In this document: in pieces, positions 1 to 32,000 of the stretch
Layout: the number at the start of each line of letters is the position of its first letter
Numbering within the stretch: the stretch's first letter is position 1
DNA from: Candidatus Lokiarchaeum ossiferum
Lineage (GTDB): Archaea > Asgardarchaeota > Lokiarchaeia > Sigyniarchaeales > Promethearchaeaceae
Assembly: GCA_025839675.1 (NCBI GenBank)
Contig: CP104013.1
Span: forward strand, 2,430,001 to 2,462,000
Direction: 5' to 3'
Length of the DNA: 32,000 nucleotides
Notes under the pieces: generated by a model
What the model was told of the DNA's origin: nothing
Databases searched by the model: none
The model's input: only the letters and a program-made list of their open reading frames with translations
Made by a program: the position numbers and the translations under genes

Positions 1-1
1 T

Positions 2-82
2 GAAGAGTTTGGATTCAAAGGGATGTTAGTCAAACCTTACACCATTGGTGAGCTGAAAGAAGTCTTGTTAAATGTGCTATAA
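2..82 (+). CDS. 3' end of a gene truncated by the window edge: C-terminal tail of a receiver (REC) domain protein
   Basis: The frame entering from the left edge reads EEFGFKGMLVKPYTIGELKEVLLNVL-stop. The K-P-Y-x3-L-x3-L pattern matches the last strand and helix of REC domains. It aligns with the C-terminus of the hybrid kinase at 24198-26963 (DILPKPYSLQKLREILSKIL). Confidence 0.5.
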   Translation, partial: EEFGFKGMLVKPYTIGELKEVLLNVL

Positions 83-105
83 AATAAAAAAAATTTTGAT
101 GAAAG

Positions 106-1107
106 TTATTTTCGCATTTCGTCTTTGTGATACACGTTTGGTTCATATCCCCACGGCCATTGTGGGGAGTTGTTCAAGACATTCTCAATTAAAAGTAAAA
201 TTTCGGAAGTCAACTCAATAGAAGAAGCTTCAACATTCTCAATCACCTGTTCTGGTCTGGTTGCCCCAATTATTGCGGCCGAAATTTCAGGACGGCGGAG
301 AATCCATGCTAATGCTAGTTGACTTGTTTTTATATTTAATGATTTTGCAATTTCACCAAGCTTTCGAACTTGTGCAAGTTTTTCTTCGGTGATTTGAGAT
401 TTCATATTTTCAGAGCTGGAGGCTCGACTACCTTCTGGAATACCATTATTGTACTTCCCCGTTAATAATCCTTGCGCTAACGGGCTCCAGACTGTAAATC
501 CCATACCATGAGTTTTTGCAACTTTCATGATTTCAAGTTCTATATGACGAGTAAACATATTATAGGCTGGTTGTTCCACAATGGGTTTATATTGTTTATT
601 TTCTTTAGCAATGGCATTCACCCGTTCTAATTGGGCTGCAGTCCACATGGAGGTTCCCCAATATCGAATTTTTCCTTCATGAATTAGATCATTAATTACA
701 TCCACGGTTTCATGCAATGGAGTGGTATAATCATACCGATGCATATAGTATAAGTCCACATAATCAGTATTCAAGCGATCCAAGCTTTCTTCTATAGCAG
801 TTAGGATATTCTTCCGACCCAAGCCCCATCGATTGATATCCTCATTCATTGGCCAAAACACTTTACTCGAAATTACAAGATGTTTCCGATCCACAGTTTC
901 ACGAGCTAAAAATTCTCCAATGAGTTGTTCAGCTTTTCCTTTAGCATAGATCTCTGCACTGTCAATAAAATTAATGCCATGATCTAAAGCGGTTTCCATG
1001 CATTTGAAAGTTTGCTCTTTATCAACATTGTGGCCATAGGTCAGCCACGAACCCAAAGCAATTTCGCTAATTCGTAACCCAGATTTTCCTACTCTTCGAT
1101 ATTTCAT
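106..1107 (-). CDS. Aldo/keto reductase (Kv-beta / Tas-like NADPH oxidoreductase)
   Basis: 333 aa ORF. N-terminal MKYRRVGKSGLRISEIALGSW is typical of the family. The catalytic tetrad is recognisable: D and Y in FIDSAEIY, K in ISSKV, H in YYMHR. A(8) at 86-93 sits just downstream of the stop and reads as an oligo-T terminator on the minus strand. Confidence 0.9.
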   Translation of the reverse strand: MKYRRVGKSGLRISEIALGSWLTYGHNVDKEQTFKCMETALDHGINFIDSAEIYAKGKAEQLIGEFLARETVDRKHLVISSKVFWPMNEDINRWGLGRKNILTAIEESLDRLNTDYVDLYYMHRYDYTTPLHETVDVINDLIHEGKIRYWGTSMWTAAQLERVNAIAKENKQYKPIVEQPAYNMFTRHIELEIMKVAKTHGMGFTVWSPLAQGLLTGKYNNGIPEGSRASSSENMKSQITEEKLAQVRKLGEIAKSLNIKTSQLALAWILRRPEISAAIIGATRPEQVIENVEASSIELTSEILLLIENVLNNSPQWPWGYEPNVYHKDEMRK

Positions 1108-1263
1108 TTTTCCTCATCTTTTGAAGACAATTACAATAATTTGGGGTTATTCCTATAAAAGGAAATCTCTTACAATTTGTAATTTGTCGAGATAAATTAC
1201 TTTCAATTTAGAAATTTTCTTCTCAGAAATCAACCAAATAGGAAGTATAACCTTCAAAATCCC

Positions 1264-1860
1264 ATGGTATATAATTTAATCAGAAAACATATGACAAATT
1301 CACCAGAAATAACATTTGATATGGTCACAACAAAAGGCGGAGATAAGGGAAATACTTCCCTCTATGATGGGACTCGTGTTCCTAAAAATGATAATTTAAT
1401 CCACTTTCTTGGGACCATGGATACCTTCACATCCTTTCTTGGATTAGCGAAAGCAAAAACCAACCAAATCCAGTTTTTAAGATCTGAGGAAGTGGCACTT
1501 TTCATAGAGAATGTGCAGCAACGAATTATTTATTTAAATGGAATGGCAGCATCCCCTCATGATAAGAAACCAGGAAATCCGATTGTGGAAGAGGATATCC
1601 ATTTCTTAGAAGAATTTGAAAAATCTTTAATGGAAAAGCTCCAATTGAATCCCCAGTTTATAATTCAAGGTATGTCCGAATTATCTGCCACTTATGATGT
1701 CGCACGGACTTTTTGCCGAGAGGCAGAACGACGAATAGTTGAATTAATTTTTGACCAGAATCGGAGGGATTTACAAACACCTCAGAAATTTCTGAATCGA
1801 TTGGCCGATGTGATTTATATTATCGCCCGATTTATTGACCAAAATTATCTAGAAAAATAA
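1264..1860 (+). CDS. PduO-type ATP:cob(I)alamin adenosyltransferase
   Basis: TTKGGDKGNTSLYDGTRVPKNDNLIHFLGTMDTFTSFLG matches the conserved N-terminal T-G-D-K-G-x-T-S motif and following helix of PduO/MMAB-type adenosyltransferases. The family normally starts just before this motif, so the true start may be the ATG at 1321. Confidence 0.8.
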   Translation: MVYNLIRKHMTNSPEITFDMVTTKGGDKGNTSLYDGTRVPKNDNLIHFLGTMDTFTSFLGLAKAKTNQIQFLRSEEVALFIENVQQRIIYLNGMAASPHDKKPGNPIVEEDIHFLEEFEKSLMEKLQLNPQFIIQGMSELSATYDVARTFCREAERRIVELIFDQNRRDLQTPQKFLNRLADVIYIIARFIDQNYLEK

Positions 1861-1926
1861 GATATATGAAAAAGGAGGTTTTAATTTGGAGCGAATGGAA
1901 CTATACAGTTCAAAAAGTGAAAAAAA

Positions 1927-3027
1927 TTAAAGACGACGCTTTATCCACCAACCAATGGCAGACAACCCAAGAATAGCACCACCTGTACCACCAAAGATGA
2001 TCCATCGACGTATATTTCGGGAAGTTATCCAAGGATCTTCTCGTGTTGGGATGATTTCAATAACTTGCTTAGGTGGATCATTAGATCCATCTTCAAAATA
2101 TAATTCTGTATCACCAAAAGATTCAATTATGACATTTAAATCAATGGGATAAAATTCAGTGCCCCCTTTCACCCACAATGAATATCTATGACCTCCGAGA
2201 CAATTAAACCAAAATCCGGTAGAATCATTTACAATTGTGAAGAAAGTTTGATCGGTCGTTTCTCCCTCATCATAATTTTCCCAGTCTTGAAGATATCCCG
2301 TAATTTGAGGTGTCGAATCCAAATAACTACCTTCTCCCACAAAACCTAAAAAAACTAAGGAATCTTCACCAGTGTTTTCAATCAGAAAATAATGTTCATA
2401 TAATGGAACATATTGATATTGTGCATAAGGAATATCAACAACTATACGGGAAGTGCCATCTCCAAGTAAGGCATAGAGTGAAGGGTCAGCATCCCCAAAG
2501 TATGTAATGGTTGTCAGATCTTCCTCATCCAGATCACCACCGGATATATCATATTTATCCGTATAAACAAAGTTTATTGGAGCTGGGGTCCAAAAAGTGA
2601 GGTTATAGGTGCAATCATCTACTGGATCCAAATTCGTTACGGCCAACACATACCGACTCTCCGCTTCACAGGTGAATTGGCACCGCACATAATAATCGAA
2701 ATTTGTTTCATTTTTGTTAATGCTTGCCATCCCCCCTTTAAAGTCATCCCAATTCCACAATTCGAGTTTTAATTCTGGCCACCCCGTTGAACCTACAAAT
2801 TCGAGTACTGTCGCATTGATTTGTAATGGATAAGAATTCGAACCTTGGTTCCAAATTGTAAAATATTCCGTATAATCGGCAGGTATTCCATCTGCATAGT
2901 AATCTAAAATATTTAGTTGAGAATTACTAGAGCCAATAAAAATATTTCCAAAAACTGAAGAGAGAACAAGAAAAAAACCTATATAAATTCGATTTCGTTG
3001 TTTGTTTTGATGTGAAAAATCACTCAT
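1927..3027 (-). CDS. Acidic secreted protein with N-terminal signal/anchor, two internally repeated beta-sandwich-like halves and a C-terminal TM anchor ending KRRL
   Basis: The N-terminal hydrophobic segment is IYIGFFLVLSSVFGNIFIGSS. The C-terminal segment is WIIFGGTGGAILGLSAIGWWIKRRL. The two halves align by eye (RYVLAVTNLD...YNLTFW versus RYSLWVKGG...IDLNVII), reminiscent of PPC-type pre-peptidase C-terminal domains. Function is unknown. Confidence 0.55.
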   Translation of the reverse strand: MSDFSHQNKQRNRIYIGFFLVLSSVFGNIFIGSSNSQLNILDYYADGIPADYTEYFTIWNQGSNSYPLQINATVLEFVGSTGWPELKLELWNWDDFKGGMASINKNETNFDYYVRCQFTCEAESRYVLAVTNLDPVDDCTYNLTFWTPAPINFVYTDKYDISGGDLDEEDLTTITYFGDADPSLYALLGDGTSRIVVDIPYAQYQYVPLYEHYFLIENTGEDSLVFLGFVGEGSYLDSTPQITGYLQDWENYDEGETTDQTFFTIVNDSTGFWFNCLGGHRYSLWVKGGTEFYPIDLNVIIESFGDTELYFEDGSNDPPKQVIEIIPTREDPWITSRNIRRWIIFGGTGGAILGLSAIGWWIKRRL

Positions 3028-3071
3028 AAAAAAAATATGGGAAAAACTCCTAACAATGTTTCGAGTTCAAA

Positions 3072-3638
3072 TCAAAATTGTTCATGATTTGCTTTCATCC
3101 AATCCCGCTTAAATATGGAATATATGTGAGTATCCACATATTCTCCATCAATATACCAATCTTCTTTCCGAGTTGCCTCTAAATGCATTCCTGCTTTAAC
3201 AGCTGATCTCTCAGAGCCGATATTCCAAGCAGAGATCCCTGCAAATATCTTATGAAGATTGACTTCTTCAAAGGCATATTTTAAAATTAATTTAATTGCT
3301 TCGGTAGCATACCCTTGTCCCCAATATTCTTTCTCTCCAATAAGTAAACCATATTCAGCGTTTCGATCATGATATTCAATATCACTCAGACCAATATCCC
3401 CGATTGGCTTTTGATCAACCTTATGCCAGATTTCAAATTTAATTCGGGAATCTGAGGCATTTACATTTTCAATTGCCTTTTGCATTCTTCCAATTGTGGT
3501 GGGTTTGATCATCCGAGATAGACGCCGAATCTCTAGATCATTATACCAATCTACATATATTTCAGCATGTGCAACTTTCAAGGGATGCAATTCTATTCTA
3601 TCCCCATTTATGAACGCAGGATGTGTTTTGCTTGTCAT
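3072..3638 (-). CDS. GNAT family N-acetyltransferase (RimJ/RimL-like)
   Basis: 188 aa. NAEYGLLIGEKEYWGQGYATEAIKLILKYAFEEVNLHKIFAGISAWNIGSERSAVKAGM matches the acetyl-CoA-binding core (Q/R-x-x-G-x-G/A) and overall layout of RimL-type GNATs. Confidence 0.85.
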   Translation of the reverse strand: MTSKTHPAFINGDRIELHPLKVAHAEIYVDWYNDLEIRRLSRMIKPTTIGRMQKAIENVNASDSRIKFEIWHKVDQKPIGDIGLSDIEYHDRNAEYGLLIGEKEYWGQGYATEAIKLILKYAFEEVNLHKIFAGISAWNIGSERSAVKAGMHLEATRKEDWYIDGEYVDTHIYSIFKRDWMKANHEQF

Positions 3639-3667
3639 ATGTATTCTTCAATTAAGGGAACAATAAA

Positions 3668-4492
3668 TTATTTTTGGCTTATTTCACGCAATATGGGTAT
3701 TTCAAGCGTGCAGTTAACACATTCTAATATCCCGATTCGAACGAGGTAATTCTGGATCATTAAGCACATTTCTCTATCAAACGATTCATAAAGCACCCGA
3801 TTGGTCTTATTTTGATCAAGATTATCTTTAAACAAAGCATAGAAGCGATCTAAACCTTTTTCAGCTTCTTCATCCAAATAATCTTGTACCATATGAGGTT
3901 TAAACAAGACTACAAAAAGAAGATCATTTTTTGTGGTGATACTCATCTCGATTTCCAACCCTTTCAAAGTAATGCGTTCAATTTTTCCCAAGTTTTCTTC
4001 TCCAAACATGGACAGAGCTGCAATGAATTGTGCAATTAGTTCGAGATTTATAGATTTATCAATTTGAACATAGTACAACAGATCTCCTCCAGATCGGCAT
4101 ATCCCCAAAGCTAAAATATATTCTTTCAACAATTTTTCTACCAGTTCATTTCGACAAAGACGAGGTAAGCTAATTTCCTTTTCAGATTTTGAGGATTTAG
4201 TCTCAATTTCTAAGACTTGATTAAGAAAATGACCTCTGATCCCATCTATACCAAAAAGATGCTTGTGAAAATATTGATGGGTCTTAGTAATATAAAGGAA
4301 TGGCAAGTAAAACTTACAATCATCTTCAATGCAGAATTCTGCAAGAAAATTTGGATCTTCCAATAAATTTTGATAAACAGCGGAATTTTCAATGGATTTT
4401 TCAGTATAGGAAATGTGATTTTGATTAAACCAATCTTTCAGCTGAAAACAGCGATTACAATCGGATTTAGTTATAATGTAGAAATCTTTCAC
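3668..4492 (-). CDS. Two-domain protein: N-terminal glutaredoxin/NrdH-like fold (CNRC) plus C-terminal roadblock/longin-like domain; putative GTPase partner 1
   Basis: The N-terminus FYIITKSDCNRCFQLKDWF...YLPFLYI...GIDGIRGHF fits the Grx pattern: beta1, CxxC, a cis-Pro strand and a GG-type turn. The C-terminal roughly 160 aa is a clear paralog of the ORF at 16304-16804, with shared blocks RSGGD-LY, FIAALSMFGEEN-GKI, LEIEMSI and YL-R-GIL. It is divergently adjacent to a small GTPase gene. Confidence 0.7.
   Translation of the reverse strand: MKDFYIITKSDCNRCFQLKDWFNQNHISYTEKSIENSAVYQNLLEDPNFLAEFCIEDDCKFYLPFLYITKTHQYFHKHLFGIDGIRGHFLNQVLEIETKSSKSEKEISLPRLCRNELVEKLLKEYILALGICRSGGDLLYYVQIDKSINLELIAQFIAALSMFGEENLGKIERITLKGLEIEMSITTKNDLLFVVLFKPHMVQDYLDEEAEKGLDRFYALFKDNLDQNKTNRVLYESFDREMCLMIQNYLVRIGILECVNCTLEIPILREISQK
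3671..4156 (-). other. Roadblock/longin-like domain, copy 1 (paralog of 16304-16804)
   Basis: The beta-beta-alpha-beta-beta pattern (ILALGICRSGGDLLYYVQ / ELIAQFIAALSMFGEE / IERITLKGLEIEMSITTKNDLLFVVLF) resembles Robl/LC7 (MglB-type) domains. Roughly half of aligned residues are identical to copy 2 by eye. Confidence 0.55.
4208..4492 (-). other. Glutaredoxin-like domain of the 3668-4492 protein (CxxC = C-N-R-C encoded at 4448-4459)
   Basis: The reverse complement of 4448-4459 reads TGT AAT CGC TGT. Position after the first beta-strand and the later LPF (cis-Pro-like) motif fit the thioredoxin fold. Confidence 0.55.
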
Positions 4493-4653
4493 CTTTTTTC
4501 CCCCAAAGACTCAAATACGAAGTAAATAGATAATATCAACCTTAAAAACTAAATTATATTGTTTGTGCATAATATATACACAACCTTTAAATATTTGATT
4601 CGCTCTATTAATTCGTAGTATTCATTTTTTGAAAAACAAAAATGAGATGAGTT

Positions 4654-4836
4654 ATGATGTTACAAAACTGCACTTCTTGTACGCACTTCCATAATTGTTC
4701 TATGGATGGAATTGACGCCCATTCCTACTGCGCCACAGATCCAGAGGCTGTCGGAGTATGTGATCTATGGGATGGAATACGAAAAACAATAAAAGCATGT
4801 TCAGGTTGGGAAAACCCATCAATTTCAATTTCTTGA
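4654..4836 (+). CDS. Possible 60-aa cysteine-rich miniprotein (6 Cys, CxxCx5C start)
   Basis: The ORF reads MMLQNCTSCTHFHNCSMDGIDAHSYCATDPEAVGVCDLWDGIRKTIKACSGWENPSISIS. It is visibly more GC-rich than the flanking AT-rich intergenic DNA. An A/T box (tttaaatattt, 4586-4596) lies about 60 nt upstream. It sits 91 nt upstream of, and co-oriented with, the GTPase gene. I recognise no homology. Confidence 0.4.
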   Translation: MMLQNCTSCTHFHNCSMDGIDAHSYCATDPEAVGVCDLWDGIRKTIKACSGWENPSISIS

Positions 4837-4927
4837 ATTCCTACACATTTTTTTATCAAAAATTTTTTGCATTGTTTCTTAAACTCAATCTATAAACCAA
4901 ATTTTTCATGAGATAACTTAGATTACC

Positions 4928-5923
4928 ATGAAAGATCGGATGCTCCAAATTTTTTTAAACTCCGTAATGAAGACGCTAGACTCCCAACTCAATGCGATAC
5001 TGATCATGAATCGTGACGATAAGGTAGTTCTTCGAGTATTCAACAGTAATCTTCCTAAAAAAAAACAAGAAGAAATTGAATCCCTACTCTCATCCAACTT
5101 GACAAAAATTTCTTCTGAATTTGATGGGGATAAGGTTGGTACTTTTGCATTTGCAACGGAAAGTTATCGACTTGTATTTTGTGAAGCCGGATCAGAAGCA
5201 ATTCTTGTCTTTATTTCTCCTAAAATTACGACTCTGGAATATCTATTTTCCTATATTTACCTATGCGCCGAAAAAGTGGTTCGGATTAACTTGGGTAATA
5301 CTACGAGTTTCGTTCTTCCTCATCTCGAAGATTCTGAAGGTGAACATTCAAGTTCAAGTGAAATACAGAAAATTTCTCTTGATTCTGGAACGTTTATTAT
5401 GAAAGTTATTTTGGGGGGAGATTCGAGGGTAGGAAAAACAACTTTGGTTGAAAAATTCGTTAGTGACACATTTAAAGAAGATTTTAAAAGTACCATAGGA
5501 GTTAATCTAATGAAAAAAACCATATCCTATCGGAATTGGAACATCGATGTCACTTTCTCGGTATTTGACATGGGTGGTCAAGATCAATTTGCTCAAGTGA
5601 GACAATCATATTATCAAGGAGCACGTGCAGGATTCATTGTATTTGATGTTACAAGATACGATACATTCCAAAATATCGAAAAATGGTATAAAGAAATACG
5701 AGAAAACGAGCCCAATATCATGTTGTTGCTAGTTGGTAATAAAGTTGACTTGGTAAAGGAACGGAAGGTTTCGAAGACAGAAGGAAAAATTCTATCGAAA
5801 AAATTAGGTATGAAATACCTCGAAACATCCGCTCTAAACAAAGATTTTGTAGAAGAGGCATTTCGAACCTTAGGATTTTTCTATATTTTAAAAAATCGAG
5901 TGGTAAAAATCATCAATAAATAA
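4928..5923 (+). CDS. Roadblock/LC7-like N-terminal domain fused to a Ras/Rab-family small GTPase
   Basis: All five G motifs are present: G1 GGDSRVGKT, G2 T in KSTIGV, G3 DMGGQ, G4 GNKVD, G5 ETSAL. The N-terminal roughly 125 aa (LNAILIMNRDDKVVLRV...YRLVFCEAGSEAILVFISP) has a roadblock-like pattern. A Ser/Glu-rich linker follows. There is no C-terminal Cys prenylation motif (the protein ends VVKIINK). T(7) at 5938-5944 follows the stop. Confidence 0.85.
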   Translation: MKDRMLQIFLNSVMKTLDSQLNAILIMNRDDKVVLRVFNSNLPKKKQEEIESLLSSNLTKISSEFDGDKVGTFAFATESYRLVFCEAGSEAILVFISPKITTLEYLFSYIYLCAEKVVRINLGNTTSFVLPHLEDSEGEHSSSSEIQKISLDSGTFIMKVILGGDSRVGKTTLVEKFVSDTFKEDFKSTIGVNLMKKTISYRNWNIDVTFSVFDMGGQDQFAQVRQSYYQGARAGFIVFDVTRYDTFQNIEKWYKEIRENEPNIMLLLVGNKVDLVKERKVSKTEGKILSKKLGMKYLETSALNKDFVEEAFRTLGFFYILKNRVVKIINK

Positions 5924-5937
5924 TGTTTCTTTCATTA

Positions 5938-5944
5938 TTTTTTT
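5938..5944 (+). terminator. Oligo-T tract downstream of GTPase gene 1
   Basis: A T(7) run lies 15 nt after the stop at 5923. Archaeal RNA polymerase terminates at oligo-T tracts. Confidence 0.4.
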
Positions 5945-5950
5945 ACGTAA

Positions 5951-6805
5951 TTACTTATCTGCTATTATTTTATTACTTTTACTATTGAAATTTCGAGTTA
6001 GGGGTACATACATTTTATCTTTCCAAATAAGAACTATAGCAATTATAACGTAAAATGAAAGCCTAACAAACTCGAAATTTAGGCCGAAGTTAAATACTTC
6101 ACCACTCACATTGATCATCCAATGAAATAGAATAGCAGATAAGATACTTTGATCCGTTTTTTTATTCAGCCAAGTCATTATAATGGTGGGAAAAATTATA
6201 TACCCATTAAAAATCCAAAATAAGGGAGATCCAAATATTACTTCTGTATTTTGATAAGAATCGGGGATGAAATATAAAGGGAAATGCCAAATTGCCCAAA
6301 ATGTTCCCAATATTAGACTGGATAGAAGGGAATTATATTTTATCTGGATTATCGGCAATGCACATCCTCGCCAACCGGGTTCTTCCATGCTCGCAGCAAG
6401 AAAATTAAAAAGGAGGATAAATAAAACTTGGACAGGCAGAATAATGATTGAACCGAAATTAGAAAAACCTATGGGATTGGTGGAAAATAATAGTTCTATA
6501 ATGCCTACACAAATAGAAATCAAAAAATTGAAGAAGATACTGAAAAATAACCATTGCCATTTCTTTCCCTTGCATTGATAGCACCTTTTCCAGAAAGAGA
6601 GTCTCGTTTCTTTTGATTCTAATTTGAACAAACAAAATATTGCCCCAAATAATGGCCCTAAACCACCAATGCTATGAAAAATGATACCAAAGGGAGTAGA
6701 ATAGCTTACTTGAAAGATTATTAAGATACCCCAGAACAACCATGAAAACCCAAACGTAAAAGCAAAAAAAATGAGATTTGGATGGGATTTTTGGATGAAA
6801 GCCAT
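5951..6805 (-). CDS. CPBP-family (CAAX/Abi) intramembrane glutamic metalloprotease
   Basis: Polytopic membrane protein with the three family motifs in order: EExxxR (MEEPGWRG), FxxxH (FWAIWHF) and HxxxN (LFHWMINV). Confidence 0.8.
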   Translation of the reverse strand: MAFIQKSHPNLIFFAFTFGFSWLFWGILIIFQVSYSTPFGIIFHSIGGLGPLFGAIFCLFKLESKETRLSFWKRCYQCKGKKWQWLFFSIFFNFLISICVGIIELLFSTNPIGFSNFGSIIILPVQVLFILLFNFLAASMEEPGWRGCALPIIQIKYNSLLSSLILGTFWAIWHFPLYFIPDSYQNTEVIFGSPLFWIFNGYIIFPTIIMTWLNKKTDQSILSAILFHWMINVSGEVFNFGLNFEFVRLSFYVIIAIVLIWKDKMYVPLTRNFNSKSNKIIADK

Positions 6806-6924
6806 ATAATTAGTACATACTATAACTTTGTTCTTATTTTAAAATTGCGTCTAAAAAGTAGAATAATTAGAGATGTTAAAGTAAAAAAATGGAAAAAAAA
6901 AATAAGCCACTAACAATCTGTTTT

Positions 6925-8880
6925 CTAGACCAATTGACCACTCACAGCCATAATCCACGCAGAAAGCAGAGTTGCTGTAAATGCCCCTAAATAAATTTTT
7001 CCCGTTTTCCGATAAAAAGCGGTGGTCACAAAGAATATGACTGCGAACTGGGGTAATGTTTGCATGAGGAAAATTCCGAACAATCCAAAGAAAAAGAGAA
7101 GAATTCCCGCGCTTAGACCTGGACCGGTGCCAAACACAAACATTGGAACATATTGAATTAAAAAGACCAAGAATAATCCCGCTTCCATGGCAAAAAGATA
7201 TTTTAACCACCAAACAATCTGGGTTTTGATCTCCGAATCATATTTCTGGAGCTTTAATTGTCCATACATGAATTTTCCACCATTAATCTTGAAGAATAAA
7301 TATACCGGTAATAAATAAACCAAGAAGATTAGAAATCGTGTAGGAGTGAAGGTCTTTAAAATAGGCCACATATACCGCATTTCCACATTCAAGTATTTTT
7401 GAATTATCAAAACAATCGAATACAGATAACCAAAGAAAATGAGCACCATCATAAGGGTTTTAACTAAATATTGCTCTTTTTCTTGAATGGCTTCCACTTT
7501 GAAAATGCCAATATCTTCTTCAGTAAGCCCTTTTTCTTCCTTCGCCTTCAGGAACCATTTTTTAAACAAAAGACTGCAAATCAAGGCATTAATTAACAAC
7601 CAAAAGAGTGAACCATTTCCAGTAAGCAATCTGAAGAAAGGCAATATAACAGTGGTTGCACTTAGTGCAATCATCCCAATGGCAGGTAGGAAAATGAAAC
7701 TGAATCCACCAATCAGAGTATTAATCGTGGCGGATTTCCACCATTCTTTTTTAGTAGTTGGAATTATCTCAGTTGGAGTAGTTTTTAGTCCCACAAATCG
7801 TTCTTTAGTCATTAAAATTGAGGATAAAGGTAAAAGTGAGAGTACAAGAAGTATTACTGCAAACAACATCAAACCTTCTTTAATAAAATAAGTTTGGCGT
7901 CCCGCTTCCAATAAGGCAGCATCTCCATCAGTTTCACCTTGAAGGGCTTGTGTCATCCAAGCAACAGATTCCTGGATACTTTTTTGATTCCAGGTTACTC
8001 CTGGATGGGTGCATTTACATAATGCATATCGTTGTGCTGTCCCATTGGCAAAAACACCATAGGTTTCATCTACACATTCTCCCCGCGGGGTTTCACCTAT
8101 CAGATCTAAATTACTTTCAATCATCGATTTTCCCCGAGCGAGAAAATCAGCGCGGGATTCCATAGGGTTAATAAATAATTCTTCATAAAGTGGCCAGATA
8201 TCAAGATAATTATTCATTCCTAAGACTTCGGTAAGGTCATCAGGCCCACCAGCTTGAATAATCACAGCGCGATGATCTGGATTCAACAATGCCAGTTTTC
8301 GAGCAGTACTTCCCCCCATTGAATGTCCAACAATCCCCATCTGAGTCCCATCAACAAATTCAGCCGATTTTAAATATTGATACATTGCATTGGCACCGAT
8401 AGTATCATCCTCACGTGTGTCAGAAGTTCCAAGAAAATCACCCAGAACATCCGAGCCAATGTCAGAATCCCCATGATTTTGCTGATCCACTGCAATGACA
8501 ACAAATCCCCGTTTCGCTAATTCCATTGCAAGGGGACCTTCCGTGTCTTTATCATTATTCATCCCATGACATAATATTATACCCGGTGCTGGATTATTAT
8601 AGGTTGCAGTCGTAGGACGGTATAATTTCCCTGTGATGGCATTTCCGTATTCATCTGCAACCTGAATATATTCAATATGAGTATTGCCAAAATTGGATTG
8701 GAGGAGCGAGGAAAAGATAGAACTCACAAAAATCACAGTGATCATCACCATTAAAGTGATTTCATCTTTACTCGGTTTCCATTGCTTGATTTTTACAAGC
8801 CAATATTTAAATAAATTGCCCTTATTGCGAGCTAGTTTCCTTTTCTTCTGTTTTTCAATCTGAGGTTCATCATCAACCAT
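6925..8880 (-). CDS. Membrane-anchored alpha/beta-hydrolase fused to a C-terminal polytopic (about 8 TM) membrane domain
   Basis: There is an N-terminal TM (LMVMITVIFVSSIFSSLL). The hydrolase core has an oxyanion-type ILCHGMNND and the nucleophile elbow GHSMGG. About 300 aa of repeated hydrophobic helices follow. The overlapping ORF at 6851-7213 is treated as a shadow. Confidence 0.75.
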   Translation of the reverse strand: MVDDEPQIEKQKKRKLARNKGNLFKYWLVKIKQWKPSKDEITLMVMITVIFVSSIFSSLLQSNFGNTHIEYIQVADEYGNAITGKLYRPTTATYNNPAPGIILCHGMNNDKDTEGPLAMELAKRGFVVIAVDQQNHGDSDIGSDVLGDFLGTSDTREDDTIGANAMYQYLKSAEFVDGTQMGIVGHSMGGSTARKLALLNPDHRAVIIQAGGPDDLTEVLGMNNYLDIWPLYEELFINPMESRADFLARGKSMIESNLDLIGETPRGECVDETYGVFANGTAQRYALCKCTHPGVTWNQKSIQESVAWMTQALQGETDGDAALLEAGRQTYFIKEGLMLFAVILLVLSLLPLSSILMTKERFVGLKTTPTEIIPTTKKEWWKSATINTLIGGFSFIFLPAIGMIALSATTVILPFFRLLTGNGSLFWLLINALICSLLFKKWFLKAKEEKGLTEEDIGIFKVEAIQEKEQYLVKTLMMVLIFFGYLYSIVLIIQKYLNVEMRYMWPILKTFTPTRFLIFLVYLLPVYLFFKINGGKFMYGQLKLQKYDSEIKTQIVWWLKYLFAMEAGLFLVFLIQYVPMFVFGTGPGLSAGILLFFFGLFGIFLMQTLPQFAVIFFVTTAFYRKTGKIYLGAFTATLLSAWIMAVSGQLV

Positions 8881-8994
8881 TTAAATCACCACTTATCCTT
8901 TACTAAAGTCTAGTTCAAGTAAATAAAAATTCTAAAAGTTGATTATATTTTATCGAAGATCTATTTGATTGTTTCTTTGTAGTTGGATGAAAAT

Positions 8995-9005
8995 AAAAAA
9001 AAAAA
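8995..9005 (-). terminator. Oligo-T (T11 on the minus strand) after the ArsR-like gene
   Basis: The A(11) run on the plus strand begins 14 nt downstream of the stop at 9019. It lies between the ArsR-like gene and the hydrolase gene. Confidence 0.5.
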
Positions 9006-9018
9006 CGAACACTAACAA

Positions 9019-9570
9019 TTACAAGGGTTCTTCAAAGTGCTTCTTTAACTTATTCATTATTTGAGGGGTAGTTTTTCTTGTTTTAATTGCCCATATTAAA
9101 ATTGAACATTCAATTCCAAGAATAAGAATAGATATGGGATAAATAATCCAAGGTGTTTGAGGATCCAACATAGTGATTATGAGTATTGTGGAAGAAATAA
9201 TCATGGTGAATAAGATGGTCCCAATGATTATATTCATCCCTTGTACTGCAAGCGATGTTTTATAGGTCTTTTGGCCTTGGTAAGCTTCTTTCAACAAAGG
9301 TTGGTCTTCGGGAGATAAATCTTTTTTGATGGAATCTAAAACATTTAAAGCCCGTTTTCCTAAAGCCGTGATAATATAAAATTGATTCACATCTTTTTCG
9401 ATGAAACCCTGAATATGTTTGAGATGATAGGTGAGTTTGCTGGAACTAATATCAAAAAAGTTTAAAAGATCAGTAAAAGATTTCGGAGATTCCAACAAAA
9501 TTCGAAGGATGTTGCGGCGGATTTCATGAGATATAGCTTGAATAAAGATTTCTTCTGTAGGGAGCGACAT
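9019..9570 (-). CDS. ArsR-family winged-helix transcription regulator with two C-terminal transmembrane helices
   Basis: AISHEIRRNILRILLESPKSFTDLLNFFDISSSKLTYHLKHIQGFIEKD is a typical ArsR/HTH_20 pattern. The C-terminus has two hydrophobic helices, IIIGTILFTMIISSTILIITML and IIYPISILILGIECSILIWAI. Confidence 0.75.
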   Translation of the reverse strand: MSLPTEEIFIQAISHEIRRNILRILLESPKSFTDLLNFFDISSSKLTYHLKHIQGFIEKDVNQFYIITALGKRALNVLDSIKKDLSPEDQPLLKEAYQGQKTYKTSLAVQGMNIIIGTILFTMIISSTILIITMLDPQTPWIIYPISILILGIECSILIWAIKTRKTTPQIMNKLKKHFEEPL

Positions 9571-9704
9571 TTTTCTTCAAGATCCTAAAGCCAACTCATG
9601 ATTATAAGGTTTTTTGACAAAAAAAGTTGTTTCAAGGGGTCAATTTGATTTGACATAGGAGATATCCTAAATGACCAATTAGTAAAATGATGTTTACTAT
9701 CAAT

Positions 9705-10430
9705 TTATGAGGCAATTTTTTGTTTTTTAAGTCGAAAATACAGAAAATTGGGCTTAGAAGTTAATTTTTCATAGGTTTTTAGATCGATCTTCTTTACTTC
9801 AGGGAGTGGAAATGGTTCTTTCAGTTCATCAACATAGAATCCATTTTTTTTGAAAATTTCAAACATTTCCATCAAAGTACGGTGATAATATTGGACCAGA
9901 TAAGGATGCCCAGCAACAGTCCAAGTTTCTTCATATATTTCCTTGGTAAAATAATTCTCTTTTTCACACCATATCCAATCTGCATGGGGATGATGAGTTG
10001 AAAACACAATCGAACCAGATGAACGTAAAACTCGTTTAAGTTCCTTAAAAAGGGGATCCCAATCCTCAATGTAATGAAACACTAAGGATGAAACAATTAA
10101 ATCAACACTGTTAGATGAGATCATTGTCAAGGGTTTGGTAGCATCAGCAACGAATAATTTTGCTTTAGCCCCTACTTTACCTTGCGCAATTTTTAAAAGA
10201 TTGGGACTGATATCAAAGGCAGATACGTGATATTCTTGGTTCACGAGCCATTTGGTTAATCCACCAGAACCACAACCCACTTCCAAAACATCTAAAACAT
10301 TGGCTTCAGGAATTAGAGCGATTACATTTGGTCGATCATACATCTCATTCCATACACCTGTGGAGGTTTTTTCATCGTAAGCTTTTGACATCGCATCATA
10401 GAATGCTTTTGGATCATAACTTGCCATCAA
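9705..10430 (-). CDS. Class I SAM-dependent methyltransferase
   Basis: Motif I is VLEVGCGSGGLT. An acidic residue ends beta2 (SAFDIS). Post-I/II blocks (DLIVSSLVFHYIED, LKRVLRSSGSIVFST) are present. Confidence 0.85.
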   Translation of the reverse strand: MMASYDPKAFYDAMSKAYDEKTSTGVWNEMYDRPNVIALIPEANVLDVLEVGCGSGGLTKWLVNQEYHVSAFDISPNLLKIAQGKVGAKAKLFVADATKPLTMISSNSVDLIVSSLVFHYIEDWDPLFKELKRVLRSSGSIVFSTHHPHADWIWCEKENYFTKEIYEETWTVAGHPYLVQYYHRTLMEMFEIFKKNGFYVDELKEPFPLPEVKKIDLKTYEKLTSKPNFLYFRLKKQKIAS

Positions 10431-10503
10431 GATTAATTTTTTTTAGCATCCAATAAGTTTTGAGTAAGAAAAAAGTAAATTGAAAAAGAATGAAGTTTAG
10501 ATA

Positions 10504-10947
10504 TTATTTCTTTGTTTGAATTCGGAGAAGAATTGAATTCCAAAATGCATTCGTGAATTCAGGATCACTCAATTCTACTTTCCCAATTTTAACACGTGCT
10601 ATTTTAGGGAGAATTCCTTTTTGTGACAATTGAAGCTGCCTAATTGGTATTTCTTGACTATCCAATTTCATAGAGAGAGCCTCAAAGGGACATAATGCCA
10701 TACATACCCCACAAAAGACACATTTTGATTGATCTGGCATGATGGGCATCCGCGCAACTAAAGGCACTTTCATTCCTTTGGCAATCACGGGCATCTCCAA
10801 GGCATTTTTAGGACAAGCTTTCACACATTGTTTACAGGTTTTGCATTTATCCAGATGGAGAATTAAATCGGTTTTTCGGGTGAGATATTCCGAAGAAAAG
10901 GTCCGTGTCTTTATTTTTTCAGTAGTAGTAAGGATCGGCCATTTCAT
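10504..10947 (-). CDS. 2x[4Fe-4S] ferredoxin-domain protein, last gene of the hdr/mvhD operon
   Basis: Two CxxCxxCxxxCP motifs are present: CKTCKQCVKACP and CVFCGVCMALCP. Its start ATG overlaps the mvhD stop in an ATGA 4-nt overlap at 10944-10947, which suggests translational coupling. Confidence 0.8.
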   Translation of the reverse strand: MKWPILTTTEKIKTRTFSSEYLTRKTDLILHLDKCKTCKQCVKACPKNALEMPVIAKGMKVPLVARMPIMPDQSKCVFCGVCMALCPFEALSMKLDSQEIPIRQLQLSQKGILPKIARVKIGKVELSDPEFTNAFWNSILLRIQTKK

Positions 10948-11396
10948 GCTTGAATTTCCTCCATGTGATTTAATCGGGCGACTTCTTTTAAGGGATTCGG
11001 CCCGAGTGCTTTTAATTCATGGACATATTCTTTGATCCGTTCAGTAAATTCAGCTCCTTCACTAGCACTAATATGCCAGAGTTGTACTCGTTTCGGATTA
11101 ATACCATATTGTTCAATGAATTTTTGGATCAAGGCGAATCGCCTAACGGTTTTAAAATTTCCTTCAACGTAATGACAATCGCCTAAATGACATGCGCCAA
11201 TAATAACACCATCGGCTCCTTGTTTCAAAGCTTTAAGGGCGTAATCAGGATCCATTCTACCGGAACACATTAGTCGAATGATACGGACGTTTGCGGGACG
11301 TTGCATACGACTTCGTCCAGCTTGATCGCTTCCTGTATATGTGCACCAATTACAGAAGAATCCCACAATGTATGGTTCAAAGTTATCGTTTTCCAT
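10944..11396 (-). CDS. mvhD: MvhD/FlpD-like iron-sulfur subunit (methyl-viologen-reducing hydrogenase delta subunit family)
   Basis: FFCNWCTYTGSDQAG...RLMCSGR...GCHLGDCHY is the family signature. The ORF track starts at a TTG (11405). However, AGGAG at 11406-11410 abuts that codon and sits 9 nt from the ATG at 11396, so I prefer 11396. Confidence 0.8.
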   Translation of the reverse strand: MENDNFEPYIVGFFCNWCTYTGSDQAGRSRMQRPANVRIIRLMCSGRMDPDYALKALKQGADGVIIGACHLGDCHYVEGNFKTVRRFALIQKFIEQYGINPKRVQLWHISASEGAEFTERIKEYVHELKALGPNPLKEVARLNHMEEIQA

Positions 11397-11408
11397 GATG
11401 ACCAACTC

Positions 11409-13394
11409 CTAATTCGCCCCTCCTTCTCCGTGCACTTCCCACGGTTTAAGGGATTCCAATTCACTAAGGACTTGAGTTTTAGTAAAATGATTTTGGTCAA
11501 TGGCACTACTAGGACAGGTGATCATACAGACACCGCACCCTTTACAGCGGAGGGTATCTATCACCGATACATTTTTCTCTTCGTCAAATGAAATTGCATC
11601 AAAAGAACACACCGATAAACATGAACGACACCCGGAACATATTTCAGACCGCACTTCAGCATAGTAGGGTTCAATTTCCACCTCTCCCGCAGCCATGAAA
11701 TTGTCTGCACTGCTCGCAGCAGCTTTTGCTTGAGCGACAGCATCCGGAATATCACGAGGAGCTTGACAAGTACCACCTATGAAAACACCTTGGGAAAGCG
11801 AATCAACGGGGAATAATTTAGGATGGGCTTCCATAAACATCCCATCATCGGTTAATTGGACTCCAAACTTACGGCCCACATCACTGGCATCTTTCCGGGC
11901 TTCAATGGCTGTGGATAAAATAAGCATATCGACTTCGATTTCAAATTTTTCTCCCAAGAGAGTTTCACTACCCTCCAAGATCAAACTTCCATCTACTTTT
12001 TCAAACACGGATCCGATTCTTCCTCGAACAAAGTTAATGCCGTATTCACGAGCAGCAATTTCATAAAACTCTTCATATCCTTTCCCAAAAGCTCGGATAT
12101 CCATATAAAAAATGTAAACTTGGGAATCAGGATATTTTTCTTTATATTGACGGGCTTGTTTCATAGCATACATACAACATACTCGACTGCAATATTTGTG
12201 ACACCCCTCATGAAAATCACGCGAACCAACACATTGTAAGAATCCCACACTTTTTGGGGTCTGGTGATCTGAAGGTTTGATAACTTTCCCGAGAGTAGGC
12301 CCAGTGCTACTAAGGATCCGTTCAAATTCGATGGCAGTCAGAACATTTTTATATTTCTTGTAACCTAACCGCGCAATTCCACTGGGATCAAAAATATCAT
12401 TCCCGGTAGTTAAAATAATGGAACCAACTGTGAGATCGATTAATTCATCTTTTCGACTTAAATCAATAGCCCCAACTTCACAAGCTTGAACACAAAGCCC
12501 GCATTCAATACAGTTTTGGGAATCAATCGTGTATTGTTCTGGGACTGCCTGAGGAAATGGAATATACGCCGCGGCCCTATGACCCAAATTGAGATCAAAT
12601 TCATTAGGAATTGTGAGAGGACATGCTTGAGCACAAGCTCCGCAGCCCGTACAAATATTGCCATCAATTTTCGACGCTTTTCTTCTCACAGTTACTTTAA
12701 AATTGCCCACATTTAGATCCACGTCTTCAACTTCAGAATACGTTAGTAAATTGATATTTGGATGGCGACCAACTTCGACCATTTTTGGAGTAATAATACA
12801 CGCAGAACAATCCATGGTTGGAAATGTTTTATCCAGTTGGGCCATATGTCCTCCAATAGTGGGACTCCGCTCAACGAGATGTACTTTGTATTTATTGGTT
12901 AAATCTAAAGCTGCAAACATGCCCGAAATGCCTCCTCCCACAACCAAAGCTTCTTGAACCACAGGAAATTTTTGGCGTTCAAGGGGTTTGTTATGGGAGA
13001 CTTTTGCAATCGCCATTTTTAAATGATCCTTGGCGATGTCTAAAGCACCTGGATGATCATGCATATTTACCCAAGAAGCATGTTCACGAATATTCGCTTG
13101 TTCAAAGAAAAACTCATTGAATCCGTTTTTTTTCATCACGGTTCGATAAGTATCTTCATGCATTAAAGGACTACAAGCAGCCACAACCACCCTATTTACT
13201 TTTCCAGAGTTTAAATCATCGGCAATCATTTCTTGGCCGGCTGTACTGCACATAAATTTGTATTCTTTCACGAGAGATACATTTGCAAGTTGCGAAGCAT
13301 ATTCACATAGCGCATCAATATCCACGACATCGGAAATATTTTTTCCACAATGACACACATAAACTCCCACTTTGACATCATCTGAGTTGGACAA
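11409..13394 (-). CDS. hdrA: Heterodisulfide reductase subunit A (FAD plus multiple Fe-S clusters)
   Basis: 661 aa. It has an N-terminal Cys cluster (VCHCGKNIS), a dinucleotide fold (VVGGGISGMFAALDL), and four ferredoxin-type motifs (CTGCGACAQACP, CIECGLCVQACE, CSGCRSCLSVCS, CKGCGVCMITCP). It starts at TTG, preceded by GGAGGT 8 nt upstream inside the end of hdrB. Confidence 0.9.
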   Translation of the reverse strand: MSNSDDVKVGVYVCHCGKNISDVVDIDALCEYASQLANVSLVKEYKFMCSTAGQEMIADDLNSGKVNRVVVAACSPLMHEDTYRTVMKKNGFNEFFFEQANIREHASWVNMHDHPGALDIAKDHLKMAIAKVSHNKPLERQKFPVVQEALVVGGGISGMFAALDLTNKYKVHLVERSPTIGGHMAQLDKTFPTMDCSACIITPKMVEVGRHPNINLLTYSEVEDVDLNVGNFKVTVRRKASKIDGNICTGCGACAQACPLTIPNEFDLNLGHRAAAYIPFPQAVPEQYTIDSQNCIECGLCVQACEVGAIDLSRKDELIDLTVGSIILTTGNDIFDPSGIARLGYKKYKNVLTAIEFERILSSTGPTLGKVIKPSDHQTPKSVGFLQCVGSRDFHEGCHKYCSRVCCMYAMKQARQYKEKYPDSQVYIFYMDIRAFGKGYEEFYEIAAREYGINFVRGRIGSVFEKVDGSLILEGSETLLGEKFEIEVDMLILSTAIEARKDASDVGRKFGVQLTDDGMFMEAHPKLFPVDSLSQGVFIGGTCQAPRDIPDAVAQAKAAASSADNFMAAGEVEIEPYYAEVRSEICSGCRSCLSVCSFDAISFDEEKNVSVIDTLRCKGCGVCMITCPSSAIDQNHFTKTQVLSELESLKPWEVHGEGGAN

Positions 13395-13396
13395 AT

Positions 13397-14377
13397 TTAA
13401 TTACCTCCTTCAGTCAAGGGCATATTCTTGACTTTTTCTAATATTGGGTCTTGTGATGTGAAGGGTGAAATACCTTTCATGTCCGCAGGTTTTATCATCC
13501 CTAAACGTTCTGGTTCAATTCCCATGGCTAAACCAAGAAGTTGAGTAATATAGATTACAGGAATTTGGAATGGTACTTCTCCTTCATCCATTAAATTCGC
13601 TACTTCCAATTGTCCTAAATCATACTGCAATTGGCAAAATGGACAACATACCACAATGCAATCTGCCCCTGCCTTTCGAATTTCCCGTAATTTTTCCAAA
13701 GTTAAGTGGGAACTCACGGATTTATTGGCTGTCCGCACAGCTCCACCTGCCCCACAACACATCATCTTCTTACGATAAATGATGGAAGTAGCTCCAGTTG
13801 CTTCAACAATTTCATCAAAGAATGTGGGATCATCAGGATCTTGCCCAAAAACTTGAATTGCGGCGGGTTTTAAAATGTGACAGCCATAATGGACCGCAAC
13901 ATTCAGATTAAGCTTACGTTTTACCAAGGATTTGATTTTTTCAACACCGATATCATAATATAGGACATCCATGATGTGGCGAACTTTTGAAGTTCCGGTA
14001 TAAGTGCGACCCACAGATGATAGCACTTCATTAACGCGTCCTTTAAGTTCTTCATTATGCTTAAGTTGATGATCTACCTCATTTAAAGTTCCATTGCATC
14101 CATTACAAAGGGTGAGGAGATCATTATGATTTTGTTCAGCAATGTTAATATTCCGAGCCCCCACGGTGAGCCACATAGCTTTATCCACAGACCGAAAAAC
14201 GCCTGGAGCAGGGCAACAACTCGCACCTTCCATTTCATCTACTTTAATATTCAACTCATCAAACAAGGTGCGTGATGCGCGTTCAATCATAGGATACCTA
14301 TTAGGAATCACACAGCCCAAAAAGAGGGAATAATTCAATTCCTTTGAAGATTTATCTGATATTTTTTCACTTTCCAT
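13397..14377 (-). CDS. hdrB: Heterodisulfide reductase subunit B (two CCG domains)
   Basis: Two cysteine-rich CCG-type motifs are present: CCPAPG with CNGCNG, and CCGAGG with CCPFC. AAGGTGA lies 7 nt upstream of the ATG, directly after the hdrC stop. Confidence 0.9.
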   Translation of the reverse strand: MESEKISDKSSKELNYSLFLGCVIPNRYPMIERASRTLFDELNIKVDEMEGASCCPAPGVFRSVDKAMWLTVGARNINIAEQNHNDLLTLCNGCNGTLNEVDHQLKHNEELKGRVNEVLSSVGRTYTGTSKVRHIMDVLYYDIGVEKIKSLVKRKLNLNVAVHYGCHILKPAAIQVFGQDPDDPTFFDEIVEATGATSIIYRKKMMCCGAGGAVRTANKSVSSHLTLEKLREIRKAGADCIVVCCPFCQLQYDLGQLEVANLMDEGEVPFQIPVIYITQLLGLAMGIEPERLGMIKPADMKGISPFTSQDPILEKVKNMPLTEGGN

Positions 14378-14389
14378 TTTTAGGTCACC

Positions 14390-14920
14390 TTAAAGTTGAT
14401 AGGGAATCCTGCCGTTAAACTTGATTTTGTTGATTAGAGTATAGAGCTCATCCATTGCTTCTGGATAACTATGGACTGTTGGAGGTAGGGGGGGAAGATC
14501 CATTTTGATACGTAATTTGGCCCAAGTAGACAGTTCACCACCCAATGGTACAGCGTGACCATGCTGCACCAAATTTTTAATCACACCTTTCAATGGATCG
14601 GGAATATGACCTTCACGAACAGCCATATTGCGCAATTTTAGAATGATTTCGGTCACTGGAATCGTTCGTGGACAGCGTTCATAGCAATTAAAGCAGGTTG
14701 AACAAAGCCAAATATCATTACTTGACAGAACTGATTCTAAGCCAACGAGCGCTTGCCGCATAATTTTTCGTGTTTTCATAGCGGTCCAGTTACCTGAAGG
14801 GCAACCTGCAGAACACTCCCCACACTGGATGCATGCCCGAATTTTACTATGGGATTCTTCAATGGATAATTCTGTGAGAATATCAGGATTAAATTGTATT
14901 AAATTTTTATTTCGGCTCAT
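14390..14920 (-). CDS. hdrC: Heterodisulfide reductase subunit C (2x[4Fe-4S])
   Basis: CIQCGECSAGCP and CSTCFNCYERCP are present. The track ORF extends to a GTG at 14944. The ATG at 14920 (MSRNKNL...) follows a purine-rich GAAGGGAAGGAA and is preferred. Confidence 0.85.
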   Translation of the reverse strand: MSRNKNLIQFNPDILTELSIEESHSKIRACIQCGECSAGCPSGNWTAMKTRKIMRQALVGLESVLSSNDIWLCSTCFNCYERCPRTIPVTEIILKLRNMAVREGHIPDPLKGVIKNLVQHGHAVPLGGELSTWAKLRIKMDLPPLPPTVHSYPEAMDELYTLINKIKFNGRIPYQL

Positions 14921-14980
14921 TTCCTTCCCTTCATTATTAAACACCTTCGACGTAGGAAAGTTAGGGAAAACTTCAAATTC

Positions 14981-15051
14981 AAGTCACCCATTTTCACACG
15001 TGAAAACTGATAATTTGCTTTGGATGAACACCTTCTTAAATAAGTCACCCA
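14981..15051. promoter_or_regulatory. hdr leader/upstream element: exact 10-mer AAGTCACCCA twice (14981-14990, 15042-15051) flanking an inverted repeat TTTTCAC-ac-GTGAAAA (14991-15006, CACGTG core)
   Basis: Read directly from the sequence. In hdr orientation the decamer reads TGGGTGACTT and contains an SD-like GGTGA. Confidence 0.4.
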
Positions 15052-15255
15052 ACTGACAATATTATCACTAAACTTAGTATTTACAACTTAAGTTTATTGT
15101 TATTAGATCATTAAATAAGAATTGATTAATAAAATTTGTTCTGCACATTAATAAATACTCCAAACAATAGTAGGATTTGTAGGTAAAAAAAAAGACAAAT
15201 TGATCCAAAATTCCACTAATTCAGAACATTTATCAATTCTTTTTGAATTAATTAG

Positions 15256-15268
15256 ATATATAAAAAAA
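15256..15268 (+). promoter_or_regulatory. A/T-rich TATA-like box upstream of GTPase gene 2
   Basis: atatataaaaaaa lies about 60 nt upstream of the ATG at 15328. This is the typical composition of an archaeal TATA box. Confidence 0.4.
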
Positions 15269-15306
15269 TACTTTAGGTTGAGTTATCGTAGATGATACCT
15301 AAAGTA
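15269..15306. promoter_or_regulatory. Perfect 10-bp inverted repeat TACTTTAGGT-N18-ACCTAAAGTA abutting the TATA-like box
   Basis: The arms are 15269-15278 and 15297-15306 and are exact reverse complements. The element lies between the A/T box and the start codon of the GcvH-like GTPase gene. Confidence 0.45.
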
Positions 15307-15327
15307 TAATTTTTGAGATGCGAAATT

Positions 15328-16281
15328 ATGGTCACAATTGCAGATGGACGGTTTAGTCTACCGGATAATCTTCTATATACGAAAAATCAACATGTATATT
15401 TGAATAATGATAAAAAAACACTCGGATTAGATGAGATTGGTTATGCCTTCTTGCACAATCCAAATGAATTGAAAATTTTAGTTGAGGATGAAGTGAAAAT
15501 AGGGATTCCTTTCGCAGCAATTACCACAGATTCAGGAATGACAACATTGAATTCTCCATGCTCAGGAAAAATTAAGCAATTAAATCCTAACGCACTTGCC
15601 TCAATGAAAGATCATACCTATGAAACAGGATTTATCATTGAATTGGAAGAGATCACCGAAGTCCAACCAAATTTGGTAACGGGGTCTGAATTGCAAGAAT
15701 GGGGAAATAATGAAGTCAAAACTTTAGTCCGAAACAATTATTCCTTCAAGATCATTGAAATTGGCGATTCGGCAGTAGGAAAAACCGCAATAAAAGTGCG
15801 TTTTACTGATAACTATTTTAAAAAGGATCTAAAAACAACCTTAGGAGTGGATTTTGGTTCCAAAGAAATCAAGGGAGAGTATATTAGCAGCGATATTTTG
15901 TTCTCGGGCACTTATCGTTTCACGGCCAAAATGAATGTTTGGGATGCAGCCGGACAGGCCATGTATGACAAAATTCGAGGTATGTACTATCGAGATGCAA
16001 AGGGTGCACTTATGTGTTATGATGTACACAATCATTTATCCTTTGAACATTTAGAGAAGTGGCGAGAAGAGCTAGAAGAGAGTTTGGGAAAAGTACCTGT
16101 CCTTCTCGTTGGAAATAAGATTGATCTGGAACGAAAGGTCACCCGTCAAGAAGGTTTAGCTTATGCGATGAAGCATAATTACCTTTTTGTTGAGTGTTCT
16201 GCCAAAACAGGTGAAGGTGTTGATGACATGTTTAAACAGCTCGCCGTAGAGATATTCAAGCGGGAAGAAAAATTAGAGTAA
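15328..16281 (+). CDS. GcvH-like (glycine-cleavage H fold, no lipoyl lysine) N-terminal domain fused to a Rab-like small GTPase
   Basis: GTPase motifs: G1 GDSAVGKT, G2 TTLGVDF, G3 WDAAGQ, G4 GNKID, G5 CSAKTG. The N-terminal roughly 125 aa aligns by eye to GcvH: LLYTKNQHVY versus YSKEHEW, SPCSGKIKQLNPNAL versus APVSGEIVAVNDAL, and ETGFIIELE versus GGWIFKIK. The track start (TTG at 15313) is probably an extension, and the ATG at 15328 is preferred. There is no C-terminal Cys. Confidence 0.85.
   Translation: MVTIADGRFSLPDNLLYTKNQHVYLNNDKKTLGLDEIGYAFLHNPNELKILVEDEVKIGIPFAAITTDSGMTTLNSPCSGKIKQLNPNALASMKDHTYETGFIIELEEITEVQPNLVTGSELQEWGNNEVKTLVRNNYSFKIIEIGDSAVGKTAIKVRFTDNYFKKDLKTTLGVDFGSKEIKGEYISSDILFSGTYRFTAKMNVWDAAGQAMYDKIRGMYYRDAKGALMCYDVHNHLSFEHLEKWREELEESLGKVPVLLVGNKIDLERKVTRQEGLAYAMKHNYLFVECSAKTGEGVDDMFKQLAVEIFKREEKLE
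15346..15696 (+). other. GcvH-like hybrid-barrel domain; the position equivalent to the lipoyl lysine is Ser (codon 15532-15534)
   Basis: Counting 8 residues upstream of the conserved P in P-x-S-G gives ITTDSGMTTLNSP against E. coli AESVKAASDIYAP. This places D-S-G where V-K-A lies. Confidence 0.55.
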
Positions 16282-16303
16282 TCGGAGAAATAGGTGAAAA
16301 ATT

Positions 16304-16804
16304 GTGGTGAACGAGCTAATTTTTGAGCGATTTAAATCGAATAATTTAACCGACAGTCAGTGCCAGCTTGTTCAAAAAATTTTAAAGCACTATATTTTAG
16401 GAATTTTCATTTCTCGTTCTGGGGGGGATATTCTATATGATTTTCAGCTTGATGAAAGCATCAAGATTGATCTTATCTCCCACTTTATCGCAGCTCTTTC
16501 TATGTTCGGGGAAGAAAATGTAGGAAAAATCAAACGAATTTTCATTGAAGGACTAGATATTGAGATGAGTATTGTTCAGAAACACGATCTGGTAAGTGTT
16601 ACTTTTTTCCGTCCCAATATGGTCAAGGATTACCTAGAAGCGGAATCAAGTAAAGGATTAGATCTGTTTTACAATATGTTCGAAGAATCTATCAAAGCAG
16701 GCAAAAATAATAAAGCCATTTATGAAGGATTTGACGATCCTATGTGCCATTTGATTCAAGAATATTTGCAAAGATTAGGTATTTTAAAGGATAAAGAAAA
16801 ATAA
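16304..16804 (+). CDS. Roadblock/longin-like protein, putative GTPase partner 2 (paralog of the C-terminal domain of 3668-4492)
   Basis: 166 aa. It has a GTG start with AGGTGA (16292-16297) 6 nt upstream, only 22 nt after the GTPase stop, so it is likely co-transcribed. Shared blocks with the 3668-4492 protein are ISRSGGDILY, FIAALSMFGEENVGKI, LDIEMSI, KDYLE, KGLD-FY and QEYLQRLGIL. Confidence 0.7.
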   Translation: MVNELIFERFKSNNLTDSQCQLVQKILKHYILGIFISRSGGDILYDFQLDESIKIDLISHFIAALSMFGEENVGKIKRIFIEGLDIEMSIVQKHDLVSVTFFRPNMVKDYLEAESSKGLDLFYNMFEESIKAGKNNKAIYEGFDDPMCHLIQEYLQRLGILKDKEK

Positions 16805-16808
16805 TATA

Positions 16809-16815
16809 TTTTTTT
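16809..16815 (+). terminator. Oligo-T tract after GTPase module 2
   Basis: T(7) begins 5 nt after the stop at 16804. Confidence 0.4.
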
Positions 16816-17019
16816 GCTAACCATTAGAACCATTGCTCTTTTATAATTGGTTTCAGGGGGAAGCTGAATATATTTGGAAAAATTTAGCGTGTTTGCATGT
16901 ATGAAATAAATTTGAATTGATCAGCTTTTTGCTCAAATTTGTGGTGTTTAACATGTTCGTCTTGATCATGACACAACAGACCAAAACACTTATTAATTGA
17001 AGATCTGTAATTGGATTAC

Positions 17020-17373
17020 ATGATTAAAACAACCTATCGATTTAGTAATAGAACAAAAAAACGTAAATTTTCAGTATGGAGAAGTATATGTGCTCTTGGA
17101 ATTTTGATAGGTTTAGGATTGGTTCTATTGTATGTGTCTAAATGGACTAATTTTAGTATCACTCTTGATGAGGAAAAATATGAACCTTATCGCACCGAAG
17201 GAGTGAATAATGAAACGATTGAAGAATTGAAAGAAAATTATGAAAACTATTGGAGACCAATCATCAATATTACTTTACCAGTAGGTATCGTCTTATTTTT
17301 CGGGTGTTTCTTTGTTGGTAATTATGTTCTTGTTAAAATTTTTGTTTCTGACAAATCAAAATCTTTTGCCTAA
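17020..17373 (+). CDS. Small membrane protein (two predicted TM helices), unknown function
   Basis: Hydrophobic segments are ICALGILIGLGLVLLYV and ITLPVGIVLFFGCFFVGNYVLVKIF. The track start at 17011 is TTG, and the first ATG is at 17020. Confidence 0.45.
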   Translation: MIKTTYRFSNRTKKRKFSVWRSICALGILIGLGLVLLYVSKWTNFSITLDEEKYEPYRTEGVNNETIEELKENYENYWRPIINITLPVGIVLFFGCFFVGNYVLVKIFVSDKSKSFA

Positions 17374-17450
17374 GATATTTTTTCAATTAAAATTTTGAAT
17401 TTTCATGTAAAAATTTGTAATTTTTTTCAAAATCTTTGTAAAAACATAAT

Positions 17451-18170
17451 ATGAAGGTCTCGAAATTCCAAATTTGGTTCATGGATCATCTCGAACGTTT
17501 GCAGAATCAACATGTAGAAATTCGACAATTAATAGTGGAGTTACTTTCCTTAACAAAAAAAGCAAATACAAATAAAAATGCAGAGGAAATTGCACTTATT
17601 TTAGGAAGAATTTCGGGACGATTCAAATTGAACCATACTATGGAAAGCAAGAGTGTTTACCAATACCTAATGGATTCTCATGACACGCAAAAAATGAAAA
17701 TTGCGAAGACATTTTTAAGTGAAATGGAGAATTTAATGACCGAATTTGCCCAATATCGAAAAAATTATCGATTAAGTTATGATATTAAAGCCAATATGCC
17801 ACAATTTAAGAAAATCAGCGAAATTATTTTTCGGAAGATTGAAATCCGATTAAATCAAGAAGATAATACTTTATATCCCTTGGTTGATGAAGAGAAACTT
17901 GATATGAAAATACATAATGCAATCCAATCAACAAAAAGGATTGGACAACATGGAACACCTAAACGGGAGATTTTTCCCGAAAATGAAGAAGACTATCAAA
18001 AGATAGAACTCACTCAAGAACAACTAAAACTCGAGCAACCCATTCGTATTTCATTAGTAAATTCAAAGATTTCGTCAAATCCAATAAAAAAAAACGCAGT
18101 GAATGAATTTATGGAAGAATTGAAAGAAATTGACAGAAAAGATTCCGAAAAAACAAAAACAAATAAGTAA
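17451..18170 (+). CDS. Helical protein with weak hemerythrin/HHE-like features and a Lys/Glu-rich tail
   Basis: DH..L....H..I at the N-terminus, NHTMESKSVYQYL (H-x2-E...Y..L) and RLNQEDNTLYPLV (E-D-x-x-L-Y-P) resemble HHE cation-binding repeats. Several expected His residues are missing, so the call is weak. Confidence 0.35.
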   Translation: MKVSKFQIWFMDHLERLQNQHVEIRQLIVELLSLTKKANTNKNAEEIALILGRISGRFKLNHTMESKSVYQYLMDSHDTQKMKIAKTFLSEMENLMTEFAQYRKNYRLSYDIKANMPQFKKISEIIFRKIEIRLNQEDNTLYPLVDEEKLDMKIHNAIQSTKRIGQHGTPKREIFPENEEDYQKIELTQEQLKLEQPIRISLVNSKISSNPIKKNAVNEFMEELKEIDRKDSEKTKTNK

Positions 18171-18372
18171 ATATAAATTTGAAATAAAATTGATGTTTTC
18201 TCGAATTTTTCCAAACTATCGGTAAAATAGAATTAGTTGAGCCTTTTTTAGACAACTATTGAGAATATTAGATTTGATTCTGAGAGAATTTAAAGAATTA
18301 TTAATCGTTAGTAGCAGAAAAATTTTCTTTAAATGATCATTTATATAAATAATCAAACACCTATTTATATGT

Positions 18373-19644
18373 ATGATGTTTAGAAATTTCATTAAGGCTG
18401 CTCCCGATTATCTATCCCTTAAATTGAGTGATTTTATAGGCCATTTCATAAATTTAAAAACAACAGATACTTTTAAAAATTGGATTCAATATGCTGATTA
18501 TTCAAAATTGATGGGGTATTCATGTAGATCCCTTTTTGAAACATGCATGAGGTTTTTAGAGAAAAAAGACCTCGTAGTCGCAACCACACCCCTTCATCAT
18601 ACCTCATTTCGAAATATTATAGAATTACATGTTCAACCCGAAAATCTTCACATCATACCGTTTAATGATACTTATAATGGATTAGGAACTCTTCCCAAAT
18701 TGGACCGGTGCGATATAATCGTAGTAACACATCTCTTTGGACAAGACTTAAATCTCACTTCCTTATTGGAATTCAAGAAAAAACATAATTGCATCATCAT
18801 AGAAGACCGAGTACAAGGGGGAACCTTGGATTTAAAATTCAGTCATGATGTAGTAGATATTGCGCTCTATTCCATGGCAATGGATAAACGACCTATTGCT
18901 TTGGGAGGAGGAATCATGCACATTAGAAATAATTTTCGGGAAATCATCAAATATGTGCGGGAATCAGTCATGGATCTCCCCCTCGAACAGGTTGCAAGTA
19001 GAAAGAAAGAATTACTAAAAAAAATCCCCACATATCTTCTCTATAACAGCAGACCTTTTCTTTATTTATTTATTAATATCGTAAACTTACTCAATCGGTT
19101 CAATAATGACATTAACTTGTTAAATATCACTCAATCTTATCGCAAATCAAATCCAGGATTCAGCCATAACGATTTTATGTTGCAACCATCCAATTCTCTT
19201 TTGAAATCGATGCATGAAAATCTTGGTAATTACTCCTTTATGGAAGAAAATTACGCAAAAAAATCGTTATACTTTATGAACTGTCTACCCGCAGAAGTCC
19301 GAAAGTTCTTTTTCCCTTGGTTCAAAGGTAATGCCAGTTTAACACCCTATAATACCATCCAAGTTCCAGAATCTTCAATTAAACATTTTCTTCAATACTT
19401 TAATGATCACAATATGTCTGTAATTACCAATCCTACATACAAACTTTTTAACTTTCCAAATAAGTTTAGCCAAAAGGATGAACAATTCAATAATGGAATT
19501 ATATATCTCCCTTCAGTAGCGAATATGAAGAAATTTGAAATTCGATATTTAGCGAGTTATATCGTTAATTTTTATATGACATATATTTCCGCCCCTTCAA
19601 AAAGTAAAACCGAAAAAATAACTCCAATTCAAGTGATTTCGTGA
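18373..19644 (+). CDS. DegT/DnrJ/EryC1-like fold-type-I PLP-dependent enzyme (divergent)
   Basis: Three blocks align by eye to sugar aminotransferases such as ArnB. DLVVATTPLHHTSFRNII matches DEVITPSMTWVST. DIIVVTHLFGQDLNLTSLLEFKKKHNCIIIEDRVQGG matches KAIIPVHYAG...IPVIEDAAHA. DIALYSMAMDKRPIALGGGIM matches AIFSFHAIKNITCAEGGIV. Lys172 falls at the Schiff-base position. Confidence 0.6.
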   Translation: MMFRNFIKAAPDYLSLKLSDFIGHFINLKTTDTFKNWIQYADYSKLMGYSCRSLFETCMRFLEKKDLVVATTPLHHTSFRNIIELHVQPENLHIIPFNDTYNGLGTLPKLDRCDIIVVTHLFGQDLNLTSLLEFKKKHNCIIIEDRVQGGTLDLKFSHDVVDIALYSMAMDKRPIALGGGIMHIRNNFREIIKYVRESVMDLPLEQVASRKKELLKKIPTYLLYNSRPFLYLFINIVNLLNRFNNDINLLNITQSYRKSNPGFSHNDFMLQPSNSLLKSMHENLGNYSFMEENYAKKSLYFMNCLPAEVRKFFFPWFKGNASLTPYNTIQVPESSIKHFLQYFNDHNMSVITNPTYKLFNFPNKFSQKDEQFNNGIIYLPSVANMKKFEIRYLASYIVNFYMTYISAPSKSKTEKITPIQVIS

Positions 19645-19690
19645 ATTTTACTTAACCCTTCACACTTTTAAAATACCGATAAAACAGTAA

Positions 19691-20581
19691 ATGATAACTA
19701 TGGATCACCTTGAACGACTTGAAAATAAAAGTATACACATAATGCGAGAAGCCTATAATCAATTTAAAAATCTGGGAATGCTCTGGTCAATTGGTAAAGA
19801 TTCGACAGTTCTTCTCTGGTTAGCCCGAAAGGCCTTCTTTGGACATGTCCCTTTCCCGCTTGTACACATTGATACAGGTTATAAAATTCCTGAAATGATC
19901 GAGCATCGGGATCGATTAGCAAAAGAGTGGAATCTCGATATGGTCTATGGACAAAACCGAACAGCATTAAATGAAAAGCAAACCTTTCCAGATGGGACAA
20001 CAACCCATTTAGATTGTTGTAAACTCCTAAAAACCCAAGCATTAGAAAATACTTTGAATGGAAAATGGCCCAGATACCGCATGAACCATAAGAAATCTCA
20101 ATATGAAATCGATTCAAACAATGAAGCCTTCGAGGGAATCATTGTAGGAGTGAGAGCCGATGAAGAAGGCAGCCGCTCCAAAGAACGGTATTTCTCCCCA
20201 CGGAATACACACAATGACTGGATCATTGAAGATCAACCTCCAGAATTTTGGAACCAATATAAAACAGACTTCCACCCGGGAACTCATATCAGAGTCCATC
20301 CTCTTTTAGATTGGACCGAGTTAGACATATGGGAATATATAGAACGAGAGAATATACCAATGGTTTCCCTTTATTTTGACAAGGGGGAAGGGAAAAGATA
20401 TCGATCCTTGGGTTGTTGGCCATGTACTAAGCCTGTAGATTCCCACGCAGCCAACGTTCATCAAATTATTGCTGAATTGAAAACAGGTAAGTTTGTAAAT
20501 ATTGCTGAAAGGGACGGTCGGGCCCAAGATAAAGAAGATGGCGGCGGTTTGGAAGTTTTACGCCGCGATGGGTATATGTAA
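19691..20581 (+). CDS. cysD: Sulfate adenylyltransferase subunit 2
   Basis: [16 protein letters not shown] is present, with a PP-loop-type [12 protein letters not shown], and C-terminal [11 protein letters not shown] followed by [10 protein letters not shown]. This is typical of CysD. Confidence 0.9.
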
Positions 20582-20594
20582 CTGAGGAATAGAA

Positions 20595-22445
20595 ATGACA
20601 CAACCATATATTGACACTAATTACACCGAAAATACAAAGGATCTAGAAGAAGAAATAAGTGATCGCATGAATATTGCGATTGTAGGTCATGTAGATCATG
20701 GAAAAAGTACAATCATTGGTAGATTGCTCGCAGATACCAAATCATTACCTCAAGGAAAGCTAGAACAAATAAAGGAGCGATGTAAAAGGAATTCTAAGCC
20801 GTTTGAATATTCATTCTTACTGGATGCTTTAAAGGACGAACAAGCGCAAGGTATCACAATAGATACAGCACGGGTTTTTTTCAATAGTGAAAAAAGAAAA
20901 TACATCATTTTAGACACCCCTGGACATATAGAATTCCTTCGAAATGTCGTAACGGGTGCATCTCGCGCCGAAGCAGCATTGCTAATTATAGATGCCCATG
21001 AAGGAATTCAAGAAAACTCCAAACGTTATTGCTACATGATTTCTCTCTTAGGAATTAAAAAGATTTCCATAGTTGTTAACAAAATGGATCTGATTGATTA
21101 CTCTGAAACAAAGTTCCTTAATATTGTTCACGAATATCAACAATTCTTAGATAAAATTCAAGTCACTCCTTTAAGTTTCATACCAGTAAGTGGAAAATTG
21201 GGTGACAATGTTGCATCTAATTCTGAGAATATTCCATGGTACAAAGGACCTTCCATCCTATCCCAATTAGATATGTTTATAGGGGAAAAAATTCCTGAAG
21301 ATCAAAATTTCCGAATGTCTGTGCAAGATGTGTACAAATTTACAGAAAATAATGATAAACGAAGAATTGTTGCAGGAACTATCGAATCAGGAGCTATTTC
21401 AGTAGGTGAGGAGGTAGTGTTTCTTCCCTCAGGAAAAACGAGTAAAATTCAAAGTATTGAGGGATTCAACACTTCTACAAAAAAAACTATAACAGCCGGT
21501 TATGCTACAGGTTTTACGATTGCCGATCATCTTTATATTAAAAGAGGTCAAATTATGGCTCGATCGGATCAAAATCAACCCCATGTAGCAAATAATATTG
21601 TTGTTGATCTATTTTGGTTAGGAAAATTACCGCTCCAGTATGAAAAAGAATACTTTATAAAGATAGGTGCTCAAAAAGTGCCTTTTACCCTCCAAAAAAT
21701 TCGTAGAGTTATAGATGCAACCAATTTGAATTTTGAAGAAAAGCCAGAAATTCATAGAAATGAAGTTGCAGAGTGTGAATTTTTGTTAAAAGAACCGATC
21801 GCATTTGATTTAACTCATGAATTGTTATTAACCAGTCGTTTCGTTATCGTGGATGATTTCGAAATAGCAGGTGGAGGGATAATCTCCGACATCATTAACA
21901 ATTCAACAGAAAAAACCAAAAAAACGAATGAAAATCTAAGTTTTGCATGGGAACGAAGTAGGATTGGTATGGATGATCGTGCAGAGCGATATAATCAAAA
22001 ATCAAGCTTGATATTAATAACTGGAGGCAAAGAAAGCCGAAAGAAGGAGATAGCCAAAGCACTTGAAAAAGAACTGTTTTCTCAAGGCAAATTTGTTTAT
22101 CATATGGGAATAGGACATTTGCTTTATGGATTAGATGAAAGTGTTAGATTGAATACAATTAATAATACTGACAACCACATCAGCAGACTTGCGGAAATTG
22201 CCAATATTATGTTAGATTCTGGCTGTATTTTAATTGTTACTGCAAGATCATTGAACCAATCAGACCTAGAACTCTTAAGAAAAACACTAATTGTGCCCGA
22301 AAAATTGATTAGTGTGTGGATAGGTAATGTGGTTTTTACTGATATCAAGGTAGATTACCATCTATTTAACTTCCAGCGGATTAAACGGGGAGTAAAAAGG
22401 TTAAAACAAATCTTGCAAGACAAAGGAATTATTTTCAAAATATAA
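20595..22445 (+). CDS. cysN: Sulfate adenylyltransferase subunit 1 (GTPase) fused to a degenerate APS-kinase-like C-terminal domain
   Basis: G1 is [10 protein letters not shown]3 is DTPGH and G4 is NKMD. GAGGA lies 6 nt upstream of the ATG, 13 nt after the cysD stop. The C-terminal roughly 170 aa is homologous to CysC, but the Walker A and DGD motifs are not conserved (see finding). Confidence 0.9.
21942..22445 (+). other. APS-kinase-like domain with a non-canonical P-loop
   Basis: [22 protein letters not shown] aligns with Cys[34 protein letters not shown] aligns with [18 protein letters not shown] aligns with LTAFISP. Overall collinearity with E. coli CysC is clear, while the catalytic motifs are substituted. 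Confidence 0.6.
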
Positions 22446-22448
22446 GTC

Positions 22449-22458
22449 TTTTTTTTTT
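22449..22458 (+). terminator. T(10) tract between cysN and cysH (possible terminator or attenuation point)
   Basis: The T run starts 4 nt after the cysN stop and ends 11 nt before the cysH ATG. Confidence 0.3.
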
Positions 22459-22469
22459 GATAAAATAGG

Positions 22470-23285
22470 ATGCAACCAAATATGTCAACAGAAAAAACTC
22501 AATACGCTCTAAATTTATTAGAATCAGCATTTATTAATACAAAACCACGAGGTGTAGGATGTTCTTTTGGGAAAGATAGTGTTACCGCTGTTCATTTAGC
22601 ACGACGAATCGATCCAAATATTCCTGTATTTTCGATTATGACAATTTTCAAACCTAAAGAGACTTTTGAATATTTAGTGGAAATCAACCGTCTTCTGAAT
22701 TTAGATGTCTTGGTATATATGGTAGCCGAACGGGTTCCACAAATATTAATTGATAATGGAATAAAAGTGGAATTATTATCTCCAGATAATTTTCGAGAAG
22801 CTCAAGGAACTCATGAGAATTTCTTACATACTGAAGATGTTGACCGATGTTGTCATCTCCTCAAAGTGGTTCCGATTCAAAAAGCAGTGGCGAATTATGA
22901 CGTATTGATCGATGGACTTCGAAGTTCAGAAGGAATCACTCGTCAAAATTTGCAAGAAATTGAAATAACTGGAGACCTAACAAAAATTCATCCAATTCTC
23001 CACTTTACAGAAGAAGATATATTTGAATATCTCAAAAAAAATGACATCCCTATTCATCCATGGTATTTGAAAACGTTTCCAGATGGGAAACGTTATCGAT
23101 CTTTAGGTTGTGCCCCTTGTACACGACCAATTTTTGATCATGAATCAGAACGCGATGGGCGGTGGCAAGGAAGTAAAAAAGAAGGCGGTGAATGCGGAAT
23201 ACACACAAATCAAATTAAACCTTCAAAACAGAATATCCCCCTTCAAAAAACTTTTGTGATGGAAAAACAGGATTATAATTGCTAG
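22470..23285 (+). CDS. cysH: Phosphoadenosine/adenosine phosphosulfate reductase family, Fe-S (APS reductase-type) variant
   Basis: It has a PP-loop-like CSFGKDSVTAVHL and the C-terminal catalytic motif ECGIH. It also carries the CC (DRCCHL) plus CxxC (LGCAPCT) cysteines that ligate the [4Fe-4S] cluster in assimilatory APS reductases. These are absent from E. coli-type PAPS reductase. Confidence 0.8.
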   Translation: MQPNMSTEKTQYALNLLESAFINTKPRGVGCSFGKDSVTAVHLARRIDPNIPVFSIMTIFKPKETFEYLVEINRLLNLDVLVYMVAERVPQILIDNGIKVELLSPDNFREAQGTHENFLHTEDVDRCCHLLKVVPIQKAVANYDVLIDGLRSSEGITRQNLQEIEITGDLTKIHPILHFTEEDIFEYLKKNDIPIHPWYLKTFPDGKRYRSLGCAPCTRPIFDHESERDGRWQGSKKEGGECGIHTNQIKPSKQNIPLQKTFVMEKQDYNC

Positions 23286-23363
23286 TTTCTTTATAACCCC
23301 TTTATGTCATCATGATTGATCAATTTTTCCAAATGTTGAATTTAATGAGAAAAGCTAAGTAAA

Positions 23364-24242
23364 ATGATGCTATCGCTTGCAGAATTGTCAACCATGACAT
23401 TTATGGGTATTCTATTAATGATTTTTTTAGGATTTTTCATAGGTATTATTACTTCAATAAGTGGAATTGGCGGAGGGGCCATAATTATGCCGTTTCTTCT
23501 TTTAATTTTAAATATGGATCATAATTATGCAAAAGGAACAAGTTTATTTTTAATCCTACTTAGTTCCGGAATCGCGACATTATATAACATAAAACAAAAA
23601 AAGATATCAATTTCCATTATCCTATTCACATCATTCTTTGGAATTTTAGGCAGTATTTCTTGTTTTATCTTCCAAAAATACTTGATTATTGAAGAACGGA
23701 TTTTTTTTATTTTATTTGGACTTTTTGAAGTAATTATGGCATTCCGAATGATTTTCAAAGCCAAATTAGAGTTAAAAAACATTTCCAAAAGTAGTATTAC
23801 TCTAGATCCATCAATTGACAAGTCCATTTCACCATCCAATTCCATCTTAAAGATTGAACATAACTCATTCTGGACAAATAAGAGAGTTTTTCGCGCATCG
23901 CCATTCTTTTTTGTAACGGGATTTCTCACCACGTTTTTTGGAATAGGAGGAGGTCCAATAACAACCCCTGTATTTCATGAAATACTACATATGCCAATTA
24001 CAAGTGCGATTGCTTCTTCAAGTGCAATGATTTTCGTCAATTCGATAATTAATGTCATCTATTATGGAATTCAGGGAGAAATTCAATGGGTATTTGGAGT
24101 AATAATTGGGATAGGAATGATGGTAGGCTCTTATACAGGGGTTTTCCTATCAAATCATATTTCAAAATCTATGGTCTATTTTCTAATTGGGATCTTGCTA
24201 GGAATTCTGGGCACGGTTATGATCATTGGTTTCTTTGTTTAA
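23364..24242 (+). CDS. TauE/SafE-family anion (sulfite/sulfonate) exporter-like membrane protein
   Basis: Two homologous halves each begin with the G-I-G-G-G motif (SISGIGGGAIIMPFL and TFFGIGGGPITTPVF). They are separated by a hydrophilic loop, with about 8 TM helices in total. Confidence 0.75.
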   Translation: MMLSLAELSTMTFMGILLMIFLGFFIGIITSISGIGGGAIIMPFLLLILNMDHNYAKGTSLFLILLSSGIATLYNIKQKKISISIILFTSFFGILGSISCFIFQKYLIIEERIFFILFGLFEVIMAFRMIFKAKLELKNISKSSITLDPSIDKSISPSNSILKIEHNSFWTNKRVFRASPFFFVTGFLTTFFGIGGGPITTPVFHEILHMPITSAIASSSAMIFVNSIINVIYYGIQGEIQWVFGVIIGIGMMVGSYTGVFLSNHISKSMVYFLIGILLGILGTVMIIGFFV

Positions 24243-26963
24243 AATTTTGGAAAGGATTTCTCGTAATTTCTGAAGGCTATAGGGTTTAGGTAATATGTCA
24301 AGAAAGTGGTGTTCCTTATAATTCGCCAGTGTAACATCCTCAGAAAATCCGCTGGATACGATTGCTTTAACTGTTGGATCCAACCGATATATTTCTTCCA
24401 TTGCTTCTCTACCCCCCATGCTTCCTGGAACAGTTAGATCCATGATGAGAAGATCATACTTTCCATTTTCGCTCATTTTCTCTTGAAATTTGGCGATTGC
24501 TTCGTATCCATTGTCTACGATATCAAAGTTCATATCAAGTTTGGTTAACATTCTATTCAAGACTCTTTGAATATCTTTATTATCATCCATAATGAGAATA
24601 TTCGCTTTTGGGATGAAAGAGTGAAGATCATTTTTATCATTATTGTCCATCTTAGCATCGATTATAGGAAGATAAAGAAAAAAAGTTGTTCCTTGATGGA
24701 TTTTGGAAGTGAAAGTAATCAGACCTCCATGTTTTTTCAAAATAGAATAACAAGTGGCTAATCCTAACCCACTACCCTTTTCTTTAGTTGTAAAATAGGG
24801 TTCAAATAGGCGATTCTGTAATTCAAGAGGAATGCCCATACCGGTATCAGATATAGACAACACCAAATATTCCCCACAAGCCAATTCAAGACCTTCATTT
24901 TTCTGTACTAACTTTTCTATAGAAAGATTAATAGTTCCCCCATCTGGCATTGCTTGCACAGCATTAATAAAAATATTGTTTAAGACACGGCTTATTTGGT
25001 TAGTATCGATATTAACTTGAGGAATTGGTTCGTACGTTGATGTAAATTTCCAATTACAATTTGATCCACTTAAAACAAATGAAGCTGAATCTTGAATGAC
25101 ATCGTAAATAGAGGTTGGACTTAAAATTGGGGTACCACCTTTGGAAAATGTTAACAATTGATTAGTCAGGCTACTTGCATGCATAGTGGCACTTTCCAAA
25201 TCATGCAGAAGAACTTCAGCATCGGCTGTTAAATTAGATTGCAATTGTAGCAGATTAATATTCCCCAAAATAGAAGCTAAAATATTATTATAATCATGAG
25301 CTATCCCTCCAGCAAGGAGAGCAATTGATTCCAATTTCTGGGTGTTCATTCGTTGTTTTTCGATTTCCTTACGCCCCGTTATATCTCGAGTAATCGAATT
25401 TACAAAGGTCAGATTTCCATTAACATAATTAAAAGTAAAATTGTTTTCAACTGTAATTTTCATTCCATTTTTTTTTATTAAATCCAATTCATCGATTAGT
25501 TCAATTCTTTCTTGTTCTATAGCAATGTTCCACTGTTCGATTAAACGTTTCCGGTCACTTGGTGCAATAATTTCCGCAATGTCATGCCCAATCAATTCAT
25601 ATTTGGCATAACCAAGTATATCAAGAACAGCAGGATTTGTTTCAACAATTAGACCATTACAATCGAGTTGAACGATCATATCATTCGTATTAAGAAATAA
25701 TTTCTGAAATTTTTTCTCACTTTCTTCAATAAGTAGAGCTAATTGCTTTTGTTCGGTGATATCTATGATAACTGATTGTATAATTTGAACATTTTTTAAA
25801 TTAAATACATTTACTGCTTGTTGCACCCACTTTGATTTATTTTGATTAGTATTGATCTGGTATGTGATGAAATTTTTAAGCATGTGATCTGGTTGTAGAT
25901 TAGAAAAGAATTCTTTAACACGATTTTTATCATTTATGTGGATCTGATCAAAAAATTCAGACATTTTCCAATTCTCAATGGTTTCTTTTGAATAGCCAAA
26001 CAATTCAGACAATTTCGGATTTGCATAAATGATATTTAAGTCTTTAAAAATTAAAAATCCAAGAAAAGAATTGTCAATAAACTCGCGTAACTTATGCATT
26101 CCAATCCGCTTGAAATCATCATCTTCTGGATTCAATTCTTCTATAGGAAAGCGAATTCCGATAATAATAAAGATTGGTGAGGCTATCCAAAAAGAATGGC
26201 CTATTAAATGGATCAAAAAACGGATGATATCTGATTCAAAAAAACTAGGAAAAGCAAGTTTAAACATCCCCATAATAAAAAGAAAAAGAAATCCAAAACC
26301 TATGCAAAAAATACCTAACTGAAGAAATTTAATTTGATGTTTATACGAACCCGTTATAAAATTAGAAGATGAAGAGTTTAGAATCACAGCAAACCGAATA
26401 GAGCTAATCATGTAAAGTATTATAAAAAGAAATATAGACGCACCACTAATTTCTCCCCATGTTGCATCAAGAACAATGCCTTTTTCTGATATTATAGCGG
26501 ATAAATTCTCTCCTAAAATTAAAATAATGGAGAAGAATAAAAATAATATTAGCATTCCTTTATTTTGGGTGATTTTTTCAGTAGTCCATTTTTCCCCATA
26601 GCTTAAATTAAAGGGTATGATAAAATAACAGATTAATAAAACCAACAAACCAAAACCACACACATCTCTTAATATATTTGCAATAAATAGGGAAGGATAA
26701 TCAAAATCATATCCTGTATACACACCAAAGGGAGTATATGCATTAAATGAAATTCCAGCAAAAAGAAAAATGAAGAGATCCAGAGAAATGAAAACGACCC
26801 ATCCGATAAGCCCATAGACAAGTAATTTATGCGTTAATGGCCTTTCCACCCATTTTGTATCTTGGAATTGATGAGAAACAGTCGAAATTGCAATGAGAAA
26901 CAAAATTAGTTCAATTAATTTTGGAATAATTAAATAAATGTGTACAAGTTCTATCATTGCCAT
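24198..26963 (-). CDS. Hybrid sensor histidine kinase: polytopic N-terminal membrane domain, PAS repeats, HisKA, HATPase_c, C-terminal receiver
   Basis: About 270 aa of TM helices. The PAS-like regions are LGFLIFKDLNIIYANPKLSELFGYSKETIENW and NTNDMIVQLDCNGLIVETNPAVLDILGYAKYELIGH. The H-box is GGIAHDYNNIL, the N-box is NNIFINAVQAM, G1 is DTGMGI and G2 is GSGLGL. The REC domain has IMDDN, LLIMDLTVPG, VSSG and PKP. Confidence 0.9.
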   Translation of the reverse strand: MAMIELVHIYLIIPKLIELILFLIAISTVSHQFQDTKWVERPLTHKLLVYGLIGWVVFISLDLFIFLFAGISFNAYTPFGVYTGYDFDYPSLFIANILRDVCGFGLLVLLICYFIIPFNLSYGEKWTTEKITQNKGMLILFLFFSIILILGENLSAIISEKGIVLDATWGEISGASIFLFIILYMISSIRFAVILNSSSSNFITGSYKHQIKFLQLGIFCIGFGFLFLFIMGMFKLAFPSFFESDIIRFLIHLIGHSFWIASPIFIIIGIRFPIEELNPEDDDFKRIGMHKLREFIDNSFLGFLIFKDLNIIYANPKLSELFGYSKETIENWKMSEFFDQIHINDKNRVKEFFSNLQPDHMLKNFITYQINTNQNKSKWVQQAVNVFNLKNVQIIQSVIIDITEQKQLALLIEESEKKFQKLFLNTNDMIVQLDCNGLIVETNPAVLDILGYAKYELIGHDIAEIIAPSDRKRLIEQWNIAIEQERIELIDELDLIKKNGMKITVENNFTFNYVNGNLTFVNSITRDITGRKEIEKQRMNTQKLESIALLAGGIAHDYNNILASILGNINLLQLQSNLTADAEVLLHDLESATMHASSLTNQLLTFSKGGTPILSPTSIYDVIQDSASFVLSGSNCNWKFTSTYEPIPQVNIDTNQISRVLNNIFINAVQAMPDGGTINLSIEKLVQKNEGLELACGEYLVLSISDTGMGIPLELQNRLFEPYFTTKEKGSGLGLATCYSILKKHGGLITFTSKIHQGTTFFLYLPIIDAKMDNNDKNDLHSFIPKANILIMDDNKDIQRVLNRMLTKLDMNFDIVDNGYEAIAKFQEKMSENGKYDLLIMDLTVPGSMGGREAMEEIYRLDPTVKAIVSSGFSEDVTLANYKEHHFLDILPKPYSLQKLREILSKILNKETNDHNRAQNS

Positions 26964-27009
26964 TAGATTCCAATAACAAATATGAGGCGTATCCTTAAAA
27001 CAAGTTCAT

Positions 27010-27020
27010 AAAAAAAAAAA
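27010..27020 (-). terminator. Oligo-T (T11 on the minus strand) after the 27032-27538 gene
   Basis: The A(11) run on the plus strand lies 11 nt downstream of the stop. It separates that gene from the kinase gene. Confidence 0.5.
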
Positions 27021-27031
27021 GAGAAAATGGT

Positions 27032-27526
27032 TTAGCAAATTTCTGCTTTTAAAAGATCAATTCCAGTCCATGCCCCAAAACTATGTCCAGAATCAATGTA
27101 GACATAATCTAAATATTTAGAAGATTGTAGGGATAAAGAATTTGGATTTCCCGAAGGAATTAAAATAAACTTACTCGAATATGTTCCATCGGTGTAATAG
27201 GCTTTAACAGTAACAGAATTGATACTCGAAATTTCAAAATATAAAGTATCACATTTTTGATTGGTAAACTCAAATTTCACTTTTATATCATCCCATAATG
27301 TCAAATATTCAAGTAAAAATTGACCATCTCCTGCATAAAAAGTCGAAGAAATACTGCCTAAAGTTAACTGCCCCGAATCAATTCGATAACTATGAGCATA
27401 AGCAAAACCATCTCCGGGGTCAGGGTATATGACTTTCAAAACGTGATCAGCATTGACAATTGGCAAGCAAGCGAAAAGCACCAACCAAATGAAAAGAGTC
27501 TGCAATGATTTTTTTGTAATTTTCAT
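27032..27526 (-). CDS. Small secreted protein, unknown function
   Basis: It has a signal-peptide-like N-terminus, MKITKKSLQTLFIWLVLFACLPIVNA. The rest is rich in beta-strand-type alternation. The track start at 27538 adds MVLK, and the MKITKK start is preferred. Confidence 0.55.
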   Translation of the reverse strand: MKITKKSLQTLFIWLVLFACLPIVNADHVLKVIYPDPGDGFAYAHSYRIDSGQLTLGSISSTFYAGDGQFLLEYLTLWDDIKVKFEFTNQKCDTLYFEISSINSVTVKAYYTDGTYSSKFILIPSGNPNSLSLQSSKYLDYVYIDSGHSFGAWTGIDLLKAEIC

Positions 27527-27631
27527 TTTAAGCACCAACTATCAGAAGATAAAAATCAATCAAAAGATAGTTAATGTGAATTTTCGATTAAAGCATAAAA
27601 AGTAGTATAAAAAAAACAAGATAATAAACTC

Positions 27632-28609
27632 TTACTTTCCAAGAGCTTTCTTATTAACGCAATCAATATATTTGCCGTCATTTAACAATTGTCCTATTTG
27701 ATCAGCAGCTAGCGCGGCTACATTAACTTGGGCTTCAGCACTACTAGCACCAAGATGAGGGCAAACGACAACATTATCTAAAGTTACAAATGGAAAATCT
27801 TCTTTATTGGCTGGCTCCTTAGAATAGACATCAATGCATGCACCGGCAATTTTTTTATCAACCAGTGCATTATAAAGTTCTGCTTCATTTATAACAGCAC
27901 CACGCGCACAGTTTACAATTACAGCGGTTTCCTTCATAATTTCAAATTGCTCTTTCCCGATCATACCACGGGTTGAATCAGTCACTGGAACATGTAAAGA
28001 AAGATAATCCACTTTTCCTAAAAATTCATTGAGATCTTCATAAAGTGTGACACCTAAATCTGCAGCGTATTCTTTGGTAACGAATTTATCGTATGCAATC
28101 GTTTCCATACCAAATGCTTGACATACCTTAGCTACACCTCCACCAATGCGTCCAATTCCCAGAACTCCAAGTGTTTTACCTTTAAGTTCTGATCCTTTCA
28201 ATTGTTTTTTATTCCATTGACCTGCTTTCATTGAGGAATCAGCCTGAGGAATATGTCGAGCCCATGCAAGCATTAATCCCAAGGAAAGTTCTATAACTGC
28301 ATTCGTGTTTCCAGTTGGAGTTATTAATACAGCCACCCCTTTTTTGTTTGCTGCTTCGACATCGATGTTATTATATCCAGCACCAGCACGAGCAATAACT
28401 TTAAGTTTGGTCCCAGCAGCAATTACATCAGCATCTGCTTTTGTAGCACTTCTTACAATCATTGCATCATATTCTGGCATCATTGCAATGAGTTCATCTT
28501 TAGTATGTTTTGTTTTGACATCAAATGAAATGTTAGAATATTTGTCAAAAGTTTTCAATCCTTCAGCAGAACAATTATCTGCCACTAAACACTTATACTG
28601 TTCAACCAT
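27632..28609 (-). CDS. D-isomer-specific 2-hydroxyacid dehydrogenase, short D-3-phosphoglycerate dehydrogenase-like (no ACT domain)
   Basis: The NAD fold is GVLGIGRIGGGVA. The catalytic R/E/H context is present (NCARGAVINE, CPHLGASS). The track start is GTG at 28618. The ATG at 28609 has GAAGTGAT upstream. Its serA role is inferred from the neighbouring aminotransferase. Confidence 0.75.
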   Translation of the reverse strand: MVEQYKCLVADNCSAEGLKTFDKYSNISFDVKTKHTKDELIAMMPEYDAMIVRSATKADADVIAAGTKLKVIARAGAGYNNIDVEAANKKGVAVLITPTGNTNAVIELSLGLMLAWARHIPQADSSMKAGQWNKKQLKGSELKGKTLGVLGIGRIGGGVAKVCQAFGMETIAYDKFVTKEYAADLGVTLYEDLNEFLGKVDYLSLHVPVTDSTRGMIGKEQFEIMKETAVIVNCARGAVINEAELYNALVDKKIAGACIDVYSKEPANKEDFPFVTLDNVVVCPHLGASSAEAQVNVAALAADQIGQLLNDGKYIDCVNKKALGK

Positions 28610-28670
28610 GAGTATCACTTCTAAATATTAGATGGAAATTAGTAGAAATAAAAAAAGGATATATAACAAT

Positions 28671-29810
28671 TTATTTTAAAGCATCTTGGACTGCCAAGGT
28701 GGCGGCATCCAACATTTGTTGAGTTTCTTCAGTTGTAACCCATCCCATTGGAGCAATGCGAAAATTACGACCTTTTAATTGTTTTCCATATCCATTGACA
28801 ATTTTAAATCCACGTTCAAACATAGCATCGACAAATTTTGCCACTAAAGCAGGATCTCCTTTGAAGGGCCCATTTTCATTATTTTTTATTGCAACCACAG
28901 TTTGAGAATGATATCCTTCTGGACTATAAATTTCAAATCCTTCTTTCACAGCCCAATCTCGAATTAATTGGGTCCGTTCAGAATGATCTTTGGCGTATTG
29001 TTCGACTCCTCTCTCAATAATGTGCTCTAAATCAACTTTCAAAGCACGGATTTGAGGAATTGGAGGAGTTATCGGATGTTCATCATTTTTACCTTTTTTT
29101 TGAAGGGAGAGAAAATCTAAATAGAAACCCCGATTCTCGACAGTTTTAGCTTTCTCAAAAGCACGGTCTGAAATTGCAGAAACAGCGATTCCTGGAGGAA
29201 GGGCAAAACATTTTTGGACAGAAGCAAGAGCGACATCAATACCCCAATCATCCATTTTTATTAAAGTTCCAGCCATCCCAGACACAGTATCAACGCATAA
29301 CAAAGCACCATAGTCCCTCACAATCGGACCTATTTTATCTAAAGGATTTAGCACACCAGTACTGGTTTCATTGAAAGTTATGAAAACCACAGAATATTTT
29401 TTGTCTGCTTTATCCAAAGTTTCCTTTACTAATTCAGGGGATACACCTAATCCCCATTCCACCTTAATTACATCTGCTTTTTTACCATTCGATTTTGCCA
29501 TGCTGGCCCAACGATCTCCAAAAGCACCACAGGTAAAGAAAAGAGCATATTCGTCATCTTTAACTAAATTTCGTACACAAGCTTCCATGATTCCCGAACC
29601 AGAATTAGCCCAAATGAGAATTTCATTTTTAGTTGAGAGTAATTTTTGCATGTTGGTTCGAATGCTTTGATGCATTTCTCGGTATGCAAGAGAGCGGTGA
29701 GTATCATTAGCTTTACCCATTTCGTTTAAAATCCACTCTGGGACTTCAACAGGACCAGGAGTAAAGAGTTTATAATCAATCCCTTCCGGATTAAGATGTT
29801 TATTTGGCAT
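28671..29810 (-). CDS. Class V aminotransferase (serine-pyruvate / archaeal phosphoserine aminotransferase-like)
   Basis: The N-terminus LFTPGPVEVPEWIL is typical of class V. The PLP lysine context is SVQKCFALPPG (S-x-Q-K). It lies 52 nt upstream of, and co-oriented with, the dehydrogenase gene. Confidence 0.8.
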   Translation of the reverse strand: MPNKHLNPEGIDYKLFTPGPVEVPEWILNEMGKANDTHRSLAYREMHQSIRTNMQKLLSTKNEILIWANSGSGIMEACVRNLVKDDEYALFFTCGAFGDRWASMAKSNGKKADVIKVEWGLGVSPELVKETLDKADKKYSVVFITFNETSTGVLNPLDKIGPIVRDYGALLCVDTVSGMAGTLIKMDDWGIDVALASVQKCFALPPGIAVSAISDRAFEKAKTVENRGFYLDFLSLQKKGKNDEHPITPPIPQIRALKVDLEHIIERGVEQYAKDHSERTQLIRDWAVKEGFEIYSPEGYHSQTVVAIKNNENGPFKGDPALVAKFVDAMFERGFKIVNGYGKQLKGRNFRIAPMGWVTTEETQQMLDAATLAVQDALK

Positions 29811-29977
29811 GTTTTTTGCACCATTGAAAAGGCGATCAAAAATGTGATCATGGTCAATTAAACTCGAAATCCTAATAAATCTCTAGGTAAACAAGAAAAA
29901 AGGGCTAAAAGTGGGAAGAAAAATGACCAAAATTTCAGTGAATGTGCAAAAAAAATTTTGTCGAAAAATACCTAAAA

Positions 29978-30006
29978 ATTGGCATCCCCAACTTTAAAAT
30001 GCCAAT
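29978..30006. promoter_or_regulatory. 8-bp perfect inverted repeat ATTGGCAT-N13-ATGCCAAT, ending 17 nt upstream of the 30024 start codon
   Basis: The arms are 29978-29985 and 29999-30006, read directly from the sequence. The loop contains tttaaa. Confidence 0.3.
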
Positions 30007-30023
30007 ACGACTAATCACAACAT

Positions 30024-31484
30024 ATGAGTAGTCAAGAAATATATAGTCAGTTCCTTCTCCCCACACCAGTCTCGATCTCAAAGGGTTCAGTAGATCAATC
30101 CGTTTCACTCTCAGGGAATTGGACTATTTCAACAAATTGTCCATCTGATAGGTTAAAAAATCATGTCTATACATTACCCAAAAAAGTATCCACTTCCAAC
30201 CCCAATGATCAATTCGATTTTGCTTGGAATTCAACATTTGAAGGTCAAATAGATGAATTCTATAACAGAAAAAATATTGGTGTATTTCAGCCTCGAGATC
30301 CCCTTTTTCTATTAATCTTACCTGATGGACTTGAGATCAAACCAGAATTAATAATAAAAAATATTCAATGGCAAACGGACTGGAATATAAACGATTATTG
30401 CTCTACCGATGAATATCATCTTTTAATAGGCAAATTTATCCAAATTAGCTCTAGAACAGAGCGAGGATTATTTTATGGCCTTCAATCCTTAAAATCACTG
30501 ATTAAATTTTCCAAAAATAACATCCCTTTACAAACAATCCAGGATTCCCCAAAAACGAGTCAACGAACCATTTTATTAAGTATTCAAACGGATCCGATTA
30601 ATGATGAATTTTTTGAGGATGTAATGCATAAAATGGCCAGTTATAAGATTAATTCAATTATTCTTCAAGGTGGAAAGCTCACAGAAAATCACTTTAGCTT
30701 GTTGAACAATCTTTATATTGAACAAATTCAACGACCAGAAAAACCATTGTTATCCTCGAGGTTCTCCCAGTGGGCCATAAAAAATAAAGCTTGGCCAATT
30801 CTCATCCATAATTTCGCATCTCAAGCGGAAACAACATGGACAGGCAAATCACCATCTGATGATTTTTCTATGAAATTTTGGCAAAATTTCTTTTTTGCAA
30901 CTTCAATAAAAGAAAATATCGATGAAATTCAAAATTTAAAACCATTTTTTGATATAGTTGGTTATTTGAAGGCAAATTTTGAAGAATTGCAGCAAAAATT
31001 CCAAGAAAATCAAAATATCAGGAGTAATATCACGATTGAAGGGATGCATGTGGAAGATCTTCAAACGAAGCTACTGCTTTTAGAACGATCTTTGTATAAT
31101 TTAGAATCCAAAGTGAGATGGAATAAAGATTATTTTGAATCTTTCCAGATGCTCCTTTCTTATCAAATTATTTTACTGAAAACTATTAGTGTTATTCCAA
31201 CAATAGAACAAATCGGTAGTAGCCTTACAGAAGACACTGAAATCCACCTTCCTTCCATTAATTCTCTTTCAAAAGAACAAGAAAGCTTGCAATACTTGAA
31301 ACAAAGTCTAGATCTCTTACAACTCCGGATTTTTAAGTATAATGAATGGGCTTCTGGAACTCCGAATTTCCAGAGCATTTTTCAAACTGAACTAAATCAT
31401 GTTAAAAATCAAGCTGAAACTTCCATAACAAAGTTTTCTACCCTAATTCAAGCTTTACGCGATTTTATCTCAGGTGTAAAATAG
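30024..31484 (+). CDS. GH20-like (beta-hexosaminidase-like) protein that appears catalytically degenerate, with a long helical C-terminal half
   Basis: RGLFYGLQSLKSLI matches the G-x-F-Y-G-x-Q-T/S-L motif ending the GH20 N-terminal domain. IQDSPKTSQRTILLSIQTDPINDEFFEDVMHKMASYKINSIIL is collinear with the I-x-D-x-P-R-F-x-x-R-G-x-M-L-D-x-x-R-H...MA-x-x-K-L-N start of the GH20 barrel. I did not find the R-H, H-x-H-x-x-D-D or D-E catalytic motifs. Confidence 0.45.
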   Translation: MSSQEIYSQFLLPTPVSISKGSVDQSVSLSGNWTISTNCPSDRLKNHVYTLPKKVSTSNPNDQFDFAWNSTFEGQIDEFYNRKNIGVFQPRDPLFLLILPDGLEIKPELIIKNIQWQTDWNINDYCSTDEYHLLIGKFIQISSRTERGLFYGLQSLKSLIKFSKNNIPLQTIQDSPKTSQRTILLSIQTDPINDEFFEDVMHKMASYKINSIILQGGKLTENHFSLLNNLYIEQIQRPEKPLLSSRFSQWAIKNKAWPILIHNFASQAETTWTGKSPSDDFSMKFWQNFFFATSIKENIDEIQNLKPFFDIVGYLKANFEELQQKFQENQNIRSNITIEGMHVEDLQTKLLLLERSLYNLESKVRWNKDYFESFQMLLSYQIILLKTISVIPTIEQIGSSLTEDTEIHLPSINSLSKEQESLQYLKQSLDLLQLRIFKYNEWASGTPNFQSIFQTELNHVKNQAETSITKFSTLIQALRDFISGVK

Positions 31485-31495
31485 ACGCATTTTGC

Positions 31496-31504
31496 TTTTT
31501 TTTT
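31496..31504 (+). terminator. Oligo-T tract after the GH20-like gene
   Basis: T(9) begins 12 nt after the stop at 31484. Confidence 0.45.
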
Positions 31505-31619
31505 ACTTTTAGGACATGGAATTATTTCTTCTCCAACTAAAGTTTACAGACAGATAACTTCTGCCTATAATGGACTAGAACACTATGATTTATTTTCTTT
31601 AATGATATATTATAAAAAA

Positions 31620-31656
31620 ACAAGAATTATAAGGACAAAAAATACAAGAATTATAA
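31620..31656. promoter_or_regulatory. Direct repeat ACAAGAATTATAA x2 (31620-31632 and 31644-31656), 24 bp between starts, upstream of the PAS gene
   Basis: The two copies are exact 13-mers read from the sequence. Each contains a TTATAA A/T box. The PAS ORF starts at 31728. Confidence 0.35.
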
Positions 31657-31727
31657 TACACTATTTGTAGATTAAAAGGAATAGAAAAACATCATAATCA
31701 AACTAAAAAAAATGATGATTTCATAAA

Positions 31728-32000
31728 ATGAATCAACCCAAGGCTTTAGTCCAAGATCTCTCTGAGAATGAAAAATTCTATCATTCAAACAAAGAGAAAT
31801 TTGAATATTTATTTAAAAACATGTCAACTGGAGTAGTATATCATGCTGCAAATGGAAAAATTGTTTCTGCAAATCGATCCGCAGCAAGAATATTGGGATT
31901 GACAATGGATCAATTGCTTGGAAAAACAACTATGGATCCACGTTGGAAAATGATTCATGAAGATGGAACTCTAGTGGATGGGACTATGCATCCATCAATG
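31728..32000 (+). CDS. 5' part of a PAS-domain sensor protein (runs off the right edge)
   Basis: The ATG at 31728 opens a frame that runs to the window end. It reads MNQPKALVQDLSENEKFYHSNKEKFEYLFKNMSTGVVYHAANGKIVSANRSAARILGLTMDQLLGKTTMDPRWKMIHEDGTLV, a typical PAS N-terminal half. Confidence 0.65.
   Translation, partial: MNQPKALVQDLSENEKFYHSNKEKFEYLFKNMSTGVVYHAANGKIVSANRSAARILGLTMDQLLGKTTMDPRWKMIHEDGTLVDGTMHPSM

Follow-up and report, generated by a model that had tools for sequence, protein, structure and literature searches.

A GcvH-fused Rab-like GTPase and its longin/roadblock partner are encoded beside heterodisulfide reductase genes in many Lokiarchaeia lineages

Introduction

The bacterial MglA–MglB system pairs a Ras-like GTPase with a roadblock-domain GAP, and the eukaryotic Rag–Ragulator and Rab–Mon1/Ccz1 systems use longin or roadblock platforms; MglB, Ragulator and Mon1–Ccz1 all regulate the nucleotide cycle of a GTPase, as GAP or GEF. 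Multidomain small GTPases are a general phenomenon in Asgard archaea (PMC10933270; bioRxiv 10.1101/2020.10.19.343400), with roadblock– and longin–GTPase fusions and an operon of LAMTOR1-like, Rab-like and DENN genes, and in MK-D1 the GTPase genes as a rule share no operon with a roadblock or longin gene, according to Tran et al. 2024 (PMC10933270). Neither of these studies mentions GcvH, glutaredoxin or a link between heterodisulfide reductase (Hdr) and GTPases. For GcvH-like proteins that work with Hdr-like complexes there is a precedent in LbpA, whose lipoyl-lysine is strictly conserved, as are two cysteines (PMC6067878).

Here we describe a locus of Candidatus Lokiarchaeum ossiferum that resembles each of these systems in part. 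It lies in a stretch of 32,000 nt (GCA_025839675.1, CP104013.1, 2,430,001–2,462,000, forward strand), which as a whole we call the window and within which all positions are counted. Like MglA–MglB, Rag–Ragulator and Rab–Mon1/Ccz1, the locus places the gene for a Ras-superfamily GTPase (GTPase 2) beside that for a small longin/roadblock-fold protein (partner 2), but it differs from all three in the GcvH-like domain on the GTPase and in its linkage to hdr genes, and from MglA and Rag in that the G domain is Rab-like. As with other Asgard multidomain GTPases, this Rab-like GTPase of a Lokiarchaeon has an additional domain and a longin/roadblock-type neighbour; we call this pair module 2. As in the sHdr–LbpA system of sulfur oxidisers, a domain homologous to GcvH is linked at the gene level to an Hdr complex, although this Hdr is of the methanogen type (hdrCBA-mvhD) rather than the LbpA-using hdrC1B1A-hyp-hdrC2B2, and no lipoate ligase gene was seen in the window.

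The association of Hdr, GTPase and longin/roadblock genes is real and apparently new to the literature. Because the GcvH-GTPase and its partner are kept beside HdrABC-MvhD genes across many Lokiarchaeia lineages, the switch may be wired to energy metabolism; a eukaryote-style molecular switch may thus connect to a core process of these Asgard archaea. A previous sequence-only reading of the window had proposed two GTPase–roadblock modules forming one redox-gated system. Every feature that it listed is present where it placed it; of its interpretation, the longin/roadblock membership, the partner–GTPase coupling and the Hdr link were supported, and the single two-module system and a redox role of the GcvH-like domain were not.

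Results and discussion

The hdr operon (10504–14944, minus strand) consists of hdrC (14390–14944; Pfam Fer4 families), hdrB (13397–14377; two CCG domains, 4.6e-33), hdrA (11409–13394; FAD/Fer4), mvhD (10944–11405; FlpD, 1.3e-47) and, as a fifth gene, fer4 (10504–10947), which encodes a 2x[4Fe-4S] ferredoxin-like protein, so that Pfam bears out the hdrCBA-mvhD assignment made beside module 2. The spacer that separates the divergent hdrC and GTPase 2 genes (14945–15327) measures 383 bp, not the 384 bp first reported. A 17-nt inverted repeat, 88% complementary, lies in it at 15262–15313, just 5' of the GTPase 2 ribosome-binding site, with an 11-bp perfect stem as its core (ATACTTTAGGT/ACCTAAAGTAT); an Rfam search of the spacer gave no family match.

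Orthologous hdrCBA-mvhD-fer4 genes adjoin the GcvH-GTPase in 11 loci (the window and ten others) from at least eight lineages, with HdrA identities of 62–76% and GTPase identities falling to 48%. Three arrangements were found: divergent (window, L010, L012 and L017), hdr co-directional with the partner (L005–L008 and L025), and co-directional with an SIS-like gene (L022 and L023), the last with a GTPase identity of only 48–50% and no partner gene nearby. In cultured MK-D1 the genes form a seven-gene array, hdrC-B-A-mvhD-fer4-GTPase-partner, with gaps of 41, −4, 7, −1, 47 and 11 bp; this array and the conserved GTPase–partner pair are exceptions to the rule of Tran et al. (PMC10933270). Spacing between fer4 and the GTPase is operon-like in MK-D1 (47 bp), L023 (52 bp) and L025 (115 bp). 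As a control for background synteny, no further gene of the 32-kb window was conserved in the hdr-linked loci. The connection between module 2 and Hdr, first proposed from a single shared intergenic region, is much stronger than that reading could know.

An ordinary Asgard signalling pair could also have come to lie beside hdr through shared regulation or slow rearrangement while acting on targets unrelated to Hdr, a reading that we regard as possible but unlikely. It would suit the four loci in which hdr and GTPase are divergently transcribed, without co-transcription, and the recurrence of SIS-like proteins as neighbours, which suggests other connections. An hdr operon that inverts in place would remain beside the GTPase in any case; the arrangements are thus only partly independent as events, and a single such inversion explains two of them. 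No hdr genes lie beside the GTPases of clade B (L016, L019 and L021), nor beside the orthologs from Helarchaeota and from other distant groups (L013, L014 and L024), and Hdr linkage is thus not obligatory for the GTPase family. This reading sits poorly, however, with an hdr–GTPase junction that survives to 48% GTPase identity while the rest of the synteny between genera has decayed, with the operon-like spacing in MK-D1, L023 and L025, and with a second GcvH-GTPase paralog in L. ossiferum that has a paralogous hdrB-hdrA-mvhD-...-TusA cluster at a distance of 1.6 kb. This TusA gene and the DsrE/DsrH-like genes that flank the MK-D1 locus echo the sHdr–LbpA system, to which DsrE/TusA genes belong. 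Also among the MK-D1 flanking genes are those for a ferredoxin-thioredoxin reductase and for a disulfide oxidoreductase of the pyridine-nucleotide type.

GTPase 2 (NEF87_002033; 15328–16281, plus strand, ATG at 15328) consists of a lysine-less GcvH-like domain (aa 1–~125, nt 15328–15702; GcvH profile) and a Rab-like G domain (aa ~141–309, nt 15748–16254), and its AF2 model has a pLDDT of 86. The Pfam Ras match (1.8e-46, and 2.3e-45 for GTPase 1, described below) agrees with the proposal of two Ras/Rab-type GTPases in the window, and the structures nearest to the G domain of GTPase 2 are Thorarchaeota Rab, Rab11 and Rab2. Its G1–G5 residues are invariant among 42 homologs, which marks it as an active switch.

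The suspected GcvH-like domain proved to be a true GcvH homolog in profile searches: the profile of the N-terminal family matched 13 solved GcvH structures in the PDB (E 3e-7 to 1e-4), and 27 and 29 of 30 family members matched PF01597 and NCBIfam GcvH, respectively, so that the homology is solid. Unlike in LbpA, the position of the lipoyl-lysine is variable (Ser69 in GTPase 2), and a GTPase carries the domain as a fusion. Among 106 sequences of the domain no lysine or cysteine is conserved (lysine at the lipoylation site in only 12, Cys78 in only 69), which ruled out a conserved lipoyl or thiol carrier and makes a direct chemical link to Hdr disulfide chemistry unlikely. Neither an invariant cysteine nor a metal-binding motif was found in GTPase 2 across the 42 homologs.

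HypB and HydF are GTPases that insert metal centres, and by analogy the GTPase–partner pair might mature or assemble the iron–sulfur or flavin centres of Hdr/MvhD. We consider this very improbable: tight linkage to an enzyme rich in unusual Fe–S clusters, the operon-like gene order of MK-D1 and a very weak NCBIfam HydF-region match (E 0.04) point that way, but the G domain is Rab-like rather than of the SIMIBI or TRAFAC maturation type, GTPase 2 has the motif and cysteine deficits just described, Hdr operons elsewhere need no comparable factor, and clade B paralogs exist without hdr.

Partner 2 (NEF87_002034; 16304–16804, plus strand, 166 aa) starts 22 nt past the GTPase 2 stop, with GGAG/GGTGA ribosome-binding-like motifs upstream. 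It is a paralog of partner 1 from the other module, as had been proposed (57% identity to the C-domain of partner 1 over 142 aa, E 2e-58), and neither protein gave a Pfam match, even at E 10. The AlphaFold2 model of the partner domain (alpha-beta-beta-alpha-beta-beta-beta-alpha-alpha) matched longin (zeta-COP, sigma-adaptin) and roadblock (MK-D1 Roadblock2, LAMTOR2/3, MglB) structures in Foldseek at E 3e-4 to 7e-3, the fold also matching Mon1–Ccz1, and distant family members matched Fuz_longin_1 (2.7e-8; Fuz/MON1 longin), Longin, MAPKK1_Int and Robl_LC7 models. These results support the roadblock/longin superfamily membership suggested earlier. Unlike MglB, Ragulator and Mon1–Ccz1, the partners form a tiny, Asgard-only family of the longin/roadblock fold (68 clusters at 90% identity; 71 representatives at 50% identity), with an N-terminal helix, two C-terminal helices and no direct Pfam match.

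The partner gene lies 3' of the GcvH-GTPase in L005–L012, L016, L017 and L025. In clade A it follows the GTPase (window, L005–L008, L010, L012, L017 and L025); in clade B the two genes are neighbours (L009, L016 and L019). In the natural fusion protein P0200, a bona fide partner domain (E 3.7e-42) shares one chain with a G domain whose identity is 47% to GTPase 2 and 30% to GTPase 1; P0200 and GTPase 2 have an interswitch insertion in common, with the GcvH domain replaced by the partner domain in P0200. Adjacency in two paralogous GTPase clades and this fusion support functional coupling of partner and GTPase.

The domain identities, paralogy, conserved neighbourhoods and fusion protein are observations, whereas physical binding, a GAP or GEF function, attachment to Hdr and redox gating of whatever kind are inferences. 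Our preferred reading, to which we give a probability of about one half, is that module 2 belongs to a Lokiarchaeia-specific trio in which the GTPase docks to Hdr through its GcvH-like adaptor. The first component would be the Rab-like GTPase, whose N-terminal GcvH homolog has lost the lipoyl-lysine; the second, the ~165-aa longin/roadblock protein encoded immediately 3', which would form the usual dimeric platform on the G domain and regulate its nucleotide cycle as GAP or GEF; and the third, hdrCBA-mvhD-fer4, beside which the GTPase gene has been kept through deep divergence and several rearrangements. The lysine-less domain would most likely be a docking adaptor rather than a cofactor carrier, tethering the switch to the Hdr/MvhD iron–sulfur complex much as the GcvH-like LbpA proteins of sulfur oxidisers cooperate with Hdr-like complexes. 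Whether GTP or GDP is bound would then either govern how the Hdr complex assembles, where it is localised or how active it is, or signal the redox state of that complex to effectors downstream.

In the other module, partner 1 (NEF87_002021; 3668–4492, minus strand) has a Grx/Trx-fold domain with a CxRC motif (aa 1–~95, nt 4208–4492) and a longin/roadblock-type domain (aa 113–257, nt 3722–4156), both assigned by AF2 and Foldseek, and a C-terminal CxxC tail (C258, C261) recognised by cysteine conservation. Its N-terminus matched Pfam Glutaredoxin below threshold (E 0.049), two members of the Grx-partner subfamily reached 4.6e-5 with this model, and Foldseek gave TM scores of 0.65–0.77 to Grx1, cGrx1 and BC3987. 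The CxxC (C12, C15) and the cis-Pro P64 are invariant in nine orthologs, and the glutaredoxin-like domain seen earlier stands. Eight cysteines are invariant in these orthologs: CxRC at the Trx active-site position, Cx4C before the cis-Pro, the CxxC tail, C113 and C243. Partner 1 is a paralog of the platform protein that gained the CxxC glutaredoxin-fold domain and the CxxC tail and, with these eight cysteines, is the sole component that could plausibly sense thiol/disulfide state or metals.

The six-cysteine mini-ORF between partner 1 and GTPase 1 (4654–4836, plus strand, 59/60 aa, true start probably the second ATG at 4657) is 83% identical in amino acids to its L018 counterpart, with 5/6/25 substitutions by codon position and six of six cysteines kept; judged by this substitution pattern, it is a real gene under purifying selection. 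It has no match in Pfam or NCBIfam, and its homologs are confined to Lokiarchaeum and a single close relative (L018), with none in the other loci compared.

GTPase 1 (4928–5923, plus strand, divergent from partner 1) has a Ras/Rab-like G domain (aa 159–315, nt 5402–5872) only 33% identical to that of GTPase 2. Its pairing with partner 1 is confined to Lokiarchaeum and the 85–91% identical relative (L018): in four Promethearchaeum genomes no GTPase lies within 8 kb of the full-length Grx-partner ortholog, and the surroundings of partner 1 show no conservation there. The claim that both modules are instances of one system did not survive, the recurrent neighbour of the partner family being the GcvH-type GTPase; of the two, which are not equivalent, module 2 is the robust one, and the membership of GTPase 1 in the same system is doubtful. 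Partner 1, GTPase 1 and the mini-protein form a lineage-specific pairing that may be non-cognate.

These data also bear on the earlier proposal that thiol/disulfide chemistry of the accessory domains (the Grx CxxC, partner cysteine pairs and the mini-protein) gates the nucleotide cycle or partner interaction, which we think improbable. The eight invariant cysteines of the Grx-fused subfamily, the full retention of cysteines in the mini-ORF and the disulfide-related flanking genes of MK-D1 are in its favour, as is the co-occurrence of a cysteine near helix 1 with one in the last helix of partners (34 with both, 61 with neither and 11 discordant; n = 106, raw counts that ignore kinship). Set against it are those discordant cases and P0038, the Hdr-linked partner of L025, which lacks both cysteines, together with the narrow range of the mini-ORF and the Grx-partners of Promethearchaeum that lack a GTPase neighbour. 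Also against it are the GcvH-like domain, with neither the lysine nor a conserved cysteine, and GTPase 2, with no invariant cysteine. The idea that the accessory domains are all thiol- or redox-flavoured holds only partly.

GTPase 1 also has a 150-aa N-terminal domain, absent from the first description of the locus. It found no match in the PDB, scored an hhalign probability of 0.5% to the partner family and gave a weak MAPKK1_Int match (E 0.12).

A GcvH-like Rab GTPase is kept beside the hdr operon of Lokiarchaeia

ORF mapping and Pfam scans bore out the gene content of the sequence-only reading. On the minus strand, fer4, mvhD, hdrA, hdrB and hdrC occupy 10504–14944; on the plus strand, diverging from hdrC, lie the gene for GTPase 2 (NEF87_002033, 15328–16281), which carries a GcvH-like N-terminal domain before its Rab-like G domain, and that for partner 2 (NEF87_002034, 16304–16804), a longin/roadblock-type protein whose start is 22 nt past the GTPase stop and is preceded by GGAG/GGTGA motifs. 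The divergent spacer between hdrC and GTPase 2 is present as described, although it is 383 bp long rather than 384 bp. By Pfam, the operon encodes HdrABC–MvhD: HdrB matches CCG twice (4.6e-33), HdrC matches Fer4_17/Fer4_8, MvhD matches FlpD (1.3e-47) and HdrA, of 661 aa, has Fer4 and NAD/FAD-binding domains. The window holds no mvhA/G hydrogenase genes.

We sampled twelve genome loci via the partner family and others via the GTPase family. The divergent arrangement of GcvH-GTPase and the orthologous hdrCBA-mvhD-fer4 operon was found in the window, L010, L012 and L017 (Harpocratesius). The hdr genes were co-directional with GTPase and then partner in four Promethearchaeum genomes (L005–L008) and in L025, and with GTPase and then a sugar isomerase (SIS)-like gene in L022 and L023. 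In Promethearchaeum syntrophicum MK-D1 (L008), the genes form a one-strand array, hdrC-hdrB-hdrA-mvhD-fer4-GTPase-partner, with gaps of 41, −4, 7, −1, 47 and 11 bp. Identity declines across the hdr-linked loci from 76% to 62% for HdrA and from 71% to 48% for the GTPase, and since these loci still keep the hdr/GcvH-GTPase junction, the junction is old. The rest of the window served as an internal control: of its other ~23 genes, none was conserved in the hdr-linked loci, and nothing around partner 1, the paralog of partner 2, was kept in Promethearchaeum; background synteny at this divergence is thus essentially nil.

A neighbour-joining tree set the Hdr-linked Lokiarchaeial clade A apart from clade B, in which the GTPase (L016, L019 and L021) is accompanied by one or two partner genes, by a SIS-like gene pair or by both, without hdr; L009 also falls in clade B, its locus being too short to judge hdr. 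Helarchaeota and other distant GcvH-GTPase orthologs had neither hdr nor partner nearby. A second L. ossiferum locus (L015, CP163304.1 2523496–2540458; 1–8963) carries a GTPase paralog, P0126 (62% identical), 1.6 kb from a paralogous hdr cluster, hdrB-hdrA-mvhD-Oxidored_q6-FrhB/GltD-like-TusA; an RsmB-like methyltransferase gene stands between cluster and P0126, and there is no partner gene.

The GcvH-like domain is not a conserved lipoyl carrier

That both GTPases of the window are Ras/Rab-like was confirmed by Pfam Ras matches (2.3e-45 for GTPase 1, encoded at 4928–5923 on the plus strand, and 1.8e-46 for GTPase 2) and by the presence of motifs G1–G5 (GxxxxGK[ST], switch-I Thr, DxxGQ, NKxD and SAK), with only 33% identity between the two G domains. 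Across 42 GTPase 2 homologs, G146, G151, K152, T153, T171, D206, G209, Q210, N263, K264, D266, S291 and A292 were invariant and no Cys was. The nearest PDB structures to GTPase 2 were a Thorarchaeota Rab, Rab11 and Rab2. A C-terminal Cys prenylation motif is a hallmark of eukaryotic Rab and Ras proteins; neither GTPase has a prenylatable C-terminal Cys, GTPase 2 ending in ...REEKLE and GTPase 1 in ...KIINK.

A word-indexed protein search gave just one match to the isolated GcvH-like domain; with full-length GTPase 2 as the query it yielded 424 clusters below E 1e-20, and most of the best 120 listed aligned over nearly their full length. GTPase 2 is thus one of a large family of proteins that combine a GcvH-like with a Rab-like domain, with sources in Lokiarchaeia, Helarchaeota, Hodarchaeota and Sigynarchaeota. 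GTPase 2 of the window by itself reached GCV_H only sub-threshold (16 bits, E 0.01), but a profile of the N-terminal-domain family matched 13 solved GcvH structures (E 2.8e-7 to 1e-4), and 27 of 30 family members matched PF01597 (best 7e-11) and 29 of 30 NCBIfam GcvH (best 9e-12). The AF2 model of the domain had pLDDT 90–97.

The GcvH-like assignment therefore holds as homology, but not as lipoyl or thiol chemistry. The column aligned with the lipoyl-Lys of Mycobacterium tuberculosis GcvH is Ser69 in the window and varies among 106 homologs (N24, Q19, R18, K12, S9), and the sole frequent Cys of the domain, C78, is present in 69 of the 106 and replaced by Val or Ile in the other 37. Given this variability, the domain is, by its sequence, GcvH-derived yet not a conserved lipoyl/thiol carrier.

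The partner family is predicted to be an Asgard-restricted longin/roadblock branch

Partner 2 and partner 1 (NEF87_002021, 3668–4492, minus strand, 274 aa) are paralogs, 57% identical over 142 aa (E 2e-58). They had been read as members of one roadblock/longin-like family: the paralogy upholds the shared family, and the modelled fold its roadblock/longin-like character. Neither window protein gave a Pfam match at E ≤ 10, and a profile of the family gave only chance matches to PDB sequences. The AF2 model of partner 1 (pLDDT 76, and >85 across most of the C-terminal domain) predicts a C-terminal topology of helix, two strands, helix, three strands and two helices (H116–125, E126–133, E138–143, H150–161, E173–176, E179–188, E191–197, H207–226, H232–252), with a longin/roadblock core. 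Foldseek against the PDB matched it to longin proteins (zeta-COP, sigma-adaptins, SRX, Mon1–Ccz1) and to roadblock proteins (MK-D1 Roadblock2/3, LAMTOR2/3, MglB), all at E 3e-4 to 7e-3, with TM(target) 0.4–0.58 for zeta-COP, the sigma-adaptins and the roadblock proteins.

Exhaustive HMMER search over 1.84 billion cluster representatives found only 71 family members, and all matches with a named source were from Promethearchaeota. Among 59 profile-retrieved relatives, weaker members provided a purely transitive link to Pfam: Fuz_longin_1 in three (2.7e-8), Longin in two, MAPKK1_Int in five, Robl_LC7 in one and SRP-alpha_N in one. The Foldseek matches, the small membership, these Pfam matches and the sources together make the partner family, as modelled, a minor branch of the longin/roadblock superfamily that is confined to Asgard archaea. 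One member, P0198 (315 aa), apparently has two partner domains in tandem.

Adjacency of GcvH-GTPase and partner is conserved in clades A and B. In addition, the cluster representative P0200 (384 aa) is a natural fusion that combines a strong partner domain (E 3.7e-42) with a G domain of the GTPase 2 type, which shares 47% identity with GTPase 2 versus 30% with GTPase 1. P0200 has the interswitch insertion of GTPase 2, and its partner domain stands where the GcvH-like domain would be; it has lost the catalytic Gln (DIAGP) and carries TKSD in place of NKxD, so it may be a pseudo-GTPase. Fusions to Ras or RagA-type domains occur in other partner-family relatives. The conserved adjacency and the P0200 fusion lend indirect support to the partner as a candidate dimeric platform that binds a small GTPase.

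Module 1 is probably not a second instance of the system

The sequence-only reading had grouped partner 1, a 60-aa mini-ORF with six Cys (4654–4836, plus strand) and GTPase 1 with module 2 as one recurring system. The divergent partner 1/mini-ORF/GTPase 1 arrangement, sought in L018, a close relative, and in Promethearchaeum, recurred only in L018, where the proteins are 85–96% identical and local synteny is complete. Four Promethearchaeum genomes have a full-length ortholog of the glutaredoxin (Grx)-fused partner (63% identical), flanked by an Lrp/AsnC regulator gene on one side and a DUF711 gene on the other, with no Ras-family gene within 8 kb. The L. ossiferum genome holds very many small GTPases, so that adjacency in a single lineage is weak evidence; for this reason we do not count module 1 as another case of the module 2 system. 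Partner 1 is more aptly seen as a platform-protein paralog with redox or metal decoration.

Its N-terminal ~95 aa, described earlier as a glutaredoxin-like CxxC domain, have the expected fold, CxxC and cis-Pro but score below the Pfam Glutaredoxin cut-off (14.3 bits against 22.9, E 0.049); two members of the Grx-partner subfamily reach 4.6e-5, and NCBIfam YruB, NrdH and Spx matches of partner 1 were all far under their cut-offs. AF2 predicts a Trx/Grx fold (E4–8, H13–24, E30–33) with C12-x-R-C15 opening helix 1, and Foldseek aligned it to Grx1, cGrx1 and BC3987 with TM 0.65–0.77. We aligned nine Grx-partners, 54–85% identical and including those of four Promethearchaeum genomes (window partner 1, the loci L001–L004 and the homologs P0042, P0054, P0190 and P0195). 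Eight Cys are invariant (C12/C15, C54/C59, C113, C243 and a C258-x-x-C261 tail), as is the cis-Pro P64, just before which the Cx4C pair C54/C59 stands. The pattern would fit a metal site (Zn or Fe-S) or a dithiol relay within the molecule better than a simple glutaredoxin.

The view that the accessory domains are all thiol- or redox-flavoured survives for the Grx-partners, with their eight invariant Cys, but fails for the GcvH-like domain, and the Hdr-linked partner of L025 lacks the cysteine pair found in many partners. In 106 sequences, both cysteines of that pair were present in 34 and neither in 61, with 11 discordant (raw counts, ignoring phylogeny). Together with the absence of an invariant Cys from GTPase 2, the state of the GcvH-like domain and of the L025 partner speaks against a direct thiol gate on the switch. 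Thiol or metal sensing is plausible only for the Grx-fused paralog.

Between window and L018, the mini-ORF has 83% protein identity, substitutions of 5/6/25 at codon positions 1/2/3 and all six Cys kept; on this comparison it is a real gene. It matched no Pfam or NCBIfam family, and had no homolog in the other fetched loci. The N-terminal 150 aa of GTPase 1 (4928–5377) are 86% conserved in L018; they could be assigned to no family, as phmmer found no PDB match, Pfam gave a weak MAPKK1_Int match (E 0.12) and hhalign against the partner/longin alignment gave a probability of 0.5%. Their sequence pattern hints at a roadblock-like fold. A metagenome scan gave no useful relatives of GTPase 1, only a 28%-identical G domain.

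Convergent with GTPase 1, on the minus strand, is a gene for an Rce1-like membrane protein of the CPBP/CAAX-protease family (5951–6805). CAAX processing of GTPase 1 by this protease was considered and rejected: GTPase 1 has no C-terminal Cys, and the protease gene is missing from the otherwise syntenic L018, for which reason it is probably a recent insertion.

A possible regulatory role at HdrABC–MvhD

The longin/roadblock proteins and the Rab-, Rag- and Arf-like GTPases of Asgard archaea number in the dozens and are central to ideas on the origin of eukaryotic membrane trafficking, and we know of almost none with a known target. This locus offers a specific conserved pairing of a GcvH-like Rab GTPase with one longin/roadblock family. 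Longin/roadblock platforms with established roles include MglB, Ragulator, Mon1–Ccz1 and TRAPP. By analogy with these, in the mechanism that we infer to lie behind the observed domain identities, family relations, conserved neighbourhoods and fusion protein, the partner would bind the G domain and set its nucleotide state. The lysine-less GcvH-like domain could then be a docking adaptor joining the switch to HdrABC–MvhD, through which the switch would control the complex or relay signals from it, as suggested by the hdr linkage and by the precedent of GcvH-like LbpA proteins, which serve Hdr-like complexes (PMC6067878).

The fullest form of this proposal makes GTPase and partner subunits, whether regulatory or stoichiometric, of the HdrABC–MvhD electron-bifurcating/confurcating complex of Lokiarchaeia, with the GcvH-like domain a degenerate LbpA-type carrier docked on the Hdr catalytic module and the Grx-fused paralog a redox-sensing variant of the platform; we give it a chance of roughly one in five. 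If true, the thiol/disulfide–hydrogen metabolism underlying Asgard syntrophy would be controlled, or read out, directly by a small-GTPase switch of the eukaryotic type.

The likeness to sHdr sulfur oxidisers has limits. Their LbpA has a strictly conserved Lys and two conserved Cys, whereas the GcvH-like domain here has neither; their operon is hdrC1B1A-hyp-hdrC2B2, compared with hdrCBA-mvhD-fer4; and their system has a dedicated lipoate ligase, of which the window has no gene (PMC6067878). MvhADG–HdrABC is the only hydrogenase encoded in MK-D1, according to Imachi et al., and is the proposed H2 producer in its syntrophy, the thiol/disulfide substrate still being written ‘X’ (PMC7015854). HdrABC–MvhD is a candidate target of the GcvH-GTPase; it is of the MvhADG–HdrABC type and may or may not be the hydrogenase-linked Hdr of MK-D1.

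Fusions of Asgard GTPases with roadblock or longin domains are known, as is an operon of LAMTOR1-like, Rab-like and DENN genes (PMC10933270; bioRxiv 10.1101/2020.10.19.343400); neither paper mentions GcvH, glutaredoxin or an Hdr–GTPase link. Tran et al. report that the GTPase genes of MK-D1 do not, in general, share operons with genes for roadblock or longin proteins (PMC10933270). We found no prior description of a GcvH/Hdr/GTPase association in Asgard archaea in the open-access literature and bioRxiv. A small GTPase with a longin/roadblock partner is thus known, and the GcvH-like fusion and conserved Hdr link are, as far as the open-access literature goes, previously unreported; we expect the Hdr–GTPase association to surprise Asgard specialists. 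It gives one Asgard GTPase family a testable target in two organisms, MK-D1 and L. ossiferum, which have the best loci and, both being cultured, make co-purification and GTPase assays feasible. A physical link, if there is one, would show that GTPase switches of the eukaryotic type had an ancestral use in the regulation of energy metabolism, not of membrane traffic.

Other genes and elements near the GcvH-GTPase

The MK-D1 array (L008, NZ_CP042905.2 640637–657056) is flanked on one side by four divergent DsrE/DsrH-like sulfur-relay genes (40–1629) and on the other (8475–11766) by genes for a pyridine-nucleotide disulfide oxidoreductase, a ferredoxin-thioredoxin reductase catalytic subunit and a flavodiiron protein. 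These flanks recall sHdr-LbpA-DsrE-TusA loci and fit a thiol/sulfur-redox setting, which is no proof of mechanism.

In the window, two genes follow partner 2 on the same strand (17011–18170), one for a predicted membrane protein of only 120 aa and one for a 239-aa protein with a hemerythrin domain; neither is conserved in the other loci. Downstream of module 2 is a sulfate activation/assimilation cluster (19691–24242: CysD-like of the PAPS_reduct family, a CysN/CysC fusion of EF-Tu-type GTPase and APS kinase, a second PAPS-reductase-family gene and a TauE/SafE sulfite exporter), not kept beside module 2 in other genera.

The SIS-like proteins (~360–376 aa, with a weak SIS match) recur beside GcvH-GTPases, as a paralog pair in clade B (L016 10141–12406, L019 3667–5867 and L021 5963–8172) and singly, right after the Hdr-linked GTPase gene, in two other loci (L022 5999–7096 and L023 6042–7139). 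The SIS-like family, perhaps a third component that recurs in the GcvH-GTPase system, is absent from the window, where a 366-aa ORF (1927–3027) was rejected as a SIS-like neighbour after BLAST found no similarity.

Directly upstream of the GTPase 2 ribosome-binding site is an inverted repeat (15262–15313) with 17-nt arms, 88% complementary, an 18-nt loop and a core 11-bp perfect stem, ATACTTTAGGT/ACCTAAAGTAT. An Rfam search of the window, inverted repeat included, gave no match; the repeat may be an operator or a 5′-UTR hairpin.

Follow-up and report, generated by a model that had tools for sequence, protein, structure and literature searches.

We read the region at 3668-5923 as three genes of the Lokiarchaeial small-GTPase signalling repertoire rather than as a dedicated two-protein module, and NEF87_002021, the first of these genes, as encoding a redox- or metal-sensitive GTPase adaptor; we give this reading a probability of roughly 0.55. 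Coordinates refer to the window, i.e., the whole 32,000-nucleotide stretch of Candidatus Lokiarchaeum ossiferum DNA that was analysed. The evidence comprises domain architectures, cysteine conservation, gene-order patterns, and the links that operons and fusions provide for one domain family. From it we infer dimerisation, binding of a GTPase by the glutaredoxin-fused form, and a switch that responds to redox or metal.

Layout of the locus

The region contains these features:

3668-4492 (-): NEF87_002021, glutaredoxin-like plus longin/roadblock-like protein (ORF, 274 aa, GTG start)
4493-4653 (no strand): divergent intergenic region between NEF87_002021 and the small ORF
4654-4836 (+): NEF87_002022, 60-aa Cys-rich small gene (six conserved Cys)
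4928-5923 (+): NEF87_002023, roadblock plus Rab-like GTPase (ORF, 331 aa)

Both larger ORFs had been called at these positions in a preliminary description of the sequence, which presented them as a divergent pair. They do lie near each other on opposite strands, but they are not immediate neighbours: the 435-bp gap between them holds NEF87_002022, which shares the strand of the GTPase gene and ends 91 bp upstream of it. This small gene is annotated in both L. ossiferum assemblies and is kept in a related genome (L005), from whose counterpart it differs by 5/6/24 changes by codon position (22 synonymous and 9 non-synonymous codons). No counterpart was found upstream of more distant GTPase orthologs or in the related genome L024, where the counterparts of NEF87_002021 and NEF87_002023 are 180 bp apart with nothing in between. 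When the intergenic region is aligned with that of the closest relative, conserved A/T-rich blocks appear, including TTTAAATA at about 4586-4593; these may be promoters.

A Rab-like GTPase with an N-terminal roadblock-type domain

The exact sequence of NEF87_002023 is present in the annotation, where its RefSeq name is ‘Rab family GTPase’. Its parts are as follows, the five G motifs having been located by a scripted motif search:

4928-5293 (+): roadblock/LC7-type domain, aa 1-122 (AF2 fold, family profile)
5366-5920 (+): Rab-like G domain, aa 147-331 (Pfam Ras, Foldseek, motifs)
5417-5440 (+): G1, GDSRVGKT, aa 164-171
5486-5503 (+): G2, T189
5567-5581 (+): G3, DMGGQ, aa 214-218 (switch II DxxGQ)
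5738-5749 (+): G4, NKVD, aa 271-274
5825-5836 (+): G5, TSAL, aa 300-303

Pfam Ras matches aa 159-315 with an E-value of 2.3e-45 (154.5 bits, cut-off 21.6). The G1-G5 motifs are (nearly) invariant among 36 homologs, which bears out the earlier claim of a complete set that includes the catalytic Gln of DMGGQ. In the Pfam ranking, Ras (154 bits) stands far above Arf, and Arf far above Gtr1_RagA (27 bits). The best Foldseek matches of the G domain are Rab1, Rab8 and Rab11 (33-37% identity, E about 1e-16), together with a Thorarchaeota Rab (7ezb), and the top 50 consist of Rab1/8/11/3/5/Ypt/Sec4 proteins at 28-39% identity. By structural and sequence similarity, then, this G domain is closer to Rab than to Arf, Rag or MglA. 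The protein ends in ...LKNRVVKIINK and, as had been remarked, has no C-terminal prenylation Cys, a residue that is generally missing from Asgard Rab-like proteins (Tran et al. 2024, PMC10933270).

The AF2 model of NEF87_002023 has a mean pLDDT of 78.7, with values mostly of 74-90 in the N-terminal domain. The predicted order of elements there is the helix-strand-strand-helix-strand-strand-strand-helix that a roadblock/LC7 fold requires (H2-20, E23-27, E33-38, H44-65, E72-76, E80-86, E92-98, H103-122). Pfam returned no match for this domain itself, PF03259 included. It is, however, about 35% identical to the corresponding domain of paralogs, 11 of 18 of which match PF03259 Robl_LC7 (best 1.5e-8), and the family profile matches the PDB entry 9jue, a ‘Roadblock/LC7 domain protein’, with an E-value of 1.5e-5. 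Paralogs that carry both PF03259 and Ras are 44-46% identical to NEF87_002023, and they include NEF87_002141 of the same genome. The roadblock domain thus appears, from these sequence comparisons, to have diverged beyond Pfam detection. Together, the AF2 model and the Pfam Ras match agree with the preliminary description in placing the roadblock before the G domain, the reverse of the Rag/Gtr order.

Roadblock domains serve as dimerisation and regulatory platforms in MglB, Ragulator and the Rag GTPases. By analogy, NEF87_002023 would be a Rab-like molecular switch whose N-terminal roadblock most likely acts as such a platform. The fusion is not new, since this domain order has already been described for Lokiarchaeia: Promethearchaeum syntrophicum MK-D1 has 74 small GTPases, of which 26 are joined to a roadblock or longin domain, and ‘RB-GTPase architectures’ have been named (Tran et al. 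2024, PMC10933270). Like those proteins, NEF87_002023 is Lokiarchaeial, sets a roadblock before a small G domain and lacks a prenylation Cys; unlike them, it has a roadblock beyond the reach of Pfam and a G domain that is clearly Rab/Ras-like, whereas Tran et al. (PMC10933270) treat the design mainly under a Rag/Arf-like class. With the Rag/Gtr GTPases it shares the presence of G and roadblock domains in one polypeptide, and in the Rag/Gtr-Ragulator (LAMTOR) system, too, roadblock-type domains are dimerisation platforms. It departs from Rag/Gtr in its reversed order and its Pfam ranking, and the window holds no second Rag-like gene adjoining NEF87_002023 that could supply a heterodimeric GTPase partner.

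A glutaredoxin-like domain joined to a longin/roadblock fold

The ORF at 3668-4492 is 100% identical to NEF87_002021 and has 44 homologs, all from Lokiarchaeia/Promethearchaeota. We recognize the following parts:

4208-4492 (-): glutaredoxin-like domain, aa 1-95 (AF2 topology, profile match)
4448-4459 (-): CxxC, C12-N-R-C15, at the N-terminus of helix 1
4298-4306 (-): candidate cis-Pro, P64 (LPF), from conservation
3737-4147 (-): longin/roadblock-fold domain, aa 116-252 (AF2, Foldseek)
3671-3736 (-): conserved C-terminal tail with motif LEIPILRE, aa 253-274 (alignment)
3710-3721 (-): second CxxC, C258-V-N-C261, in the tail

The AF2 model has a mean pLDDT of 78.8, and of 75-93 in the glutaredoxin-like domain, for which it predicts a thioredoxin-type topology: a CxxC that starts helix 1 and a cis-Pro loop (E4-8, C12-C15, H13-24, E30-33, helices, P64, E65-68, E73-75, H87-93). 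C12 and C15 are kept in all 17 orthologs that have the N-terminus, as the preliminary description would lead one to expect, and P64 in 18 of 18. The family profile matches the PDB glutaredoxin 7c10 (E 8.4e-5), with the CxxC aligned to CPHC. The domain's own score for Pfam Glutaredoxin PF00462, 12.5-14.1 bits, stays below the threshold of 22.9; a precomputed PF00462 match is recorded for one ortholog, P0026. NCBIfam matches, to Spx, NrdH and YruB-type glutaredoxins, are weak and below the curated thresholds. NEF87_002021 therefore resembles glutaredoxin/NrdH/Spx-type proteins in its short thioredoxin fold, in the CxxC that opens helix 1 and in the conserved cis-Pro position, and differs from them in these sub-threshold scores, in an insert with C54 and C59, and in its fusion to a longin/roadblock-like domain and a tail with a second CxxC.

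A further feature is this second motif. C258 and C261 are present in all 18 glutaredoxin-fused orthologs, and both CxxC motifs are absent from every short, stand-alone form of the longin/roadblock-like domain, so that the two co-occur strictly in the long forms. Other conserved cysteines are C54/C59 (15 of 18) and C113 (18 of 18). The AF2 pLDDT is below 50 for aa 261-274, and the tail is not confidently placed near the glutaredoxin CxxC. The presence of the second CxxC in all glutaredoxin-fused forms suggests, at the level of sequence, a thiol or metal switch; through the paired motifs, thiol redox state or a bound metal would influence the binding of a GTPase.

For the C-terminal domain, AF2 predicts a helix-strand-strand-helix-strand-strand-strand order followed by three helices, i.e., the five-stranded sheet with flanking helices of solved longin and roadblock structures. 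Foldseek matches are zeta-COP, sigma-adaptin, MK-D1 Roadblock2, VAMP7 longin, MglB and MP1/p14, with modest E-values (5e-4 to 1e-2) and TM-scores of 0.35-0.58 on the target, all from one AF2 model with a pLDDT of about 79. There was no sequence match to Pfam or PDB. Sequence links are indirect and two in number: in P0167, a multidomain GTPase of Gtr1/RagA type, the domain-family profile matches the ‘L’ region (E 2.6e-5), which would connect it indirectly to longins, and a distant family member weakly and indirectly matches MAPKK1_Int (LAMTOR3; E 0.009). In the models, the domain looks at least as much longin as roadblock. The glutaredoxin fold with C-N-R-C and the roadblock-like domain behind it, both proposed earlier, are thus upheld with that amendment, the former by model and profile and the latter by model and Foldseek. 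The predicted structures assign roadblock/longin folds to this domain and to the N-terminal domain of NEF87_002023 alike. At the profile level, hhalign detected no relationship between the two (probability 3%).

Longin-domain GTPase binders (zeta-COP, sigma-adaptin, SRX of SRP receptor alpha, Mon1-Ccz1 and TRAPP subunits) provide the best structural matches of the NEF87_002021 domain, and several of them act directly on Arf, Rab or SR-beta GTPases by binding or regulating them. The matches also take in the Ragulator-type proteins LAMTOR2/3 (MP1/p14) and Ego/Gse1. The domain differs from the longin binders in showing no sequence similarity to them and in having an N-terminal helix, a trait of roadblock domains. 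We know of no glutaredoxin-like fusion to any longin-domain GTPase binder, and none was found in the literature that was searched. The longin-like domain of NEF87_002021 would be a regulator or effector platform that binds a small GTPase, probably in dimeric form.

Ties between the domain family and Ras-type GTPases

The C-terminal domain of NEF87_002021 defines a small family without a Pfam model (64 representative clusters in 1.84 billion). A second locus in the window contains a stand-alone member next to a GTPase gene:

15313-16281 (+): NEF87_002033, GcvH-like N-terminal domain plus Ras-family GTPase (Pfam Ras 1.8e-46; annotated start 15328)
16304-16804 (+): NEF87_002034, stand-alone paralog of the NEF87_002021 longin/roadblock-like domain (166 aa; 22 bp downstream of NEF87_002033)

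NEF87_002034 is 57% identical, over 142 aa, to aa 116-257 of NEF87_002021. The same arrangement, in which a GTPase gene is followed on its own strand, about 10 bp further on, by a short domain gene, recurs in five other genomes (L016, L017, L018, L019 and L020). The family is linked to Ras-type GTPases not only by this operon, because the domain is also fused directly to Ras: P0121 combines it (aa 21-171) with Ras (aa 204-373), and P0168 is a further fusion of domain and GTPase. In P0167, a Gtr1/RagA-type G domain is joined to the domain at aa 323-405; this protein resembles the MK-D1 ‘GXLX’ class, whose corresponding domain is termed longin (Tran et al. 2024, PMC10933270). Tandem duplicate genes in L016 and L017, and a two-domain tandem protein (P0119), hint at a dimer.

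These GTPase links are seen for the short paralogs and not for the glutaredoxin-fused form. The conservedly linked GTPases, moreover, carry a GcvH-like N-terminal domain and no roadblock (GCV_H heads the Pfam matches of all 4 orthologs, with sub-threshold E-values of 6e-4 to 1e-2); therefore, the family-level evidence does not point to roadblock-roadblock pairing. The G domains of NEF87_002033 and NEF87_002023 are 33% identical.

Adjacency of NEF87_002021 and NEF87_002023

Counterparts of the two genes are adjacent only in three syntenic genomes of the Lokiarchaeum lineage (L. ossiferum, L005 and L024), and these share the whole neighbourhood, so that they amount to roughly a single observation. 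In 11 other Lokiarchaeial genomes, no Ras-family gene lies within 5-10 kb of the glutaredoxin-fused ortholog, and in three others no NEF87_002021-type partner lies near the NEF87_002023 ortholog. In most genomes, the glutaredoxin-fused ortholog is flanked by an AsnC-type regulator gene on one side and a DUF711 gene on the other. The notion of a dedicated two-gene module is weakened by this distribution.

The MglA-MglB system offers a useful comparison. NEF87_002033/NEF87_002034 and their orthologs likewise place a GTPase and a roadblock-fold regulator in one operon, so that a conserved co-directional adjacency of the MglA/MglB type exists at 15313-16804 and five other loci; MglB is also among the Foldseek matches of the NEF87_002021 domain. 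In contrast, the pair at 3668-5923 shows no such adjacency: it is divergent, confined to one genus-level lineage and, in L. ossiferum, separated by a third gene. NEF87_002023 further differs from MglA in being Rab-like with its own catalytic Gln, as does NEF87_002021 from MglB in having extra C-terminal helices and a glutaredoxin domain.

Alternative explanations

The model put forward in the preliminary description was a dedicated heterodimer, in which the roadblock-type domains of NEF87_002021 and NEF87_002023 pair, a CxxC is brought beside the G domain and redox gates the Rab-like switch. We consider this unlikely. The genes are divergent neighbours in three genomes, only 180 bp apart in L024, both proteins have roadblock/longin folds, which typically pair (Tran et al. 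2024, PMC10933270), and the NEF87_002021 domain family is GTPase-linked elsewhere; against this stand the single effective observation of adjacency, its absence from the 11 and three other genomes, the hhalign result, and the lack of a roadblock in the GTPases that are conservedly paired with the family. In addition, with 74 small GTPase genes (the MK-D1 count), chance adjacency to some GTPase is estimated at a few percent. A fuller version, in which the glutaredoxin-longin protein is a thiol-redox- or metal-gated regulator of a Rab-like GTPase and its target in Lokiarchaeum is the adjacent roadblock-Rab, docked by a longin-roadblock heterodimer, strikes us as distinctly improbable; if this were true, redox state would act directly on a Rab-type switch predating eukaryotes. 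It is similarly doubtful, at about the level of the simple heterodimer, that the two genes are unrelated neighbours, the glutaredoxin-longin protein being a thiol oxidoreductase or sensor without a GTPase role and its longin-like domain a ligand- or protein-binding module that works elsewhere. Consistent with that view, Promethearchaeum-type genomes keep the order AsnC-type regulator, partner and DUF711 without GTPases, longin/roadblock-like folds have other uses (e.g., profilin and SRX, with SRP-receptor among the Foldseek matches), and MK-D1 GTPase genes do not as a rule share an operon with genes for roadblock or longin proteins (Tran et al. 2024, PMC10933270). Yet the same domain, at 57% identity, shares a conserved operon with a Ras GTPase and occurs fused to G domains as well, and this view is less economical because it needs a full change of function within a small, closely related family.

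A different question is what the cysteines do. The N- and C-terminal CxxC motifs, perhaps with C54/C59, may bind structural Zn or an Fe-S cluster, with the glutaredoxin-like domain as a scaffold rather than a disulfide switch; we hold this as a tentative possibility. It would account for the strict co-occurrence of the two motifs (both in all long forms, neither in any short form) and for the additional conserved cysteines, including C113, and it suits an anaerobic host with many Fe-S proteins encoded nearby and a small adjacent gene, NEF87_002022, that is Cys-rich too. On the other hand, AF2 does not confidently bring the C-terminal tail near the glutaredoxin CxxC, and that CxxC occupies the canonical redox-active position, with a conserved cis-Pro.

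Implications

Rab-, Rag- and Arf-like GTPases number in the dozens in Asgard archaea, alongside many proteins of the roadblock and longin kinds, and regulators can seldom be assigned to their GTPases since most of the genes concerned are unlinked (Tran et al. 2024, PMC10933270). The unannotated longin/roadblock-fold family described here is an exception: its stand-alone members share a conserved operon with one clade of Ras-type GTPases, to which they are in some cases fused. The NEF87_002021/NEF87_002023 pair is the weaker part of the finding, as the roadblock-GTPase fusion has been described before and the two genes adjoin in one lineage only; NEF87_002033/NEF87_002034 offer a paralogous, non-redox pair for comparison. 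Within the family, one branch has gained a glutaredoxin-like domain with its CxxC, along with a further CxxC. Concrete protein pairs are thereby named in L. ossiferum and MK-D1 (whose glutaredoxin-longin protein is DSAG12_01044), two Lokiarchaeia that are in culture, and the glutaredoxin-fused branch is a candidate path for redox or metal status to feed into GTPase signalling.

Gene content around the pair

The partner gene, NEF87_002021, and the GTPase gene, NEF87_002023, lie on the chromosome of Candidatus Lokiarchaeum ossiferum in the setting listed here.

Genes of the window discussed in the text (coordinates, strand, description)
3072-3638, −, GNAT acetyltransferase, flanking the partner gene
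3668-4492, −, NEF87_002021, partner; 274-aa ORF, 100% identical to the annotated protein
4654-4836, +, NEF87_002022, small Cys-rich protein; annotated 60-aa ORF
4928-5923, +, NEF87_002023, GTPase; 331 aa, RefSeq name ‘Rab family GTPase’
5951-6805, −, Rce1-like membrane protease (CAAX protease / CPBP family), directly downstream of the GTPase gene
6925-8880, −, membrane alpha/beta-hydrolase
10504-10947, −, 2x[4Fe-4S] ferredoxin, in the heterodisulfide-reductase-like cluster with MvhD (10504-14944)
10944-11405, −, MvhD/FlpD, same cluster
11409-13394, −, HdrA-like, same cluster
13397-14377, −, HdrB-like with CCG domains, same cluster
14390-14944, −, HdrC-like, same cluster
15313-16281, +, NEF87_002033, second Ras-family GTPase
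16304-16804, +, NEF87_002034, short member of the partner-domain family; 166 aa
20595-22445, +, CysN-type GTPase fused to an APS-kinase domain

The last of these belongs to a sulfate-assimilation-like cluster (19691-24242, +), which also holds a CysD-like PAPS-reductase-family gene, a second PAPS-reductase-family gene and a TauE/SafE sulfite exporter.

The partner and GTPase genes are not immediate neighbours in L. ossiferum, being separated by the 60-aa ORF. Its product has six conserved cysteines (C-x2-C-x5-C-x10-C-x9-C-x12-C) and bears the UniRef name ‘Methylene-tetrahydrofolate reductase C-terminal domain-containing protein’. Compared with L005, the locus of the closest relative, the ORF differs at 5, 6 and 24 sites in codon positions 1, 2 and 3, with 22 synonymous and 9 non-synonymous codons; judged from this alignment, the substitution pattern is typical of coding sequence under purifying selection. 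We rejected this ORF as a conserved third component: the only homologs detected are those of L. ossiferum and the closest relative, and the gene is absent from L024, a more distant Lokiarchaeum-lineage contig, and from the regions upstream of more distant GTPase orthologs.

L005 and L024 lack the Rce1-like gene at the corresponding position, the GTPase gene there being followed directly by the alpha/beta-hydrolase gene; the Rce1-like gene looks like a strain-specific insertion. A CAAX-processing link to the GTPase was rejected because the latter has no CAAX motif: its sequence ends in VVKIINK and, as had been claimed, offers no Cys for prenylation, and the protease gene is missing from this position in both other loci.

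A roadblock domain precedes a Rab-like G domain

Pfam Ras matches residues 159-315 of the GTPase (E 2.3e-45), with Roc, Arf and Gtr1_RagA much weaker. All five G motifs can be located (GDSRVGKT 164-171, T189, DMGGQ 214-218, NKVD 271-274, TSAL 300-303); this complete set, including DMGGQ, had been read from the DNA, and it is kept in 36 homologs. The structures closest to the AF2 model (mean pLDDT 78.7) in Foldseek are Rab1, Rab8, Rab11, Ypt and Sec4 (33-37% identity, E about 1e-16), and a solved Thorarchaeota Rab is also among the most similar. An NCBIfam match to ‘DS8 antiphage’ (E 4.9e-4) was dismissed: it covers the P-loop region only and falls far under the cut-off.

Residues 1-122 of the protein itself have no Pfam match, and Foldseek with the whole model was uninformative for this region, its list being filled by G-domain matches; sequence profiles were used instead. 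The N-terminal domains of GTPase paralogs align with residues 1-122, and 11 of 18 paralogs match PF03259 Robl_LC7 (best 1.5e-8); the profile of this N-terminal family matches a solved ‘Roadblock/LC7 domain protein’ (9jue, E 1.5e-5); and AF2 predicts the order helix-strand-strand-helix-strand-strand-strand-helix. From paralog alignment, family profile and predicted topology we identify residues 1-122 as a putative roadblock domain. The same three lines of evidence uphold the proposed order of roadblock then GTPase, which is the reverse of that in Rag/Gtr GTPases, where the G domain comes first. RefSeq also carries an alternative product of 318 aa that starts at Met14; the 13 additional codons (window 4928-4966) are conserved in orthologs and lie inside the predicted first roadblock helix. 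Because the shorter start removes part of this conserved helix, the 331-aa start is more likely.

Roadblock-GTPase fusions are already known. Modelling the complete set of 74 small GTPases in Promethearchaeum syntrophicum MK-D1, Tran et al. 2024 (PMC10933270) counted 26 with a fused roadblock or longin domain, and they treat ‘RB-GTPase architectures’ explicitly; paralogs in the L. ossiferum genome itself are already named ‘Roadblock/LAMTOR2 domain-containing’ (P0074).

The partner fuses a glutaredoxin-like to a longin-like domain

In the AF2 model of the partner (mean pLDDT 78.8), residues 1-95 have a predicted glutaredoxin-type fold, with C12-N-R-C15 at the N-terminal end of helix 1 and Pro64 ahead of strand 3. 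The protein’s own Pfam glutaredoxin score is under threshold; its family profile matches solved glutaredoxins (7c10, E 8.4e-5), whose CPHC lines up with the CxxC. Model and profile thus bear out the glutaredoxin fold with C-N-R-C of the preliminary description, and the CxxC is kept in all 17 orthologs that have the N-terminus. Also conserved are Pro64 (18/18 full-length orthologs), C113 (18/18) and C54/C59 (15/18).

A second CxxC (C258, C261), overlooked previously, is held in the tail EC[VI]xCxLEIPILRE that ends all 18 glutaredoxin-fused orthologs; short homologs without the glutaredoxin domain are also without this tail. Such strict co-occurrence suggests that the two motifs may act together, through disulfide exchange or as four metal ligands. 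The tail (3671-3736, −) is conserved above expectation for a region that AF2 leaves disordered (residues 261-274, pLDDT below 50); a docking peptide and a metal-ligand set are possible roles for it.

Beyond a low-confidence linker (residues 100-115), residues 116-252 are predicted as helix-strand-strand-helix-strand-strand-strand followed by three helices. Nearly all Foldseek matches of this domain in the PDB are longin and roadblock proteins (E 5e-4 to 1e-2): zeta-COP, sigma-adaptins, MK-D1 Roadblock2, VAMP7 longin, MglB and MP1/p14, together with TRAPP and Mon1-Ccz1 subunits, and SRX. Profile searches gave no sequence link to known families in Pfam or the PDB, and hhalign found no profile similarity to the GTPase’s roadblock domain (probability 3%). 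The earlier term ‘roadblock-like’ is therefore correct, on the predicted structure, at the level of fold superfamily and does not extend to a sequence relationship; the top-ranking structures and the additional helices at the C-terminal end of the model point to a domain at least as longin-like as roadblock-like.

The adjacency is confined to the Lokiarchaeum lineage

In the window, in L005 (85% and 91% identity) and in L024 (78% and 74%; 180-bp gap) the two genes neighbour each other in divergent orientation, and the rest of the neighbourhood is syntenic across the three loci as well. Elsewhere, MK-D1 and five other Promethearchaeum-type assemblies have the glutaredoxin-fused ortholog flanked by genes for an AsnC-type regulator and a DUF711 protein; its surroundings differ again in two Harpocratesius genomes and in two or three additional MAGs. 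No Ras-family ORF occurs within 5-10 kb of these orthologs from outside the Lokiarchaeum lineage, nor is the partner found near GTPase orthologs of about 50% identity. Taking 74 small GTPase genes and a total of about 4,000 genes per genome, we estimate the chance that a random gene adjoins a small GTPase gene at a few percent. The divergent gene pair of the preliminary description is present in three loci, with the 60-aa ORF intervening in the window, and was not seen beyond the lineage.

In L003, a Harpocratesius locus, a 943-aa coiled-coil protein with apolipoprotein-like repeats and a weak TrmB-like N-terminus is encoded downstream of the glutaredoxin-fused ortholog; after it, on the opposite strand, comes a gene for a distant partner-domain relative of 166 aa. 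This arrangement (L003 7242-10628) is shared with L015.

A small domain family linked to GTPases

Searched across 1.84 billion proteins, the partner-domain profile retrieves no more than 64 cluster representatives, the majority 140-180 aa long; all named relatives are from Lokiarchaeia/Promethearchaeota. One short member is encoded in the window: the gene at 16304-16804 (product 57% identical to the partner domain over 142 residues) begins 22 bp downstream of the second Ras-family gene. Five other loci (L016-L020, from Promethearchaeum and other MAGs) have the same co-directional order with a gap of about 10 bp, the short gene being tandemly duplicated in L016 and L017; the short proteins of these operons measure 165-177 aa. 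The operon GTPases have no roadblock domain. GCV_H is the best Pfam match of their N-terminal domain in 4 of 4 cases, below threshold (E 6e-4 to 1e-2), and a biotinyl-domain match is weak too; by these profiles the domain appears to resemble the glycine-cleavage H protein or lipoyl-biotinyl carrier fold. Window 15313-16804 (+) and L016-L020 thus present a conserved two-gene operon, an unusual matched GTPase and candidate regulator in Lokiarchaeia.

Fusion proteins make the same connection. A partner-type domain precedes a Ras domain of the second system’s type in P0121 (384 aa, metagenomic), whose switch II reads DIAGP, not DxxGQ, so that the catalytic Gln is missing; it also precedes another GTPase in P0168. 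P0167 is a Gtr1/RagA-type GTPase with the partner-type domain further downstream, and resembles the MK-D1 ‘GXLX’ class, whose domain was called longin by Tran et al. 2024 (PMC10933270). Two copies stand in tandem in P0119, and the distant Harpocratesius member of L003 weakly matches LAMTOR3/MAPKK1_Int (E 0.009). On these fusions and operons, the family has a link to GTPases, and its members probably dimerise. The GTPases to which it is conservedly tied form a different clade, without roadblock-roadblock pairing.

Proposed mechanism and significance

The observations of the preliminary description were confirmed; its interpretation is only partly supported. Architectures, conservation and synteny are observed; we infer that there is dimerisation and switching and that the glutaredoxin-fused form binds a GTPase. 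In the reading we favour, NEF87_002023 would be a Rab-like switch, dimerising or regulated via its roadblock domain, and NEF87_002021 would be a longin-type GTPase-binding platform, regulator or effector, whose activity would depend on whether its two CxxC motifs are in the disulfide, dithiol or metal-bound state. In Spx, to which we analogize the partner and which is among its weak NCBIfam matches, a CxxC gates protein interaction. To this mechanism as a whole we assign a probability of roughly 0.55; that in Lokiarchaeum the partner acts on the roadblock-Rab protein encoded beside it we consider unlikely.

Literature searches on glutaredoxin-roadblock or glutaredoxin-longin fusions, and on redox control of Asgard GTPases, returned nothing relevant. 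The new element within a known kind of system is the fusion of a glutaredoxin-like to a longin-like domain, together with the GTPase-linked family to which the latter belongs; the value of this family lies mainly in matched GTPase-regulator pairs that are testable in cultured Asgard archaea.

Follow-up and report, generated by a model that had tools for sequence, protein, structure and literature searches.

In a 32,000-nucleotide stretch of the Candidatus Lokiarchaeum ossiferum genome (the window), one protein domain is encoded twice, and both times the neighbouring gene codes for a small GTPase. Is this domain a specific partner of the GTPases next to it, as an earlier note on the same DNA had argued from their adjacency? 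The explanation that we regard as best, and as fairly probable, is that the domain forms a roadblock/longin-type family of which copy 2 binds the GTPase encoded upstream of it, and of which copy 1 is a paralogue whose neighbour does not represent a conserved pairing.

Two copies of the partner domain and their predicted fold

Copy 1 forms the C-terminal part of a 274-aa ORF on the minus strand (NEF87_002021, 3668..4492), with the roadblock/longin-like domain at approximately residues 116-257 (3722-4147). Copy 2 is a stand-alone ORF of 166 aa on the plus strand (NEF87_002034, 16304..16804) that consists of the domain over its whole length; its translation is 100% identical to family member P0001. 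BLASTP aligned the two domains without gaps, with 81 of 142 positions identical, 80% positives and an E-value of 2e-58, a sequence likeness far beyond chance. The duplication had thus been correctly located in the earlier note, every peptide string quoted there for the two copies was found in the translations, and its estimate of about half identical positions was slightly below the actual 57%. The family HMM run over the window detected no third copy.

The family represented by the domain is small, lacks annotation and is confined to Asgard archaea, mostly Lokiarchaeia. Neither copy 2 nor the roadblock/longin-like domain of copy 1 matched a Pfam model at E ≤ 1, and sequence and profile searches of PDB sequences returned nothing at E ≤ 10. 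Distant members of the family did match Pfam, mostly below threshold, namely MAPKK1_Int (11/40), Fuz_longin_1 (6/40, best 2.7e-8), Robl_LC7 (3/40) and Longin (2/40).

Structure prediction with AF2 yielded a model for copy 2 (pLDDT 85.8, pTM 0.83) and, independently, the same fold for copy 1 (pLDDT 80.8). In the predicted alpha-beta-alpha sandwich, a five-stranded antiparallel beta-meander is covered on one side by a lone helix inserted between strands 2 and 3, the 'top' helix, and on the other by three helices, one N-terminal and two C-terminal; in copy 2 the topology reads alpha-beta-beta-alpha-beta-beta-beta-alpha-alpha. Foldseek searches of the PDB returned almost exclusively roadblock/longin proteins for both copies (probability 1.0, E 4e-4 to 5e-3). 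For copy 2, the best match was Roadblock2 of P. syntrophicum (9jq8, E 4e-4), and others were LAMTOR/Ragulator, Mon1-Ccz1, MglB (6h5b) and zeta-COP; copy 1 matched zeta-COP, Roadblock2, Mon1-Ccz1, LAMTOR and MglB. TM-scores to the solved structures were modest, at 0.35-0.48 on the query and 0.5-0.63 on the targets. Judged from these models, both copies are divergent roadblock/longin-type domains, members of a fold class known mainly for binding and regulating small GTPases.

The segment FIAALSMFGEEN, which the earlier note had singled out as a candidate interaction surface, spans residues 61-72 of copy 2 (16484..16519, plus strand), that is the C-terminal half of helix H55-66 and the loop to strand 3, and residues 156-167 of copy 1 (3992..4027, minus strand), at helix H150-161 of the AF2 model. 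In copy 2 numbering, F61, A64, L65, F68 and G69 were invariant among 33 family sequences, and E70, E71 and N72 were conserved in at least 90% of them. The maxima of conservation, F61-I79 and G83-I90, correspond to the top helix, the loop and strands 3-4. In proteins of the roadblock/longin fold, dimers form through the top helix element, which also serves as the platform for GTPase binding (Levine et al. 2013, PMC3747258), and the conservation maxima match this interface. The models therefore sustain the proposal, since they map the segment to the predicted dimer and GTPase platform. Hints that the partner may dimerise came from P0077, where the domain is repeated in tandem within one chain, and from loci L003, L005, L006 and L024, where the GTPase is followed by a pair of partner genes in tandem or convergent arrangement.

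Copy 2 and the GTPase encoded upstream

Both copies adjoin genes of Ras-family GTPases, as had been noted, and also the differing gene contexts were confirmed: copy 1 is divergent from its GTPase, copy 2 co-directional. The GTPase on the side of copy 2 comprises 317 aa when read from the ATG at 15328 (15328..16281, plus strand; Pfam Ras E 1.8e-46; the listed ORF starts at a TTG at 15313), and it ends 22 nt upstream of copy 2. We read the intergenic signals directly from the sequence. The 22 nt between the two genes contain a Shine-Dalgarno-like motif, AGGTGA (16292..16297, plus strand), at a distance of 6 nt from the GTG with which copy 2 begins; this suggests a bicistronic transcript. Seven consecutive T that immediately follow the copy 2 stop codon (16809..16815, plus strand) are a candidate archaeal transcription termination signal. 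A scan with sigma-70 promoter and intrinsic-terminator models, which are not applicable to archaea, gave nothing above shuffled sequences. Copy 2 is most likely co-transcribed with the GTPase at 15328-16281.

The GTPase itself is composed of two domains. Its orthologues start with MVTIADGR and are 59-71% identical over their full length. In the G domain, the motifs GDSAVGKT, the T in TLGVDF, WDAAGQ, GNKID and CSAK are invariant or nearly so; the G1-G5 set of the Ras superfamily is complete, the catalytic Gln in DxxGQ is present, and the domain is Rab-like. The C-terminus (...EIFKREEKLE) contains no Cys and hence no prenylation cysteine of eukaryotic Rab type. For the N-terminal domain (15328-15750, plus strand), a search with the first 143 aa returned only one protein, and a profile was built from orthologues at the loci collected. 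With 12 orthologues, this profile recovered 13 matches in the PDB, 11 of them GcvH (best E 3.3e-4), and Pfam GCV_H matched 10 of the 12 N-domains (best 3.2e-5), that of the window GTPase with 16.1 bits, below the 22.2-bit cut-off. At the position of the lipoyl-lysine the orthologues carry S, Q, A, T, R or N. This N-domain resembles GcvH in fold and sequence but is not a lipoyl carrier. It holds a near-invariant Cys in the motif SPCSG.

Neighbour counts for the partner family and for the GcvH-GTPases were drawn from 59 loci. Copy 2 belongs to clade A of the partner family. In the Hdr-linked GTPase clade, 13 loci could be read beyond the orthologous GTPase; 12 of them have a partner gene downstream, in 11 cases as the very next gene, with gaps of 9-196 nt. 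A clade A partner was found directly 3' of a GcvH-GTPase in the window and at L003-L007 (including strain MK-D1 of P. syntrophicum, where the orthologue of copy 2 occupies L007 5956-6474), L014-L017, L024, L033, L034 and L054; synteny around the pair otherwise stops right after the partner gene. The adjacency of copy 2 to its GTPase shows strong conservation across genera. With 74 small GTPases in the 4.3 Mb of MK-D1, a GTPase would be expected as immediate neighbour of only about 4% of genes; all loci stem from related Lokiarchaeia, and the conservation of gene order is therefore in part inherited rather than selected.

Two further observations join the partner to this particular GTPase subfamily. 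The pair has been co-duplicated: in the same genome, a second GcvH-GTPase (64% identical) is found beside the partner paralogue P0059 at locus L001. The two domains have also been fused, in P0079, which combines a partner domain (E 2e-43) with a G domain 47% identical to the subfamily of the cognate GTPase and only 30% identical to the GTPase beside copy 1; this fusion is a singleton on a 1.9-kb contig. The converse, that every GcvH-GTPase has a partner in cis, was ruled out. Some ten GcvH-GTPase paralogues have no partner and are followed by two SIS-domain genes (L038, L043-L050, L056), and at the Hdr-linked locus L039 a HEPN/nucleotidyltransferase pair takes the place of the partner.

Copy 1, its glutaredoxin domain and its neighbour

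Copy 1 falls into clade C, the glutaredoxin-fused clade of the partner family. Its ORF starts with a glutaredoxin-like domain (residues 1-95, 4208-4492, minus strand) and a disordered linker, and a C-terminal tail after the roadblock/longin-like domain carries C258-x-x-C261. The AF2 model of the N-terminal domain (pLDDT 83-96) has the order beta-alpha-beta-alpha-beta-beta-alpha (E4-8 H13-24 E30-33 H37-53 E65-68 E73-75 H87-93). C12-N-R-C15 lies at the start of helix 1, and its CxxC is conserved in the orthologues; L63-P64 occurs in the sequence, with Pro64 preceding strand 3 at the position of the cis-Pro loop of the thioredoxin fold. Pfam Glutaredoxin (PF00462, gathering threshold 22.9 bits) was the top match in all four copy 1 orthologues tested; copy 1 of the window (12.5-14.2 bits) and P0069 (18.8) scored below the threshold, P0142 (26.5) above it. 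The fusion to a Grx domain proposed in the earlier note was thus corroborated.

The neighbour of copy 1 is a Ras-type GTPase of 331 aa with an N-terminal domain of about 150 aa (4928..5923, plus strand; Pfam Ras E 2.3e-45), from which copy 1 diverges across a 435-bp intergenic region. It shares 35% identity with the GTPase at 15328-16281, confined to the G domain; the N-terminal domains are unrelated. Its N-terminal 152 aa matched neither the partner family profile (hhalign, probability 1.3%) nor the PDB (phmmer), and in Pfam only MAPKK1_Int, weakly (E 0.12). In six clade C loci of other genera (MK-D1, three Promethearchaeum MAGs, Harpocratesius repetitus and MAG HM1_B6_4; L008-L013, MK-D1 also at L020), no Ras-like ORF was detected within approximately 5-6 kb, even at E ≤ 1. 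Apart from the window, a clade C gene beside an orthologue of the GTPase at 4928-5923 was found only at L019, from a Lokiarchaeum relative; at 85% identity, and with the flanking GNAT and 366-aa genes syntenic too, this relative is too close to count as independent support.

Could each copy nevertheless regulate or serve its own adjacent GTPase, copy 1 that at 4928-5923? The divergent arrangement with a shared intergenic region, its recurrence in L019 and a fold that typically binds GTPases would speak for it, and the very weak MAPKK1_Int match could allow a heterodimerisation between roadblock domains. Against this stand the six loci without a Ras-like ORF, the descent of the neighbour from another family than the conserved partner GTPase, the closeness of L019 and a chance adjacency of about 4% per gene, which is not negligible over several paralogues. 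We regard this explanation as unlikely. The GTPase at 4928-5923 is probably not the conserved partner of copy 1, and their adjacency probably is a juxtaposition specific to Lokiarchaeum.

Of the two GTPase adjacencies in the window, only that of copy 2 is evolutionarily conserved. The argument that adjacency had been maintained after duplication is accordingly not supported, since the two GTPases do not form a matched paralogue pair and the clade C loci of other genera lack a Ras-like gene. A specific pairing of partner and GTPase holds for copy 2, whose adjacency is kept across genera, but not for copy 1. The tabulation of neighbours called for in the earlier note was likewise divided: clade A members are mostly adjacent to a GTPase, whereas clade C and most of clade D are not, and the more distant members examined had no GTPase neighbours. 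A GTPase linkage of the whole family was thereby ruled out.

The Hdr cluster, a possible mechanism and known systems

Divergently from the GTPase-partner operon, the window encodes an HdrC-HdrB-HdrA-MvhD(FlpD)-ferredoxin cluster (10504..14944, minus strand; Pfam CCG, Fer4, FlpD, NAD_binding_8/Fer4), whose HdrA is of the long 661-aa type with ferredoxin domains and has MvhD as its neighbour. Such a cluster also lies beside the orthologous GTPase at L004-7, L014, L017/L034, L024, L028, L032, L033, L039 and L055. The linkage occurs in two orientations, most clade A loci carry it, and in Promethearchaeum the cluster is fully co-directional, with gaps of about 45 nt. A GcvH-GTPase paralogue at L051 is found beside NiFe hydrogenase and HdrB/C-like genes.

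The protein of copy 2, we infer, most likely binds the product of the GTPase gene directly 5' of its own. If it works like MglB, Ragulator, Mon1-Ccz1 and TRAPP, the partner would dimerise via strand 3 and the invariant top helix around FIAALSMFGEEN, and the dimer would present its top face as a platform to the switch regions of the G domain and may control the nucleotide state of this domain. Since the cognate GTPase is Rab-like, a GEF-like role is weakly favoured, a GAP-like or a scaffold role being the alternatives. The genetic tie to the HdrCBA-MvhD-ferredoxin cluster suggests a switch that either acts on this redox complex or responds to it. Copy 1 is, in this reading, an ancient paralogue and, with its CxxC glutaredoxin domain, plausibly a redox-sensitive version of the platform.

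The same neighbourhood may be read differently, with the partner serving primarily HdrABC-MvhD, be it as accessory subunit, as assembly subunit or as redox sensor, next to a GTPase that shares the Hdr neighbourhood and is not regulated by it. The presence of the cluster at most clade A loci, the short co-directional gaps in Promethearchaeum, the CxxC domain of the paralogous clade and locus L051 would fit such a role, but the partner stays with its GTPase where Hdr is absent (L003, L001, L040/L041), and no redox role is known for the roadblock/longin fold; we consider it quite improbable. Equally hard to credit is a generic roadblock/longin adaptor or small-ligand sensor free of any tie to GTPases, such as a dynein-light-chain-like adaptor or a SNARE-longin-like fold-back module, which would suit the clade C, most clade D and distant members and has precedent in eukaryotic longin/roadblock domains with non-GTPase partners (Levine 2013, PMC3747258), but not the strict adjacency, co-duplication and fusion in clade A, nor the strongest conservation on the canonical platform face.

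Returning to binding of the upstream GTPase by copy 2, a bolder version, possible although we would not count on it, is that the GcvH-like/Rab-like GTPase, together with its partner, acts as a switch driven by GTP that serves only the electron-bifurcating HdrABC-MvhD-ferredoxin complex of Lokiarchaeia and could control its assembly, localisation or activity, and that glutaredoxin-fused copy 1 relays the thiol-redox state to the same platform. Alternatively, still within this bolder version, the lysine-less GcvH-like domain, with its Cys in SPCSG, may dock on HdrB. If a dedicated switch were confirmed, eukaryote-type small-GTPase signalling would be tied directly to core energy metabolism and syntrophy, and this in the closest cultured relatives of eukaryotes. 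The GcvH-like domain and the recurrent Hdr/Mvh linkage point in any case to a role outside membrane traffic, which bears on the jobs that 'eukaryotic signature' switches had before eukaryotes.

In bacteria and archaea with sHdr systems, GcvH-like LbpA proteins are encoded together with Hdr-like genes, and the cognate GTPase resembles them in its GcvH-like N-domain and its position beside Hdr genes. It differs in that the lipoyl-lysine position is not conserved and the domain is fused to a GTPase, and the HdrA here is of the long type with ferredoxin domains, beside MvhD, and not of the sHdr type.

GTPases of the MglA type carry an intrinsic arginine finger, and their G3 motif is atypical in lacking the Asp of DxxG. 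The bacterial MglB-MglA pair is similar to the present one in that a small stand-alone roadblock-type protein is encoded beside its GTPase in a two-gene operon. MglB structures (6h5b, 6hjm, 3t12) were among the Foldseek matches, for copy 2 with TM-scores of 0.41-0.43 on the query and 0.51-0.55 on the MglB chains, and a dimeric platform using the top helices would be expected here as well (PMC3747258). Unlike in that system, the GTPase is Rab-like (P-loop GDSAVGKT, canonical WDAAGQ), not of MglA type, carries a GcvH-like N-domain and precedes the partner, which is extended by two C-terminal helices and whose sequence gave no match to MglB or Pfam Robl_LC7.

Ragulator/LAMTOR (MP1-p14) and Mon1-Ccz1/TRAPP proteins were among the best structural matches (5y3a, 1veu, 5x6u, 9rs7, 5ldd, 3cue), albeit with TM-scores of only 0.35-0.63, and the matches of distant family members to MAPKK1_Int and Fuz_longin_1 point in the same direction. 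As heterodimeric Rab/Rag platforms they parallel the tandem partner genes of L003, L005, L006 and L024; their additional subunits, however, are not in evidence here, and the context is a prokaryotic operon next to redox enzymes, not membrane-traffic genes. With the Asgard roadblocks of P. syntrophicum MK-D1 and Thorarchaeota (9jq8, 9jue, 7f8m; Tran et al. 2024, PMC10933270) the partner shares organism group and fold class, but it is about 50 residues longer, shows no sequence match to them and has no Pfam model.

A precedent for a conserved operon of a roadblock and a Rab-like gene is the Asgard LAMTOR1-like/Rab-like/DENN operon (Liu et al. 2020 preprint), from which the present locus differs in having no DENN gene. 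Asgard genomes encode dozens of small GTPases together with roadblock/longin proteins, and it has been difficult to match cognate pairs, since as a rule these genes do not share operons, as reported for the GTPases and roadblock/longin genes of MK-D1 (Tran et al. 2024, PMC10933270). The GTPase-partner pair is an exception not listed there: the partner family supplies a conserved pair of a GTPase and its putative regulator, probably co-transcribed, and since the two Lokiarchaeia in culture, L. ossiferum and P. syntrophicum MK-D1, each have this pair, the switch is directly accessible to biochemical tests.

Fold and extent of the duplicated domain

The earlier note had described a domain duplicated in the window, each copy beside a small GTPase, and this was confirmed. 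The domain of copy 1 (ORF 3668-4492(-), gene NEF87_002021) and copy 2 (16304-16804(+), gene NEF87_002034, 100% identical to the window ORF) align without gaps over 142 aa with 57% identity (E 2e-58), the motif strings quoted in that note were all found in the translations, and both neighbours belong to the Ras family in Pfam. Their contexts indeed differ: GTPase 1 (331 aa, 4928-5923(+)) is divergent from copy 1, whereas the cognate GTPase of copy 2 (ORF 15313-16281(+)) is co-directional with it and stops 22 nt short of it. Judging by its orthologues, this second GTPase really starts at ATG 15328 (MVTIADGR). An AGGTGA motif 6 nt ahead of the copy 2 start codon, GTG, and a seven-T run after the stop codon of this gene, both read from the window sequence, are consistent with a bicistronic GTPase-copy 2 unit. 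The 435-bp gap between copy 1 and GTPase 1 contains a 60-aa ORF with 8 Cys (4654-4836(+)); no gene was called at the matching position in L019, a locus from a close Lokiarchaeum relative.

Neither copy matched Pfam, and no match was found among PDB sequences with a single sequence or with a 33-sequence profile of this partner family. The AlphaFold2 model of copy 2 (pLDDT 85.8, pTM 0.83) consists of a helix, two strands, a helix, three strands and two helices. Its Foldseek matches in the PDB were almost exclusively roadblock and longin domains, among them Roadblock2 of Promethearchaeum syntrophicum MK-D1 (9jq8, E 4e-4), LAMTOR/Ragulator subunits, Mon1-Ccz1, MglB, zeta-COP and adaptor sigma/mu subunits. 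A model of copy 1 built independently (pLDDT 80.8) returned the same list, with the VAMP7 longin, TRAPP and an SRP-receptor domain in addition. Pfam matches of distant sequence relatives pointed the same way (MAPKK1_Int in 11 of 40, Fuz_longin_1 in 6 of 40 with a best value of 2.7e-8, also Robl_LC7 and Longin). Despite modest TM-scores (0.35-0.48 on the query, 0.5-0.63 on the targets), we conclude from these matches that the partner domain belongs to the roadblock/longin superfamily, as a divergent member without annotation. Unusually, it has an N-terminal helix, as roadblock domains typically do, together with the two C-terminal helices that are typical of longins.

The invariant or near-invariant residues of copy 2 are concentrated in F61-I79 and G83-I90, which in the AlphaFold2 model span the latter half of the lone 'top' helix, the loop and strands 3-4. 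Proteins with roadblock/longin folds dimerise through strand 3 and the top helix, and the GTPase is bound on the top face (Levine et al. 2013, PMC3747258). Since the conserved residues map to this dimer and GTPase face, the proposal that FIAALSMFGEEN, the segment common to both copies (residues 61-72 of copy 2, 156-167 of copy 1), is a candidate interaction surface would be structurally sensible.

An exhaustive search of 1.84 billion representative proteins with the partner profile yielded only 68 clusters. All named members are from Promethearchaeota/Lokiarchaeota except one labelled Hodarchaeota; one locus (35% identity) was also retrieved from a Helarchaeota MAG. A neighbour-joining tree of the core family gave three clades: clade A of stand-alone proteins, to which copy 2 belongs; clade C, whose members are fused to a glutaredoxin and which contains copy 1; and clade D of 160-aa proteins.

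The copy 2 partner, its GTPase and the Hdr genes

Gene context was taken from 59 fetched loci (L handles), scored by family HMM and BLAST. The clade A partner lies directly 3' of a full-length orthologue of the cognate GTPase (59-71% identity, 9-196 nt between the two genes) in the window, L003-L007 (L007 being MK-D1), L014-L017, L024, L033, L034 and L054, and synteny ends right after the partner gene. In L028 the two genes are separated by a 4-kb insertion with reverse-transcriptase N-terminal fragments (6443-9742). The pair was also co-duplicated: L. ossiferum has a second unit at another place in its genome, a 64%-identical GTPase beside the paralogue P0059 (L001). In protein P0079 (L029 285-1439), a singleton on a short contig, the partner domain is fused N-terminally to the G domain in place of the GcvH-like domain. 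This G domain is 47% identical to the GcvH-GTPase subfamily and only 30% to GTPase 1; it has DIAGP instead of DxxGQ and has thus lost the catalytic Gln.

Reciprocally, metagenomes were searched with the GTPase. In the Hdr-linked GTPase clade the partner was present in 12 of the 13 loci with readable downstream sequence; the sole exception, L039, has a HEPN/nucleotidyltransferase pair at this position (5734-6523). The sister GcvH-GTPase clade instead has two convergent adjacent SIS-domain genes of ~365 aa each and lacks the partner (about ten loci: L038, L043-L050, L056). The pairing thus proved specific without being universal. Clade D partner genes were found between GTPase and SIS pair (L001 3667-5867, L003 7118-9383). 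Insertions occur at the GTPase-partner junction, as seen in L028 and L039.

The N-terminal 140 aa of the cognate GTPase, strongly conserved (70% mean identity among orthologues), form a GcvH-like domain (15328-15750(+)): GcvH accounted for 11 of 13 PDB matches of a 12-orthologue profile (best E 3.3e-4), and Pfam GCV_H matched 10 of 12 orthologous domains. The lipoyl-lysine column is not conserved in the orthologue alignment, and this domain is accordingly not a lipoyl carrier. It has a near-invariant Cys in an SPCSG motif, at a position taken by V in GcvH. The G domain is Rab-like (GDSAVGKT, WDAAGQ, NKxD, SAK), and a C-terminal Cys is lacking.

Genes for HdrC, HdrB, HdrA, MvhD and a ferredoxin (10504-14944(-)) are oriented divergently to the GTPase operon. 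These five genes also stand next to the orthologous GTPase in several Lokiarchaeia genera, either co-directional with gaps of ~45 nt (L004-L007, L024, L032, L033, L055) or divergent (L014, L017/L034, L028, L039). In Promethearchaeum all seven genes, Hdr cluster, GTPase and partner, are co-directional with gaps of ~45 nt or less. A paralogous GTPase in L051 lies beside genes for a NiFe-hydrogenase large subunit and HdrB/C-like proteins.

Copy 1 and the remaining family members

The earlier note took GTPase adjacency after duplication as a sign of specific functional pairing. This interpretation was partly supported: it holds for copy 2 but not for copy 1. No Ras-like ORF, even at E <= 1, was found within 5-6 kb in six clade C loci of other genera (MK-D1, three Promethearchaeum MAGs, Harpocratesius repetitus and HM1_B6_4); in MK-D1 the genes beside the clade C gene encode an AsnC regulator and a DUF711 protein. 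The copy 1-GTPase 1 arrangement was repeated only in L019, where flanking GNAT and 366-aa genes are syntenic with the window too. With 74 small GTPases in the 4.3 Mb of MK-D1, ~4% of genes would have a GTPase as immediate neighbour by chance, which is too common to carry one lineage-specific case. The two GTPases share only 35% identity, in the G domain alone, and their N-terminal domains are unrelated. That of GTPase 1 (~150 aa, 4928-5377(+)) looks roadblock-like by eye; its sole match was a weak one to Pfam MAPKK1_Int (E 0.12), and it did not match the partner-family profile.

Small-GTPase neighbours were also lacking in the distant family members (L018, L026, L030, L031). A distant 146-aa member (L026 5001-5441, L027 1668-2108) lies between the genes for CCA-adding enzyme and EF-2, with aIF5B two genes upstream; its GTPase neighbours are therefore translational, not Ras-like.

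The fusion of copy 1 to a glutaredoxin was borne out. Residues 1-95 adopt a beta-alpha-beta-alpha-beta-beta-alpha thioredoxin/glutaredoxin fold in the model, in which helix 1 begins at C12-x-x-C15 and Pro64 precedes strand 3, and Pfam Glutaredoxin was the top match in four orthologues, passing threshold in P0142. A disordered linker and the roadblock/longin-like domain follow. Orthologues also keep C54-x4-C59 and C258-x-x-C261, the latter in the low-confidence C-terminal tail of the model. Three Cys pairs are thus kept in this clade: the CxxC of Grx, a Cx4C that follows helix 2 and the tail CxxC. They might bind a metal or act as an intramolecular disulfide relay. The best reading of copy 1 is as a paralogue of the platform that responds to thiol redox state. 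Heterodimerisation between partner clades is conceivable, since a clade C-like protein adjoins the clade A partner in one of the genomes (L024).

Possible role of the partner

By precedent of MglB, Ragulator, Mon1-Ccz1 and TRAPP, the partner would dimerise via strand 3 and the invariant helix, bind the upstream GTPase by its G domain on the strand 3/helix face and tune the nucleotide state of this GTPase. Two partner genes after the GTPase in L003, L005, L006 and L024, and the singleton P0077 (short contig), in which the domain is tandemly duplicated in one 315-aa chain, fit a dimeric platform. Among these precedents MglB is an indirect GAP, whereas Ragulator, Mon1-Ccz1 and TRAPP are GEFs. As the GTPase is Rab-like and longin/roadblock platforms are mainly GEFs (Tran et al. 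2024, PMC10933270), we lean weakly, by analogy, towards a GEF-like role; a role as GAP or scaffold is also possible.

Pairing or fusion of roadblock/longin proteins with small GTPases is well known from Asgard archaea, and our finding is not new in kind: 130 roadblock-superfamily asCOGs and a LAMTOR1-like/Rab-like/DENN operon (Liu et al. 2020 preprint) have been described, and 26 of the 74 small GTPases of MK-D1 are fused to roadblock/longin domains. New are the partner family itself, without model or annotation beyond 'hypothetical', the accompanying GcvH-like/Rab-like GTPase, and the recurrent attachment of the pair to Hdr/Mvh redox genes. Papers reporting a GcvH-like small GTPase in Asgard archaea, or linking a GTPase to Hdr there, were looked for in the searchable literature and none turned up. 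It has been stated of MK-D1 GTPases that they generally lie outside operons with such regulators (Tran et al. 2024); the pair is an exception. A hemerythrin-domain protein is encoded two genes 3' of copy 2 (17451-18170(+)), and another hemerythrin gene (L031 3549-3983) lies one gene from P0080, a distant member of the family; either chance or a further link to redox/O2 could explain this.

Follow-up and report, generated by a model that had tools for sequence, protein, structure and literature searches.

A GcvH-like, Rab-like small GTPase and its roadblock/longin-fold partner gene lie beside a heterodisulfide reductase cluster in Candidatus Lokiarchaeum ossiferum

The DNA analysed here, referred to as the window, is a stretch of 32,000 nucleotides from Candidatus Lokiarchaeum ossiferum (contig CP104013.1, positions 2,430,001 to 2,462,000 of the forward strand) with a GC content of 35%. 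Its plus strand carries a gene for a small GTPase with an additional N-terminal domain, followed closely by a gene for a smaller protein, the putative partner of the GTPase. The features of this locus are as follows:

14945..15327, strand not assigned: divergent intergenic region, from hdrC to the GTPase gene (ORF map)
15328..16281, plus strand: GTPase gene NEF87_002033 / UYP45748.1, 317 aa, GcvH-like and Rab-like (ORF)
15355..15693, plus strand: GcvH (H-protein)-like barrel-sandwich domain, residues 10-122 (hhalign, PDB profile matches, AF2)
15532..15534, plus strand: codon of Ser69, at the hairpin tip where GcvH bears its lipoyl-lysine (alignment to GcvH K63)
15739..16254, plus strand: Rab-like G domain, residues 138-309 (Pfam Ras, TIGR00231, Foldseek)
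16282..16303, plus strand: 22-nt spacer between the GTPase and partner genes (sequence)
16292-16297, plus strand: AGGTGA, 6 nt 5' of the partner GTG (sequence)
16304..16804, plus strand: partner gene NEF87_002034, 166 aa, predicted roadblock/longin fold (ORF, homologs, model)
16809..16815, plus strand: T7 run, 5 nt 3' of the partner stop, a likely archaeal oligo-T terminator (sequence)

The GTPase reading frame runs from an ATG at 15328 to a TAA at 16279-16281. A TTG at 15313 is a possible alternative upstream start; the ATG is favoured because the homologs all begin MV-IA-GR, and a 317-aa gene is called at the same position in the newer L. ossiferum assembly. The exact GTPase sequence is found in public records as 'hypothetical protein' or 'GTP-binding protein', while a near-identical cluster member from the newer assembly, WP_371806353.1, is a RefSeq 'Rab family GTPase'. 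The partner frame extends from a GTG at 16304 to a TAA at 16802-16804.

A previous sequence-only reading of this DNA had described a closely spaced gene pair with a 22-nt gap, an AGGTGA before the GTG and a T7 run after the partner; all of these elements lie where it placed them, and the pair is conserved in relatives. Both motifs are common in a window of 35% GC (AGGTGA was found 13 times against 11.4 expected and T7 88 times against 68 +/- 12 expected), so neither alone counts as evidence. Their positions are informative even though the motifs are not rare: many of the window's genes that close a same-strand gene run have a T run of at least seven nucleotides no more than 25 nt after the stop codon, and such runs are absent within the Hdr operon described below and in the GTPase-partner spacer (16282-16303). 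A scan of the locus for sigma-70 promoters and hairpin terminators, which is ill-suited to archaea, gave nothing useful, and the intergenic region at 14945..15327, when aligned with the orthologous intergenic regions, aligned well with that of the close relative L005 only (L numbers denote homologous loci).

The partner gene lies directly 3' of the GTPase gene at L005, L007, L009/L010, L011, L013-L015, L018, L025, L030 and L035, with spacers of 5 (L005), 2 (L007), 25 (L010) and 11 (L015) nt. The exception is L025, where the spacer measures 196 nt and holds a T9 run; T8/T9 runs are present there 3' of both the ferredoxin and the GTPase genes, and co-transcription is thus not universal. As expected of an operon, the two genes of the window share a strand, are separated by a short spacer with no terminator between them and are kept together in relatives, and we infer that they are co-transcribed.

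The GTPase is a Rab-like small GTPase of the Ras superfamily. Motifs G1-G5, read from the sequence, are complete:

residues 146-153: P-loop, GDSAVGKT
residues 170-176: TTLGVDF, including T171
residues 205-210: WDAAGQ
residues 262-266: GNKID
residues 290-295: CSAKTG

The switch II glutamine is retained, and G1-G5 are invariant throughout the Hdr-linked clade. Residues 141-309 are recognised by Pfam Ras (E=1.7e-46; 158 bits, cut-off 21.6), and TIGR00231 matches with 89.9 bits against a cut-off of 42.5. The best 50 Foldseek matches in the PDB are nearly all Rabs (Rab8, 27, 6, 4, 11, 2, 18, 10 and 5), together with three KRAS structures; these matches have E values of ~1e-17 and, for most, a TM score on the target of 0.86-0.92, with lower values of 0.77-0.79 for Rab27a-effector fusion constructs. 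The motifs RabF1-F5 are reportedly Rab family motifs, as described by Pereira-Leal and Seabra in 2000. By eye, LGVDF compares well with IGVDF and YYRDA with YYRGA, and the match is poor in the RabF2, F3 and F5 regions. The beta2-beta3 interswitch hairpin carries an insertion of ~10-12 residues, which appears as a 10-residue gap against the other GTPase of the window (4928-5923) and coincides with long predicted strands at residues 174-186 and 195-207. The C-terminus, EIFKREEKLE, contains no cysteine and hence no prenylation motif; all GTPases of the cultured strain MK-D1 likewise end without a prenylation cysteine (Tran et al. 2024, Commun Biol 7:273).

Profile comparison was decisive in showing that the N-terminal domain is homologous to GcvH (PF01597). 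An hhalign comparison of the family profile with true GcvH gave a probability of 98.45% (E=4.2e-15, 111 columns), pairing GTPase residues 10-122 with GcvH residues 2-120 of 126, and the same profile retrieved GcvH chains from the PDB at E=4.5e-4, its sole PDB matches being GcvH or lipoyl domains. The relationship lies below the Pfam threshold: GCV_H scored 16.2 bits (E=0.0098) on the isolated N-terminus, against a cut-off of 22.2, 17.0 bits on the L016 homolog and a 'weak' match on the L007 ortholog. A homolog search by word index, given only the N-terminal domain, returned one fragment and missed the protein itself, and a profile repeat added little; homologs were gathered by exhaustive phmmer and pattern scans of genomes and metagenomes. 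The other GTPase of the window (4928-5923) was considered as a second carrier of this domain and ruled out (hhalign probability 0.4%); it shows only a faint MP1/LAMTOR3-like match.

In the AF2 model the pLDDT exceeds 90 across most of the GcvH-like domain, which is beta-rich with a helix at its C-terminal end. Ser69 sits in a predicted hairpin (E61-67/E70-75), and the column that holds the lipoyl-lysine in GcvH varies among S, A, T, Q, N, E and K in the family, Lys being present in 2 of 23 members. Since this position is not conserved, the GcvH-like domain is no lipoate carrier and could not serve as a swinging arm. No gcvT, gcvP or lpd was found among the genes called within +/-10 kb, and the GTPase neighbourhood showed no genes for lipoate ligase. 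Cys78, in the nearly invariant SPCSG, was considered as a redox thiol and dropped; ordinary GcvH has APCNG there, so Cys78 is no special thiol.

Could the H-like domain act on its own G domain, packing on the switch regions and keeping the GTPase inactive until it is freed by the partner or by a ligand? Each domain is folded with confidence, and a predicted helix (residues 119-133) connects the two; this GTPase family has a lengthened interswitch hairpin, and the model of the whole GTPase (pLDDT 91, pTM 0.70, so that domain orientation is moderately confident) allows a defined interface. Such action in cis would nevertheless leave the conserved gene neighbourhoods unexplained, and we consider it quite improbable.

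The partner protein is predicted to have a roadblock/longin fold. Its AF2 model (pLDDT 86, pTM 0.83) has the topology a-bb-a-bbb-a-a, with elements H17-30, E31-38, E43-48, H55-75, E78-81, E86-93, E96-102, H112-131 and H137-157. Foldseek returned 27 PDB matches at E<=1e-3, every one a roadblock or longin structure; LAMTOR2/3, MglB, Mon1-Ccz1 and MK-D1 Roadblock2/3 matched with E=1e-4 to 2e-3, and zeta-COP and AP longins also match. The window sequence has no Pfam or NCBIfam match, and the partner profile found none among PDB sequences. Among 68 partner homologs, those with names are all from Lokiarchaeum/Promethearchaeia; one paralog is named 'Roadblock/LC7 domain...' in UniRef, and Fuz_longin_1, the Pfam model of Mon1/Fuz/HPS1 longins, matches 6 of 60 relatives weakly (best E=5e-4). 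The GAP longins of the FLCN/SMCR8/NPRL2 type carry a GP motif just before beta2 (PMC12290439), which the partner lacks: its beta1-beta2 loop reads R38-x-G-G41-D42, contains no Pro and has G41 in each of 60 members. Partner paralogs adjoin other GTPases as well, in Module 1 of the same window and at L024/L026. A 155-aa ORF 3' of the Harpocratesius paralog was tried as a partner and ruled out (0.17%).

Upstream of the pair, on the opposite strand, lies a cluster of heterodisulfide reductase (Hdr) and associated genes:

10504..14944, minus strand: linked cluster HdrC-HdrB-HdrA-MvhD/FlpD-ferredoxin (NCBIfam, Pfam)
10504-10947, minus strand: 2x[4Fe-4S] ferredoxin (Pfam families)
10944-11405, minus strand: MvhD/FlpD, VhuD-like (NCBIfam)
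11409-13394, minus strand: HdrA, HdrA2-like, 834 bits
13397-14377, minus strand: HdrB, TIGR03288, 392.6 bits against a cut-off of 345
14390-14920/14944, minus strand: HdrC, TIGR03290, 161.7 bits against a cut-off of 160

Of the other distinct orthogroup-1 loci, 12 have upstream sequence that can be read, and in all 12 the GTPase gene adjoins Hdr, FlpD or ferredoxin genes; at L012 and L027 a diverged paralog, not Hdr, lies directly upstream and the contigs are too short to see beyond it. The 12 loci keep this adjacency at 55-88% protein identity. Two arrangements occur. In Lokiarchaeum (the window, L005, L007 and L009/10/18/35) the Hdr genes and the GTPase pair are divergent, and in Promethearchaeum (MK-D1, which is L015, along with L011, L013, L014, L025 and L028-L030) they are co-directional in the order HdrC-B-A-FlpD-Fer4-GTPase-partner, with a Fer4-GTPase spacer of 49-54 nt that has a GGAG and no T-run. 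Genes outside the seven-gene block differ between the genera on both outer sides.

This adjacency suggests, at the level of gene order, a metabolic rather than a membrane-traffic role for the pair. It could also be devoid of functional meaning, the protein being a generic Asgard Rab-like switch, of membrane or cytoskeleton for example, whose H-like domain binds an unrelated client. Paralogs of the same architecture are found away from Hdr, where they adjoin two SIS-domain genes and in some cases RtcB, indicating that the H-like domain is not in itself Hdr-specific. In addition, one inversion suffices for both arrangements, and the genomes with Hdr-linked loci all belong to one archaeal family, the Promethearchaeaceae, so that shared ancestry adds to the synteny. 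The trees drawn in this analysis are quick NJ trees that carry no support values. The adjacency has, however, outlasted the inversion while the outer flanks are not conserved between the genera, and it is kept at every readable orthogroup-1 locus at the identities given above; we therefore regard an adjacency without meaning as somewhat doubtful.

A precedent for the linkage exists in sulfur oxidisers, in which Hdr-like complexes have the GcvH-like LbpA proteins as obligate partners (Cao et al. 2018, eLife; PMC6067878), and the disulfide substrate of Asgard HdrABC has yet to be identified (PMC11291895). Together with the GcvH homology and the Hdr linkage, these points could be read to mean that the N-terminal domain functions, like LbpA, as a carrier of a cofactor, presenting a lipoate-like or other thiol group to the HdrB active site in a delivery gated by the GTPase. 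This reading is very hard to credit: the lipoyl-lysine kept in 95 of 95 LbpA proteins (PMC6067878) is replaced here by Ser69 and is rare in the family, the cysteine at position 78 has its equivalent in ordinary GcvH, and the adjacent Hdr is of the HdrABC/MvhD type, not sHdr.

The data presented above have led us to propose that the two genes together encode a molecular switch that is specific to the Promethearchaeaceae (Lokiarchaeia). MglB is the roadblock GAP of the bacterial Ras-like MglA, and Ragulator/LAMTOR and Mon1-Ccz1 are GEF platforms (for Rag and for Ypt7/Rab7, respectively). By analogy with these systems the GTPase and its partner probably bind each other; the partner, probably a dimer, would contact the G domain and set the nucleotide state of the latter, as either a GAP or a GEF. 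That the partner regulates the G domain is, on the same analogy, reasonably likely. The pseudo-H-protein domain would serve this switch as output or adaptor, and its client in this orthogroup would be the adjacent HdrABC-MvhD(FlpD)-ferredoxin complex, whose association, assembly or placement may be gated by GTP/GDP loading. The identity of the client is the weakest step, at which the physical link is presumed, and we advance it tentatively. Taken whole, as a GTPase with a cognate regulator and Hdr docking via the pseudo-H-protein domain, the switch model stands in even balance. We consider it unlikely that the pair regulates the electron-bifurcating HdrABC-MvhD, or helps to assemble it, in a nucleotide-gated manner, docking as LbpA does on sHdr.

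The domain identities and the conserved pairing, in contrast to these functional steps, are close to certain. The sequence-only reading had proposed a Rab-like G domain with TTLGVDF, WDAAGQ, GNKID and CSAKTG, an N-terminal GcvH fold and a roadblock-like partner, and each of these proposals is borne out by the Pfam and Foldseek matches, by the recovery of GcvH in the profile searches and by the AF2 model. Its remark that it knew of no described fusion of GcvH with a small GTPase needs correction: Tran et al. 2024 (Commun Biol 7:273), who place the MK-D1 ortholog WP_147662223.1 in their 'Rab' clade, give the label 'GCVHG' to this ortholog and to a paralog in Supplementary Fig. 5. The label stands alone there; the domain, the missing lysine, the partner and the Hdr neighbourhood are not discussed. 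This label was the sole trace found in the literature, in which we found no text on the fusion or the Hdr linkage, and the conserved pairing of the GTPase with its partner, the missing lipoyl-lysine and the Hdr linkage of the pair all appear to be unreported. The sequence-only reading had itself overlooked the missing lipoyl-lysine and the upstream HdrCBA-FlpD-ferredoxin linkage, the latter being the context that tells most about the pair.

The roles of the many Asgard Rab-like GTPases are obscure. Their matching to regulators is difficult, because the genes rarely lie in operons with roadblock/longin genes (Tran et al. 2024). The present locus offers a presumably cognate GTPase-regulator pair that is kept in L. 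ossiferum and MK-D1, the two cultured Lokiarchaeia, and whose regulator was missed earlier because sequence models fail to recognise it; the module also brings a concrete candidate client, the Hdr complex. Were the Hdr-regulator reading true, a function would be assigned to an Asgard Rab-like GTPase for the first time, and some of the 'eukaryotic signature' GTPase expansion would be linked with energy metabolism, not membrane traffic.

Among known systems, the closest is the direct ortholog in MK-D1 (WP_147662223.1 / QEE15308.1), which is 69% identical over all 317 residues and has the same two-domain architecture and a partner gene 3' of it; the MK-D1 pair is co-directional with hdrCBA-flpD-fer4, whereas that of L. 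ossiferum is divergent. In MK-D1, small GTPases are generally not found in operons with roadblock/longin genes (Tran et al. 2024). The pair resembles MglA-MglB in that a small GTPase gene adjoins a roadblock-fold gene, and the partner model matches MglB (6h5b_B) at E ~1e-3. It differs in that the G domain, with its switch II Gln, resembles Rab and not MglA, and in that the partner, a putative GAP or GEF, has an N-terminal helix and two C-terminal helices. Ragulator supplies the best structural matches to the partner, LAMTOR2/3, and Mon1-Ccz1 also appears; these similarities are at the level of the fold, with 9-18% identity to LAMTOR and Mon1-Ccz1, and the partner consists of one small domain, unlike a multi-subunit or tri-longin protein. 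With GcvH, the N-terminal domain shares the motif SP(C/V)SG(K)(I/V)xxxN, and it departs from GcvH in scoring below the Pfam threshold, in lacking the lipoyl-lysine and nearby gcvT, gcvP and lpd, and in being fused to a G domain. Finally, as in the sHdr-LbpA systems, a GcvH-family domain is encoded beside heterodisulfide-reductase-type genes; unlike LbpA, the domain is attached to a G domain and has no lipoyl-lysine, and the adjacent genes are of the HdrABC plus MvhD type (NCBIfam) instead of the sHdr gene set. The locus shows an H-protein-family domain paired with heterodisulfide reductase genes for a second time and independently, here without lipoate.

In this window of Candidatus Lokiarchaeum ossiferum, the GTPase gene and its downstream neighbour were found as two open reading frames separated by a 22-nt spacer, as the sequence-only reading had placed them, with the AGGTGA and the run of seven T residues (T7) that it had taken as signals of a two-gene operon:

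15328-16281, + strand: GTPase gene, ATG start, 317 aa
16304-16804, + strand: partner gene NEF87_002034, GTG start, 166 aa

The MV-IA-GR N-terminus, kept in all GTPase homologs, supports ATG as the start codon. The AGGTGA lies 6 nt 5' of the partner GTG and the T7 run 5 nt 3' of the partner stop codon. Neither is rarer than chance in the 35% GC window sequence; despite this ordinary frequency, both remain informative by their placement. In the window, T runs of at least 7 within 25 nt of a stop lie 3' of many genes that close same-strand gene runs, and a scan found none near the stops within the neighbouring Hdr operon and none in the GTPase-partner spacer. The GTPase is identical to NEF87_002033 (UYP45748.1), which is entered as 'hypothetical protein' (UniRef name 'GTP-binding protein'); a near-identical cluster member from a newer assembly, RefSeq WP_371806353.1, bears the name 'Rab family GTPase'.

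Residues 141-309 match Pfam Ras (E=1.7e-46), the NCBIfam small_GTP score exceeds its cut-off, and each of the five G motifs is present and does not vary within the closest clade of the family alignment. The confident AlphaFold model (pLDDT 91, pTM 0.70) has as its best PDB matches nearly all Rabs (Rab8, 27, 6, 4, 11, 2, 18, 10 and 5; E ~1e-17, TM ~0.9 on target) along with three KRAS entries, bearing out the proposal of a Rab-like G domain. The GTPase sequence has no C-terminal cysteine, and its β2-β3 interswitch hairpin is ~10-12 residues longer than those of typical Rabs and of the other GTPase in the window. The switch II glutamine is lost in distant members of the family alignment (P0074, P0077, P0085, P0089 and L019), where the variants WDISGN, WEIVTQ, WDIGS, WDVGGS and WDTSGS occur and switch I is degenerate; these members may be catalytically inactive GTPases. 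The switch I arginine is absent from Rab paralogs of MK-D1, which may need GAPs (Tran et al. 2024).

The isolated N-terminal domain scored below threshold against Pfam GCV_H (16.2 bits, threshold 22.2, E=0.0098). A profile of 12 family members matched only GcvH and lipoyl domains among PDB sequences (best E=4.5e-4), reached true GcvH proteins when run on a collection of 5.8 billion sequences, and aligned with GcvH over residues 10-122 (GcvH 2-120; hhalign 98.45%, E=4.2e-15). The assignment of this domain as GcvH-like therefore stands, since the profile recovers GcvH. The predicted hairpin (E61-67/E70-75) has at its tip Ser69, which aligns with GcvH K63; this lipoyl-lysine column is occupied by S, A, T, Q, N or E, with Lys in 2 of 23 family members, and is not conserved. 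The domain is thus a pseudo-H-protein domain and no lipoate carrier. Cys78, nearly invariant across the family, was dropped as a distinctive feature because ordinary GcvH carries APCNG at the equivalent position.

Searched exhaustively with phmmer, 1.84 billion cluster representatives yielded about ten clusters matching both the N-terminal and G domains; the remaining hits among the top 150 cover the G domain only. Genome and metagenome scans found the family only in Promethearchaeaceae or archaeal contigs left unclassified (Lokiarchaeum, Promethearchaeum syntrophicum MK-D1, Promethearchaeum MAGs, Harpocratesius and Loki's Castle contigs), and the genome scan gave three weak bacterial matches of 21-79 residues (E ~5e-5). 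The claim that the fusion is new to described architectures proved overstated, because Supplementary Fig. 5 of Tran et al. 2024 gives the label '-GCVHG', the letters denoting domains, to the exact MK-D1 ortholog, WP_147662223.1, and to a second MK-D1 protein. Both were placed there in the 'Rab' clade; the architecture is never discussed, and the main figure puts such proteins under '?'. The architecture is nonetheless a rare one with no function described for it, catalogued but unstudied.

The partner is recognized by no Pfam, NCBIfam or PDB-sequence model. It belongs to a family of at least 68 members, the named ones all from Lokiarchaeum or Promethearchaeia. An AlphaFold model built on 60 sequences (pLDDT 86, pTM 0.83) has the topology α-β-β-α-β-β-β-α-α and is matched by Foldseek to LAMTOR2/3, zeta-COP, AP longins, Mon1-Ccz1, MglB and the MK-D1 Roadblock2/3 crystal structures (E=1e-4 to 2e-3); 'roadblock-like' is therefore correct at the fold level. 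The model combines an N-terminal helix and a second C-terminal one, traits of roadblocks and longins, respectively, as defined by Tran et al. 2024. The Pfam Mon1/Fuz/HPS1 longin model matches 6 of 60 family members weakly. The GP motif of GAP-type longins, sought at the β1-β2 loop, is absent from the family; this loop is a strongly conserved R-x-G-G-D.

A second GTPase module in the window, presumably the 'Module 1' of the sequence-only reading, includes a partner paralog and is followed by a protease gene:

3668-4492, - strand: partner paralog, 274 aa, divergent to the Module 1 GTPase
4928-5923, + strand: Module 1 GTPase, Ras family, 331 aa, 158-aa N-terminal extension
5951-6805, - strand: Rce1-like type II CAAX prenyl endopeptidase gene, convergent to and directly downstream of this GTPase

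The paralog is 57% identical to the partner over 142 aa and has an extra N-terminal region of ~110 aa. The GTPase extension is not GcvH-like (hhalign 0.4%) and has a faint MP1/LAMTOR3-like match; the C-terminus (...VVKII) has no CAAX cysteine.

Window proteins were mapped on all retrieved loci by tblastn and quick NJ trees were built, splitting the GcvH-like GTPases into at least two orthogroups. In that of the window, the partner always lies directly downstream of the GTPase, with spacers of 22, 5, 2, 25 and 11 nt, L025 being the exception (196 nt with a T9 run); L013 and L014 carry two partner copies in tandem. Two partner-family genes adjoin the GTPase, in tandem or convergent, at the Hdr-linked loci L013 (8998-10006), L014 (6905-7922) and L025 (4001-5015), which would fit a heterodimeric roadblock/longin platform. 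HdrC, HdrB, HdrA, MvhD/FlpD and a 2x[4Fe-4S] ferredoxin neighbour the GTPase in 12 of 12 other distinct loci of the orthogroup with readable upstream sequence. These are standard-type Hdr genes: window HdrA is HdrA2-like, and HdrB and HdrC score above the equivalog cut-offs of NCBIfam. The Hdr block is divergent from the GTPase pair in L. ossiferum, L005, L007 and L009/10/18/35, and forms a co-directional single seven-gene string in MK-D1 (L015), L011, L013, L014, L025 and L028-L030; in Promethearchaeum loci, 49-54 nt with a GGAG and no T-run separate the ferredoxin and GTPase genes.

Genes outside the seven-gene block differ between genera: downstream of the pair, the window has hemerythrin-like and sulfate-activation genes, L007/L009 have TPR proteins, and L025 has a 328-aa protein and ThiI. 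The hemerythrin-like gene and the gene after it follow the module in the window and the close relative L005/L006 and not in other genera, where the sulfate cluster is likewise not conserved beside it. In the window these are:

17451-18170, + strand: hemerythrin-like gene
18373-19644, + strand: 423-aa gene of no assigned function
19691-24242, + strand: sulfate-activation/assimilation cluster with two PAPS-reductase-family genes, a CysN/CysC-like GTPase-APS kinase fusion (T10 run 3' of this CysNC gene) and TauE

The main alternative takes the Hdr adjacency as functionally meaningless synteny, inherited within a single family. Consistent with this, GcvH-like GTPase paralogs sit in other contexts. 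The second orthogroup (L024, L. ossiferum CP163304.1 at ~3.24 Mb, L026, L032, L033, L037, L038 and L040), which includes the second L. ossiferum copy NEF87_002490 (64% identical), consistently adjoins two paralogous SIS-domain genes of ~365 aa resembling the GlmS C-terminal region, with RtcB upstream in some loci; partner paralogs lie nearby in only some of them. Against mere inheritance, the adjacency outlasts an inversion while the outer flanks are scrambled. Two GcvH-like GTPase paralogs, ~59% and ~70% identical to the window GTPase, also occur side by side in L012 (1019-3075), L027 (819-2809), L031 and L033; in L031/L033 they run in tandem, separated by a partner gene, and they are divergent in L012/L027, short contigs with a diverged paralog directly upstream of the GTPase.

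The anatomy proposed from sequence, a GcvH-like N-domain, a Rab-like G domain and a roadblock-fold partner, is thus confirmed, and the data demonstrate the fusion of a Rab-like switch with an H-protein domain lacking the lysine, a conserved roadblock/longin-fold neighbour and conserved Hdr linkage. The lysine loss, the hidden, presumably cognate partner and the Hdr linkage are apparently new and testable in two cultured organisms. MglA-MglB, Rag-Ragulator and Ypt7-Mon1-Ccz1 suggest by analogy that the partner would bind the G domain and set its nucleotide state. From the gene neighbourhood, we infer that the H-like domain would link the HdrABC-MvhD-ferredoxin complex with the switch; for Asgard HdrABC, no heterodisulfide substrate has been identified (PMC11291895). 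A precedent is provided by sHdr genes, which are 'inevitably associated' with GcvH-like LbpA proteins (PMC6067878). That the H-like domain is itself an LbpA is excluded by the lipoyl-lysine, which is retained in every LbpA (PMC6067878), whereas the window domain has Ser69 at this position; the likeness lies in a GcvH-family domain being encoded beside Hdr-type genes in both systems.

Follow-up and report, generated by a model that had tools for sequence, protein, structure and literature searches.

GcvH-fold proteins have been described beside heterodisulfide reductase (Hdr) genes in other prokaryotes. LbpA, the lipoate-binding GcvH-fold protein of the sHdr systems of sulfur oxidisers, keeps and needs its lipoyl lysine (PMC6067878; Cao et al. 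2018) and sets a precedent for work with HdrB-like subunits. Its gene set combines sHdr genes (hdrC1B1A-hyp-hdrC2B2) with lipoate ligase/synthase (LipS) and sulfur transferases (TusA/DsrE). In Culexarchaeia a GcvH gene lies in an Hdr/hydrogenase cluster, and coordination of a disulfide-containing moiety was proposed by the authors (PMC9723716).

Eukaryote-like small GTPases number in the dozens in Asgard archaea, with the regulator or target known for almost none. Strain MK-D1 has 74 of them, and according to the parts of Tran et al. 2024 (PMC10933270) used here, its GTPase genes are generally not in operons with roadblock/longin genes, and the want of operon links makes the matching of GTPases to GAPs and GEFs hard. 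The supplementary alignment of that paper labels two MK-D1 proteins (WP_147662223.1 and WP_147661646.1) with the architecture 'GCVHG'; in those parts of its text and supplement we found only the label, with no mention of a missing lysine or of hdr linkage, and the roadblock neighbour WP_147662222.1 does not appear in that portion of the supplement. The GcvH-GTPase fusion is accordingly already on record, while for the loss of the lysine, the roadblock partner and the Hdr linkage no description was found in the literature searched; a search by protein accession gave no match. MK-D1 has one hydrogenase only, MvhADG-HdrABC, whose thiol/disulfide pair is unknown (PMC7015854).

We analysed a 32-kb stretch of the genome of Ca. 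Lokiarchaeum ossiferum (the window). Its relevant features are as follows.

10504-10947, minus strand: 2x[4Fe-4S] ferredoxin gene (fdx), the final gene of the hdr block
10944-11405, minus strand: mvhD, FlpD family (Pfam FlpD 1.3e-47)
11409-13394, minus strand: hdrA, 661 aa, with FAD/NAD-binding and several 4Fe-4S domains
13397-14377, minus strand: hdrB, with two CCG domains (Pfam CCG 4.6e-33, two stretches)
14390-14944, minus strand: hdrC, with two [4Fe-4S] motifs; probable start at ATG 14920
15328-16281, plus strand: GcvH-Rab fusion gene, 317 aa, NEF87_002033 / UYP45748.1 (open reading frame and exact-sequence look-up)
15328-15732, plus strand: H-protein (GcvH) fold domain, residues 1-135 (profile, hhalign, AlphaFold model and Foldseek)
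15532-15534, plus strand: Ser69 codon, at the hairpin tip, the GcvH lipoyl-lysine position (HMMER, hhalign and AlphaFold model)
15739-16281, plus strand: Rab-like small GTPase domain, residues 138-317 (Pfam Ras 1.7e-46)
16304-16804, plus strand: roadblock/longin-fold protein NEF87_002034, 166 aa (AlphaFold and Foldseek), candidate GAP or GEF of the upstream GTPase

NEF87_002033 is an H-protein fold followed by a Rab-like GTPase. Its start is the ATG at 15328, and MV(T/F/S)IADGR opens all homologues. The hdrC-hdrB-hdrA-mvhD-ferredoxin block lies directly upstream on the minus strand, bearing out the adjacency to a heterodisulfide reductase operon reported in the first-pass annotation of this DNA; hdrA is 75% identical to its MK-D1 orthologue. 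The hdrC start is more probably ATG 14920 (Met9) than the 14944 end; orthologue alignments span about 176-178 residues.

Taken singly, the sequence scores E=0.01 and 16.2 bits against Pfam GCV_H, under the 22.2 cutoff, and E=6e-4 and 19.5 bits against NCBIfam GcvH_rel_desulf (NF045810), for which the cutoff is 150. A family profile built from 13 sequences matches solved H-proteins across residues 11-128 (E about 1e-4), and a GcvH alignment is matched in hhalign at 98.2% probability (E=4.9e-14). The AlphaFold model of the N-terminal domain has a pLDDT of 86.7, and its best 22 Foldseek matches in the PDB are all H-proteins (TM 0.5-0.75). A helix at residues 119-135 closes the domain and runs almost directly into the GTPase, whose Pfam Ras match starts with residue 141. 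A GcvH-like domain had been annotated at 15346-15696, an interval that falls within the domain mapped here.

With GcvH (PF01597) the domain has in common the fold and the core motifs Y-T-K-x-x-H, G-L/I-D/T, P-C/V-S-G-x-I-x-x-x-N and D-x-Y-x-x-G-F/W. It differs in having Ser69 for the lipoyl lysine and a score below the Pfam gathering score, in an added conserved N-terminal strand (MVxIAxGR) and in its fusion to a GTPase; moreover, a Pfam scan of nearly all open reading frames of >=120 aa found no gcvT, gcvP or lpd in the 32-kb window. The family is small, since an exhaustive protein search with the N-terminal domain gave 17 relatives (a word-index search gave 1). Between L. ossiferum and MK-D1 the N-terminal domain is 55% identical and the GTPase 79%, and the H-protein-like domain is under purifying selection, yet evolves faster than the GTPase.

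Ser69 precedes Pro77 of the PCSG motif by eight residues, the same spacing as the lysine in canonical GcvH. HMMER pairs Ser69 with the lipoyl Lys of M. tuberculosis GcvH, and hhalign pairs it with K63 of one canonical GcvH; in the AlphaFold model D68-S69 form the turn that joins strands 61-67 and 70-75. Three independent alignments and the modelled hairpin thus agree with the first-pass annotation that the lipoyl lysine has been lost and that the Ser codon at 15532-15534 stands in its place. The heptad pairing given there, ESVKAAS with TDSGMTT, had the right residue and codon in a register that was off by one; TTDSGMT is the proper partner.

Across about 30 relatives the tip residue is S, Q, A, N, R, H or K. 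Among hdr-linked orthologues it is Q (seven loci), S, A, K or N, and among the remaining members S, N, R, K, H, Q or A. No Lys occupies an invariant or near-invariant position in the family alignment of the H-protein-like domain. Since the tip residue varies and the domain has no conserved Lys at any position, the family does not appear, taken as a whole, to be a lipoyl carrier; and because Ser occupies the lipoyl position, classical lipoylation of NEF87_002033 is very unlikely, as had been proposed. In a few members the tip is a Lys within an E2-like TDKG context: P0002/L017, which is linked to fdx, and P0004 and P0013. As a separate observation, P0016, whose contig is too short for it to serve as a wider precedent, is a Cys-rich protein with a Lys-less GcvH domain.

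Substitute sites in the domain were considered and rejected. The case in which a Lys of SGKIK takes over the lipoyl site, named earlier as one that would overturn the loss, does not hold: K81 and K83 lie inside strand 78-85 of the model, and canonical GcvH proteins with a true lipoyl lysine also have the Lys corresponding to K81 (APCNGKV). Of the 22 family sequences compared, 20 have Cys78 of PC[ST]G; its candidacy as a new thiol site was dropped because APCNG likewise occurs in canonical GcvH with a true lipoyl Lys. Ser69 in 'DSG' was dismissed as a phosphopantetheine-type site, since close orthologues carry S, Q, A, K or N. The domain clearly exemplifies the repurposing of an H-protein fold whose cofactor site has been lost, and this loss counts strongly against NEF87_002033 as a lipoyl-type disulfide substrate of the Lokiarchaeal Hdr.

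The analogy to LbpA that had been drawn for this locus is confined to a GcvH-fold gene beside Hdr-type genes, and fails on the defining features: the lipoyl lysine is missing, the gene set is of the hdrCBA-mvhD type (hdrC-hdrB-hdrA-mvhD-fdx), and neither lipoate ligase or lipoate synthase nor sulfur-relay/sulfur-transferase genes were found in the window. Culexarchaeia offer a likeness in that a non-methanogenic archaeon with an unknown Hdr disulfide has a GcvH-type gene in the hdr neighbourhood, but the GcvH there stands alone, whereas the domain of NEF87_002033 is fused to a GTPase and is not lipoylatable at the canonical site.

The five GTPase motifs, all on the plus strand, are as follows.

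15763-15786, plus strand: G1, GDSAVGKT
15838-15855, plus strand: G2, TLGVDF
15940-15957, plus strand: G3, WDAAGQ
16111-16128, plus strand: G4, GNKIDL
16195-16209, plus strand: G5, CSAKT

All are intact, including the catalytic Gln of switch II (DxxGQ), and by its motifs the domain would be catalytically complete. Its core resembles the Thorarchaeota Rab 7ezb, the nearest solved relative (1.2e-34), with Rab11 also among the best. A C-terminal prenylation Cys is absent: the protein ends ...FKREEKLE, and its only Cys residues are 78, 230 and 290.

The gene immediately downstream, overlooked in the first-pass annotation, is the most obvious functional partner of the GcvH-Rab gene. It escapes sequence-based annotation: NEF87_002034 and two orthologues match no Pfam family (Robl_LC7 and longin included) at E<=1, and searches of PDB sequences, a profile search among them, gave no meaningful match. 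Its AlphaFold model (pLDDT 86.1) has the topology alpha-beta-beta-alpha-beta-beta-beta-alpha, and Foldseek retrieves Roadblock2/3 of MK-D1, Mon1-Ccz1, LAMTOR and MglB with probabilities of 0.97-1.00, although TM scores are only 0.3-0.6. Since this fold is the one used by small-GTPase GAPs and GEFs (MglB, Ragulator, Mon1-Ccz1), the modelled structure makes NEF87_002034 a likely cognate regulator of the upstream GTPase. The arrangement resembles MglA-MglB, Rag-Ragulator and Ypt7-Mon1/Ccz1 in placing a Ras-superfamily GTPase gene beside a roadblock/longin-fold gene, and differs in that the partner has no detectable Pfam Robl_LC7 similarity and carries extra N- and C-terminal helices. A roadblock-fold gene adjoins the GcvH-Rab gene in the window and in L001-L005, L012, L015, L022, L023 and L025, even where hdr is lacking (L012 and L025), and named database matches of this partner are all from Promethearchaeota. 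The pair is an exception to the general rule on operons stated for MK-D1 in the parts of Tran et al. 2024 drawn on here.

Related loci were found with a four-sequence alignment of the family. At 11 loci of Lokiarchaeum and Promethearchaeum the GcvH-Rab gene adjoins hdrCBA-mvhD-fdx. Two of them, the window and L015, have the divergent orientation, and the genes are co-directional in L002-L005, L017 and L020-L023; in Promethearchaeum fdx lies directly upstream of the GcvH-Rab gene on the same strand, with a gap of about 47-50 bp. Average amino-acid identity between the L. ossiferum and MK-D1 genomes is only 58.4%, and rearrangement between them is extensive (PMC9834061). The MK-D1 orthologue WP_147662223.1 is 69% identical to NEF87_002033, higher than this genome-wide average, and the cluster flanks differ, the other window genes having no match within 10 kb of the MK-D1 locus. 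Conservation of the hdr neighbourhood, the check suggested with the first-pass annotation, thus has a divided outcome: within one orthologous group, spanning both genera, the two-gene module is always hdr-adjacent, while a paralogue in the same Promethearchaeum genomes (L006, L007/L013/L014) and distant members (L008, L011, L012) have unrelated neighbourhoods away from hdr.

The explanation that we tentatively put forward, and hold with slightly less than even confidence as a whole, is that of a cofactor-less docking domain on a GTPase switch which plausibly acts on the Hdr/Mvh complex. The H-protein fold would be re-used as a protein-protein docking or targeting module, the old lipoyl site carrying no prosthetic group. 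Through it the GTPase would be brought to a partner able to recognise a surface like that of an H-protein, and the roadblock-fold protein would determine whether GTP or GDP is bound. The conserved gene linkage points to the HdrABC-MvhD(-hydrogenase) complex as the most likely partner, or else to a protein that works on the thiol/disulfide substrate of that complex; the module may then gate how the central H2-handling complex of the cell is assembled, where it lies or how active it is. That the GTPase is physically coupled to Hdr/MvhD is a plausible inference. A more specific version, which we consider unlikely, has the Rab/roadblock switch physically wired to the electron-bifurcating MvhADG-HdrABC through a pseudo-H-protein domain, which would mimic a lipoyl-protein substrate but lack the cofactor. 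If that wiring is true, the GTP state would control the main H2/thiol redox engine or its cellular placement, and an Asgard small GTPase would for the first time have a defined effector, in this case a metabolic enzyme and not a membrane-trafficking machine.

The strongest competitor, somewhat improbable in our estimate, treats the Hdr adjacency as a historical accident: the module would be one of many lineage-specific Asgard GTPase switches with a target unrelated to Hdr, and the H-protein fold a generic dimerisation, auto-inhibitory or adaptor domain. It is favoured by the restriction of the linkage to one orthologous group, with the paralogues and distant members elsewhere, and by tandem or multi-copy GcvH-Rab arrays without hdr (L001/L019, L012, L025). 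The divergent orientation in the window points the same way, as does L017, where fdx and the GTPase gene are separated by a terminator-like hairpin that has a T-run. Small GTPases are very numerous in Asgard archaea, as the MK-D1 count illustrates, so some chance adjacencies are expected, and if the hdr block inverted in place, the genes would stay adjacent without selection. An accident is harder to reconcile with persistence at 11 loci in two orientations, between genera so far apart and so rearranged and with differing outer flanks, or with the tight spacing in Promethearchaeum.

Improbable to a much greater degree is a maturation or assembly factor of the Hdr/Mvh metalloenzyme, analogous to the nucleotide-dependent chaperones of metallocentres, in which the H-protein fold would hold a client subunit. 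Linkage to an Fe-S-rich enzyme and a weak similarity to NCBIfam HydF (E=0.04, far below cutoff) are consistent with this, but as a typical Rab-like switch paired with a roadblock-fold protein the GTPase differs from known metallocentre GTPases, which fall in other classes (HypB, UreG and CooC being SIMIBI, HydF Era-like); with only three Cys, the protein has no conserved metal-binding Cys/His motif, and a second hdrCBA set close to the MK-D1 locus has no GcvH-Rab partner. The slightest chance of all goes to a domain that is still a swinging-arm carrier, with a thiol-bearing cofactor, lipoate or some other, at another residue or on the Lys-bearing tips, and the protein serving the Lokiarchaeal Hdr as X-S-S-X substrate in the way LbpA serves sHdr: the LbpA and Culexarchaeia precedents, the unknown Hdr substrate of MK-D1, the few TDKG tips and the widespread Cys78 speak for it, against a tip that is unconstrained even among close hdr-linked orthologues, the lack of any conserved Lys, the presence of K81 and Cys78 in canonical GcvH, which disqualifies them as new functional sites, the failure to find lipoate and sulfur-relay genes in the window, and the predicted reliance of MK-D1 on partners for lipoate.

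Under the preferred reading of a docking domain on a GTPase switch, Hdr is a testable target for an Asgard GTPase, because the GTPase and roadblock genes stay hdr-adjacent across two genera. The locus supplies a conserved and concrete set of three: a Rab-like GTPase whose carrier domain is still recognisable though disabled, its roadblock-fold neighbour and the Hdr/MvhD genes, which in MK-D1 belong to the sole hydrogenase system. Both cultured Lokiarchaeia examined, L. ossiferum and P. syntrophicum MK-D1, have all of them, which puts experiments on interaction, GTPase activity and modification within reach.

The divergent spacer holds the following elements.

14921-15327, no strand: AT-rich spacer between hdrC and the GTPase gene
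14981 and 15042: direct repeat AAGTCACCCA, two copies
15262-15278 and 15297-15313: inverted repeat

The spacer had been given as a 384-bp control region; 14945-15327 is 383 bp, or about 407 bp with the hdrC start at ATG 14920. Alignment with the L015 spacer gave no convincing conserved element, and a sigma-70 promoter/terminator scan was set aside because its model does not suit an archaeon. Co-regulation through a shared divergent region, as proposed in the first-pass annotation, does not generalise to the co-directional Promethearchaeum loci or to L017 with its intervening hairpin, and this hairpin together with the divergent genes of the window means that co-transcription with hdr is not required. 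In Promethearchaeum a conserved GGAG lies 5' of the GcvH-Rab ATG.

A degenerate, cofactor-less H-protein fold lies almost directly before an intact Rab-like GTPase in a protein (GcvH-Rab) of Candidatus Lokiarchaeum ossiferum B-35; exact-sequence look-up gives UYP45748.1 / NEF87_002033, with the annotation 'hypothetical protein' or 'Rab family GTPase'. Its roadblock-fold neighbour is conserved, and its linkage to a heterodisulfide reductase block (hdrCBA-mvhD-fdx) is lineage-specific yet cross-genus. The features concerned are:

15328–16281, plus strand: GcvH-Rab gene, ORF of 317 residues, start ATG 15328 set by homologues
15532–15534, plus strand: codon of Ser69, eight residues N-terminal of Pro77 in PCSG
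16304–16804, plus strand: roadblock gene NEF87_002034, next after GcvH-Rab

The start codon was chosen because all GcvH-Rab homologues begin MV(T/F/S)IADGR. Pfam Ras matches residues 141–309 (1.7e-46), all five G motifs are intact, switch II Gln included, and the top solved relative is 7ezb, a Thorarchaeota Rab, with Rab11, Rab2 and Rab18 next; inspection of the C-terminus found no Cys. NEF87_002033 belongs to a known category, that of Asgard Rab-like GTPases bearing an accessory domain. The GcvH–GTPase fusion has been seen before: in a supplementary alignment, Tran et al. 2024 (PMC10933270) give the label 'GCVHG' to the orthologue in Promethearchaeum syntrophicum MK-D1 (WP_147662223.1) and to its paralogue WP_147661646.1. 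In the literature searched, no main text gives the protein accessions, and neither the absent lysine nor the roadblock partner nor the linkage to hdr was found discussed.

Judged from its single sequence, the N-terminal domain is only weakly GcvH-like, with E=0.01 and 16.2 bits against Pfam GCV_H (below the 22.2-bit threshold) and E=6e-4 against the NCBIfam 'GcvH-related protein' model. Searched exhaustively with HMMER, 1.84 billion representatives yielded just 17 relatives, mostly proteins of 312–323 aa joining this domain to Ras, or pieces of such. The profile built from 13 of them (A1) aligned residues 11–128 with solved H-proteins at E about 1e-4. With hhalign the family matched a small GcvH alignment of four rows, one of them E. 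coli, at 98.2% probability (E=4.9e-14). An AlphaFold model on A1 had mean pLDDT 86.7, and its best 22 Foldseek matches in the PDB were all H-proteins (TM 0.5–0.75). Because profile, hhalign and model agree, the first-pass annotation of a GcvH-like domain at 15346–15696, inside the ORF opening at ATG 15328, is correct. Identity between L. ossiferum and P. syntrophicum is 55% for this domain versus 79% for the GTPase domain, and the N-terminal domain is still under selection.

Ser69 had been proposed to occupy the place of the lipoylated lysine, and this holds: its distance to Pro77 is that of the lipoyl lysine in GcvH, in the HMMER alignment its counterpart in M. tuberculosis GcvH is Lys, hhalign pairs S69 with K63 of a canonical GcvH, and the model puts D68–S69 in the turn between strands 61–67 and 70–75. 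A lysine of SGKIK, the alternative named in the first-pass annotation, does not take the lipoyl site instead, K81 and K83 both lying inside strand 78–85; canonical GcvH with the true lysine also has Lys there (APCNGKV). Nor is Cys78 a novelty, because the same lysine-bearing sequences carry it. At this hairpin tip the hdr-linked orthologues have S (window), A, Q (seven loci), K or N, and other family members have S, N, R, K, H, Q or A. No N-domain position in the family alignment holds an invariant or near-invariant Lys. In this sample of about 30 sequences, several of one genus and many from short contigs, the tip is unconstrained, and the family as a whole is very probably no lipoyl or biotinyl carrier; occasional TDKG tips look like neutral variation or like something left over from an ancestral lipoyl domain. 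An unrelated 289-aa protein (P0016; L018 446–1315), with a Cys-rich N-terminal region and a GcvH domain, has Met at the lipoyl position, as counted by hand from its SPVNG motif, and matches the NCBIfam 'not_gcvH' and 'GcvH-related' models without reaching their cutoffs. H-protein folds that lack the lysine may be commoner among anaerobes than is usually noted.

The first-pass annotation overlooked the roadblock-fold neighbour. NEF87_002034 has no Pfam match and no meaningful PDB sequence match, profile search included; it has 68 homologues, of which all organism-named ones are from Promethearchaeota. Its AlphaFold model (pLDDT 86.1) shows roadblock/longin topology, and Foldseek matched MK-D1 Roadblock2/3, LAMTOR subunits, MglB and Mon1–Ccz1 longin domains, with modest TM scores and a consistent match list. 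The family profile finds a copy adjoining GcvH-Rab in the window and in related loci L001–L005, L012, L015, L022, L023 and L025; it is duplicated in some loci and also present where hdr is absent. A GTPase and its GAP or GEF are arranged in this way, and NEF87_002034 is a candidate for that regulator. Tran et al. 2024 (PMC10933270) state that GTPase genes of MK-D1 generally do not share operons with longin or roadblock genes, and their supplement lacks the MK-D1 neighbour, WP_147662222.1.

The GcvH-Rab/roadblock module is duplication-prone. Roadblock-fold genes stand in tandem in two Promethearchaeum MAGs (L003 10962–12009, L004 6875–7910), and metagenome contigs carry GcvH-Rab/roadblock/GcvH-Rab arrays, one contig having three GcvH-Rab copies with one roadblock gene and others two divergent copies (L023, L025; L012 2846–6393; L001/L019). 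The window holds a further pair:

3668–4492, minus strand, and 4928–5923, plus strand: second GTPase module, 10 kb upstream

Here NEF87_002023, a 331-aa Rab-like GTPase with an N-terminal extension of ~158 aa that is roadblock-like by eye, is divergent to NEF87_002021. The latter has 274 aa and is paralogous to the roadblock-fold partner; its additional N-terminal region contains CxxC and shows weak likeness to glutaredoxin (E=0.17). Members of this partner family may pair with a GTPase as a rule.

Upstream of GcvH-Rab, the minus strand encodes hdrC, hdrB (two CCG domains), hdrA (661 aa, FAD and Fe-S domains), mvhD and a 2x[4Fe-4S] ferredoxin. We compared 26 related loci, obtained by scanning one genome per species and JGI metagenomes and by exact-protein look-ups. 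In MK-D1 and three Promethearchaeum MAGs (L002–L005) the order is hdrC-hdrB-hdrA-mvhD-fdx, GcvH-Rab, roadblock on one strand, with 47–50 bp containing a conserved GGAG before the GTPase gene. Five metagenome contigs (L017, L020–L023) are also co-directional over the portion covered, starting at hdrA, mvhD or fdx alone. In the window, as in the Lokiarchaeal part of L015, the block is inverted, giving a divergent layout. The adjacency is thus kept in two genera. It outlived the surrounding synteny, since the window's other genes have zero matches within 10 kb of the MK-D1 locus and average amino-acid identity between the two genomes is 58.4%, with many rearrangements (PMC9834061). A neighbour-joining tree places the hdr-linked proteins in a single clade that also includes L001a, from a contig too short for its gene neighbourhood to be read. 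The linkage stands for this orthologous clade but not beyond it: a second paralogue of the same Promethearchaeum genomes (L006; L007/L013/L014) and distant members at 31–46% identity (L008, L011, L012) are sited away from hdr.

L015 (1–12538) looks chimeric: bases 1–4200 (about 40% GC) carry Lokiarchaeal hdrA/B/C, a frameshifted GcvH-Rab and a roadblock gene, and the rest (60–69% GC) GGDEF and Reg_prop genes of bacterial type. In P. syntrophicum (L005 1–2485) and a related MAG (L003 185–1619, minus strand), another, divergent hdrCBA set of about 41% identity lies 3–4 kb upstream of the GTPase-linked block; no such set was found among the window ORFs examined.

The H-protein fold would be a docking module, its target the Hdr/Mvh complex or a factor acting on the thiol/disulfide pair of that complex; we hold this tentatively, at a little under even chances. 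MvhADG–HdrABC is the sole hydrogenase of MK-D1, and the pair is drawn as XSH/X-S-S-X (Imachi et al. 2020, PMC7015854). H-protein folds beside Hdr have precedents in LbpA of sHdr systems (PMC6067878), named in the first-pass annotation, and in Culexarchaeia (PMC9723716). NEF87_002033 lacks the features that define LbpA: it has no such lysine, and its window showed no sHdr gene set and no ligase, synthase or sulfur-relay genes. A GTPase/roadblock switch merely adjacent to hdr is a real possibility, though probably not the answer. The hdr-distant paralogue and distant members count against a strict functional link, in-place inversion of the block would retain adjacency by default, and in one lineage fdx is split from the GTPase gene:

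L017 221–349: fdx–GTPase spacer, 127 nt, GC-rich hairpin then T8, terminator-like

That lineage (P0002) has Lys at the tip of its GcvH-like domain, and the hairpin and T-run are absent from the 47–50-bp Promethearchaeum spacers. Roles as a carrier or as a maturation factor are both very improbable.

The docking reading apart, the spacer and flanks of the window hold further features:

14944 (GTG), minus strand: mechanical ORF start of hdrC; ATG 14920 (Met9) fits better
14981–14990 and 15042–15051: exact 10-nt direct repeat, AAGTCACCCA, 61 bp apart
15262–15278 / 15297–15313: 17-nt inverted repeat, 88% complementary, ending 14 nt 5′ of ATG 15328
17451–18170, plus strand: hemerythrin-domain protein, 239 aa, Pfam Hemerythrin 1.2e-6, two genes 3′ of the roadblock gene
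19691–24242, plus strand: sulfate-assimilation cluster, 3.4 kb downstream of the GcvH-Rab/roadblock module

ATG 14920 is the better hdrC start because orthologue alignments span about 176–178 residues. The repeats could be operator or 5′-UTR elements, promoter inference being unreliable in AT-rich archaeal DNA; no convincing conservation was seen between the window and L015 spacers. The hemerythrin-domain protein, not conserved at the MK-D1 locus, could be an O2/redox sensor or an iron-binding protein. Besides TauE, a sulfite exporter, the sulfate-assimilation cluster encodes a CysN-type GTPase–APS kinase fusion, a CysD-like PAPS_reduct protein and another protein with a PAPS-reductase domain. 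For a related Asgard archaeon, a 2025 preprint proposes Hdr and hydrogenase coupled to sulfite/thiosulfate reduction, with TauE exporting.

Follow-up and report, generated by a model that had tools for sequence, protein, structure and literature searches.

The genome of Candidatus Lokiarchaeum ossiferum carries a row of five plus-strand genes that appears equipped to turn sulfate into sulfite, with no sulfite reductase beside it, raising the question of whether the row acts as one unit and where its sulfite goes. The window analysed here comprises 32,000 nucleotides of contig CP104013.1 (positions 2,430,001 to 2,462,000). The coordinates reproduced the five ORFs of the initial annotation together with their spacing (46, 13, 24 and 78 nt, in order), and its calls of CysD, CysN, CysH and TauE all scored above curated cut-offs. 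The features are as follows.

18341–18372, plus strand: AT-rich stretch with TATA-like TTTATATAAA and TTTATAT, a possible promoter of the DegT-like gene (read from the sequence)
18373–19644, plus strand: DegT-like PLP enzyme of 423 aa (homology, fold, invariant residues)
19691–20581, plus strand: cysD, sulfate adenylyltransferase small subunit (profile match)
20595–22445, plus strand: cysN, sulfate adenylyltransferase GTPase subunit with a C-terminal APS-kinase-like pseudo-kinase (profile match, motifs)
about 21942–22445, plus strand: pseudo-kinase domain of CysN (degenerate motifs)
22449–22458, plus strand: T10 run between cysDN and cysH, a probable oligo-T terminator or attenuator of the archaeal type
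22470–23285, plus strand: cysH, assimilatory-type Fe-S APS reductase (profile and motifs)
23364–24242, plus strand: TSUP (TauE/SafE, PF01925) permease gene (profile match)

Rather than a five-gene operon, the row looks like three juxtaposed modules: the DegT-like gene, cysD-cysN, and cysH with the TSUP permease gene. In the second of these, CysD (354.6 bits against NF003587, cut-off 195) and CysN (344.3 bits against TIGR02034, cut-off 336.1) are the adjacent PP-loop protein and EF-Tu-like GTPase of a sulfate adenylyltransferase, with a GAGG inside the 13-nt gap that separates their genes. The tail of CysN gave a weak APS_kinase match (32 bits), and on NF004035, the model for bifunctional CysN/CysC, the protein scored 437 versus 715. 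TGGKESRKK occupies the Walker A position of this tail and MGIGHLLYG stands in place of LDGDN, as compared with a real APS kinase, that of genome G094, in which GLSGSGKST and LDGDNIRHG are intact. A bifunctional CysN/CysC was thus rejected on the degeneracy of both the Walker A (GxxxxGK[ST]) and LDGDN motifs, in line with the dead kinase domain described in the initial annotation. No working APS kinase was found in the genome either, as PF01583 matched only a KTI12-like protein besides the degenerate tail of CysN. The degenerate motifs are common to a subfamily of Firmicutes homologues; the nearest non-Asgard relatives of CysN belong to the Halanaerobiales and Clostridia, with 54–58% identity to Halanaerobium and Clostridium proteins, and the cysDN pair looks to have been acquired from Firmicutes-like bacteria. 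CysDN was found in 4 of 201 Asgard genomes. Orthologues of cysD with 79–81% identity occur in G089 and G094, where cysDN lies inside glycan gene clusters with neither cysH nor a TSUP gene beside it.

CysH scored 159.3 bits against NF002537 (cut-off 154) and combines a PAPS_reduct domain with the motifs DRCCHL, GCAPCT and ECGIH, the first two supplying the [4Fe-4S] cysteines (C127-C128, C214 and C217) and the last being catalytic. This pattern (CC...CxxC with ECG[LI]H) is kept in six orthologues, and the closest homologues are mostly archaeal. The motifs make CysH an APS-type reductase with an Fe-S cluster, as had been claimed for it earlier, and it belongs to an archaeal clade. The gene is present in 6 of 161 Lokiarchaeia. 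Among the CysH-bearing genomes, the ATP sulfurylase is Sat in G165, G229 and G313 and CysDN in G000 and G094, while none was found in G215 (79% complete). In the pathway that we propose, CysD and CysN would make APS from sulfate, spending ATP and GTP, and the Fe-S CysH would reduce APS straight to sulfite; PAPS would never be formed, for want of a working APS kinase in the genome. The bacterial PAPS-independent assimilatory sulfate reduction pathway likewise consists of CysD, CysN and a CysH with CC..CxxC and ECGIH. However, that pathway ends in a sulfite reductase, whereas the Lokiarchaeum genome lacks a siroheme sulfite reductase and, unlike in the bacterial pathway, its CysN bears a pseudo-kinase tail.

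The T10 run noted earlier between cysN and cysH starts four bases past the cysN stop codon. Of the 785 runs of ten or more T in the genome, 141 fall at most 40 nt past the stop codon of an ORF that encodes 200 aa or more. These intervals make up 1% of each strand, and the enrichment directly past stop codons is approximately 18-fold. This run is a probable archaeal oligo-T terminator or attenuator. With cysDN ending at such a terminator-like T10, the cysH-TSUP pair is therefore probably transcribed separately or via read-through.

The permease (145.5 bits against PF01925, cut-off 32.6) belongs to a family of which the genome encodes four paralogues. The search for other sulfate carriers covered SulP, DASS and bona fide CysT and found none of them in the genome, which makes the TSUP permease the best candidate for sulfate import. 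Moreover, Asgard genome G064 has a cysD-cysN-TSUP arrangement with no CysH detected, which would leave that genome without sulfite to export. Both observations favour the import role that the initial annotation had offered as an alternative, and the permease most likely serves the module by importing sulfate, although sulfite export is conceivable. TSUP members have been described as sulfate importers, among them the CysZ of the Corynebacterium glutamicum cys cluster, a PF01925 permease that lies beside sulfate-reduction genes as it does here (PMC5840216). The Lokiarchaeum permease would carry sulfate in as the counterpart of this CysZ and is, like it, a candidate sole sulfate importer, a likeness of family and gene context.

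Neither NIR_SIR (PF01077), the domain that marks siroheme sulfite reductases (Sir, Fsr, alSir, AsrC, DsrAB), nor NIR_SIR_ferr (PF03460) had a match anywhere in the closed 6.04-Mb genome, while both domains were detected in 11 of 14 control genomes. NIR_SIR was absent also from the five other CysH-bearing Lokiarchaeia searched, leaving six of six without sulfite reductase. The lack of a sulfite reductase first noticed near the cluster thus extends genome-wide, which speaks against the earlier alternative that one is encoded elsewhere and against complete sulfate assimilation to sulfide via a siroheme enzyme. Searches for other sulfite sinks were likewise negative. ComA (PF02679) had no match in the genome and is missing from all four CysH-bearing Promethearchaeaceae, and no match to the cysteate synthase model TIGR03844 was found in the genome. 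CysK scored 250 versus 600 on the CapA-type cysteate synthase model NF053679, and 88 of 161 Lokiarchaeia encode a divergent ThrC paralogue irrespective of CysH. Nothing was found to tie the serA-like/serC-like (serA/class-V aminotransferase) pair to the cluster. A tblastn search for SqdB/Agl3 returned 19 SDR paralogues, all of at most 375 aa except one 662-aa read-through; nine are named as other enzymes, and the two longest untyped ones, the only two compared with solved structures, resemble enzymes of the tyvelose epimerase and GalE types rather than SQD1.

The relatives of this cysH point to a different fate for the sulfite. Lokiarchaeia G229 and G313 have cysH-comA-comB operons, and a Methanosarcinales MAG carries the order cysH-HcyBio-comA-comB-TPP enzyme. 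These comA-linked cysH genes are orthologous to the Lokiarchaeum gene (43–50% identity) and keep the CC..CxxC..ECGIH motifs. Sulfate activation feeds the ComA route in methanogens (ComA-E) and through the yit genes of Bacillus subtilis, and in the ComA/ComB sulfolactate/coenzyme M route the APS/PAPS reductase supplies sulfite for a carbon-sulfur bond, not for sulfide. That route needs ComA, whereas the Lokiarchaeum genome has neither ComA nor cysteate synthase. The earlier suggestion of an organosulfonate fate is thus strengthened by the relatives, while its acceptor enzyme was not found in the genome. Because orthologous cysH is operonic with comA-comB elsewhere, the sulfite would, by analogy with these relatives, most likely enter a carbon-sulfur (sulfonate) product, with siroheme enzymes playing no part. 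The explanation as a whole, in which juxtaposed modules import sulfate through the TSUP permease, activate it to APS by CysDN and reduce it by CysH to sulfite bound for a sulfonate, is in our judgement probably, though far from certainly, correct.

Alternatively, sulfite might be reduced to sulfide by a non-siroheme enzyme and reach cysteine via CysK, in a true assimilation. CysK itself matches well (448 bits, cut-off 351), so the genome uses sulfide and could gain from such a pathway, and an hdrCBA-mvhD cluster 3.4 kb upstream within the window would suit the candidate route, which employs Hdr/[NiFe]-hydrogenase and persulfide carriers. However, we know of no non-siroheme enzyme that converts sulfite to sulfide in archaea of this kind, and the co-culture in which Lokiarchaeum grows is sulfidic, so that there is no need for costly sulfate reduction. 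We consider true assimilation unlikely, with a small but real chance of being correct. Such an Hdr/[NiFe]-hydrogenase route, with persulfide as the carried form, has already been proposed for Nerearchaeum marumarumayae, another member of the Promethearchaeaceae, which in its metabolic model converts sulfate to sulfite, has no identifiable sulfite reductase and encodes TauE transporters (10.1101/2025.07.22.663070).

The assimilatory-type sulfate-to-sulfite genes, the missing sulfite reductase and the TauE family recur in Lokiarchaeum, and the same preprint reads TauE as a sulfite exporter (10.1101/2025.07.22.663070). Transferred to Lokiarchaeum, this model would have the TauE-like permease export sulfite for a sulfate-reducing partner to respire, a reading published for a sister genus of the same genotype and consistent with a permease gene that directly follows cysH (78 nt). 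The family is also named after sulfite exporters, its characterised TauE and SafE members being just that. However, each sulfite handed over would cost a low-energy fermenter at least ATP plus GTP, and export would leave the genome without a recognised sulfate importer. The cysD-cysN-TSUP genome in which CysH was not detected also argues against such a hand-off, as do the comA-linked relatives, which consume sulfite intracellularly. For Lokiarchaeum, which was compared with Nerearchaeum in gene content, import and a sulfonate fate are favoured by the absence of other sulfate carriers and by the comA-linked cysH of relatives; a hand-off of sulfite has, we think, a slighter chance than true assimilation.

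The first gene of the row encodes a PLP enzyme that stands apart from its better-known kin. The DegT-like protein falls below the gathering score of Pfam DegT (PF01041; 11.5 versus 19.8 bits, E = 0.17), and a profile of its family matches sugar aminotransferases, QdtB among them, at 3e-13. In this match Lys172 aligns with the Schiff-base lysine of QdtB-type enzymes, so that the retention of K172 claimed earlier holds, and H120, G123, D145, S167, K172 and Y326 are invariant among 39 homologues. The AlphaFold model (pLDDT 93.4) found PseC and WecE as its best Foldseek matches (E about 1e-11 to 1e-12), revealing a fold-type-I sugar-aminotransferase fold with Schiff-base Lys and PLP-binding Asp. 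With QdtB, PseC and WecE the protein has in common this fold, collinear motifs and the PLP-binding residues Asp145, Ser167 and Lys172, whereas its score lies below the Pfam threshold and its identity to solved DegT/DnrJ/EryC1/StrS members is only 9–14%. The family comprises 258 cluster representatives, named mostly from Asgard archaea, has no Pfam model, and shows no conserved sugar-gene context.

In the initial annotation this gene opened the sulfate unit, where its product might consume sulfite, or something derived from it, to yield an amino-sulfonate or sulfo-sugar. It does run in the same direction as cysD, 46 nt away, and it adjoins cysH in two other Promethearchaeaceae, G215 and a Promethearchaeota MAG (MHA1521740/41); in three more metagenome assemblies the two genes share contigs. 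All four CysH-bearing Promethearchaeaceae genomes have the DegT-like gene, versus 2 of 10 without CysH, although genomes from a single family do not count as independent observations. However, the preset synteny test failed, as in none of 44 other contexts (14 genome and 30 metagenome) did the gene lie beside cys genes, and the cysH neighbours in G215 and the MAG are the residual link. In G215 the two genes are convergent and hence not co-transcribed, and in G094 and G165 they lie on separate contigs. Moreover, one Heimdall-type family has the DegT-like gene in 12 of 21 genomes and CysH in 1 of 21, with no CysD seen, and a TATA-like element precedes cysD in Lokiarchaeum itself. The DegT-like gene probably lies outside the sulfate unit and would encode a separate Asgard-type PLP enzyme, the TATA-like elements upstream of it possibly being its own promoter; its membership in the unit we regard as improbable. 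An equally long shot is that Promethearchaeaceae with CysH and without ComA fix APS-derived sulfite by an undescribed PLP-enzyme route into a component of the Asgard cell envelope, be it an amino-sulfonate, a sulfo-sugar or a sulfonolipid. One candidate for this route would be the DegT-like family, whose gene lies beside cysH in both Lokiarchaeum and G215; another would be the alpha-oxoamine synthase-type PLP enzyme that is the divergent neighbour of cysH in G094.

That the module acts on another oxyanion such as selenate is hardly credible: ATP sulfurylases accept selenate, Lokiarchaeia encode selenoproteins, and selenite, needing no dedicated reductase, would account for a dispensable sulfite reductase, but nothing specific speaks for it, the expense would be large for an element needed only in traces, and the comA-linked relatives point to sulfite itself.

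The puzzle is real but only moderately new, as the gap was already raised for a sister genus in a 2025 preprint (10.1101/2025.07.22.663070) and the genes themselves are ordinary. Few Asgard archaea are in culture, Lokiarchaeum among them, and hydrogen-sulfur syntrophy models for the origin of eukaryotes hinge on the exchange between such archaea and sulfate reducers. A costly sulfate-to-sulfite line without sulfite reductase would be informative whether it ends in a sulfonate, a hand-off to a partner or an unknown reductase. A CysH clade wired to comA-comB in other Lokiarchaeia provides a concrete default among these outcomes, and cautions against automatically reading TauE as a sulfite exporter.

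The five plus-strand ORFs of the initial annotation, and the gaps of 46, 13, 24 and 78 nt that separate them, were all reproduced:

18373-19644, plus strand, DegT-like PLP enzyme
19691-20581, plus strand, cysD
20595-22445, plus strand, cysN
22470-23285, plus strand, cysH
23364-24242, plus strand, TSUP (TauE) permease

Pfam and NCBIfam agreed with the last four gene calls (CysD; CysN, whose tail weakly matches APS kinase; a CysH of the PAPS_reduct family; and a TauE/TSUP permease), and the T10 run reported between cysN and cysH was located at 22449-22458. On the closed host chromosome (6,035,313 bp, window at G000:C1:2430001-2462000), to which all genome-wide absences refer, T-runs of at least 10 nt were enriched ~18-fold within 40 nt 3′ of stop codons. 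Specifically, 141 of 785 such runs lay at most 40 nt past the stop of a same-strand ORF of at least 200 aa, a zone comprising 1% of the sequence. Because of this enrichment, the T10 behind cysN is probably a terminator or attenuator, and the oligo-T termination signal, which is strong in this genome, could help to delimit its transcription units. TATA-like elements upstream of the DegT-like gene, cysD and cysH are putative promoters in an AT-rich genome. At its 3′ end, the TSUP gene overlaps a convergent 921-aa hybrid histidine kinase by 45 nt (24198-24242). Inspection of the first 10 kb of the window revealed no sulfur-related genes. An hdrCBA-mvhD region (10944-16804) lies 1.6 kb away from the genes for sulfite production. 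It is reminiscent of Hdr-like systems of sulfur oxidation; these depend on GcvH-like proteins that bind lipoate, and they convert sulfane sulfur and sulfite into each other.

CysH carries the signature motifs of Fe-S APS reductases (DRCCHL, GCAPCT and ECGIH), and the predicted route leads from sulfate via APS to sulfite. The CysN tail reads TGGKESRKK where a Walker A motif is expected and MGIGHLLYG where LDGDN is expected, in contrast to the true APS kinase of the related genome G094 (GLSGSGKST and LDGDNIRHG). The only other PF01583 match above cut-off in the genome was a KTI12-like protein and, given this and the degenerate tail, PAPS is predicted not to be made. The corresponding second APS-kinase-like locus (5.92 Mb) was rejected as a PAPS locus, as it encodes this KTI12-like protein and adjoins an ordinary inositol monophosphatase. 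Equivalent degenerate motifs (GEEDVGKKP, LGIGNLLYGVDAD) are kept in CysN homologues of Halanaerobium, Halobacteroides and Clostridium, and this retention suggests a regulatory or nucleotide-binding role for the tail rather than decay. The window CysN shares 98% identity with a protein assigned to Candidatus Lokiarchaeum ossiferum, and its nearest non-Asgard relatives are from Firmicutes (54-58% identity across the full length). The pseudo-kinase tail of this subfamily (window 21942-22445; homologues P0280-P0378) has its own motifs, ITGxxxxGKK and LGIGNxLYGxDAD, common to Firmicutes and Lokiarchaeia.

CysD is rare, being present in 4 of 201 sampled Asgard genomes. Two genomes of the host's family that represent the sister genus, G089 and G094, have a cysD-cysN pair without cysH or TSUP beside it. 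Glycan genes surround the pair in both: its neighbours are rmlB, rmlD, rmlA and a glycosyltransferase at the G089 locus (L049:5313-11964), and mannose-1-phosphate guanylyltransferase (ManC), phosphomannomutase (PMM) and a 469-aa CysQ-APS kinase fusion at the G094 locus (L050:1081-7402). The latter context suggests PAPS-dependent sulfation of surface glycans there.

The first ORF yielded nothing above threshold against family models (PF01041: 11.5 bits, E = 0.17). Its annotation as DegT-like was nevertheless correct at superfamily level, as its family profile matched QdtB and other sugar aminotransferases (3e-13), and Lys172 aligned with the Schiff-base lysine of these enzymes. H120, G123, D145, S167, K172 and Y326 are invariant in the family, which comprises 258 cluster representatives whose named members are mostly from Asgard archaea. 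The AlphaFold model was confident (pLDDT 93.4) and best matched PseC and WecE. A BFVD fold search returned generic DegT-like viral matches alone (8-13% identity).

The initial annotation had made this gene part of the sulfate unit, a view that its contexts do not bear out. None of 14 Asgard genome contexts had cysD, cysN, cysH or a window-type TSUP beside it, one Heimdall-type locus among them having a weak TSUP match ~5 kb away. The same four genes were likewise missing nearby in all 30 metagenome contexts checked, homologues having been sought with a narrower alignment (A2) because the wide one (A1) was too diverse. One Heimdall-type family of 21 sampled genomes has the DegT-like gene in 12, CysH in one and CysD in none. 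The G094 copies of the DegT-like gene, of cysDN and of cysH are on three separate contigs. In G215, another of the Lokiarchaeia, the DegT-like gene and cysH are convergent neighbours; the two proteins have consecutive accessions on a single contig of a Promethearchaeota MAG (MHA1521740/41), and three more assemblies have both genes on a shared contig, the metagenome co-linkage being deduced from equal contig sizes (24158, 6204, 5476 and 98489 nt) and the consecutive accessions. Within the host's own family, the gene was present in 4/4 CysH-bearing genomes versus 2/10 others, but these genomes are kin, making the co-occurrence weak evidence. A functional link with the sulfate genes is very doubtful, and the DegT-like gene is probably unrelated to the adjoining module. 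Approximately 17 of the 30 metagenome contexts (L077, L079-L090, L092, L093, L095 and L096) were marine contigs of 21-24% GC. The homologues on these contigs had 41-48% identity to the DegT-like protein, and the nearest Atlas cluster was labelled mostly Nucleocytoviricota. These contigs may be giant-virus DNA, and the family may be common to Asgard archaea and giant viruses.

The observation that no sulfite reductase was in sight proved to hold for the whole closed genome, in which the siroheme sulfite reductase domains NIR_SIR and NIR_SIR_ferr were unmatched. The same applied to the profiles for ComA (phosphosulfolactate synthase) and cysteate synthase, each search having working positive controls. 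The genome is thus predicted to encode no known enzyme that could reduce sulfite. Of the 19 sugar SDR paralogues, none in the part of the set that was compared resembled the UDP-sulfoquinovose synthase SQD1. CysK is well matched in the genome, which also encodes a normal ThrC. A further 449-aa ThrC-like paralogue (G000:C1:5326607-5327956, L122) scored under every threonine-synthase cut-off (best model 271 versus 421 bits). Such a divergent paralogue accompanies normal ThrC in 88/161 Lokiarchaeia; because it is spread irrespective of CysH and missing in the CysH-bearing G165, it was rejected as a hidden cysteate synthase.

Analysis of CysH relatives, the closest of which are mostly archaeal (50-55% identity), pointed to sulfonates. 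CysH was found in 6 of 161 Lokiarchaeia; none of the six has NIR_SIR, and five have an ATP sulfurylase (Sat or CysDN), with none found in G215 (79% complete). In G229 (L107:5029-7107) and G313 (L108:3713-5837), from another Lokiarchaeia family, cysH is directly followed by comA and comB; both genomes have Sat and neither has NIR_SIR, and their CysH (43-47% identity to that of the window) has the same cysteine motifs. A Methanosarcinales MAG (JAODGL010000070.1; L053:8983-13821) carries the row cysH, HcyBio (COG1900), comA, comB and a sulfopyruvate-decarboxylase-type TPP enzyme, and its reductase, with 50% identity to the window CysH, seems to provide sulfite specifically for making coenzyme M. 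Together, the comA-comB linkage, the ATP sulfurylases and the lack of NIR_SIR in these relatives suggest that this CysH clade typically supplies sulfite for sulfonate synthesis, an idea already put forward for ANME (Yu et al. 2018, PMC6286981); our literature search found no paper naming both phosphosulfolactate synthase and Asgard archaea. The earlier proposal of a sulfonate fate is backed by this linkage, though not its placing of the DegT-like enzyme in the unit, and a sulfonate is tentatively the most likely fate of the sulfite overall. The cysH neighbours in G165 and G215 (an OMP-decarboxylase-family gene, an aldo-keto reductase and a radical SAM gene) were rejected as module parts, their orthologues in the host lying away from the cluster. 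The divergent neighbour of cysH in G094 is an alpha-oxoamine synthase (L105:6617-7756), which among solved structures best matched serine palmitoyltransferase (2.6e-42), KBL and a cysteate-C-fatty acyltransferase (3e-27); judged by these matches, it may be a lead to sphingoid or sulfonolipid-type chemistry, or an ordinary KBL.

In the sister genus Nerearchaeum, sulfite is likewise reported to arise from assimilatory sulfate reduction with no identifiable sulfite reductase, and the published model has TauE exporting sulfite to a sulfate-reducing partner, with Hdr-based reduction as hypothetical (bioRxiv 10.1101/2025.07.22.663070). With this preprint, the sulfite puzzle had been raised before for Promethearchaeaceae, the host's family. 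For the present genome, reduction by an enzyme yet to be recognised ranked second and is unlikely, and export of the sulfite ranked third, at still longer odds. The export role first favoured for the TauE-like protein lost ground to import, its stated alternative: no SulP, DASS or CysT was found above cut-off in the genome, and in the Asgard genome G064, where CysH was undetected, cysD-cysN is followed by a divergent TSUP gene. The genome has four TSUP genes, and an Atlas search with the permease returned generic TauE clusters alone. The TSUP family includes the CysZ sulfate importer of C. glutamicum (PMC5840216). Sulfate import is, by a modest preference, the better reading of this permease than sulfite export.

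The gene row looks modular; its sulfate-to-sulfite part is PAPS-independent and apparently of mixed ancestry, and probably has its own importer.
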